DNA from: Actinomycetota bacterium
Lineage (GTDB): Bacteria; Actinomycetota; Acidimicrobiia; IMCC26256; PALSA-610
Direction: 5' to 3'
Assembly (NCBI GenBank): GCA_046727335.1
Contig: JBKPCL010000007.1
Location: forward strand, 1-34,664
DNA: 34,664 nt
Made by a program: the position numbers and the translations under genes. The notes beneath the pieces are model-generated. The model was not told the DNA's origin and made no database searches. It saw only the letters and a list, made by a program, of their open reading frames with translations. Shown piece by piece: positions 1-34,664 of the stretch. Numbering within the stretch: the first letter of the stretch is position 1; each line of letters starts with the position of its first letter.

Positions 1-954
1 GTCGAGCTCGTAGCGCGCGGTCACGAGCGCGTCGAGATCGGCCGCGACCGCGCCCGACGCGATGAACGCCGACGCGGTGCGCCAGTCCTCCGGCTCTTGG
101 CTGTACACGCCGACGATCGAGAGTTCGTGGTGATGGATCGCGTCGGGCGCGACCGGAACTGCGAGGTCCTTGGGAAAGGCGCCGTACAGGACGATGGTCG
201 CCGCGTCATCGGCGAGCGCAAGTCCGAGCTCGAGCGCGCCCGGCGCGCCGGCGGTGATGAAGACGATGTCGTTCGTGCCCGCCCGTGCGCGGGCATCGTC
301 GGGAGTTGCCGTCCACGCCGCCGCCGCGGCTTCGGCGTCGGCTCGCCGCTCCTCGCTCACATCGACGACACCGATGTCGATCGCGCCGAGCGCACGACTC
401 AGGGCGAGATGCAGGCGGCCCATGAACCCACCGCCGATCACGGCGACGCGGTCGCCGGCACGAAAGCCGCCGAGCCGAACCGAGTGCGCAACACACGCGA
501 GCGGTTCGGTCATCGACGCGTGCTCGATCGGCGCGTCGCCGGTCGGGTACGCCTGGGCCGCGGGAGCGATCACGTAGTCGGCGAGACCGGCGCCCATCGA
601 AATGGTGCCGTCCGCCAGCGTGCCACCCTGCGGCTGCTTACACAGCGCGCTGCGGCCGCGCCGGCACGACGAGCAGGTTCCGCAGCGCGTCAACAGGTCG
701 ACTGCAACGGTCGCGCCGATCTGCGGCGACCCTGGGAGCCCGGCAACGGCGTTTCCGACCCCGATGACGCGGCCGGTGACTTCGTGACCGGGCGCGACCG
801 GATAGACCTGCTTCTCACCCAGGAAGAGGCGACGCTCCATCGTGCACAGACCACACGCACCTACCGCGACGAGGACCTCGTCGTCGCCGACGCTGGGGTC
901 GGGTTCGTCGCGCAGCTCGATTGCGCCGGGACCTGTCACGACTGCGACGCGCAT
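1..954 (-). CDS. Zn-dependent medium-chain alcohol/polyol dehydrogenase (3' end runs off window)
   Basis: Hand-translated, absent from the ORF track because no stop falls in the window: MRVAVVTGPGAIELRDEPDP...GACGLCTME...GHE...CGTCSSCRRGRSALC...TEPLACV...VAVIGGGFMG. Shows catalytic Zn ligands (C, GHE, EP), a 4-Cys structural Zn site and a Rossmann GxGxxG. RBS AGGAGG lies upstream of ATG 954. Confidence 0.9.
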   Translation of the reverse strand, partial: MRVAVVTGPGAIELRDEPDPSVGDDEVLVAVGACGLCTMERRLFLGEKQVYPVAPGHEVTGRVIGVGNAVAGLPGSPQIGATVAVDLLTRCGTCSSCRRGRSALCKQPQGGTLADGTISMGAGLADYVIAPAAQAYPTGDAPIEHASMTEPLACVAHSVRLGGFRAGDRVAVIGGGFMGRLHLALSRALGAIDIGVVDVSEERRADAEAAAAAWTATPDDARARAGTNDIVFITAGAPGALELGLALADDAATIVLYGAFPKDLAVPVAPDAIHHHELSIVGVYSQEPEDWRTASAFIASGAVAADLDALVTARYELD

Positions 955-965
955 ACTCCCTCCTG

Positions 966-2375
966 CTACTCCGCGGGCACAACGGGCCACGTCGATCGAG
1001 GTGTGATGCCCGCACGCGCGAACAACGACGCCTGGGTGTCGGCCGCGGCGACGATCAAGTCGTCTTCGTCGATCCGTGTGCACCGACGGTTGCGGACGAC
1101 AACCTCGCCGTTGACGACCACGTCTCGCACGGTGCGACCGTCCGTGCCCCAAACGAGGTGCAACGCGTAATCGCCGCGCGGTGCCCACGTGATGTTTCGA
1201 GTGTCGTGCACCACGATGTCGGCGAGCTTTCCCGGCTCGAGTGAACCGATGCGATCAGCCATTCCGATCGCTTGCGCTCCTCGAATGGTTGCAAGCTCGA
1301 ACGCAGTGCCCGCGCCGAATTTCGTCGGGTCGACGCGCGAGTCGCGGGCGATGCCCGACGCAGCGGCCGCCGCACGCAGGATGTCCGCGAGATCGCCCGC
1401 GTTCGATGCGTCGCACCCCAGGGCGACCCGTCCGCCGCGCTCCACCATCTCGGCGTGGCGGCCCATCCGACACACGCCCTGGCCCAGCCGCAGGTACGCC
1501 CATGGGCAGTACGCCACCGCAGTGCCGCTCGCGAGTACGAGGTCGACCTCCGCATCGTCCAACCACACACCGTGAGCGATCAGGAGATGCTCACCGAGCA
1601 CGCCGAGTCGATCGAGGTGCACGATCGGACGGCAGCCGTGCCGGGCGAGATACTCCTCCGGGTCGGACGACGTCGGCGAGAGATGCATCGTCATTCCCGT
1701 CTGCAGCTCCCGTGCGAGGTCAGCCGCGCCGGTGAGCAACTCGTCGGACGCGAGACTGTGCCCGACCAGCGTCACCCACCCTTCGACGAGACCGCCGGAC
1801 GGCCACATTTCGCACACGTGCCGCTGGCGCTCCAACACTTCGGCTGCGGGCGCGGCGAATGGTGCTTCGTCGATGTCCCAACCCCACGTCCCGATGGTGC
1901 CGCGCACGCCGGCGGTGGTCATGGCCGAGGCGACGCGATCGGGATGCGCGACCGTGCCCGCCTCGACGAGCGTCGTGACGCCATAGCGCAACGCCTCGGC
2001 CGAGGCGAGCAGGGCCGACAGTTCGTCGTCGTCACCGGTGTGGGCGCTGTGCAGCGGCACCGACCACTCGAAGATCGATGCGCCGGGCGGCAGGAGATCG
2101 GGGATGCAGCTCCGAACGAGGGGATCACCCGTGAGGTGCTCGTGCGCGTTCACGAGCCCGGGTGTGACAACGCATCCGCGCGCGTCGAGAACGTCGGCGT
2201 CGGGATACGCCGCACGGAGCTCATGCGTCGAGCCGACGGCGACGATGCGGTCGCCTCGGATGGCAACGGTGCCGCCGACGAGCACCTCTCGGCGCGCGTT
2301 CATGGTCACCACGTCGCCACCGCTCACGAGCAGATCGACAGGCGTGGGATTGTGCTCGGGCGCCGGTTCCTGCAT
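966..2375 (-). CDS. Metal-dependent amidohydrolase (AtzA/TrzN/MTA-SAH deaminase-like fold), paralog 1
   Basis: PGLVNAHEH metal motif, HGVWL, ALGCD, GSLEPGKLADIV. Start placed at MQEPAP (ATG 2375); the longer ORF-track extension overlaps the divergent ALDH. Confidence 0.9.
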   Translation of the reverse strand: MQEPAPEHNPTPVDLLVSGGDVVTMNARREVLVGGTVAIRGDRIVAVGSTHELRAAYPDADVLDARGCVVTPGLVNAHEHLTGDPLVRSCIPDLLPPGASIFEWSVPLHSAHTGDDDELSALLASAEALRYGVTTLVEAGTVAHPDRVASAMTTAGVRGTIGTWGWDIDEAPFAAPAAEVLERQRHVCEMWPSGGLVEGWVTLVGHSLASDELLTGAADLARELQTGMTMHLSPTSSDPEEYLARHGCRPIVHLDRLGVLGEHLLIAHGVWLDDAEVDLVLASGTAVAYCPWAYLRLGQGVCRMGRHAEMVERGGRVALGCDASNAGDLADILRAAAAASGIARDSRVDPTKFGAGTAFELATIRGAQAIGMADRIGSLEPGKLADIVVHDTRNITWAPRGDYALHLVWGTDGRTVRDVVVNGEVVVRNRRCTRIDEDDLIVAAADTQASLFARAGITPRSTWPVVPAE

Positions 2376-2384
2376 GGTCCCGGC

Positions 2385-2390
2385 AGCATA
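2385..2390 (-). promoter_or_regulatory. Putative -10 element (TATGCT) for the amidohydrolase/ADH unit
   Basis: TANNNT hexamer 9 nt upstream of ATG 2375, with no clear RBS. Confidence 0.4.
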
Positions 2391-2466
2391 AGGCGGGGTA
2401 CCCAGCGCGCACATCGGGCCCGCGGCACACTCGGCGGCGGCACGGTTTGCGCGCGAGCATCGTGTC

Positions 2467-3978
2467 ATGACGCAACTTCGCAGGCCCGGCATCGAGCCGT
2501 CGTGGCTCGCATCGGATCCGTACCCGCAGTGGATCGACGGCGTGGAGCGCCGTGACGGTCCGACGCATGGCGTGCTCGATCCGTCGACCGGTTCGGAGAT
2601 CGCGCGCTGGTCAGAGGCGTCAGGCACGGAGATCGACGACGCGACCGCCGCGGCTCGGCGCACCTTCGACGAGGGCGTCTGGCGTCGAATGCCGCTGGGC
2701 GGCCGCGCCGAAGTACTCGAGCGCGTCGCGCAACGCTTGCGGGACGAGCGCGAGCGGCTTGCCGCGCTCGAGGCGCTCGATACCGGCAAGGCGGTGGGTG
2801 GGGCGATCGTCTACGACTTGTACGAAGCGGCGACAGCGTTCGCATACGCGGCGGGGCTCGCGCGCGACCTGCACGGCGACGTGCGCCGGGCGGCATTCCC
2901 GCCCGAGCTACTCCCGGGCGGCGGACCCTCGGTGTTGACCATGCGGCTGCGCGAGCCCGCCGGCGTGGTGGTGGAGCTCCTGCCGTGGAACGGGCCGCTC
3001 ATGACGGGCAGCCAGCGCATTGCCGTCGCGCTCGCGGCCGGTTGTTCGATCGTCGTGAAGCCGCCCGAGGAAGCGGTGATCAGCGTGCTCGAACTCGCGC
3101 GCATTCTCGCCGAGGCCGGTCTGCCGCCCGGTGTCCTCAACGTCGTGCTCGGGCCCGGCGAAACTGTGGGTGAGCGGCTGGTGGCGGACCCGCGTGTCGA
3201 CCTCATCAGCCTCACGGGAAGTGTCGAAACCGGTGCTCGGGTCATGGAGCTGGCGGCCCGCAACATCACACCGGTGCACCTCGAGTTGGGCGGGAAGTCG
3301 CCCGTGATCGTCTTCGCGGACGCGGATCTCGACGCGGCGGTGTCGTGGGCGATGATGGCCGCGTTCGTCAACATGGGTGAGGTCTGCGTCGCCGGGAGCC
3401 GGCTGCTCGTCGAGACCTCCGTCTATGACGACGTGGTGCGCGGCGTCGCCGATGCCTCGGCGCATTTGCCGATCGGTGATGCACTCGATCCCGAAACGTT
3501 CATCGGTCCGCTCGTCAGCGAACTCCACGCCGATCGGGTGCGCGGGTTCGTCGACCGTTCGCTCGCGAACCGTGACGCCGAGATGGTCGGCGGGGGTTCG
3601 CTCCCTGAAGGCGCGATCCCCACGTTCGTGGCGCCGACCGTGCTCGGACGGGTTCGGCCCGAATCCGAGGTCGCCCAGCGCGAGGTCTTCGGACCCGTGC
3701 TCGCGGCGGCGCCGTTCGCCAACGAGGAAGAGGCGATCGCCCTCGCCAACGGCACGCGCTACGGCCTCAACGCGACCGTCTTCACTCGCGACGTCGAGCG
3801 CGCCTTCCGCATGGCCGACCGCCTCGTGGCCGGCGAGGTCAACATCAATTGTCACTTCGCGCCGGACATGAACGGCGGCCGGGGCGAGCCGCGCAAGGCC
3901 AGCGGCGCGAGCCGCACGGGTGTCGGCGCGTACACCGCGCTCAAAGCCGTCAATGTGCAGACGGCGGCGACGCTCTGA
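2467..3978 (+). CDS. NAD(P)-dependent aldehyde dehydrogenase
   Basis: PWNGP, LTGSVETG, catalytic Glu in LELGGKSP, catalytic Cys in GEVCVAG, EVFGPV. Confidence 0.93.
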   Translation: MTQLRRPGIEPSWLASDPYPQWIDGVERRDGPTHGVLDPSTGSEIARWSEASGTEIDDATAAARRTFDEGVWRRMPLGGRAEVLERVAQRLRDERERLAALEALDTGKAVGGAIVYDLYEAATAFAYAAGLARDLHGDVRRAAFPPELLPGGGPSVLTMRLREPAGVVVELLPWNGPLMTGSQRIAVALAAGCSIVVKPPEEAVISVLELARILAEAGLPPGVLNVVLGPGETVGERLVADPRVDLISLTGSVETGARVMELAARNITPVHLELGGKSPVIVFADADLDAAVSWAMMAAFVNMGEVCVAGSRLLVETSVYDDVVRGVADASAHLPIGDALDPETFIGPLVSELHADRVRGFVDRSLANRDAEMVGGGSLPEGAIPTFVAPTVLGRVRPESEVAQREVFGPVLAAAPFANEEEAIALANGTRYGLNATVFTRDVERAFRMADRLVAGEVNINCHFAPDMNGGRGEPRKASGASRTGVGAYTALKAVNVQTAATL

Positions 3979-5188
3979 CTGGCGCGGCGGCTTTGTTCGT
4001 CCCGAGTGCCTCCACGACGTCCAAGGCGTCGAGGGCGACTTGCAAGGTACGCGCGGCGGCAGGCGACGCCGGGTCGACGCCCAGCAGCTCCCGGATACGT
4101 CCGAGGCGATAGCCGACGGAGTTTCGGTGTATTCCGATGCGTTCAGCCACGCCGGCGCGGCTGCCGTTCGACGCGTACCACGCGCGCAACGTCTGGATGA
4201 GCTCGGCGCGTTCGAGGACCGGACCGAGGAAGGCGTCGATGAACGTCCGCAGCCGTTCCAGCGGTACCGAAAGCAACAGTGCCTGCAGTCCGAGCTCCTC
4301 GTAGGGCAGCACCACCTCGCCGGGACGATTGCGGAGCAGCGCGAGCACCATCTCCGCTTCCCGGAACGACGTTGCTGTCGCCGTCGGACTCGTCACAACC
4401 GGACCACTCGCGCCGAGCACCGGCGCATCACCGACGATGCCTTCGAGGCGGGCCCGGATCCTCCGCAACTCGCCGGCGACGTTGCCGACGAGGACCGTCC
4501 ACCCTCGCTCTTCGTCGTCGTAGACAGGCATCTCGATCCAACGGATCGCTGTATGCCACGTTCGCATGTTCCGCCCGGAGTACAGGAACACCGCTGCGGC
4601 ATGCGGACGGTCGAGGGAGAGTCCGAAGCGACGAGCGGCGCGTATGAGTTGGTCTTCGTTGCGAAACGTGCCGAAGCGAAGTTCCTCGACCAGCCGTACC
4701 GCGCTCTCCGCTCGTGCACTCGCTTCGGCATCGCGCCGGACCGCCTCTATCGCGAGCGGCACCGTCGCGATCTCCATGAGCGCTCGGACCCGCTCGTCCG
4801 CGGGCGCCTCGACGAGTAGGAGACCGACACGGCGCGGGCCGGCGCGCAGGGCCAACGCCGCGGCCTGCATCCCGTCGGTGCAAACGACGTCGGTGATGCC
4901 GTCGCGCGCAAGCGCGCTCCGGGCGACGACGAGCGCCACGCCGCCAGCGAGGCTCTCGGACGCGGGACTTCCCGAGGCGGGCTCGCTCGCGGCGGGCAGC
5001 GCGACGCCGTATTCGCTCGTCGCGAGCAAGCCTCCGTGCACGGCGATGAGGCGCACGATCCGTCCCGTCTCATCGGAGATGCGACGCAGCAAGGCGCCGT
5101 AACCCTCGCCCGAGAGCGCCAACTGCTCGAGGTCGCGCTTGACGTCGGTCAGAGCGGGCCCAAGCGGCCGGGGCGTGTCATGCGCCAC
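3950..5188 (-). CDS. PucR/CdaR-family transcriptional regulator
   Basis: C-terminal HTH TLRAWYASNGSRAGVAERIGIHRNSVGYRLGRIRELLG and a central SFREA-containing domain. Start placed at GTG 5188, 6 nt after GACAAT. Confidence 0.88.
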   Translation of the reverse strand: MAHDTPRPLGPALTDVKRDLEQLALSGEGYGALLRRISDETGRIVRLIAVHGGLLATSEYGVALPAASEPASGSPASESLAGGVALVVARSALARDGITDVVCTDGMQAAALALRAGPRRVGLLLVEAPADERVRALMEIATVPLAIEAVRRDAEASARAESAVRLVEELRFGTFRNEDQLIRAARRFGLSLDRPHAAAVFLYSGRNMRTWHTAIRWIEMPVYDDEERGWTVLVGNVAGELRRIRARLEGIVGDAPVLGASGPVVTSPTATATSFREAEMVLALLRNRPGEVVLPYEELGLQALLLSVPLERLRTFIDAFLGPVLERAELIQTLRAWYASNGSRAGVAERIGIHRNSVGYRLGRIRELLGVDPASPAAARTLQVALDALDVVEALGTNKAAAPVRASPPSAH

Positions 5189-5250
5189 TTCCTCATTGTC
5201 GCGAAACGCGTTCGACACACCGAGCGCAGCACGCGCGCCAGAATCCACGC
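5189..5250. promoter_or_regulatory. Divergent, probably leaderless promoter pair (PucR regulator / acetamidase)
   Basis: Minus-strand GACAAT (5195-5200) is 6 nt from GTG 5188; plus-strand CAGAAT (5239-5244) is 6 nt from GTG 5251. Confidence 0.5.
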
Positions 5251-6309
5251 GTGATCTTGCAGCCGGGTACCGGGCCGATCCGCGGACAGCACTATCTGCA
5301 ATCGACCCCGGACACGGTGTGTTGGGGTGAACTGCCCGCGCGCGACACGGCGCCCGTGCTGTCGGTCGACTCCGGGGACGTCGTGACGATCGACACGGTG
5401 TCGCACGAGGGGATACTGGAGGAGTTCGACCGCGATCCCGTGGCATGGTTCGGGAGTCATGGTGTCCCCAAGAGCGACGTGCTCGTCGACGCCGTCGACA
5501 TCGCGCGTCGTGTCCCGCGCCGCTCCGACATGGGGCCGCACGTCGTCACGGGGCCGATCTCGGTCCGCGAGGCCGAGCCCGGTGATCTGCTCCGGATCGA
5601 TGTGCTCGGCGCCGCGGTGCGCGTGCCGTACGGCGTCATCTCGAGCCGGCATGGTTGGGGAGCGCTCGCGGGGGAGTTCCCCGAGAGCGACGGGCCGACG
5701 TGGGTGTTCACGCGCGTGCACCACGAGCGAGACACCGCCGTCGCGTCGATGGCATTCGGTGGCGGCTCCGGGGCCCGGTTTCCGATCGCGCCGTTCCTCG
5801 GCGTGATGGGCGTCGCGACCGACACCGAGGAGCCGCTGAGCTCGACGCCGCCCGGTCTGCACGCAGGAAACATCGACGTCGCGGCGCTGCAAGCCGGCTC
5901 CTCGCTGTACGTTCCCGTGCAGGTGCGCGGTGGCGCGTTCTATGCCGGCGACCCGCATTTCGCCCAGGGCAACGGCGAGGTGTGCCTGACCGCACTCGAA
6001 GGTTCGTTGCGCGCGGACGTTCGACTGACGGTCCTCAAGGACGACGATGCGCGTCGCGCGGTCGGACTCCTCCGGTACCCGTTCGTGGAGACGGACCAGT
6101 ATTGGATCCCGATCGGCTTGCACGAGGATCTCGACGAGGCGCTGCGCGACTCGGTGCGGCGCGCGATCACGTTTCTCGAAACGGCAATCGGGATGGAGCG
6201 CCACCTCGCCTACGCGTACCTCAGCGCCGCCGCCGACTTCGAGGTCTCGCAGGTCGTCGACATCGTCAAAGGCGTGCATTGCCGGATTCGCAAGTCGGAC
6301 TTCGCCTGA
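5251..6309 (+). CDS. Acetamidase/formamidase family protein
   Basis: GDVVTIDTVSHEG, GPHVVTGPI, AEPGDLLRI, GNID, GDPHFAQGNGEVCLTALE, DFEVSQVVD. Confidence 0.92.
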   Translation: MILQPGTGPIRGQHYLQSTPDTVCWGELPARDTAPVLSVDSGDVVTIDTVSHEGILEEFDRDPVAWFGSHGVPKSDVLVDAVDIARRVPRRSDMGPHVVTGPISVREAEPGDLLRIDVLGAAVRVPYGVISSRHGWGALAGEFPESDGPTWVFTRVHHERDTAVASMAFGGGSGARFPIAPFLGVMGVATDTEEPLSSTPPGLHAGNIDVAALQAGSSLYVPVQVRGGAFYAGDPHFAQGNGEVCLTALEGSLRADVRLTVLKDDDARRAVGLLRYPFVETDQYWIPIGLHEDLDEALRDSVRRAITFLETAIGMERHLAYAYLSAAADFEVSQVVDIVKGVHCRIRKSDFA

Positions 6310-6344
6310 TCGCCCGGGCATCGTCGCGGACGTCGGCGTCGACG

Positions 6345-7898
6345 TCACCAGCCCTCCGCGCTGCCGACGAGGGCACGCGGATCGGCCGCACCGGCGAGCA
6401 TGTCGTCTTCGACCTCGATCACGTGCACGAGGCCCGCAGCCGTCGTGAACGCGTCGATGACCTCGACGGCGTGGCCGTACTGCGCCAACTGGGTGGCCCA
6501 TTGCCGCGGCGCGTGTGCCTCGATTCGTACTCGCAAGTATTCACGATCGCCCCACAGCGCGAACGGCTGATCGGACGGTGCCGCGAGTGACCATCGAGGC
6601 GCGGCAACCGCGTCGGCGGGCTCCTCACCTCCGTGGAGCAGCCGGGCGAGCAACTGCAGCACGGTCATCGGCTGGTTGTCCGCGCCCATGGTGCCGAGCG
6701 TGAAGTGCGCGCGCCCGCCGTCCGAGGTGACGAGGGTCGGGCAGAGGGTGTGTGGAGGGCGCCGCCGCGGTCCGTACTCGGCGGGATGACCGGGAACAAG
6801 TGAGAAGCCGGTGCCGCGGTTCTGGAGGAACACGCGGATGCCGGGTACGACGAGATGCGCGCCGAAGCCCGCGCAATTCGACTGGGTGAGCGAGACCGCC
6901 ATGCCGTCGGCGACCGCGTTGAGGTGGATCGTGCCGCCTCGCGCCGCCGGCGGCGTCAAAGCCGCGGCGCGATCGGTCTCGATCGCTGCGAGCTGCGAGG
7001 CCAGGCGCTCCGGATCGAGCAGCGCTGCCGGATCGGCGTGCTCGTGCAGGACGTCCACCCGGTCGTGGCCTGCCTGCTTCACCGCCTCGATCAAGAGGTG
7101 CGGCCAGCGCGGATCGTCGGCATCGATCGGCAGCTCGAGGCGCGACGCGGTCCAGGCTGCCGAGAGCGTCACGTAGCCCTGCGAGTTGGGCGGGACCGTC
7201 CAGACGTCGTGATCCCACGCCCGAACGGCGATGGGCTGGACCCAATCCGCGTGCGCGTCGCGCAGGTCGTCGGCCGTGAATTCACCCTGCCCGAGCGCCA
7301 CGAGCGCGGCCGCGAACTCGCCTTCGTACCAAGCGGCCCGACCCCCGTGCGCGATCTCGGTGAGCGCGCGGGCGACACCAGGACGCCGGATCCGCTCGCC
7401 CGCGACGAGGCCCGGCCGGTAGTCGTCGCTGTCGGCGATCCCGGCGATCAGCGCGGCGGAGCGCGCGAGCAACGGCGACGCCGGAAAGCCATCGCGTGCG
7501 TAGGCGATCGCCGGCGCGAGCACGTCGGTGAGCGGAAGCCGTCCGAACCGTTCGTGCAGGGCGCACCACCCGTCGACGCATCCGGGAACGGTGACGGAGC
7601 GAATGTCGCCCCGGTAGGGCATGACGGACGCGCCCGATGCGCGCAATGCGTCGGCGTCGGCGCCCGAACCGGCGCGCCCCGACGCGTTCAGCGCGTACGC
7701 CGAGCCGGAGCCGACATTGACGAGGGCGAAGAGGTCGCCGCCCATCCCGCACATGTGTTGGGCCGTGACCGCGAGCACGGCGTTGGCGGCGATCGCTGCG
7801 TCGACCGCGCTGCCGGCCGCACGCAGCACGGCGACCCCGGCCCCGCTCGCGAGCGCGTCGACGGTCGTCACCATGCCGTGCGGGGCGCGAGCCGTCAC
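6345..7898 (-). CDS. Gamma-glutamyltransferase family Ntn hydrolase (HpxW/YwrD-like)
   Basis: GSAVDAAIAANAVL, CGMGGDLF, VTVPGCVDGW, PPNSQG, probable nucleophile Thr in GGTIHL, LQNRG, PHTL, GAADPR. Start is GTG 7898 or ATG 7874. Confidence 0.9.
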   Translation of the reverse strand: MTARAPHGMVTTVDALASGAGVAVLRAAGSAVDAAIAANAVLAVTAQHMCGMGGDLFALVNVGSGSAYALNASGRAGSGADADALRASGASVMPYRGDIRSVTVPGCVDGWCALHERFGRLPLTDVLAPAIAYARDGFPASPLLARSAALIAGIADSDDYRPGLVAGERIRRPGVARALTEIAHGGRAAWYEGEFAAALVALGQGEFTADDLRDAHADWVQPIAVRAWDHDVWTVPPNSQGYVTLSAAWTASRLELPIDADDPRWPHLLIEAVKQAGHDRVDVLHEHADPAALLDPERLASQLAAIETDRAAALTPPAARGGTIHLNAVADGMAVSLTQSNCAGFGAHLVVPGIRVFLQNRGTGFSLVPGHPAEYGPRRRPPHTLCPTLVTSDGGRAHFTLGTMGADNQPMTVLQLLARLLHGGEEPADAVAAPRWSLAAPSDQPFALWGDREYLRVRIEAHAPRQWATQLAQYGHAVEVIDAFTTAAGLVHVIEVEDDMLAGAADPRALVGSAEGW

Positions 7899-7992
7899 GA
7901 ACGGGACCAGTCGGCGCAGGGGTTCGATCGTACGGGAACGGGTCGTTGGTTGACGGTTCGGTCGCGCCTCTGTATCTTGACCAATCGTCTGA

Positions 7993-8011
7993 TGGTCAGT
8001 CCAACAGACCA
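7993..8011. promoter_or_regulatory. Candidate FadR/GntR operator
   Basis: TGGTC-N9-GACCA inverted repeat containing TGGTCAGTCCA, similar to FadR-subfamily TGGT-N3-ACCA boxes. Lies just after TTGACC (7977-7982) and upstream of the operon that encodes a FadR regulator. Confidence 0.55.
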
Positions 8012-8039
8012 GAAGCGACAGAACCTCGAGGAGGCGCCC

Positions 8040-8525
8040 GTGGGCATCACCGGGATGAACCACGCGGTCCTGTACGTGCGCGACGCGCGCGCCACCGCCG
8101 CCTTCTACCGAGACGTGCTGGATTTCGTGACGGTCATCGACGATCCGGAAGGTCGCTTCATGTTCCTGCGCGCGCCCTCGTCACGGAACCATCACGACAT
8201 CGCGTTCTTCACGATTGGTACCGGCGCGGGCGCGTCGTCGGCGGGGCGCGAGACCGTGGGCATGTACCACATCGCATGGGAGGTTCCCTCGCTCGACGAG
8301 CTCTCCAAGATGCGCGACCGATTGGCGACGGCGGGCGCGCTCGTCGGTGCGAGCGATCACGGTGCCAACAAGAGCCTCTACGCCGTCGATCCCGACGGGC
8401 TCGAGTTCGAGGTGATGTGGCTCGTGCCCGCCGAGCGCTGGGGCGACGAGGAGCACGAAGCGATCATTCGCCCGCTCGATCTCGAGGCCGAGCGGCAACG
8501 GTTCGCCGACCTCGGTGCGGAGTAA
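8040..8525 (+). CDS. VOC (glyoxalase/extradiol dioxygenase-like) family protein
   Basis: GTG 8040 after GAGGAGG; NHAVLYVRD, HHDIAF, MYHIAW, SDHG, SLYAVDPDGLEFE. Confidence 0.88.
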   Translation: MGITGMNHAVLYVRDARATAAFYRDVLDFVTVIDDPEGRFMFLRAPSSRNHHDIAFFTIGTGAGASSAGRETVGMYHIAWEVPSLDELSKMRDRLATAGALVGASDHGANKSLYAVDPDGLEFEVMWLVPAERWGDEEHEAIIRPLDLEAERQRFADLGAE

Positions 8526-8528
8526 GGC

Positions 8529-9248
8529 TTGAGCGAGGCCGGCCTCCACTTCGAACCTGTGTCGCGGCGCACGATCGCGGAGGAAATCCGCGAGGCCATC
8601 GCCAATCGGATCCAGAGTCGCCAGCTGCTGCCCGGCAGTCAGCTTCCGTCCGAGCGCGAGTTGTGCGAACAGTTCGGCGTCGCACGCACGTCGCTGCGCG
8701 AGGCGATCCAGGGGCTCATCATGCTGGGTCTCATCGAACGGCGGGGAAACCGCGCCTACGTCGTGGAACATTTGCCGACGGTCCAGCTCGACGGACAAGA
8801 CGGGCGCAAGCGGCGAGTACGTGAGCTCTTCGAGGTGCGTCAGGTCGTGGAAGTCCCGATCGCGCGTCTCGCCGCCTGTCACGCCACCGACGAGCAACGT
8901 TCGGAGATCGCGGCGTTGGCCGGATCGTTCAGTACGGACATGAAGCTCGCGGAATTCCGGCGGCTTGATCGCGAGTTCCATTCCGCGGTCGCACGGGCGT
9001 GCGGGAACAAGACGTTGGCCGAGCTCTACGAAAAGGTGCTCGAGTCGCTGTTCGCGTCGCGCGAGTTCGACGAGCTGCTCAGCGCGCGGTCGAATCGCCG
9101 CGCAGTTCGCGAGATCATTCGTTCCGCGACGGTGGCGCACCAGGCGATCGGTCACGCCATCGCTTTCCGCGACTCGATCGTCGCAGTCGACGCGGCCGAG
9201 CGTCACCTCGAGCAGGTCGAAGACCAGATGATCTCCAGGATGGTGTGA
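8529..9248 (+). CDS. GntR family, FadR subfamily transcriptional regulator
   Basis: LPSERELCEQFGVARTSLREA winged HTH; FCD domain with ELFEVR, DREFH, HQAI. Confidence 0.93.
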   Translation: MSEAGLHFEPVSRRTIAEEIREAIANRIQSRQLLPGSQLPSERELCEQFGVARTSLREAIQGLIMLGLIERRGNRAYVVEHLPTVQLDGQDGRKRRVRELFEVRQVVEVPIARLAACHATDEQRSEIAALAGSFSTDMKLAEFRRLDREFHSAVARACGNKTLAELYEKVLESLFASREFDELLSARSNRRAVREIIRSATVAHQAIGHAIAFRDSIVAVDAAERHLEQVEDQMISRMV

Positions 9249-9271
9249 ACGTCGATGGAGGAATTCGCGCA

Positions 9272-9637
9272 GTGAACGACAAACCCGAGATCTGGCCCTA
9301 CGACGCGAAGTCCTTCCGTGAAGTCAACGACGGCATGCGGCGACGGATCTTCAACGGCGACGGCATGAGTCTCTGCTTCTGGCGGATCGATCCGACGACG
9401 CCGCGCACGCCGTACGCGGGTCATCCGGACAACGAGCAGTTCGGGCTCATCATCGCCGGTCAACTCGACTTCCGGATCGGCAGCGACGAGCGCACATTGC
9501 TCGGCCCGGGCGACATCTATTACGCGCCGCGCAACATGCCGCACGGCGACAGTCGTTTCATCCCCGATCCGCGCACCGGCGAGACCTGGATTCTCGACAT
9601 CTTCAGCCCGGTACGCGAGGAGTATCGCAATGGCTGA
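9272..9637 (+). CDS. Cupin domain protein
   Basis: GTG 9272 after GGAGGA; HPDNEQFGLIIAGQL, LGPGDIYYAPRNMPHG, LDIFSPVREEY. Confidence 0.85.
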   Translation: MNDKPEIWPYDAKSFREVNDGMRRRIFNGDGMSLCFWRIDPTTPRTPYAGHPDNEQFGLIIAGQLDFRIGSDERTLLGPGDIYYAPRNMPHGDSRFIPDPRTGETWILDIFSPVREEYRNG

Positions 9638-11723
9638 GCCGGACGCGCGGAGCGACTGGCGGCTCGCGGTCGATATCGGCGGGACGTTCACCGACGTGGT
9701 CCTGCTCGACGGCGCGACCGGTCGCGTCGTCGTCGACAAGACGCTCAGCACACCGAGCCGGCCTCTCGATGGTGTCAAGCGCGGAGTGACTGCCGCGCTC
9801 GCGAAGGCAGCCATCGAGCCGCGCGACGTCCGCGCTCCCATCGTGCACGCGACCACGCTCGTCACCAACGCGCTGATCGAGCGCAAGACCGCCCCCGCCG
9901 CGCTCGTCACGAACAAGGGTTTCGCCGACACGCTGCTGATTCGCAACGAGCACCGGTACGACATGTACGACTTGCAGATCGAATTCCCGGATCCGCCGAT
10001 TCCGCGGTCGCTCACGTTCGAGATCGAGGAACGCACGACCGCCGACGGCGTCGTCCTCCAGGAACCGGAGCCGGCCGCGATCGATCGCCTCGCCGAGGAG
10101 ATCCGGGCGGCTGCGGTCGAGGCCGTCGCGGTGTGCCTACTGCACAGCTACGCCAACCCGCGCAACGAACGGACAATCGCCACCGTCCTCGCGGAGCGGC
10201 TCGGGCTTCCGGTTTGCGCGTCGAGTGAGGTCGCGCCGCAGATCCGTGAATACCCGCGCATGGTGACGACCGCGTGCAACGCGTCGACGATGCCGGTGGT
10301 CGGGCCCTATCTCGACGAGTTCCAGCGCTGGCTCGACGAACGAGGCTTCGGCGGCCGGTTGCTGATCATGCTGTCCAACGGCGGTGTCGTCTCCGCCGAG
10401 GTCGCCGCGCGAAATCCCATCCGCATGGTGGAGTCGGGCCCGGCGGCAGGTGCGCTCGCCGGCGCCTGGCACGCCCAACGTCTGCAGCTCGACCGTCTGC
10501 TGTGCTTCGACATGGGCGGCACGACCGCGAAGTCGTGCCTGATCGAACAGCGCGAGCCGGAGCTCAGCAACGACTTCGAAGTCGCGCGCATGTATCGCTT
10601 CAAGAAGGGATCGGGGTTCCCGGTCACGGTCCCTTCGATCGATCTGGTCGAGATCGGCGCGGGAGGCGGCAGCATCGCACGCGTCGACGACCTCGGCTTG
10701 CTGAAGGTCGGTCCCGATTCGGCCGGCGCCGAACCCGGCCCCGCGTCGTACGGACGCGGCGGCTTCGAGCCGACCGTCACCGACGCCGATCTCGTGCTCG
10801 GCATGCTCGACCCCGCGTACTTCCTCGGAGGCGAGATGCCGCTGGACCCCTCCGCGGCGCAGACCGCGATGGCGAAGATCGCGACGGCGATGGAGTCGTC
10901 CGCTCCGGACACCGCGGGCGGAGTCCACGAGCTCGTGAACCAGAACATGTCCGCGTCGACGCGTATTCACGCGGTCGAGCGGGGCGCGGACGTACGAGGA
11001 ACGCCGTTGATCGCGTTCGGCGGCGCCGGTCCGTTGCACGCGTGCGGCGTGGCCGAGCTCCTGGACGCTCCACAGGTCGTGTTCCCGGCCAACGCGAGCG
11101 TGCTGTCGGCGTTCGGCGCGCTCGTGACTCCCGTGCGCATCGACCTCGCGCGGAGCTACGTCCGCACGCTCGAGCTCGTGTCCGACGCCGAACGTGAGGA
11201 GCTGCTCGACTCGATGCGCGACGAAGGTCGCACGGTGCTCTCGAGCGCAGGTGTTCCCGCCGACGCAGTCGTGTTCCGGTACGCGATCGACGCGCGCTAT
11301 TACGGGCAGGGCAACGAGATCACCGTCGCGCTCGGCGAAGGGGAAACCTGGCCGACCGACACTGAAACAATCAGGCAGCAATTCGAGAAGCAGTACGAAG
11401 CCGTCTACGGAATGACGATTCCCGACGTCTCGATCGAGGTCGTCACGTGGCGGATCTCGACGTTCGGACCCGCGCCGCTCGTGTCGCTTGCTGCCACAGG
11501 ATCGAAGGCTGAGGCGAACCCCAAAGCGATGCGACCGGTTCGATTCGTTCGCAACGCCGACCCCGTCATGACGCCTGTCTACGACCGCGAGAGGCTCGGC
11601 GTGGGTGTGCACGTCGCGGGACCCGCGCTCCTCGAGGAACGAGAGACAACCGCCGTCTTGCGTCCCGGCTGGAGCGCCACCGTCAACGACGACGGTTCGG
11701 TCATCGCGGTGAGGGGAGGGTGA
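9630..11723 (+). CDS. hyuA: Hydantoinase/oxoprolinase subunit A (ATP-dependent lactamase)
   Basis: AVDIGGTFTD, HATTLVTNALIE, ESGPAAG, FDMGGTT, IGAGGGSIA, AFGGAGPLH. Symbol denotes the family only. Confidence 0.93.
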   Translation: MAEPDARSDWRLAVDIGGTFTDVVLLDGATGRVVVDKTLSTPSRPLDGVKRGVTAALAKAAIEPRDVRAPIVHATTLVTNALIERKTAPAALVTNKGFADTLLIRNEHRYDMYDLQIEFPDPPIPRSLTFEIEERTTADGVVLQEPEPAAIDRLAEEIRAAAVEAVAVCLLHSYANPRNERTIATVLAERLGLPVCASSEVAPQIREYPRMVTTACNASTMPVVGPYLDEFQRWLDERGFGGRLLIMLSNGGVVSAEVAARNPIRMVESGPAAGALAGAWHAQRLQLDRLLCFDMGGTTAKSCLIEQREPELSNDFEVARMYRFKKGSGFPVTVPSIDLVEIGAGGGSIARVDDLGLLKVGPDSAGAEPGPASYGRGGFEPTVTDADLVLGMLDPAYFLGGEMPLDPSAAQTAMAKIATAMESSAPDTAGGVHELVNQNMSASTRIHAVERGADVRGTPLIAFGGAGPLHACGVAELLDAPQVVFPANASVLSAFGALVTPVRIDLARSYVRTLELVSDAEREELLDSMRDEGRTVLSSAGVPADAVVFRYAIDARYYGQGNEITVALGEGETWPTDTETIRQQFEKQYEAVYGMTIPDVSIEVVTWRISTFGPAPLVSLAATGSKAEANPKAMRPVRFVRNADPVMTPVYDRERLGVGVHVAGPALLEERETTAVLRPGWSATVNDDGSVIAVRGG

Positions 11724-11725
11724 CC

Positions 11726-13306
11726 ATGGACGCGATCGCGCTCGAGGTGCTGTGGCAGAGCTTGATCAGCACCGTGAACGAGCAGGCCAAGGCACTGCAG
11801 CGTTCGGCCTTCAGTCCGATCGTGCGGGAGGCGGGCGACCTCGCCAACGCGTTGTTCGATCGGCGCGGCCGCATGGTCGCGCAGGCGGTGACCGGGACGC
11901 CTGGCCACATCAACTCGCTCGCGGTCGCAGCAGGAGCGATCCTCGTTGAGTATCCGCTGCACGCCATCGAGCGCGGCGACGTCTTGATCACGAACGATCC
12001 CTACAAGACAGCCGGTCAACTGCTCGACGTGACGGTGCTCGTGCCGGCGTGGCGGGACGACCGCATCGTCGGCTTCTTCGGCTCCACGATTCATCACACC
12101 GACGTCGGCGGCTACGGGATCGGCGCCGGCGCGCGCGACGTCTTCGAGGAGGGCTTGTGGATACCCATCTGCAAGCTCATGAAGGCGGGAGCAAGGAACG
12201 AGGACGCCTGGAAGTTCATCCTCTCGAACGTGCGCGAGCCCGAGCACATGGCCGGTGACCTCCACGCACAGATGGCGTCCGGCGAGATCGGCGCGAGTCG
12301 CCTCAACCAGCTGCTCGACGCGCACGGACTCGACGACATCGAGAGCCTCAGCGACGAGATCATCAGCCGGTCCGAGGAAGCGACGCGGCGTGCGATCCGC
12401 GCGCTGCCGGACGGCGTGTATCGCGGCAAGTCCACGCTCGACCTCGCCGACGGATCGCAGATTGAGATCCAGGTCGCGGTGACGGTCGACGCCGACAAGG
12501 GCGAGATTCTCGTCGACTACGCAGGCTCGTCCGCCGCGAGCCCGGCCGGCATCAACGTCGTGAAGAACTACACGCATGCCTACACGACCTTCACGATTCG
12601 CAGCGTGCTCAACCCCGAAGTGCCGAACAACTTCGGCAGCCTCGCACCCATCAAGGTCGAGGCGCCCGAAGGCAGCATCGTGCACGCGATCTCGCCGGCG
12701 CCGTGCACGGCGCGCCATGTCGTCGGCATGTTCCTTCCGATGCCGTTGCTGCAAGCGCTCGCGCGCGTGCTCCCCGAAGGCGTGATGGCCGAAGGGGCGG
12801 GCGCAGTCTGGACGTGCCAGGTGAGCGGAACGCGGGAGGACGGCCGCCCCTTCATCACGTCGATGTTCAACTATGCCGGCGGCGCCGGCGCGCGCGCTCA
12901 CAAGCCCGGACTCTCGGCAACGGCGTACCCGACTGGTGTGGCGGCAGTGCCCATCGAAGTGGTCGAGTCAACCGCACCACTGATCTTCACGCGCAAGGAG
13001 TTGCGGCCGCGCTCGGGAGGCGACGGTGCCGAGCGCGGCGGTGACGGGCAGATCATCGAGTTCACAGTCGACAACGGTCGCGGATGGACGTTGAACGCGG
13101 TCACGAGCCGGCTCGCGTACCCGCCCCTCGGCCTGTTCGGCGGGGGCGCGGGCGCGTCAGGGACGTTCGTGGTCAATGGTGAGCCGGTCCGTACCCAGAA
13201 GAGAATCGATCTCCAGTCTGGTGACGTCGTCCGCCTGGAGCTCCCGGGCGGCGGCGGTTACGGCGCGCCTGCCTCGGCACCGGTCGAAGAGGTTGGATCG
13301 ACGTGA
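11726..13306 (+). CDS. hyuB: Hydantoinase B/oxoprolinase subunit B
   Basis: AFSPIVREAGD, NDPY, HHTDVGG, EEGL, GGGGYG. ATG 11726 follows GGAGG; alternative start GTG 11720. Symbol denotes the family only. Confidence 0.92.
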   Translation: MDAIALEVLWQSLISTVNEQAKALQRSAFSPIVREAGDLANALFDRRGRMVAQAVTGTPGHINSLAVAAGAILVEYPLHAIERGDVLITNDPYKTAGQLLDVTVLVPAWRDDRIVGFFGSTIHHTDVGGYGIGAGARDVFEEGLWIPICKLMKAGARNEDAWKFILSNVREPEHMAGDLHAQMASGEIGASRLNQLLDAHGLDDIESLSDEIISRSEEATRRAIRALPDGVYRGKSTLDLADGSQIEIQVAVTVDADKGEILVDYAGSSAASPAGINVVKNYTHAYTTFTIRSVLNPEVPNNFGSLAPIKVEAPEGSIVHAISPAPCTARHVVGMFLPMPLLQALARVLPEGVMAEGAGAVWTCQVSGTREDGRPFITSMFNYAGGAGARAHKPGLSATAYPTGVAAVPIEVVESTAPLIFTRKELRPRSGGDGAERGGDGQIIEFTVDNGRGWTLNAVTSRLAYPPLGLFGGGAGASGTFVVNGEPVRTQKRIDLQSGDVVRLELPGGGGYGAPASAPVEEVGST

Positions 13307-14841
13307 GCGCGACCAGCCGCGCGACCTTCGCGCGTCGTTGGCGGGACGCGGTCGCGGCGCGCGGCGATGGTCCCTTCCTGGCGTTCGAGGACCCGGCGGG
13401 TGATGTCAGCCGCTGGTCGTATCGCGAGTTCGACGCGCTCGTCGCTCGCGTCGCGGGAGGGCTGCGCGCCCGAGGGGTCGGACCGGGGGACGCCGTCCAT
13501 TTGGCCTTGACCAACTCCCCGGCCTTTGTCGCGACCTGGCTCGCCGTCACGCAACTCGGGGGATGGATCGTCCCGAGCGACCCGCAGGCGACCGCGCGTG
13601 AGCTCTCCGGTCACATCGAGCGTACGAAACCAGTCGTCGGGATCTGCTCCATCGAACGCAAATCGGTCTACGACGACGGCGCGGCCGGCGGTCCCGACAT
13701 CGTCGCCGTCGACGAAGCCGATCACGACGTCTCCCCGCTCGCGGGCGCCGCACTCGATTGGCGCGAGCTCGAGTCGCCGCATCCGCGTGATCCCGCGGCG
13801 GTGATGTTCACGAGCGGCACCACCGCGGCACCGAAGGGCGTCGTGGTCACCCAGGCGAACTATGCGTTCGCGGGAGACGTGATGGCGGCGGCAGCGGGAT
13901 TGCACAACGAGCACTGCCAGCTGGTCGTCCTTCCGATGTTCCACGCGAACGCGCAGTACTACTCGTTCGCATCCGCAATCTCGGCCGGCGCGAGCGTCGC
14001 GCTGATGCACGCGTTCTCGGCGAGCGGCTTCCTGATGCAAGCGGCGCGTCACCGCGCGACGCACGCGAGCCTCTTCGCCGCGCCGATGCGAATGATCCTC
14101 GCGCGAGGGGCGACGCCGGTCTACGACCCGTCACTCGTACACTGCTGGTACGCACAGAACGTCACTGACGACCAATACGACGAACTGTCCGCGCTGCTGC
14201 ATTGTCGCCCTCGGCAGCTCTACGGAATGACGGAGACGATTCCGGCTGTCCTGACGAATCCGCCGACGCGTCCCGTCCCGAACGCAATGGGAATACCGAC
14301 GCTCGGATGTGAAGTCGACATCCACATGGCCGAGTCGACCGAGTCCGTCGAGGACGGAGAAATCGGAGAGGTCGTTGTGCGGGGAGTCCCGGGCATCACC
14401 TTGTTCGATCGTTATCTCGACGACCCGGCGACCACCGAGCGGTCCTTCGTGGACGGCTGGTTCCGGACGGGCGACCTCGCCCGTCGCGACGCTGACGGTT
14501 ACCTCTATTTCGAGGGTCGGCGCAGCGACGTCCTGAAGGTCGCCGGCGAGAACGTCTCGGTCGTCGAGGTCGAGGCCGTGCTGTCGGCGCATCCGTCGGT
14601 GCTCGAGGCCGCCGTCGTCGGCCAACCCGACGCAGTGCGAGACGAAGTCCCGGTGGGCTACGTCGTCCAGCAGCCGGGCAAGCCTCCGATCGTCGTCGAC
14701 GACCTGCACCAGTGGTGTGAACAGCGGCTCGCGAAGTCGAAGCGACCTGTGCGGCTCGAGGTCGTGGACGAGCTGCCGCGCACTTCGGTCGGAAAAATTC
14801 GCAAGTTCATGCTCCAGCGGACGGCGGGGGAGCAGACATGA
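13303..14841 (+). CDS. AMP-binding acyl-CoA ligase (crotonobetaine/carnitine-CoA ligase-like)
   Basis: FTSGTTAAPKGV, YGMTET, GWFRTGD, GENVS, LPRTSVGKI. Confidence 0.9.
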   Translation: MSATSRATFARRWRDAVAARGDGPFLAFEDPAGDVSRWSYREFDALVARVAGGLRARGVGPGDAVHLALTNSPAFVATWLAVTQLGGWIVPSDPQATARELSGHIERTKPVVGICSIERKSVYDDGAAGGPDIVAVDEADHDVSPLAGAALDWRELESPHPRDPAAVMFTSGTTAAPKGVVVTQANYAFAGDVMAAAAGLHNEHCQLVVLPMFHANAQYYSFASAISAGASVALMHAFSASGFLMQAARHRATHASLFAAPMRMILARGATPVYDPSLVHCWYAQNVTDDQYDELSALLHCRPRQLYGMTETIPAVLTNPPTRPVPNAMGIPTLGCEVDIHMAESTESVEDGEIGEVVVRGVPGITLFDRYLDDPATTERSFVDGWFRTGDLARRDADGYLYFEGRRSDVLKVAGENVSVVEVEAVLSAHPSVLEAAVVGQPDAVRDEVPVGYVVQQPGKPPIVVDDLHQWCEQRLAKSKRPVRLEVVDELPRTSVGKIRKFMLQRTAGEQT

Positions 14842-16001
14842 GCCTGCTCGATCCGGTGCTCGAGTCGAGCTTCGACGCGTCGGCGCGCGATGTGAACGAG
14901 GCATGTGCCCTTCCCTCGCTCGTCTACACGTCAGAGGAGTTCTTCGAGTTCGAGAAGGACGCGGTCTTCGGTCACGAGTGGCTGTGTGTCGGCCGCGCCG
15001 ATCAGATCGCGAATCCCGGCGATTGGTATGCCTTCGAGATCGCGGGCGAGCCGTTGCTGGTGACCCGTGACCGGAACGGTGAGATCCGCGTGCTCAGCGC
15101 GGTCTGCCGGCACCGCGGGATGGTGGTCGCCGAGGGTTCGGGGCACGCATCGAAGTTCACGTGTCCGTACCACCACTGGAGCTATGCGCTCGACGGCCGG
15201 CTGCTCGGCGCGCCGGCGATGGAACGTGCGGTCGACTTCGACAAATCGCAACACGGGCTTCCATCGCTACGTGTCGAGATCTGGAAGGGCTTCGTGTTCG
15301 CGTCGTTCGACGCGGACATCGCACCGCTTGCCCCTGGGCTCGTCGAGCTGGATGAGCCGCTCAAGGGTTACGAGTTGGACGACGCGGTGACGATTCACAG
15401 CAAGACGTTGCCGGACCTTCCGTGGAACTGGAAGGTCATGTTGGAGAACTTCAACGATCCGTACCACGCGAGCCGCCTGCACGAGCCGTTGCAGACGTTC
15501 GCGCCGAGCGGCATGAGCGACTTCTTCTCGTGGCGCGACGACATACGCCATGTGTCGAGGATTCAGCACTTCACGCATGTGGACGGCTCGTTCAACCCGA
15601 CGATGAAGAACCTGCTACCGGTATTCCCCGGGCTCTCCGAGGAAGAACGCAAGCGTGGCCTCTTCGTGCTGATTCCACCGACGCTCGCGCTCGCGATCGT
15701 GCCCGACGAAGTTGCCTACTTCATCGTTCGGCCCCAGAACGCGAACACGATCACGATCGACATCAACTACTGCTTCAATCAGAAGCAGCTCGACGTGCCG
15801 CTGTTCGACCAACTCTTCGCCGCCGCGCAGGCAGGCGTCGACAACTTCAACGTCCAAGACGTGTACGCGGACACGATGGTCCAGCGTGGGTTGAGATCAC
15901 GGTTCGCGCCGCGCGGGCGGTACTCGTGGCAGGAGGCAACGCTGCCGCAATTCAATCGCTGGCTGGTGCAGCGGTACCGAGCGCACTGGCCGAGACCGTA
16001 A
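14838..16001 (+). CDS. Rieske non-heme iron oxygenase alpha subunit 1
   Basis: Rieske motif CRHRG...CPYHHW; mononuclear Fe motif NWKVMLENFNDPYHASRLH; distal QD; VQRGLRS. Confidence 0.93.
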   Translation: MSLLDPVLESSFDASARDVNEACALPSLVYTSEEFFEFEKDAVFGHEWLCVGRADQIANPGDWYAFEIAGEPLLVTRDRNGEIRVLSAVCRHRGMVVAEGSGHASKFTCPYHHWSYALDGRLLGAPAMERAVDFDKSQHGLPSLRVEIWKGFVFASFDADIAPLAPGLVELDEPLKGYELDDAVTIHSKTLPDLPWNWKVMLENFNDPYHASRLHEPLQTFAPSGMSDFFSWRDDIRHVSRIQHFTHVDGSFNPTMKNLLPVFPGLSEEERKRGLFVLIPPTLALAIVPDEVAYFIVRPQNANTITIDINYCFNQKQLDVPLFDQLFAAAQAGVDNFNVQDVYADTMVQRGLRSRFAPRGRYSWQEATLPQFNRWLVQRYRAHWPRP

Positions 16002-16018
16002 CGAGAGGAGAGAGGACC

Positions 16019-16387
16019 ATGGTGCCGCCGATCGGAAGCCTGCTCGTCGGATCGTCCAACGTCGATGCAATGAAGGATTGGTATCGCCGCGCGTTCGGTG
16101 TGACTGACAATCAGATGGGAGCGTTCGAGTTCGGTCCCGTGCAGCTCTTCATCGAAGAGCACAGTGAAGTCAGCGGACCGACGCGGGAGCCTGCACGAGT
16201 CATCATCAATCTCGACGTCGGAGACTGTCGTGAGCTCGAGCGCCAGCTCGAGGACATGAGCGCGACATGGGTCCGGAAGGTCGAGCAGATGCCCTTCGGG
16301 TTGATCGGCACCGTCGCCGACCCGGACGGAAATTACGTCCAGATCATCGAGTGGGGTGCGCAGCCGGAAGCGCACAAGGAGTCGTAG
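16019..16387 (+). CDS. VOC family protein
   Basis: ATG 16019 after GAGAGG; C-terminal MPFGLIGTVADPDGNYVQIIE. Confidence 0.82.
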   Translation: MVPPIGSLLVGSSNVDAMKDWYRRAFGVTDNQMGAFEFGPVQLFIEEHSEVSGPTREPARVIINLDVGDCRELERQLEDMSATWVRKVEQMPFGLIGTVADPDGNYVQIIEWGAQPEAHKES

Positions 16388-16442
16388 TCATGGCGCATAA
16401 ATGTTCACCGCTCAAGGCGGGAGACAAGAACAGGAGACAGAA

Positions 16443-17606
16443 ATGACGAGCGGGAAACTGCGGGCAGCTGTCATCGCGATGGCGGCGTTTGCGCTGATCG
16501 TCGCCGCGTGCGGTAGTAGCAGCAAGAGCTCCTCGAGCAACAAGTCGACAACAACGGGAGCATCGTCGAACGGTCCATGGGGTTGGCCCGGGAACGCCAC
16601 GACGGGGTATCTCGCCCCTCATCAGCCCGACGTCAATAAGGACGGCAAGGTCGTGATCGGCGTGATCAGCCCGGGTGACACGCACGACAAGGGGTACTAC
16701 GAGAGCTTCGTCGACCAAGCCGACAAGTTCGCCGCGGCCAACGGCTGGAAGGTCATCACCGTCGACAAAATCCCTGACTCACAAGCGGCACAGGCAGCCC
16801 GCAACATGTGTCAACAGCATCCGGACATGGTCGCGATTGCGGCAAGCGAGCTGAAGGACGCGATCCCGGTCGCGTCGGAGCCCGTGTGCAAGAACACCGT
16901 GTGGTATGTCGCCGGCGGTCAGGGCGTCACCCAGACGCCGTACTTCGTGCAGACGAACGACATCGAGAGCCAGTCGGCATATGTCTCGGGCGTCGCAGCG
17001 GGGATGCTGATGAAGCAGAGCGGTACGAAGAAGGCCGGCTTCATCACCGGTCCGCAGGCGAGCTTCACCACCGACTTCGCAAAGGGCTGGGAGGCGGGCA
17101 TCAAGTCCCAGGTTCCCGACGCCACGGTCGTGTCGACCTACACGGGAAGCTTCGACGACTCGGGGAAGGCGGTCGAGGCGTACAACGCGCAGAAGGCACA
17201 AGGCATCGGCATCGTCTACCCGTATCTCGGAGGTGCGACGTTCGCAGTTGCGGGAGCGGCACAGAAGGACAACGTCCCCGTGCTCACGCCCGGGACGGAC
17301 AACTGTGCGATCCCGAGCCCGAAGTTCGCGATCTCGGTGATCTTCGACCCGGGGACGTACTTCGCGACCGCGCTGCGGCCGTTCAAGGACGGCAATCTGT
17401 ACGTCGGGAAGGCGCTCACCTTCCACATGGGCAAGGACCCCGCGCCCACGGTGAAGATGTGCACCCCGACGCCTGACCAGAAGGCGACGCTCGACAAGCT
17501 CATCGCCGACGTCGGATCGGGCAAGGTGCGCACCGATCAGCTCACTGGGCTCAACGACTACAACGGTTACGACCCGACTGCCCCGACGACGACGTCGAAG
17601 CCGTAG
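16443..17606 (+). CDS. BMP-family ABC transporter substrate-binding lipoprotein
   Basis: Signal peptide with lipobox VAAC, Ser/Thr linker, PGDTHDKGYYES, AYVSGVAAG, YTGSFDD. ATG follows AGGAG. Confidence 0.87.
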   Translation: MTSGKLRAAVIAMAAFALIVAACGSSSKSSSSNKSTTTGASSNGPWGWPGNATTGYLAPHQPDVNKDGKVVIGVISPGDTHDKGYYESFVDQADKFAAANGWKVITVDKIPDSQAAQAARNMCQQHPDMVAIAASELKDAIPVASEPVCKNTVWYVAGGQGVTQTPYFVQTNDIESQSAYVSGVAAGMLMKQSGTKKAGFITGPQASFTTDFAKGWEAGIKSQVPDATVVSTYTGSFDDSGKAVEAYNAQKAQGIGIVYPYLGGATFAVAGAAQKDNVPVLTPGTDNCAIPSPKFAISVIFDPGTYFATALRPFKDGNLYVGKALTFHMGKDPAPTVKMCTPTPDQKATLDKLIADVGSGKVRTDQLTGLNDYNGYDPTAPTTTSKP

Positions 17607-17609
17607 GAC

Positions 17610-19229
17610 ATGGCCGGACGGCCCGCCGTCGCTGGGGAAATGGGGGAGGCGCTCGCCGCCTCCCCCGTCCCCGCGCTCGAGGCGCGGACGATCACGAAAC
17701 GGTTCGGATCGGTCGTTGCCTGCGATCGCGTCGACCTGTGCGCGATGCGCGGTGAGATTCACGGCATTCTCGGGCAGAACGGCGCAGGCAAGACGACGCT
17801 GATGAACGCGTTTCTCGGTCTGGTCACACCCGACGCCGGGACGATCCTGCTCAACGGCCGGCCGGTGGCTGTTCGGGATCCCATCGAAGCGGCGTCGCTC
17901 GGTCTCGCGATGGTGCATCAGCACTTCAGCCTCATCGGACCCCTCACCGTCTGGGAGAACCTCACGCTCGGCGAAAAAGGGCGGGTCGACAAGAAGCGGA
18001 GTGTGCGACGTATCGAGGACATCGCCCGTCGCTACACACTCGAAGTCGATCCTCTGGCCCGGGTCGACGACCTCACGACGGGGCAGCGCCAACGCGTCGA
18101 GATCGTGAAGTGCCTGCTGCGTGATCCCGACGTGTTCATCCTCGACGAGCCCACCTCGGTGCTGACGGGCGTCGAATCGCTTGAGCTGTTTCGCGTGCTC
18201 CGGCAGGTCGTCCAACAGGAGCACCGCGCGGTGCTGTTGATCAGCCACAAGCTCGACGAGGTCCTGCACGCGACCGACTCCGTGACGATCATGCGCGGCG
18301 GTCGCGTGGTCGCGCACCGGCGGACAGCGGAGACCGATACCTCGGAGCTCGCGCGCGAGATGATCGGACGGCAGGTTTCGTTGCGATCAATGGGCGCGGC
18401 ACTCGGGCACCTCGAATTCGACGGTGACGAAGCCGACGCTGCCGGCGACCCTGCCCGGCGCGCGGGGACCACGCCACCCAAACGCGACGTCGTGCTCGCG
18501 ATTCGCGACGCCGAGGCGCGCGCGCCGGATGGCCGGCCGCTGCTCGACGGCCTCACGCTGACCGTTCGGCGAGGGGAGATCCTCGGGCTCGCCGGCGTCG
18601 AAGGCAACGGTCAGAAGCCGCTCGGTGATGTGTTGTCCAGCCTCCTCCCACTCACCTCGGGACGCGTCGAGGTCGACGGCAAGCCGGTCGTGACCGGTCG
18701 CGCCGGAGCGATGGCGGCCGCAGGGATCGGCGTCATTCCCGAGGACCGTCACGTGTCGGGCTCCGTGATGGACATGTCCGTTGCCGAGAACCTCGTGCTC
18801 GGAGACGTCGACAGCATGTGCTCGCGCGGATTCCTCGACCAGCGCCGGCTGCGCCGGCGGGCCGAGGACCTCGCGCGCGAGTTCGACATCGTCCATTCGT
18901 CGGTCGACGCGCCGTTCCGATCCCTCTCGGGGGGCAACCAGCAGCGCGTCGTGCTGGCGCGCGAGCTCTCTCGGTCGCCTCGCGTGCTCGTCGCCGCACA
19001 GCCGACGCGGGGCCTCGACGTCGGCGCGATCGAGTACATGACGAGCCGGCTCCGGGACGTCGCGAAGTCCGGAGTCGGAGTGCTCTTGATCTCCACCGAG
19101 CTCGAGGAGGTTCTCGAGCTGTCCGATCGCATTGCGGTCGTGCATCGCGGGCGCATCGTCGGTGAGATGACGCGCCACAACATCGACCTCGAGCGACTCG
19201 GTCTCATGATGGGAGGCCAGGCGGCATGA
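17610..19229 (+). CDS. ABC transporter ATP-binding protein, two domains (CUT2/nucleoside type)
   Basis: Walker A GQNGAGKTT, LDEPT, degenerate second Walker A GVEGNGQ, LSGGNQQ, QPTRGLD. Confidence 0.95.
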   Translation: MAGRPAVAGEMGEALAASPVPALEARTITKRFGSVVACDRVDLCAMRGEIHGILGQNGAGKTTLMNAFLGLVTPDAGTILLNGRPVAVRDPIEAASLGLAMVHQHFSLIGPLTVWENLTLGEKGRVDKKRSVRRIEDIARRYTLEVDPLARVDDLTTGQRQRVEIVKCLLRDPDVFILDEPTSVLTGVESLELFRVLRQVVQQEHRAVLLISHKLDEVLHATDSVTIMRGGRVVAHRRTAETDTSELAREMIGRQVSLRSMGAALGHLEFDGDEADAAGDPARRAGTTPPKRDVVLAIRDAEARAPDGRPLLDGLTLTVRRGEILGLAGVEGNGQKPLGDVLSSLLPLTSGRVEVDGKPVVTGRAGAMAAAGIGVIPEDRHVSGSVMDMSVAENLVLGDVDSMCSRGFLDQRRLRRRAEDLAREFDIVHSSVDAPFRSLSGGNQQRVVLARELSRSPRVLVAAQPTRGLDVGAIEYMTSRLRDVAKSGVGVLLISTELEEVLELSDRIAVVHRGRIVGEMTRHNIDLERLGLMMGGQAA

Positions 19230-19338
19230 GCGAGCGTCGCGAGGCGGGTATCCCGCCGAGCAGCGAGCGGGGCCCGAGCGGCCCGGCGCCCGCAGGGCGG
19301 CAGGAGCGGGGATAATGAGCGAGAAGCGCCGAGCATGA
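19226..19338 (+). repeat. MIRU-like intra-operon element: two coupled mini-ORFs (29 aa and 7 aa) with triple ATGAGCGA
   Basis: ATGAGCGA occurs at 19226, 19315 and 19335. Mini-ORFs 19226-19315 and 19315-19338 are joined by ATGA/TAATG/ATGA overlaps. Short GC hairpins lie inside. Confidence 0.6.
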
Positions 19339-20522
19339 GCGATACGGGCGTCGTCACGACCGTCGCCACGCCGCCTCCCGCGCCCGTTGGGCCCGAGGTT
19401 GCCGCCACCGGACGGTCGCCGCGCGCGCGCCTGGTCGGGATCATCGGAACGCTCGGCCTCTATCTCGTCTCCGTCGCGGTCGCGCTCGGCATCTCGGCGA
19501 TCATCGTCTCGCTGACCCATGGTTCCCCGTCGAAGGTGTTCAGCGCCCTGTACGACGGAAGCCTGCGAGGATGGGGGTCGTTCGGCTACACGCTCGACAA
19601 CGCGACACCACTGTTGATCGTCGCGATCGGAACGATCGTGTCGGTGCGAGCCGGGTTCTTCAACATCGGTCAAGAAGGGCAACTGACGATCGGCGCGATG
19701 TGCGGCGCGTTCGTCGCGTTGAAGGTGCATCCCGCCGGTGTTCCTGTGCTGATCCTCGCGCTCCTCGCAGCCGCGGCAGGCGGAGCAGTCTGGGCGGGTA
19801 TCTGCGCGTTGCTCAAGTTCTGGCGCGGCGTCGACATCGTCATCAGCTCGCTGCTGCTCATCTTCGTCGCCTTCCAACTGCTCTCGTACAGCCTGAGCAC
19901 ACCGCGTCTGCTGCAGGAACACGCGGCCGGCAACGCGACGCTCACCGAATCGGACCAGTTGTCGCCCGGCGTCCAGCTCCACCGATTCGGCGCGTATCCC
20001 CACTTCAACTTCGGGACAGGACTCCTCATCGCGCTCGGGCTCACCGTGGTGATCGGCGTCTTCATGACGCGCACGAAATGGGGCTTCCGAATTCGGATGC
20101 TCGGCCTGAATCCCACGGTCGCCAAACGCTCCGGAGTACGAGCTGCACTGCTCGGCAGCGTCGCAATCATGATCTCCGGCGCAACCGCGGGACTGGCCGG
20201 CGGCGTGCTGTTGACCGGCCAGGCATATCGCATCACCCCGACCATCTCGAACAACGTCGGCTGGACCGGGCTGCTCGTTGCGCTCGTTGCCCGCAACAAC
20301 GCGTACGCGGCAATCTTCGTCGCGTTCTTCTTCGGCGCGTTGCAGGCCGGTGGCGGGTTCCTGGCGACGAGCGGCGTCCCGACCGACCTCGTCAACATCG
20401 TCACTGCGTTGGTCGTGCTCGCCGTCGTGTTCCCGCCCGCGCTCGTCCAGTTCCGGAAATACCGGCGGGCGCGCGCAATGGCAGCCGCGTCCGTGTCCGA
20501 TGCGCAGGCGGTCGCGGCATGA
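19335..20522 (+). CDS. ABC transporter permease (nucleoside type), subunit 1
   Basis: ATPLLIVAIG, FNIGQEGQ, TKWGFRIR, GWTGLLVAL; multiple TM segments. Confidence 0.93.
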   Translation: MSDTGVVTTVATPPPAPVGPEVAATGRSPRARLVGIIGTLGLYLVSVAVALGISAIIVSLTHGSPSKVFSALYDGSLRGWGSFGYTLDNATPLLIVAIGTIVSVRAGFFNIGQEGQLTIGAMCGAFVALKVHPAGVPVLILALLAAAAGGAVWAGICALLKFWRGVDIVISSLLLIFVAFQLLSYSLSTPRLLQEHAAGNATLTESDQLSPGVQLHRFGAYPHFNFGTGLLIALGLTVVIGVFMTRTKWGFRIRMLGLNPTVAKRSGVRAALLGSVAIMISGATAGLAGGVLLTGQAYRITPTISNNVGWTGLLVALVARNNAYAAIFVAFFFGALQAGGGFLATSGVPTDLVNIVTALVVLAVVFPPALVQFRKYRRARAMAAASVSDAQAVAA

Positions 20523-21496
20523 GGGCGCGTGATTGGAGCGGCCCGGGCGTCGCCGTCCTCTGCGTCCTCGCGCTCGTCATCTTCTTGGGCGGCCACGATT
20601 TCCAGACGATCCTGTCGAGCGCCGTGCGGTTGAGTGTGCCGCTCTTGTTCGCGGCGATGGGCGAGTACGTCGCGGAACGCGCCGGCACGTTGAACATCTC
20701 GGTCGAGGCGATGATGCTTGCCGGTGCCTACTCCGCTGCGATCGGCTCGTCCGTCACGGGGAACGCCGGCCTCGGACTTCTGTGGGGCATGTTCGTCGGC
20801 TTCATCGTCGGTGTCATCCACGGGAACTTCAGCCATCGGCTGCAGGTGAACACGTTCGTCGTCGGTCTCACACTCAACGTACTGGCCCTCGGAATCACGA
20901 ACTATCTGCTGGCGAAGGTCGAGATGACGTCCAAGCAGGTTGGGATACTGACGATTCCGGTCGTCTCGCACATCCCACTCGTGGGCAAACCGCTGTTCTC
21001 CCAGCGATGGCCCGCCTTCTTGCTGTACGCAATCGTTCCCGCGGTGTGGTGGATCGTGCAGCGCAGCCGATGGGGACTCGAGATGCGCTCCGTCGGGGAA
21101 AACCCGAAGGCCGCGGATGTCACCGGCATTCACGTGAACAAGCGTCGACGCCAGGGTCTGATGTGGTGCGGCGTTCTCGCCGGGCTCGGCGGTGCGTACC
21201 TCGCGGTCGGCGAGGTCGGAACGTTCAACTCGAACATGACGGCCGGGCGGGGTTTCATCGTGATCGCGGCGGTCATCTTCGGTGGATGGACGCTGCGGGG
21301 AACCGTCGCGGGGTGCTTGCTGTTCGGTGGCGCGGATGCCCTCCGCCTCGCGCTCCCGGCGCTCGGATACAACATCAATCCGCAGTTGCTGATCGCGTCG
21401 CCATACCTGCTTGCGCTGCTCGCGATGTGCTTCTTCGCCAAGCGCTTGCGACAGCCCGCTGCGCTCGCCCAGCCGTTCGAGCGCGGCGCGACGTAG
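20519..21496 (+). CDS. ABC transporter permease (nucleoside type), subunit 2
   Basis: ATGA overlap with the previous gene; PLLFAAMGE, ERAGTLNI, RSVGENP, MTAGRGFI, PAALAQPF. Confidence 0.92.
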   Translation: MRARDWSGPGVAVLCVLALVIFLGGHDFQTILSSAVRLSVPLLFAAMGEYVAERAGTLNISVEAMMLAGAYSAAIGSSVTGNAGLGLLWGMFVGFIVGVIHGNFSHRLQVNTFVVGLTLNVLALGITNYLLAKVEMTSKQVGILTIPVVSHIPLVGKPLFSQRWPAFLLYAIVPAVWWIVQRSRWGLEMRSVGENPKAADVTGIHVNKRRRQGLMWCGVLAGLGGAYLAVGEVGTFNSNMTAGRGFIVIAAVIFGGWTLRGTVAGCLLFGGADALRLALPALGYNINPQLLIASPYLLALLAMCFFAKRLRQPAALAQPFERGAT

Positions 21497-21504
21497 GGTA
21501 CGCG

Positions 21505-22536
21505 ATGCGAGCCGCGCTCCATCGAGTGTTCGGTGGTACCGACGTTCTGGAGATCGCCGAGATTCCTGAGCCCGTCGTCGGGCCTCAGGACGTCCTGGTG
21601 CGTGTGCGCGCCACGGCGCTGAATCGCTTGGATGTCCTCCAGCGCGAGGGTCCCGCGCTGCTCCCGGGTTTCTCGCTGCCGCACGTCGCCGGGATGGATG
21701 TGGCCGGGGACATTGCTGAGCTGGGGAGTGCGGTCACGGGGTGGCGGGTGGGCGATCGCGTGGTCGTGAACCCTGCGGTGCAGTGCGGCGAGTGCGCATG
21801 GTGTCGTGCGGGCGACGACGGCTTCTGTCCCGAGACGCGCGTGGTCGGCGGTAACGCGCCGGGCGGCTACGCCGAACTGGTCGCAGTGCGCGCGACCCAT
21901 GTGTACCGGATACCGGAGGCGGTCTCGTACGAGGAGGCTGCGACCATCCCGACGATCTGGTCGACTGCGTGGCACGGCCTGGTCGCGACTGGTCATCTCC
22001 GCATCGGTGAGTGGGTGATGATCCACGCCGCTGGGAGCGGTGTGAGCACTGCTGCGATTCAGCTCGCGAAGCGAATCGGGGCGCACGTGATCGCGACCGC
22101 GGGCTCGGAACGCAAGCTCGAGTTCGCGCGGAAGCTGGGCGCTGACGTCGTCGTCAACAACCGCGACGGTGACCTCATCACGACGGCCAAGACGGCGACC
22201 AACGGCCGCGGGGTCGACGTGGTGTTCGACCACGTCGGTCCCGCGCTGTTCCAGCAATCGATCTTGGCGCTGCGACCGCGAGGTCGACTGGTGTTCTGTG
22301 GATCGACCACCGGTGTCGACGCAACCTTCAACCTTCCGTTCGCGTATCACTTCGGCATCCGCTTGCTCGGCGCGGACCCGTATTCGTACGCCGAATTCGC
22401 GGAGATGCTCGACTACTACTGGACCACCGATTTCGAAGCCGTCATCGATTCGGAGTACCCGTTGGAACGGGTCGCCGACGCCCAGCGCAAGATGGAGGAC
22501 GGCGACGTGATCGGCAAGATCATCCTCCGGCCGTGA
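21505..22536 (+). CDS. MDR-family NADPH-dependent oxidoreductase (quinone/enoyl reductase-like, structural Zn only)
   Basis: ALNRLD and GMD replace the catalytic Zn ligands; CGECAWCRAGDDGFC structural site is retained; AAGSGVS; GKIIL. Confidence 0.88.
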   Translation: MRAALHRVFGGTDVLEIAEIPEPVVGPQDVLVRVRATALNRLDVLQREGPALLPGFSLPHVAGMDVAGDIAELGSAVTGWRVGDRVVVNPAVQCGECAWCRAGDDGFCPETRVVGGNAPGGYAELVAVRATHVYRIPEAVSYEEAATIPTIWSTAWHGLVATGHLRIGEWVMIHAAGSGVSTAAIQLAKRIGAHVIATAGSERKLEFARKLGADVVVNNRDGDLITTAKTATNGRGVDVVFDHVGPALFQQSILALRPRGRLVFCGSTTGVDATFNLPFAYHFGIRLLGADPYSYAEFAEMLDYYWTTDFEAVIDSEYPLERVADAQRKMEDGDVIGKIILRP

Positions 22537-23543
22537 CCGACGTCGCCGAACGCGCGGCCGACCCGAGCGCCATCTGGCGCATCATCAACGGGTTCAGCGC
22601 GTACTTCTCCACGGTCGCCGCTGTCCGGCTCGGGGTCTTCGACGCGCTCCTTGCCGGTCCGCTCGATCGTGGTCGACTCGCCGCCGCATGCGAAGCGGAC
22701 TCTGCTCGGCTCGGCGCGCTCTGCGACGCGCTCGTCGGTCTGGGCTTACTCGCCCGCGTCGACGACGAGTACGCGCTCACGTCGGAGTCCGAAGCCTTTT
22801 TGACGACGACCGCGTCGCGCTCGATGCGCGACCTGGTGCTCCGTTCGCCCGGACCCTGGGAGAACTGGCTGGTGCTCCACGACACCATCAGGGGCGCGAC
22901 TCCACCGCACGCTGTCGACGCAACGTTCTCTGCGACGCTCGTCCGGGCAACGTTTCCCACCCAGTTCGCGGCAGCAGGTCGAGTGGCGACCGCGATCGGA
23001 CCGGTCACGAACATGCTCGACGTGGGCGCCGGCGCGGCGCCGTGGACGATCGCGTTCCTGCTCGCCAATCGGGAGGCTCGTGCGACAGTGAACGACCTTG
23101 CGCAAGTGCTCGACATCGCACGCGAGAACGCTGAGTCGCACGGCGTCGCCGAACGATGCTCCTTCGTGCCGGGCGACTACTTCGGCCTCGAGCTGCCGAG
23201 GTCCGCGTTCGATGCGGCGGTGTTCGGGCACGTGCTGAGGACCGAGGGGATCGGGGGCGCGAAACGGCTCCTCGATCGCGTCGTCCCGAGCGTTCGCGAT
23301 GGAGGCGTCGTCATCGTCGCGGACTACTTCGTTGCCGACGACCGGCGCGGGCCGCTCAATCCATTGTTGTTGGGCGTCACGATGACGGCATCGACGCCGG
23401 CTGGAACCACGTTCACGTATGCCGAATGCCGGCAACTCCTCACAGAGGTCGGTGTGCGCGACATCGAAGTCTTGCAACCCGTGCCCTTCCAAGAAGTGAT
23501 GATCGGCCGCACACATGAAGCGGAACCTTTGGGGGAACCATGA
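22533..23543 (+). CDS. Class I SAM-dependent methyltransferase with N-terminal dimerisation domain (Methyltransf_2-like)
   Basis: AAVRLGVFD dimerisation helix, LDVGAGAAPW motif I, GDYF, GGVVIVAD. Confidence 0.85.
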   Translation: MTDVAERAADPSAIWRIINGFSAYFSTVAAVRLGVFDALLAGPLDRGRLAAACEADSARLGALCDALVGLGLLARVDDEYALTSESEAFLTTTASRSMRDLVLRSPGPWENWLVLHDTIRGATPPHAVDATFSATLVRATFPTQFAAAGRVATAIGPVTNMLDVGAGAAPWTIAFLLANREARATVNDLAQVLDIARENAESHGVAERCSFVPGDYFGLELPRSAFDAAVFGHVLRTEGIGGAKRLLDRVVPSVRDGGVVIVADYFVADDRRGPLNPLLLGVTMTASTPAGTTFTYAECRQLLTEVGVRDIEVLQPVPFQEVMIGRTHEAEPLGEP

Positions 23544-24001
23544 CCACGACATCAGCGCCGCCTGAATCGCTCTTCACGCACGTCGCGCTGCCCGTCCGCG
23601 ATCTCGACGCGACGCTCGACTTCTACCGCAAGTACACGACGCTCGAGCTGATCCACGAGCGCACCGACCCCGAGACCGGATTGCGGAGCGTCTGGCTCGC
23701 GAACGCGCGTGACAAGACGGATGCCGCCGCTCGATTCGTTCTGGTGCTGATCTGCGGTCATCTTCCGTCGCAGATCACGGGCGACATCAAAGAGGAGTAC
23801 GGCTTCCTCACGTCGATCAGCCACCTCGGGATCTCGCTCGACTCTCGTGATGACGTCGACCGGATCGCCGCGATGGCGAAGGAGGACGGCATCCTCGTCC
23901 TCGGCCCGCGCTACATGAATCCGGTCGTGGGCTACATCTGCATCGTCCACGATCCCGATGGCAACCAGCTCGAGTTCTCCGTCGAGCAGGTGCTCGGCTG
24001 A
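23540..24001 (+). CDS. VOC family protein
   Basis: FTHVALPVRDL, SHLGISL, GYICIVHDPDGNQLEFS. Confidence 0.88.
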   Translation: MTTTSAPPESLFTHVALPVRDLDATLDFYRKYTTLELIHERTDPETGLRSVWLANARDKTDAAARFVLVLICGHLPSQITGDIKEEYGFLTSISHLGISLDSRDDVDRIAAMAKEDGILVLGPRYMNPVVGYICIVHDPDGNQLEFSVEQVLG

Positions 24002-25398
24002 TGGCGCTCGAACTGGTCGACCTTCTCGTCGAGGGCTCACACGTCGTCACGATGAACGAACGGCGTGAGGTGCTGCTCGATGGTGCGGTTGCAGTGCGCG
24101 GCAGCGAGATCGTCGCGATCGGACCGCGCGCCGACGTCGCTGCTCGAGTCGATCCGCGCGAGCGGGCCGGTGGCGCAGGGTTCGTCGTCACGCCCGGCAT
24201 GGTGAACGCGCACATCCATGTGACGGGAGAGCCACTGACCCGGGGATTCGTTCCCGACGACACGCCGTTCGAAGAGAACGTCTTCGAGTGGCTCGTGCCG
24301 CTCTACTCGGTGTACACCGAAGAGGAGGAGCGCCTCTCCGCAGAGCTCGCTGCCGCGGAACTGTTGAAGTCGGGATGCACGTCGTTCCTCGAGGCGGGGA
24401 CGGTGCGCTTCGTCGACGCCGTCGTCGACGGCCTCGTCGAGATCGGGATCCGCGCTCGGGTCGGCAAGTGGGTCTGGGACCTCCCGCCCGAGCCGGCGGT
24501 GTACCGGCAGTCGACCGCCGACGCGATCGAGAACCTCGAGCGCACCTTGCGCGACCACCGGTCCGTCGCCGATGGCCGCATCCAAGCGTGGTCGATGATC
24601 GTGGGGCACACGACGTGCAGTGACGAGCTCTGGCGCGCGGCCAAGGAAGCGGCTGATCGATGGGAGACCGGTCTCAACTTCCACATGTCGCCGGCCGCGA
24701 TCGATCCCGAGGCGTTCCTCGCCCAGTTCGGCCAGCGACCGGTCGAACACCTCGCGGAGATCGGAGTGCTCGGCCCGAACGTCGTGCTGGTGCACTGCGT
24801 CCACGTCGACGACAACGAGATCAAGCTGCTCGCACACCACGAGTGCAGCGTGGCGCACTGCCCGACTACGGCGCTGAAGGTGAGCTACGGAGTCACTCAG
24901 CTCGGCAAGATGCCGGAGATGCGCGCGGCCGGCGTCAATGTCGCGATCGGAACCGACGGCAACAACGCATCGAACTACTCCGACATGATGCGCGCGACCT
25001 ATCTCGTCGCAGGTCTCTTCAAGGACGCACGGCGCGACCCGACGATGTTTCCGGCCGAGGTCGCGTACGAGATGGCGACGCTCGGTGGTGCCCGGGCAAT
25101 ACTCGCCGAGCGGGAGATCGGCTCGCTCGAAGTCGGCAAGAAGGCAGACCTCGTGCTGCACGACCGCGGGCGCCCCGAGTGGACGCCCCTCCTCAATGTC
25201 GCCAACCAGCTCGTGTGGTCCGCCGATGGTCGGGGCGTTCATAGCGTCTTCGTCGACGGCCGCAAGGTCGTCGACCGCTACCGACTGGTCACCGTGGACG
25301 AGGATGCGCTCTACCGGCGCGCGCAGTCAGCTGGTGAAGCCATCGTCGCTCGCACCGGCCTGCCCGATCGCGCGAAGTGGCCGACGGTGACATCGTGA
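24001..25398 (+). CDS. Metal-dependent amidohydrolase, paralog 2
   Basis: PGMVNAHIH, HCVH, AIGTDG, GSLEVGKKADL; clearly homologous to 966-2375. Confidence 0.92.
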   Translation: MALELVDLLVEGSHVVTMNERREVLLDGAVAVRGSEIVAIGPRADVAARVDPRERAGGAGFVVTPGMVNAHIHVTGEPLTRGFVPDDTPFEENVFEWLVPLYSVYTEEEERLSAELAAAELLKSGCTSFLEAGTVRFVDAVVDGLVEIGIRARVGKWVWDLPPEPAVYRQSTADAIENLERTLRDHRSVADGRIQAWSMIVGHTTCSDELWRAAKEAADRWETGLNFHMSPAAIDPEAFLAQFGQRPVEHLAEIGVLGPNVVLVHCVHVDDNEIKLLAHHECSVAHCPTTALKVSYGVTQLGKMPEMRAAGVNVAIGTDGNNASNYSDMMRATYLVAGLFKDARRDPTMFPAEVAYEMATLGGARAILAEREIGSLEVGKKADLVLHDRGRPEWTPLLNVANQLVWSADGRGVHSVFVDGRKVVDRYRLVTVDEDALYRRAQSAGEAIVARTGLPDRAKWPTVTS

Positions 25399-26054
25399 TC
25401 GTCTTCGATCCCGCGGAACACGAGCCGGCACGCTCGCAGGGAGTGTTGTCGCAACTCGTCGCGCCACGGCCGATCGCGATGATCTCCACGGCCGACGCCG
25501 ACGGAGTGACGAACGTCGCGCCGTTCAGCTACTACATGCCGATCACTGGTCGGCCGATGCTCGTCGCGGTGAGCATGGGCTTGCGCGAATCCGACGGACA
25601 GCCCAAGCACACGTTCGAGAACGCGACACGGTGCGGAGACTTCGTGATCAACGTCACCGCTTCTTCGTTCCGCGATCACATCGAGACCGCCGCGATTGAA
25701 TTTCCCCGCGGCACGAGCGAGCTCGACGCGGTCGGATGGACGACGGTCCCGTCGGTCAAGGTCTCGTCGCCCTCGATTGCGGAATCGCCGGCGCACCTGG
25801 AATGCCGCATCCATCGCGTGATTCCGCTCGGCGGCGACGACGTGCCCTTCTCAGAGGTGAACCTGGTCGTCGGCGAGGTGGTCTGCGTCGTGCTCGACGA
25901 GTCGATCAGCACACCCGACTACCGCATCGATATCCGCGACCTCGGCCTCATCGGGCGCTTGGGCTTCCCGTGGTTCACGGCGACGGGCGAATCGATGTTC
26001 GAACTCCCACGTCAGACGTACACGGAGTACCAGCAACAGGGGAGCGCGGGATGA
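25395..26054 (+). CDS. Flavin reductase-like FMN-binding split-barrel protein
   Basis: VAPRPIAMIST, NVAPFSYY, KHTFEN, FVINV, ESPAHLEC, GRLG. GTGA overlap with the previous stop. Confidence 0.87.
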   Translation: MIVFDPAEHEPARSQGVLSQLVAPRPIAMISTADADGVTNVAPFSYYMPITGRPMLVAVSMGLRESDGQPKHTFENATRCGDFVINVTASSFRDHIETAAIEFPRGTSELDAVGWTTVPSVKVSSPSIAESPAHLECRIHRVIPLGGDDVPFSEVNLVVGEVVCVVLDESISTPDYRIDIRDLGLIGRLGFPWFTATGESMFELPRQTYTEYQQQGSAG

Positions 26055-26518
26055 CAGCGCGTGAGGCGAGCGATAAATGGTGGGCGCACATCAACCACCA
26101 GTTCAGCTCTCATGTTCGGGAAGAGTCGGCGTTCCTCGAGCAATACGAGGAACTCGCGGGCGAGGTCGGCGACGCGGGAGTCGAGTTCCTGCTCCAGCTC
26201 ATTCTCGACGACGAGCGACGCCACCACGCACTTTTCGAGGACATGATGGAAGCGGCGAGAGACGGCAGCAGCGCTGTGCCCGCCGCGCCGGCTCCGGCCA
26301 CCGCGAGTGCGCGCCGGCTGCTGGAACCCACGGAACGATTCCTGCAGGCGGAGCGGGAGGACCAGGCGCAACTCCGGCGCTTGCGCAAGGAGCTCAAGCC
26401 TGCTCGCGACGACACGCTCTGGCCGCTCCTTGTTGAGCTCATGCAGATCGACACGGAGAAGCACATTCGGATTCTCGAGTACTTGCATCGCCGATTGCAG
26501 AACGCCGTGAAGGGCTGA
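26051..26518 (+). CDS. Ferritin-like four-helix protein
   Basis: ATG 26051 overlaps the previous stop; REE...DDERRH...AERED...DTEKH carboxylate/His pattern. Confidence 0.65.
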   Translation: MTAREASDKWWAHINHQFSSHVREESAFLEQYEELAGEVGDAGVEFLLQLILDDERRHHALFEDMMEAARDGSSAVPAAPAPATASARRLLEPTERFLQAEREDQAQLRRLRKELKPARDDTLWPLLVELMQIDTEKHIRILEYLHRRLQNAVKG

Positions 26519-26521
26519 ACT

Positions 26522-27550
26522 ATGCAGTATCGCGTCCTCGGTCGCACCGGTATCTCGGTCAGCACGTACTGCCTCGGGACGATGATGTTCGGCGCCTGGG
26601 GAAATCCCGACGTCGACGAGTGCGTCGCGATGGTGGGTGCCGCGCTCGGCGCCGGCATCAACTTCCTCGACACCGCCGACGTGTACGACCACGGCGTCTC
26701 GGAAGAGATTCTCGGGCGGGCGCTGCGCGGTCGCCGCGACGAAGTTGTGCTCGCGACCAAGTTCAACAACCCGATGGGCGAGGATCCGAACATGGGGGGA
26801 AACTCGCGGCGCTGGATCGTGCGCGCCGCCGAGGATTCCCTGCGCCGGCTCGGCACCGACTGGATCGACCTCTACCAGGTGCACCGCCCCGATCCCGCGA
26901 CCGACATCGACGAGACGCTCGGTGCGCTCAGCGACCTCGTGCATTCCGGGAAGGTGCGCGCGATCGGTACGTCGACGTTTCCCGCCGAGCTCATCGTCGA
27001 AGCTCAGTGGGTCTCCGAGCGCCGCGCCCGCGAGCGATTCGCGACCGAACAGCCGCCGTATTCGATCCTGGCTCGCGGCGTCGAAGCGGCTGTGTTGCCG
27101 GCTTGTCTCAGGCACGGCGTCAGCGTGCTGGCCTGGGCGCCCCTCAACGGCGGATGGCTCACCGGGAAATACGGCCGGTCGGTCGCTCCCGAGGGATCGC
27201 GCGCGGCGCGGGAGCCGGACCACTTCGACTTCGGCGGACCCGTGCACGACCGGAAGCTCGCTGCCGTCGAGCAGCTGACGAAGGTCGCCGACGCCGCCGG
27301 TCTTCGTCTCATCGACATGGCCCATGCGTTCGTGTTGGCCCATCCCGCGGTGACCGCGGCCATCATCGGGCCGAGAACGCTCGAGCAACTGCGCGATGTT
27401 CTTGTCGATGCCGATACCGCGCTGCCGGACGACGTGCTCGACGAGATCGACGCGATCGTTCCCCCCGGCGCGCAACTCAACCCGGCGGACGCCGGTTGGA
27501 CGTCACCCGCGCTCGCCGATCCCCAAGCACGCCGAAGGAGGTCGAACTGA
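26522..27550 (+). CDS. Aldo/keto reductase
   Basis: LGTMMFG, DTADVY, ATKF, DLYQVH, GKVRAIGTS, QPPYS, IIGPRT. Confidence 0.95.
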   Translation: MQYRVLGRTGISVSTYCLGTMMFGAWGNPDVDECVAMVGAALGAGINFLDTADVYDHGVSEEILGRALRGRRDEVVLATKFNNPMGEDPNMGGNSRRWIVRAAEDSLRRLGTDWIDLYQVHRPDPATDIDETLGALSDLVHSGKVRAIGTSTFPAELIVEAQWVSERRARERFATEQPPYSILARGVEAAVLPACLRHGVSVLAWAPLNGGWLTGKYGRSVAPEGSRAAREPDHFDFGGPVHDRKLAAVEQLTKVADAAGLRLIDMAHAFVLAHPAVTAAIIGPRTLEQLRDVLVDADTALPDDVLDEIDAIVPPGAQLNPADAGWTSPALADPQARRRRSN

Positions 27551-28716
27551 TGGCCGTCATCGATCAGGACCTCGCTCATCGTGTCGAACGGCGGCGCGCC
27601 GCGCGCGACCAGTTCCGAACGCCGGCGCGAGGGCCGCTCGCCACCGACCTGCTCCAACCCGATGAGGTGTACGACCAGGATCTCTTCGACCTCGAGATGC
27701 TGCGCGTCTTCGCACGCTCGTGGATCTGGCTCGGCGACACGGAAGACCTCTGCCGGCCTGGCGACTACATCACCGGCCAGATCGGCTTCCAGCCCGTCTT
27801 CGTCGTGCGGCAGGCCGACGGCGGCTTGCAAGGATTCCTGAACTCCTGCCGGCATCGGGCCTCGCCCGTCGCGTACGGCGACGCCGGTCACTGCGCGAAG
27901 TCGTTCACGTGTCCCTACCATTCCTGGACGTACGCCCACGACGGCACACTCCTCAGCGTCCCCGACCGTCGTCGCATGTACGGTCGTGACTTCAGGCTCG
28001 AGGACTACGGCCTCGTCGAGATCCGCGTCGGTGTGCTCTTCGACAAGCTGGTCTTCGGATGCTTGTCACGCCGCCAGGTGTCACTTGAAGAGTGGTGGGC
28101 GCCCTTGCTGCCGCGCTACGAGCGATACGGCTTCGACACGTTCACGCGCTTCGATCGGGATCTCGACGGTGTGTACCCGATCAATTGGAAAGCGTTCATG
28201 GAGAACTCGAACGACGACTATCACGTCCGCTTCGTCCACGCCCGCTTGAACTTCATGATCAAGCGGGTCGAGACGACCTTCGAGGTCGAAGGACGGTGTT
28301 GCAGCGGCTACAAGCCATCGGCGGAAGGCTTCGACGGCACGGGGGGCCGGACGGACCTTCCCGAGAAGGACCTCGAAGGCTTCTATGCCGACGCCGTGTA
28401 TCCGAACCTGAGCCCGCTGCCCAGCCCGACCGAGCTGTGGATGGTTCGTGCCGACCCGATCGCACCCGATCGGACCAGGTTGTTCTCACGCGTCTACGGC
28501 CTGAACAAGAGCCTCGAGGAGCAGGAGTTCACGCTCGAGAACCTCGAGATGACCAACATCGAAGACACGGAGATGGTCGCCAAGACGATGCGGAACCTGC
28601 GCTCGCCGCTGTACGCCGTCGGGCCGGCCTCGAAATGGGAGACGCGCGCGGTGCACATCGATCGTCTCGTCCGCGCCGACGTGGAGACGCCGCTCGCCGA
28701 CGACGAGTTCATCTGA
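27550..28716 (+). CDS. Rieske non-heme iron oxygenase alpha subunit 2
   Basis: TGATG overlap at 27550; NSCRHR...CPYHSW; NWKAFMENSNDDYHVRFVH; distal ED. Confidence 0.92.
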   Translation: MAVIDQDLAHRVERRRAARDQFRTPARGPLATDLLQPDEVYDQDLFDLEMLRVFARSWIWLGDTEDLCRPGDYITGQIGFQPVFVVRQADGGLQGFLNSCRHRASPVAYGDAGHCAKSFTCPYHSWTYAHDGTLLSVPDRRRMYGRDFRLEDYGLVEIRVGVLFDKLVFGCLSRRQVSLEEWWAPLLPRYERYGFDTFTRFDRDLDGVYPINWKAFMENSNDDYHVRFVHARLNFMIKRVETTFEVEGRCCSGYKPSAEGFDGTGGRTDLPEKDLEGFYADAVYPNLSPLPSPTELWMVRADPIAPDRTRLFSRVYGLNKSLEEQEFTLENLEMTNIEDTEMVAKTMRNLRSPLYAVGPASKWETRAVHIDRLVRADVETPLADDEFI

Positions 28717-28731
28717 CCCGCGCCGGGCTGC

Positions 28732-29511
28732 TCAGGCGCCGTGGACCGCCTCGCGCAGACGCGTCACCAGAGCGGTCGGATCCGGCGAGCCCCAGACGTT
28801 GCGACCAAAGGCGATGCCGGCGGCACCGGCCGCGACGACGCCGCGTGCGAGCGCGACAACGTCGTCCTCGGATGCCATCTTCGGTCCGCCCAGCGCGACA
28901 ACGGGCACCGGGCACGCCTCGACCACTGCGGTGAACTCCTCGGGTTCGCCCGGGCAGACGGTCTTCACGATGTCGGCCCCGAGCTCGACCGCGATGCGCG
29001 CGGCCCGGGCGACGTTCTCGATCGTCCAGTCGATGCTCTTCGCCCAGCCGCCCGGGATCGCCTCGGCCATGACGGGCAAGCCGAGCTGCTCACACTCCGA
29101 AGCGAGACGCGCGAGCCGCTGCAGCGACTTCTCCTCGTCGGGAGAACCGGGAAACACGAGGAGCACGACGGCGTCGGCGCCGATCGAGATCGCTTCCTCG
29201 GCTCGGTGCAGGATGGCCGACACGTCAGAGCTTGCGAAGTCGCCGAGCTCGGAGACGCCGCCGTCGACGCGCAGGACGAGACCGCAGTCGGCAAACGTGT
29301 CGGCGTGTGATCGAGCAAGGTTCCACGTCGCGAGGATGCCGTCGGGACGGCCGGCCGCGATCGCCTGCATGGCGTCGAGCGGCGGACCGGCGCCCATGTA
29401 GGCCGCGTGGTCGATCGCTACGAGGCAGGAGCGACCGTCGGCGCGGATCACGCGGCGGAAGCGGCGCGTCTTGGCGGCAGCGATCGCCGAGCTCGGAATG
29501 GTCTCTTTCAC
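28732..29511 (-). CDS. Class I aldolase, DhnA/FbaB/LsrF family
   Basis: AIDH, GADAV, Schiff-base Lys in ELGADIVKT, LGGPK, GIAFGRNVW. Confidence 0.87.
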   Translation of the reverse strand: MKETIPSSAIAAAKTRRFRRVIRADGRSCLVAIDHAAYMGAGPPLDAMQAIAAGRPDGILATWNLARSHADTFADCGLVLRVDGGVSELGDFASSDVSAILHRAEEAISIGADAVVLLVFPGSPDEEKSLQRLARLASECEQLGLPVMAEAIPGGWAKSIDWTIENVARAARIAVELGADIVKTVCPGEPEEFTAVVEACPVPVVALGGPKMASEDDVVALARGVVAAGAAGIAFGRNVWGSPDPTALVTRLREAVHGA

Positions 29512-29918
29512 TGGTGCCTCGCAGTATTGAGCTGACGTTCGAATTCTGTCCCATCCCAGTAATCCACGCGGTGCGCGATCACGCCGCGCTCGACCCGGAA
29601 GCGAAACATGCCCCGCAGTCGGACCGGATGCGCTCCAGCGTCGTCGCGCACGGTGCAGGTCATGATGTACGGCACCGCGACCCGGTCCGAGTCGACGATG
29701 AAGTCTTCGGCCTCGTAGCGGAGATCGTCGAACCGGGCGAGGAACTCAGGAAGGCGCGCGCGATACGCGTCGCGACCGCGAACTGTAGTGCCGAGCGCCG
29801 ACGTGTGCTCGTTCACGAAGTCGACCGCAACGCAGTCCACAGCGGCGTCGACGTCATGTCGATTCAATGCAGCGAGATAGCGCTCGACGACGTCGCGCGC
29901 GCTCTCGCGCGGCGTCAC
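29508..29918 (-). CDS. SnoaL-like / NTF2-fold protein
   Basis: GTG 29918 overlaps the VOC stop; VVERYLAALNRHD, RGRDAY, FRVERGVIAHRVDYWD. Confidence 0.83.
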   Translation of the reverse strand: MTPRESARDVVERYLAALNRHDVDAAVDCVAVDFVNEHTSALGTTVRGRDAYRARLPEFLARFDDLRYEAEDFIVDSDRVAVPYIMTCTVRDDAGAHPVRLRGMFRFRVERGVIAHRVDYWDGTEFERQLNTARHQ

Positions 29919-30385
29919 CTCGCTTCGCCCCAAAGCTCTCGAATCGTCGAGAACACCTTCTGGTTCCACGAGAACTCGATGACGTTTCCGTCGGGATCCT
30001 TGGCCGCGCAGATGTAGCCGATGTGCGGCGCCATCTGGCGCGGTTCCCAGCTGAGGCATCCCATCTCGCGTGCTCGCTCCGCGATCGCATCGACGTCTTC
30101 TTTGTTGGGCAGTTCGATTCCGATATGGGCGAAGGGAGAGAGGGTCGGATGCGGCTCGCCCGGCTCCTGTCCGAACTGGCGCGCCATGTCGGGCACGAAC
30201 TCGGCGATCACGAGTACGAAGGGGTCCTCGACCTGCTTCTCGTTCGACAGCCACGCGCCGCGGCCGGTCTCGTCTTCGTTCTGGGCGACGACGACGAGCG
30301 GCGTGAGCTTTGTGAAGAACTCGATCGAGCGCTCGAGGTTGCTCACCGGTAGCGCGACGTGCGTCCAACGCGGTTGCGTCAGCAT
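29915..30385 (-). CDS. VOC family protein
   Basis: WTHVALPVSNL, AHIGIEL, GYICAAKDPDGNVIEFS; RBS AGGAG. Confidence 0.88.
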   Translation of the reverse strand: MLTQPRWTHVALPVSNLERSIEFFTKLTPLVVVAQNEDETGRGAWLSNEKQVEDPFVLVIAEFVPDMARQFGQEPGEPHPTLSPFAHIGIELPNKEDVDAIAERAREMGCLSWEPRQMAPHIGYICAAKDPDGNVIEFSWNQKVFSTIRELWGEAR

Positions 30386-30396
30386 GATCTCTCCTC

Positions 30397-31572
30397 CTAC
30401 GCGAACTCGTCGGCGGCGAGTGGCGTCGCGACGTCGTTGCGAACGTTGCGCATGAAATGTGCGGCGCGTCCCTCCCAGGTGGTGGGCGGCCCGACGCGGT
30501 AGAACGGCGAGTGGAGATTGCGCATGAGCTCCGTCACCATGTTGGTGTCTTCCTCGTTGGTCTTGGCGAGCGTGTCGAGCTGTTCCTCTTGCTCGTCGAG
30601 TGGCGTGTCCAGTCCGTAGATGCGCGAGAACAGACGGATGCGGTCCGGTGCGAGAGGGTCGGCTCGCACGAGGATGAGCTGGGTGGGATAGGGCAGCGGG
30701 GTCAGGTTGGGAAAGATGAAGTCGGCGTAGTGGCCGGTCAGCTCCTCCTCGGGTAGATCATCGCGGCCGCCCCTCGGATCGTCGACCTCGAGCTTGTGCG
30801 GCTTGTACCCGCTGCAGGTGCGACCTTCGTAGCGGACGATCGTGTCGAGCTGGCGCCGACGATCGTTCATCCGCCGGTGCACGAAGCGAACGTGGTAATC
30901 GTCGTTCGAGTTCTCGCAGAACGCCTTCCAATTGATCGGATACTCCTGATCGAGATCTCGATGGAAGCGCGTGAACTTCTCGAAGCCGTATCGGTCGTAG
31001 CGTTCGGCGAGCGGCGCGATCCATTCGCGGAACGACGGCGCCTTGTGCGACAAGCACCCGAAGATGAGCTTGTTCCAGGCAACCTCGACACGGATCGGGA
31101 CCAGTCCGTAGTCCTCGTGCGGCAACCCTTCCGGATACATGCGAGGTTCGTCCGGCACGCCGATGAGCCGGCCGTCGATCGCGTACGCCCAGTTGTGGTA
31201 CGGGCACGTGAGGGTTCGTCCGCAATGGCCGGCTGCCTCCGACGACAGACCTGAGGCGCGGTGGCGGCAGTTGTTCAAGAAGCCCTTCACCGAGCCGTCC
31301 TGCTGGCGGATGACGATGACGGACTGCATGCCGATGGTCCCGGTGAGGAAGTCGCCCGGTTGCCGGAGGTCCTCCGTGTCGCCCAGCCACACCCAGGCTC
31401 GGCCGAAGACCCGGATCATCTCCAGATCGAAGAGGTCCTGGTCGTACACCTCCCAGGGCTGGAGCATGGGCGTCTCGAGCGGGGACGACACGAGCCCCGA
31501 TGTCTCAGCCAGTCGGTGGGCGCGCCGTTCATCGACACGGTCGAAGAGCAGCGCTTCGTCGGGCATGCGCAT
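30397..31572 (-). CDS. Rieske non-heme iron oxygenase alpha subunit 3 (paralog of 27550-28716)
   Basis: NNCRHR...CPYHNW; NWKAFCENSNDDYHVRFVH; EED. Confidence 0.92.
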   Translation of the reverse strand: MRMPDEALLFDRVDERRAHRLAETSGLVSSPLETPMLQPWEVYDQDLFDLEMIRVFGRAWVWLGDTEDLRQPGDFLTGTIGMQSVIVIRQQDGSVKGFLNNCRHRASGLSSEAAGHCGRTLTCPYHNWAYAIDGRLIGVPDEPRMYPEGLPHEDYGLVPIRVEVAWNKLIFGCLSHKAPSFREWIAPLAERYDRYGFEKFTRFHRDLDQEYPINWKAFCENSNDDYHVRFVHRRMNDRRRQLDTIVRYEGRTCSGYKPHKLEVDDPRGGRDDLPEEELTGHYADFIFPNLTPLPYPTQLILVRADPLAPDRIRLFSRIYGLDTPLDEQEEQLDTLAKTNEEDTNMVTELMRNLHSPFYRVGPPTTWEGRAAHFMRNVRNDVATPLAADEFA

Positions 31573-31608
31573 GCGTGTTTCCCCTGGTCACCGGGTTGTC
31601 TTGCCCGA

Positions 31609-31614
31609 ATCGTA
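31609..31614 (-). promoter_or_regulatory. Putative -10 (TACGAT) for the Rieske3-VOC-SnoaL-aldolase operon
   Basis: TANNNT hexamer 36 nt upstream of the start. The same hexamer lies upstream of the GGT gene (7927-7932). Confidence 0.4.
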
Positions 31615-31757
31615 CGCCCCGGACCGGTCACCGAGAATGGGCTTCTGGCACAGTCAACGGGCCGGTGGACGGTGTTGAGCCTCTATGGAGATGTGCCCAC
31701 AACCCAAGTCGAGGCGGAACGCGGCGACCCTGGCGACTCCGAGCGCATGATCGGAGC

Positions 31758-32579
31758 GTGCAGGACGAGAGAGCCCTCTGGCCACCGACAGATGCCAAGC
31801 TCATCGAGCTCCAACACCGGTTGGCGAGTGCGGCCGACGCGGTCCTCGCTACCGACCCATGGACGCTGCCCGAGCACCCGTTCGGGGTCGGAGGATGCTT
31901 CGTGGCGTTCGTTCCTGGAGAAGCAGGACCGGGCCGCGCTGGCGATCGGGCGTGGGCGGCGGCAGTCGTGTGGCGGGCGTGTGCGTCGAACACGCGTCTG
32001 CGCGACGTCGATGCCCACCTCCGGGGCGCGAGGTCCGATTCGGCTCCAAGGCGCGCCGATGACGTCATCGCACAGGCCGTCGTCGAAAGGCGAGTACCGG
32101 ACGCCTACACGCCAGGACTGCTTGCTCGTCGGGAAGGCCCGATACTCGCTGCCGCAGTCGAGGCGTTGGACGAGCGTCCCGACGTCTTGCTCGTCGACGC
32201 ATCTGGTCTCGATCATCCACGACGCGCCGGGCTTGCCCTGCATCTCGGCGCGGTGGTCGACCTCCCTACGGTCGGCGTGACTCGTCGACCGCTCGTGGCA
32301 TCCGGCTCTGAGCCAGAGTCTCGACGTGAAGCATGCGCGCCGCTCCGCCTCGATGGTCGCTGTGTCGCGTACTGGCTGTGCACGAGGACGGGTGCTCGGC
32401 CGATCGTCGCTCATGCAGGTTGGCGCACGACTCCGGAGACGGCCGTCAGCACGGTGCTCATCGCGTCGACGGAGAGTGCTCGCACCCCAGTGCCGTTGCA
32501 AGAAGCTCGCCGTGCCGCACGCGAAGCGCGCGCCCGCGCCGACGAGATGCACAATGTCTCGCGCAACTGCCGTGACTGA
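31758..32579 (+). CDS. nfi: Endonuclease V homolog (atypical active site)
   Basis: LQHRLA, AYTPGLLARREGP, PDVLLVDASGLDHPRRAGLALHLG, LPTVGV, RTPVPL. GTG 31758 lies 6 nt after CATGAT, consistent with a leaderless start. Confidence 0.8.
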   Translation: MQDERALWPPTDAKLIELQHRLASAADAVLATDPWTLPEHPFGVGGCFVAFVPGEAGPGRAGDRAWAAAVVWRACASNTRLRDVDAHLRGARSDSAPRRADDVIAQAVVERRVPDAYTPGLLARREGPILAAAVEALDERPDVLLVDASGLDHPRRAGLALHLGAVVDLPTVGVTRRPLVASGSEPESRREACAPLRLDGRCVAYWLCTRTGARPIVAHAGWRTTPETAVSTVLIASTESARTPVPLQEARRAAREARARADEMHNVSRNCRD

Positions 32580-32593
32580 CGGCCCTCACAGGG

Positions 32594-32665
32594 CTGCTGC
32601 TCACGCCAGTTCGGATGACGGAGTCGACCAATGGTCGACGCCTGCTGCTCACGCCGGTTGGATGA
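32594..32665. repeat. Direct repeat pair flanking a palindrome between convergent genes
   Basis: CTGCTGCTCACGCCAGTTCGGATGA (32594-32618) and CTGCTGCTCACGCCGGTTGGATGA (32642-32665) flank GTCGACCA-A-TGGTCGAC (32623-32639). Confidence 0.7.
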
Positions 32666-32668
32666 GGG

Positions 32669-33940
32669 TCAGGCAGGAGTCCACTCGCTCCACGGGGTGC
32701 TCCAGTCCATGACCCCGTGGTCGCCCCGCTCCGGTGACCGTGTCCCGCCCGTCACCGCAACGACGTCGCCGATTCGGCTGAAGTTGAAGAACGCGGTCGC
32801 GTCGGCGGGGCTCAAGTTGATGCATCCGTGCGAGACGTTCGTGTTGCCCTGCGAGGCGACCGACCATGGAGCCGCGTGCACGTATTCACCGCTGTCAGAG
32901 ATGTGCACGTCCTGGTACACGAGCTCGTCGTAACCGTCGGGCGAGTTGACCGGGATGCCGTTGGTCGACGAGACCATGTGCACGACGCTCTGGCGGTCCA
33001 TGACGATGTGCGTGCCGCCCATGGTGGGGTACTTGTCGCGACCACCGCTGATCGGATAGGTGGCGATGACGCGACCGTTCGACGTGACGGTCATCTGGTG
33101 CGTCGCGAGGTTCGCGACCGACATGTGCGCGTCACCGACCGTGAAGCTCGCCTGCGGTTGACCTGCACCCCACACGCCGTCGCCGGCGTTCCAGCCATCG
33201 AGGTTGCCCGAGACCGTGACGTGTTCACCGGTCGGCCAGTACGTCGCGGGCCGGTAGTGGAGCTCTTTCGCGCTGAACCAGTGCCAGCCGCCCGGGACCG
33301 GCCTCGACGCGGTGACCCGGAAGTGACGCAGCGCCGCGGCCTGGGCAAGTGGTGTGGTGATCGCATGATCGAACCGGATCACGACGGGCTGACCGACGCC
33401 GACAGTGAGGTTGTTGGGGAAGACCTTCGCACCGACGTTGGCGACTGGTGTGAGCGTTTGGAAGGTGGAAACGAGCTGGCCCCCCGGTCCTTGCAGTTCC
33501 GAGAGTTGCGCGGCGACGTGGTACGTCGTGTTCGGGGCGAGCGTCGCCGTGGATTGCCATGACTGGCGCGACGAGGCGAGCTGGCCGGGGAGCGCGGTGC
33601 CATTCGGGCCCGTCACCGTGACGGAGGTCAACCATCCTGTCGCCGTCGACACCGCGACCGGCGCGTCGAGCGGCACGTCGACGGCACTCGGGGTCGGCGA
33701 GAAGGTCACCGCGGTGGCGAGCACCGCTCGTATGGACGCCGACTCCGGGGAACGCATGCCGTACGTCGATGCAGACGCGCCCGCGAACGGCGACGACGCA
33801 TAGGCGTTCAACGCGAAGGCCGACGCCAGGCCGAGGGCGACCACCGCAATCGCGCCGGGCACAACCGATCGCCGCGATCGCGATCGATCCCTTCTGCGCT
33901 CCAGACGCGTCTTTCTCGAGCTGTTCTGTGCCGACTCCAC
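32669..33940 (-). CDS. L,D-transpeptidase with Ig-like domains (actinobacterial Ldt type)
   Basis: N-terminal TM helix, VGVGQPVVIRF, HYRPATYWP, YVHAAPWSVASQGNTNVSHGCINL (catalytic His/Cys). Confidence 0.93.
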   Translation of the reverse strand: MESAQNSSRKTRLERRRDRSRSRRSVVPGAIAVVALGLASAFALNAYASSPFAGASASTYGMRSPESASIRAVLATAVTFSPTPSAVDVPLDAPVAVSTATGWLTSVTVTGPNGTALPGQLASSRQSWQSTATLAPNTTYHVAAQLSELQGPGGQLVSTFQTLTPVANVGAKVFPNNLTVGVGQPVVIRFDHAITTPLAQAAALRHFRVTASRPVPGGWHWFSAKELHYRPATYWPTGEHVTVSGNLDGWNAGDGVWGAGQPQASFTVGDAHMSVANLATHQMTVTSNGRVIATYPISGGRDKYPTMGGTHIVMDRQSVVHMVSSTNGIPVNSPDGYDELVYQDVHISDSGEYVHAAPWSVASQGNTNVSHGCINLSPADATAFFNFSRIGDVVAVTGGTRSPERGDHGVMDWSTPWSEWTPA

Positions 33941-34270
33941 CCGGTGGTCAGCGTAGGGTCAGGCGGCGGCTCGTAGAAATCGCGGCCCTCTGCGGCATTC
34001 AGCGCGCGGGCGCGCGCGGCGACGACCGTCAAAGAACCGACAGGTATCTGCTCGGCTAGCGAGCGGCGTTGCGACGCCGGCCGTCACGGGCCGGCGTATA
34101 CGCGCCGAACCGCCAGCGGCGGAGCGAGTCCTCGTGTGGCCGCACCGAAGGAAAGGCCTGCTCCCGTCGACCGTTCCCGTGAGGCACGCGATTCCCGCCG
34201 CGCTTCCCGGAAGCGTTGTCCATACGGCTGGCCCCGTACCGAATCCAAGCCGTCGCCAAACCGCAGGTGA

Positions 34271-34663
34271 CTAGGGATGCAGCGCCGCGCAGGCGGCGAC
34301 GCCGGCCGGGTCGACCGGCGCGTCCGGCAGCAGGGGCGGGTTCCCGAACGAGCGCCGGCCGAAGTCGAAGAAATCCAGCATCGGCGACGCGGCGACGTCG
34401 CGGCGGGTCAACGCGGGCAGGCCGAAGCGCGTCTCGATGAACCGCAGGATCGACGTGTGGTCATAGACCACGTGCGAGACGTAGTGCGGCTTCGCGAACG
34501 GTGACACGACGATCGCGGGAACGCGGACGCCGTAGCGGTCGAACGCGGCGTGTGTGTCGCCGGGCTGGAGCATGGGCGGGATGTCATCGGGCGGGACTGC
34601 TGCCGGCGGCGGCACATGGTCGTAGAAACCACCATGCTCGTCGTAGGTGAGGAAGAACGCCGA
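34271..34663 (-). CDS. Phosphoesterase / phospholipase C family protein (C-terminal part; 5' end off window)
   Basis: FLTYDEHGGFYDHVPPP, GVRVPAIVVSPFAK, YDHTSILRFIE. Confidence 0.88.
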   Translation of the reverse strand, partial: SAFFLTYDEHGGFYDHVPPPAAVPPDDIPPMLQPGDTHAAFDRYGVRVPAIVVSPFAKPHYVSHVVYDHTSILRFIETRFGLPALTRRDVAASPMLDFFDFGRRSFGNPPLLPDAPVDPAGVAACAALHP

Positions 34664-34664
34664 C

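Follow-up and report, generated by a model that had tools for sequence, protein, structure and literature searches.

The 30 genes at positions 1–31,572 of the DNA analysed here are tentatively read as one catabolic supercluster for an imported, nitrogen-rich heterocycle, which, judging from sequence comparisons, would most likely be a compound of the flavin, lumazine or pteridine type that carries a uracil-like ring. In its general form, an earlier note's reading of an uncharacterised catabolic system for an N-heterocycle or lactam holds. Residue variants in the HyuAB pair and a flavin link go beyond that note.

Gene content and organization

The window (34,664 nucleotides) is an entire MAG contig of an uncultured Acidimicrobiia bacterium (Actinomycetota bacterium; Acidimicrobiia; IMCC26256; PALSA-610; GCA_046727335.1, JBKPCL010000007.1, 1–34,664, forward strand). 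It contains 33 genes, 30 of which belong to the cluster; those to the right of 31572, encoding EndoV, an L,D-transpeptidase and a phosphoesterase, are unrelated to it. Gene classes were assigned with Pfam and NCBIfam scans, in which none of the proteins scanned reached an NCBIfam equivalog cut-off. All of the classes named in the earlier note were recovered (BMP importer, three Rieske oxygenases, C-N hydrolases, CoA ligase, regulators, ADH, MDR, ALDH and AKR oxidoreductases, DeoC-type aldolase), but its inventory was incomplete, having missed four VOC proteins, an O-methyltransferase, a cupin, a SnoaL-like protein, a flavin reductase and a 155-aa protein.

The left end encodes a Zn-dependent alcohol dehydrogenase of the MDR type (g01, 1–954, minus strand; ADH_N and ADH_zinc_N), the 3' end of which is lost at the contig end, a deaminase-like TRZ/ATZ-type amidohydrolase (g02, 966–2375, minus; Amidohydro_1, HEH motif), an aldehyde dehydrogenase (g03, 2467–3978, plus; Aldedh, 462 bits), a PucR-family regulator (g04, 3950–5446, minus; HTH_30 and GGDEF_2), an FmdA/AmdA-family amidase (g05, 5251–6309, plus; FmdA_AmdA, 106 bits) and a GGT-like Ntn hydrolase (g06, 6345–7874, minus; G_glu_transpept, 331 bits, GGTIH motif).

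The next 20 genes (8040–28716) form the single plus-strand run described previously, with overlaps at 11 of 19 junctions and a largest gap of 105 bp. This long operon opens with a VOC/glyoxalase protein (g07, 8040–8525; Glyoxalase, 49 bits), followed by a GntR/FCD regulator (g08, 8529–9248; GntR and FCD) and a cupin (g09, 9272–9637; Cupin_2) that overlaps the start of hyuA by 8 bp. HyuA, the ATP-binding subunit (g10, 9630–11723; Hydantoinase_A with N- and C-terminal domains), and HyuB, the metal subunit (g11, 11720–13306; Hydantoinase_B, 480 bits), precede an acyl-CoA ligase (g12, 13303–14841; AMP-binding), an alpha-only Rieske oxygenase (g13, 14838–16001; Rieske and Ring_hydroxyl_A) and a newly recognised small VOC protein (g13b, 16019–16387; orthologs in genome G258, 80%, and on contig C13 of G005, 72%). 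A BMP/PnrA-type ABC importer (g14–g17, 16401–21496), assigned from family matches and, for g14, also from a predicted model and fold search, consists of a binding protein (16401–17606), an ATPase (17610–19229) and two permeases (19335–20522 and 20519–21496). The run continues with a quinone-oxidoreductase-like MDR protein (g18, 21505–22536), an O-methyltransferase-family protein (g19, 22533–23543; Methyltransf_2 and Dimerisation), a VOC/glyoxalase protein (g20, 23540–24001; G007 ortholog 88%), a second TRZ/ATZ-type amidohydrolase (g21, 24001–25398), a flavin reductase (g22, 25377–26054; Flavin_Reduct, 83 bits), a conserved 155-aa protein with sub-threshold ferritin-like matches only (g23, 26051–26518), an aldo-keto reductase (AKR; g24, 26522–27550) and a Rieske alpha subunit related to g28 (g25, 27550–28716).

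On the minus strand beyond the run lie a DeoC/DhnA-type class I aldolase (g26, 28732–29511), a SnoaL-like protein (g27, 29508–29918), a newly recognised VOC/glyoxalase protein (g27b, 29915–30385; G258 ortholog 88%) and a Rieske alpha subunit (g28, 30397–31572). Two of the four VOC genes occupy apparent gaps. The Rieske, amidohydrolase and GGT proteins all retain their catalytic motifs. An Rfam search of the window gave zero matches, and thus neither an FMN nor a xanthine riboswitch; a search for an operator common to the cluster genes found none.

Conserved neighbourhoods and overlapping modules

Homologs of these genes are not scattered, the outcome that the earlier note had named beforehand as refuting its reading. 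Gene order is shared with G258 over nearly the whole window, with G007 over most of it and with G005 from g07 to g21, and neighbours recur across 80 HyuB loci kept from 419 relatives; the clustering is therefore not due to chance. Among these 80 loci, HyuB is accompanied by HyuA in 73, the CoA ligase in 60 (directly downstream of hyuB), the cupin in 53, Rieske g13 in 49, VOC g07 in 43, the BMP protein in 41 and GntR in 40. Lower counts were obtained for SnoaL g27 (31), MDR g18 (29), AKR g24 (20), the right-arm Rieske g28 (18) and aldolase g26 (17), the O-methyltransferase g19 (15, at 35–48% identity) and the amidohydrolases g21 (12) and g02 (8), and paralogs of g05 (~32%) lie upstream of many type-A clusters (13 loci). 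The left-arm genes are seldom near HyuB (GGT 1, PucR 2, ADH 2 and ALDH 3 of 80).

In the type-B clusters of Streptomyces, Embleya and Streptosporangium, right-arm genes (AKR, a g28-type Rieske at the cluster head, VOC, SnoaL and aldolase) are fused directly to HyuAB and the CoA ligase, with no transporter and no cupin match. The g27b gene, which was absent from the 80-locus query set, equals by position the type-B VOC between Rieske and SnoaL. In G051 and G073, left-arm genes adjoin those for a BMP transporter, flavin reductase and AKR in loci that lack HyuAB, so that the left arm, although rarely found near HyuB, does belong to the cluster. Orthologs of g01 (G007 77%; G051 69%, adjoining the BMP module), g02 (G051 71%), g03 (G007 80%), g04 (G007 65%, G258 55%), g05 (G258 80%, G051 59%), g06 (G007 68%; G051 59% and G073 61%, both adjoining flavin reductase and BMP genes) and g24 (G051 69%) were identified, and g23 has orthologs in G005, G007 and G258. 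In G007, G051 and G073, the flavin reductase g22 has GGT and BMP genes as neighbours; in G031 and G002, the GntR gene g08 also occurs next to an orphan BMP transporter. The sole Rieske gene of G007 is 82% identical to g28 and 65% to g25.

The three modules thus share members (BMP in two, AKR in two, HyuAB with the CoA ligase in two) and recombine across distant lineages, which ties both arms to the HyuAB core. It is unlikely that the window is instead a mosaic of several small operons for different substrates, brought together only through shared ancestry in one bacterial family. The rarity of GGT, PucR, ADH and ALDH near HyuB outside that family, the presence of two regulators with no shared operator found, and the separate occurrence of modules (G051 without HyuAB, type B without a transporter) would suit such a mosaic; however, the overlapping membership of modules that recombine in distant lineages and the tight packing of the central 20 genes on one strand speak against it.

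The HyuAB core

By sequence, HyuAB is placed in the hydrolytic branch of its family and resembles N-methylhydantoinase and caprolactamase more closely than it does the carboxylases. HyuA scores 366 bits against N-methylhydantoinase (7hk5) and 349 bits against CapAB (6yra_A), compared with 159–214 bits for carboxylase subunits; the corresponding HyuB values are 179 bits, 140 bits (6yra_B) and 46–61 bits. The pair also resembles these two enzymes in subunit lengths (697 and 528 aa, Hyd-like) and in its two-gene order, hyuA then hyuB, which agrees with the A-then-B criterion of PMC5214803; a gamma subunit is absent. The ATP-site residues of HyuA are kept (D15, T19, D22, K37, D294, G297 and T298), as are three of the four metal ligands of HyuB. 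In contrast to N-methylhydantoinase and CapAB, hyuA and hyuB lie between a cupin gene and a CoA ligase gene, and two published conserved sites (PMC8453981) are changed: the position of CapB His99, a fully conserved metal ligand, is Gln in 80/80 orthologs (Gln100 in HyuB), and that of CapA Asp302 is Lys in 72/72 orthologs (Lys301 in HyuA). Therefore, HyuAB is not a standard lactamase.

Since Lys301 aligns with a Lys in the alpha-prime subunit of acetophenone carboxylase (PMC8453981), a non-hydrolytic reaction can be envisaged. HyuAB would then be an ATP-dependent carboxylase or other phosphoryl-transfer enzyme whose carboxylic acid product is activated by the adjacent CoA ligase, modelled on acetophenone carboxylase followed by benzoylacetate-CoA ligase. 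We regard this as improbable. The lost metal ligand, the CoA ligase right after hyuB, a layout like that described for the apc operon (PMC5214803), and the small cupin, which could serve as an accessory subunit, are consistent with it, but the far higher scores of the hydrolases, the Hyd-like subunits lacking a gamma partner, the missing cupin match in type-B clusters and the neighbouring deaminases and amidases, which suit amide chemistry, all argue for hydrolysis.

Substrate class and proposed route

An N-heterocyclic substrate is suggested by the HyuAB placement, by the two TRZ/ATZ-type deaminase homologs and by an XDH-family molybdenum hydroxylase that is encoded at a paralogous BMP/Rieske locus as well as at L052 and L019. 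The top NCBIfam match of g02 is 5'-deoxyadenosine deaminase (238 bits, under cut-off), and the best PDB match of g21 is the MTA/SAH deaminase 4f0r (180 bits). For g13, the best PDB match is CntA (128 bits, residues 20–216 only); that the alpha-only Rieske enzymes may be N-dealkylases is something we only infer.

The flavin link is genomic. The ribF gene lies upstream, on the same strand, of VOC-GntR-cupin-HyuAB in loci L024, L027, L028 and L082 (gap of 147 bp in L082) and near the cluster in L029, a minority feature (5/80 loci, one in a Dormibacterota MAG); G031 has the order ribF-GntR-BMP-ABC, with ribF beside the orphan transporter, and the two ribF genes of G000 sit on a separate contig, away from the cluster. 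Carriers mostly lack lumazine synthase (RibH) and riboflavin synthase (RibE). In the family of G367, RibH is absent from 39/44 carriers versus 11/37 non-carriers, although Fisher values for this association are overstated because genomes that share ancestry do not count as independent samples. RibH is also missing from nine of 10 other type-A carriers, and the five chromosome-level carriers have RibA (5/5) and neither RibH nor RibE (0/5 each). RibH is present in G007, G258, G456 and all five cultured type-B carriers. Flavin degradation by a vitamin auxotroph would be odd, and counts against a flavin substrate.

The riboflavin-binding receptor RfuA belongs to the PnrA/BMP family, and the spirochete RfuABCD system shares with the window a binding protein of this fold, one ATPase and two permeases, in hosts that are likewise described as lacking riboflavin synthesis (PMC3573665). 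The best sequence match of g14 is PnrA, at just 45 bits, and nucleoside receptors, RfuA and AtzT fit its predicted model about equally (TM 0.67–0.76, 16–23% identity), RfuA, at 17% in the structural alignment, not ranking above the nucleoside receptors. The BMP protein of most type-A clusters is just 28–35% identical to g14.

In agreement with the earlier note, no described pathway maps one-to-one onto the cluster. In Nocardioides simplex, the pathway for lumichrome (lum; PMC12746152) oxidises alcohols and aldehydes, opens a pyrimidine ring, hydrolyses ureido and amidine groups and makes use of Rieske attack, extradiol cleavage, a cupin hydratase and a retro-aldolase, and four of its genes serve transport; together with RcaE of Microbacterium, it is an analogue of the window at the family level only. 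Of the key lum enzymes, the window lacks a P450, xanthine oxidase, TPP decarboxylase and alpha-beta Rieske system with ferredoxin and reductase, whereas HyuAB, the CoA ligase, OMT, MDR and SnoaL proteins are additions of the window. Sequence homology is not close, the best Nocardioides homologs of g21 being just 30–35% identical. The iaa pathway (indoleacetate, Aromatoleum) and the skt cluster (skatole, Rhodococcus ruber) resemble the window in using a Hyd-branch lactamase for an N-heterocycle, with a CoA ligase and Rieske oxygenases, respectively; the window differs in its accessory genes, host and transporter, in having no B12 mutase and in Rieske enzymes without a beta subunit.

It is quite possible that the substrate is another N-heterocycle (a purine or pyrimidine base, methylated purine, pyridone- or oxindole-type carboxylate, creatinine or hydantoin, or betaine-derived lactam), with the logic of import, oxygenation, ATP-driven ring opening, deamidation and CoA activation unchanged and the flavin signals indirect or coincidental. 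BMP proteins of solved structure are nucleoside binders, and their fold is shared by AtzT; the deaminases are nearest to adenosine-analogue and 8-oxoguanine deaminases, N-methylhydantoinase is the nearest solved relative of HyuAB, g13 is nearest to CntA and Stc2-type enzymes, and the top NCBIfam match of the CoA ligase is carnitine-CoA ligase, under cut-off. In Klebsiella, purine oxidation is carried out by hpxDE-encoded enzymes, and the function listed for hpxW is oxamate amidohydrolase (PMC7373994, PMC12625717). Yet such a substrate leaves the recurrent, cross-phylum ribF adjacency and the RibH/RibE loss in carriers unexplained, HyuAB is unlike N-methylhydantoinase at both tested catalytic positions, and the window contains no nucleoside phosphorylase, nucleoside hydrolase (nucleosidase) or kinase, uricase, allantoin-pathway genes or xanthine riboswitch. 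The modified nucleoside proposed earlier thus finds no support.

For the favoured flavin, lumazine or pteridine-type compound, import would occur through the BMP-type ABC system, after which alpha-only Rieske oxygenases fed by the flavin reductase may hydroxylate the compound or strip an alkyl side chain, with ADH and ALDH oxidising the products. The HyuAB variant would then drive, at the expense of ATP, the opening of a cyclic amide or ureide ring that is thermodynamically stable. Both deaminase-type amidohydrolases, together with the FmdA-like amidase and GGT-like hydrolase, could strip amidine, ureido and small amide nitrogen, and the ring-derived carboxylate would be activated by the CoA ligase. 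The remaining Rieske and VOC proteins, together with the cupin, SnoaL, AKR and class I aldolase proteins, would dismantle the carbon skeleton along with a polyol side chain, if one is present, probably under the control of GntR and PucR. The ribF adjacency, the absence of RibH and RibE from most carriers, the RfuA receptor and the comparable lum chemistry are indirect clues, which point toward a riboflavin-like (flavin or pteridine) substrate for the cluster.

Gene content and conservation of the cluster

The window, with a G+C content of 62–71%, comprises the whole of contig C7 of a 2.43 Mb metagenome-assembled genome (MAG; G000, 232 contigs, 70.6% complete), and its relatives are MAGs of Acidimicrobiia and Acidimicrobiales. 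Genes were picked by third-position G+C and their products were then scanned against Pfam and NCBIfam. Of the 33 genes in the window, 30 (1–31572) were assigned to the cluster. The genes to the right of the cluster (31758–34663), which encode endonuclease V, an L,D-transpeptidase with Big_10 and YkuD domains, and part of a phosphoesterase, appear to be unrelated to it. The run of overlapping same-strand genes described in the earlier note (8040–28716) was confirmed; it contains 20 genes, which overlap at 11 of the 19 junctions, with a widest gap of 105 bp. The scans also recovered all of the gene classes named there, and added four VOC/glyoxalase genes (two of them in apparent intergenic gaps), an O-methyltransferase (OMT), a cupin whose gene overlaps the start of hyuA, a SnoaL protein, a flavin reductase and a conserved 155-aa protein (26051–26518). 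This last protein has only sub-threshold ferritin-like and phenol-hydroxylase-like matches, and may be a small di-iron protein because it carries ERRH and EKH motifs.

The Rieske, amidohydrolase and GGT proteins have intact motifs, and all three Rieske oxygenase alpha subunits (g13, g25 and g28) contain both the CxH...CxxH cluster motif and the mononuclear iron motif. No Ring_hydroxyl_B subunit was found among the window proteins in the Pfam scan, and none of the proteins scanned reached an NCBIfam equivalog cut-off.

The gene order of the window is nearly complete in genome G258, mostly kept in G007, and retained from g07 to g21 in G005. When one genome was scanned for each species, 419 HyuB relatives were obtained, and neighbours were counted in the best 80 loci (72–87% identity). 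These 80 loci contain HyuA (73), the CoA ligase (60), the cupin (53), Rieske g13 (49), VOC g07 (43), BMP (41) and GntR (40); the counts are lower bounds, since contig ends cut many loci. The synteny check proposed in the earlier note thus reveals a conserved neighbourhood, in the three genomes as well as in the 80 loci. The cluster has a patchy distribution in the window's own family, being found in 4 of 63 genomes, from four genera.

Two layouts were observed. Type A (VOC-GntR-cupin-HyuAB-(CoA ligase)-Rieske-BMP ABC-MDR-OMT-amidohydrolase) occurs in Acidimicrobiia, and type B (AKR / Rieske(g28 type)-VOC-SnoaL-aldolase-HyuAB-CoA ligase) in Streptomyces, Embleya, Streptosporangium and Sphaerimonospora. 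In the one type-B locus scanned between the aldolase and HyuA genes (L030 from Streptomyces, 4038–7735), there is an insertion that encodes a 128-aa 4Fe-4S ferredoxin along with a 2-oxoacid:ferredoxin oxidoreductase made up of 750-aa and 366-aa proteins. These proteins might be an electron source for the Rieske enzyme, or might oxidise an intermediate of the 2-oxoacid type. The left-arm module is found, without HyuAB, in two genomes of another family of the same taxonomic order (G051 and G073), where ADH, amidohydrolase g02, FmdA-like and GGT-like genes lie beside a flavin reductase, a g13-like Rieske, an AKR and a BMP transporter. The three modules overlap in membership, and the whole 31 kb is therefore linked. 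We consider it very probable that the cluster is a real and coherent catabolic supercluster, widely conserved and directed at an N-heterocycle.

On contig C13 of G005, a paralogous locus (L103, 3581–16713) combines a second BMP ABC transporter with three Rieske genes resembling g13, a VOC gene resembling g13b and a molybdenum hydroxylase of the XDH family.

The HyuAB core enzyme

The core enzyme is encoded by hyuA (9630–11723, 697 aa) and hyuB (11720–13306, 528 aa). The A-then-B order of only two genes is that expected of HyuAB (PMC5214803); no gene for an Acetone_carb_G-type gamma subunit was found, and the small gene upstream of hyuA is a cupin by Pfam. HyuA scores 366 bits against N-methylhydantoinase (7hk5) and 349 against caprolactamase (6yra), versus at most 214 against acetone and acetophenone carboxylases; the corresponding values for HyuB are 179, 140 and at most 61. 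Both subunits are thus closer in sequence to the hydrolases than to the Acx/Apc carboxylases, and their lengths are Hyd-like.

Two active-site positions deviate from the caprolactamase CapA/CapB. The metal tetrad of CapB consists of Asp41, His99, Asp102 and His124, of which His99 is described as fully conserved (PMC8453981). Residue-level alignment places D40, Q100, D103 and H125 at these positions in HyuB, and the glutamine is found in all 80 of 80 orthologs. Asp302 of CapA is likewise described as conserved, and as matching a lysine of the acetophenone carboxylase alpha-prime subunit (PMC8453981); the window HyuA has Lys301 here, and a lysine is found in 72 of 72 orthologs. The ATP-site residues (D15, T19, D22, K37, D294, G297 and T298) are kept. 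Because Gln100 and Lys301 are invariant, HyuAB is, as judged by its residues, a distinct subfamily. It is classed as probably working like an ATP-dependent lactamase, though it is no standard member, and with two invariant active-site changes its chemistry may differ from that of both known lactamases and carboxylases.

Known pathways and regulatory sequences

The view in the earlier note that the genes match no described pathway still stands. Literature searches on this gene combination found nothing, and a search that linked hydantoinases to CoA ligases, indoleacetate and oxindole returned only the acetophenone carboxylase paper. Partial precedents are provided by the caprolactam, skatole, indoleacetate and hpx systems. 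The reconstituted riboflavin/lumichrome (lum) pathway (PMC12746152) has chemistry that is alike at the family level; however, the domains of its P450 LumU, xanthine-oxidase LumJ, TPP decarboxylase LumK/L and four-component Rieske LumABCD are absent among the window proteins, which places the cluster outside the lum pathway. A search for a lum cluster with amidohydrolase g21 in 103 genomes of the genus Nocardioides gave six weak matches (30–35% identity), and in the three flanks examined no orthologs of window genes were seen.

No Rfam match was found in the whole window at E up to 1, and therefore the window has no FMN or xanthine riboswitch. The GntR operator GGTCWGACC is not enriched (5 one-mismatch matches versus about 10 expected), TGGTNNNACCA gave 0 matches, and no palindrome common to the intergenic regions of the window was found. 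A palindrome that occurs only once in the window, TGACCAATCGTCTGATGGTCA at 7978–7998, falls where the GGT and VOC promoters diverge and is a candidate site for GntR. Among the sequencing runs listed with the window DNA there is no RNA run, and the overlap of the DNA runs does not exceed 0.15 of the sampled words, too little for any of them to be of use.

A possible link to flavin metabolism

The binding protein g14 of the importer belongs to the BMP/PnrA family (Pfam Bmp, 85.8 bits). Its model has a confident core and a PnrA-like two-lobe fold, with TM-scores of 0.73–0.76 (normalised by target length) to PnrA, Lbp, RfuA and BmpD. RfuA (TP0298) demonstrates that a BMP/PnrA-type fold is able to serve as a riboflavin receptor, and its riboflavin contacts are Y27, N82, Y157 and W189 (PMC3573665). 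The fold search did not separate the possible ligands, and the modelled g14 does not favour RfuA over nucleoside receptors. A search for alternative riboflavin transporters gave PnuX in none of 5 genomes and only weak matches to an ECF S-component, in G031, G002 and G020; therefore, there is no complementary transporter pattern.

Genomes with the cluster (carriers) tend to be without the final steps of riboflavin synthesis. Within the G367 family, lumazine synthase (RibH) is absent in 39 of 44 carriers versus 11 of 37 non-carriers (odds ratio 18, related genomes not being independent). The five chromosome-level carriers have neither RibH nor riboflavin synthase RibE (0/5 each), while all five have RibA, and nine of ten further type-A carriers are without RibH. 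In the window's own family, RibH is absent in 2 of 4 carriers versus 5 of 59 non-carriers, and in 4 of the 6 genomes that have a close ortholog of the BMP gene. The RibH-negative genomes of this family keep RibB as a stand-alone gene, and four other carriers have no RibB, a distribution that fits both auxotrophy and bypass. Such RibB-like (DHBP synthase) genes are located at G007:C1:1691618-1692190, G031:C2, G002:C106 and G000:C119; they persist in genomes of the family without RibH and RibE, and G007, which does have RibH, likewise carries one outside its rib operon.

Of the five carriers in the G367 family that score for RibH, four (G373, G403, G438 and G446) have low DMRL-synthase scores (95–122 bits versus the usual ~190), and this type may be a paralog that serves a different role.

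The position of ribF, encoding FAD synthetase/riboflavin kinase, also bears on the flavin link. In G031, a BMP transporter (64–65% identical) and its GntR gene are directly downstream of ribF. Among the 80 loci, ribF is by the cluster in five: it is close by in L029 and lies upstream on the same strand in L024, L027, L028 and L082, the last being from a Dormibacterota MAG and having a gap of 147 bp. It is the sole copy in two of these genomes and one of two copies in four others. Against the link stand the lack of a riboswitch in the window and the failure of the g14 model to favour RfuA; in addition, RibH is present in G007, G258 and G456, and the ribF genes of G000 are on a contig other than that of the window, namely two convergent paralogs side by side on contig C5 (L118; 4057–4986, plus strand, and 5120–5761, minus strand). 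Two ribF copies are also found in G005, G031, G464 and G465. The cultured type-B carriers have RibH in 5 of 5.

If one substrate has to be named, a flavin, lumazine or pteridine-type compound is the best guess, albeit a tentative one. A C-ring-first breakdown of riboflavin was reportedly observed in the 1960s in Pseudomonas RF, a strain since lost, with ribityl-dimethylquinoxalinedione, urea and oxalamide as products. It is a rather unlikely, more specific proposal that the cluster is a new route of riboflavin/flavin breakdown or turnover, possibly comprising the C-ring-first genes of Pseudomonas RF, in which HyuAB, with Gln100 and Lys301, would open the isoalloxazine pyrimidinedione ring with ATP, and which would have at its centre the importer by which riboflavin-auxotrophic Acidimicrobiia take up flavin.

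A HyuAB-centred cluster is not in itself a new category; new here are the HyuAB residue variants and the flavin association. The presence of the subfamily in cultured Streptomyces, Embleya and Streptosporangium makes the enzyme accessible, whatever its substrate. Cofactor catabolism is barely mapped: according to PMC12746152, the well-characterised pathways are those of vitamin B6, NAD and riboflavin only, and pathway variants probably exist. If flavins are its substrates, the cluster would represent a second route, not homologous to the known one, that is widespread among uncultured Acidimicrobiia of soil and water and tied to vitamin auxotrophy and cross-feeding.
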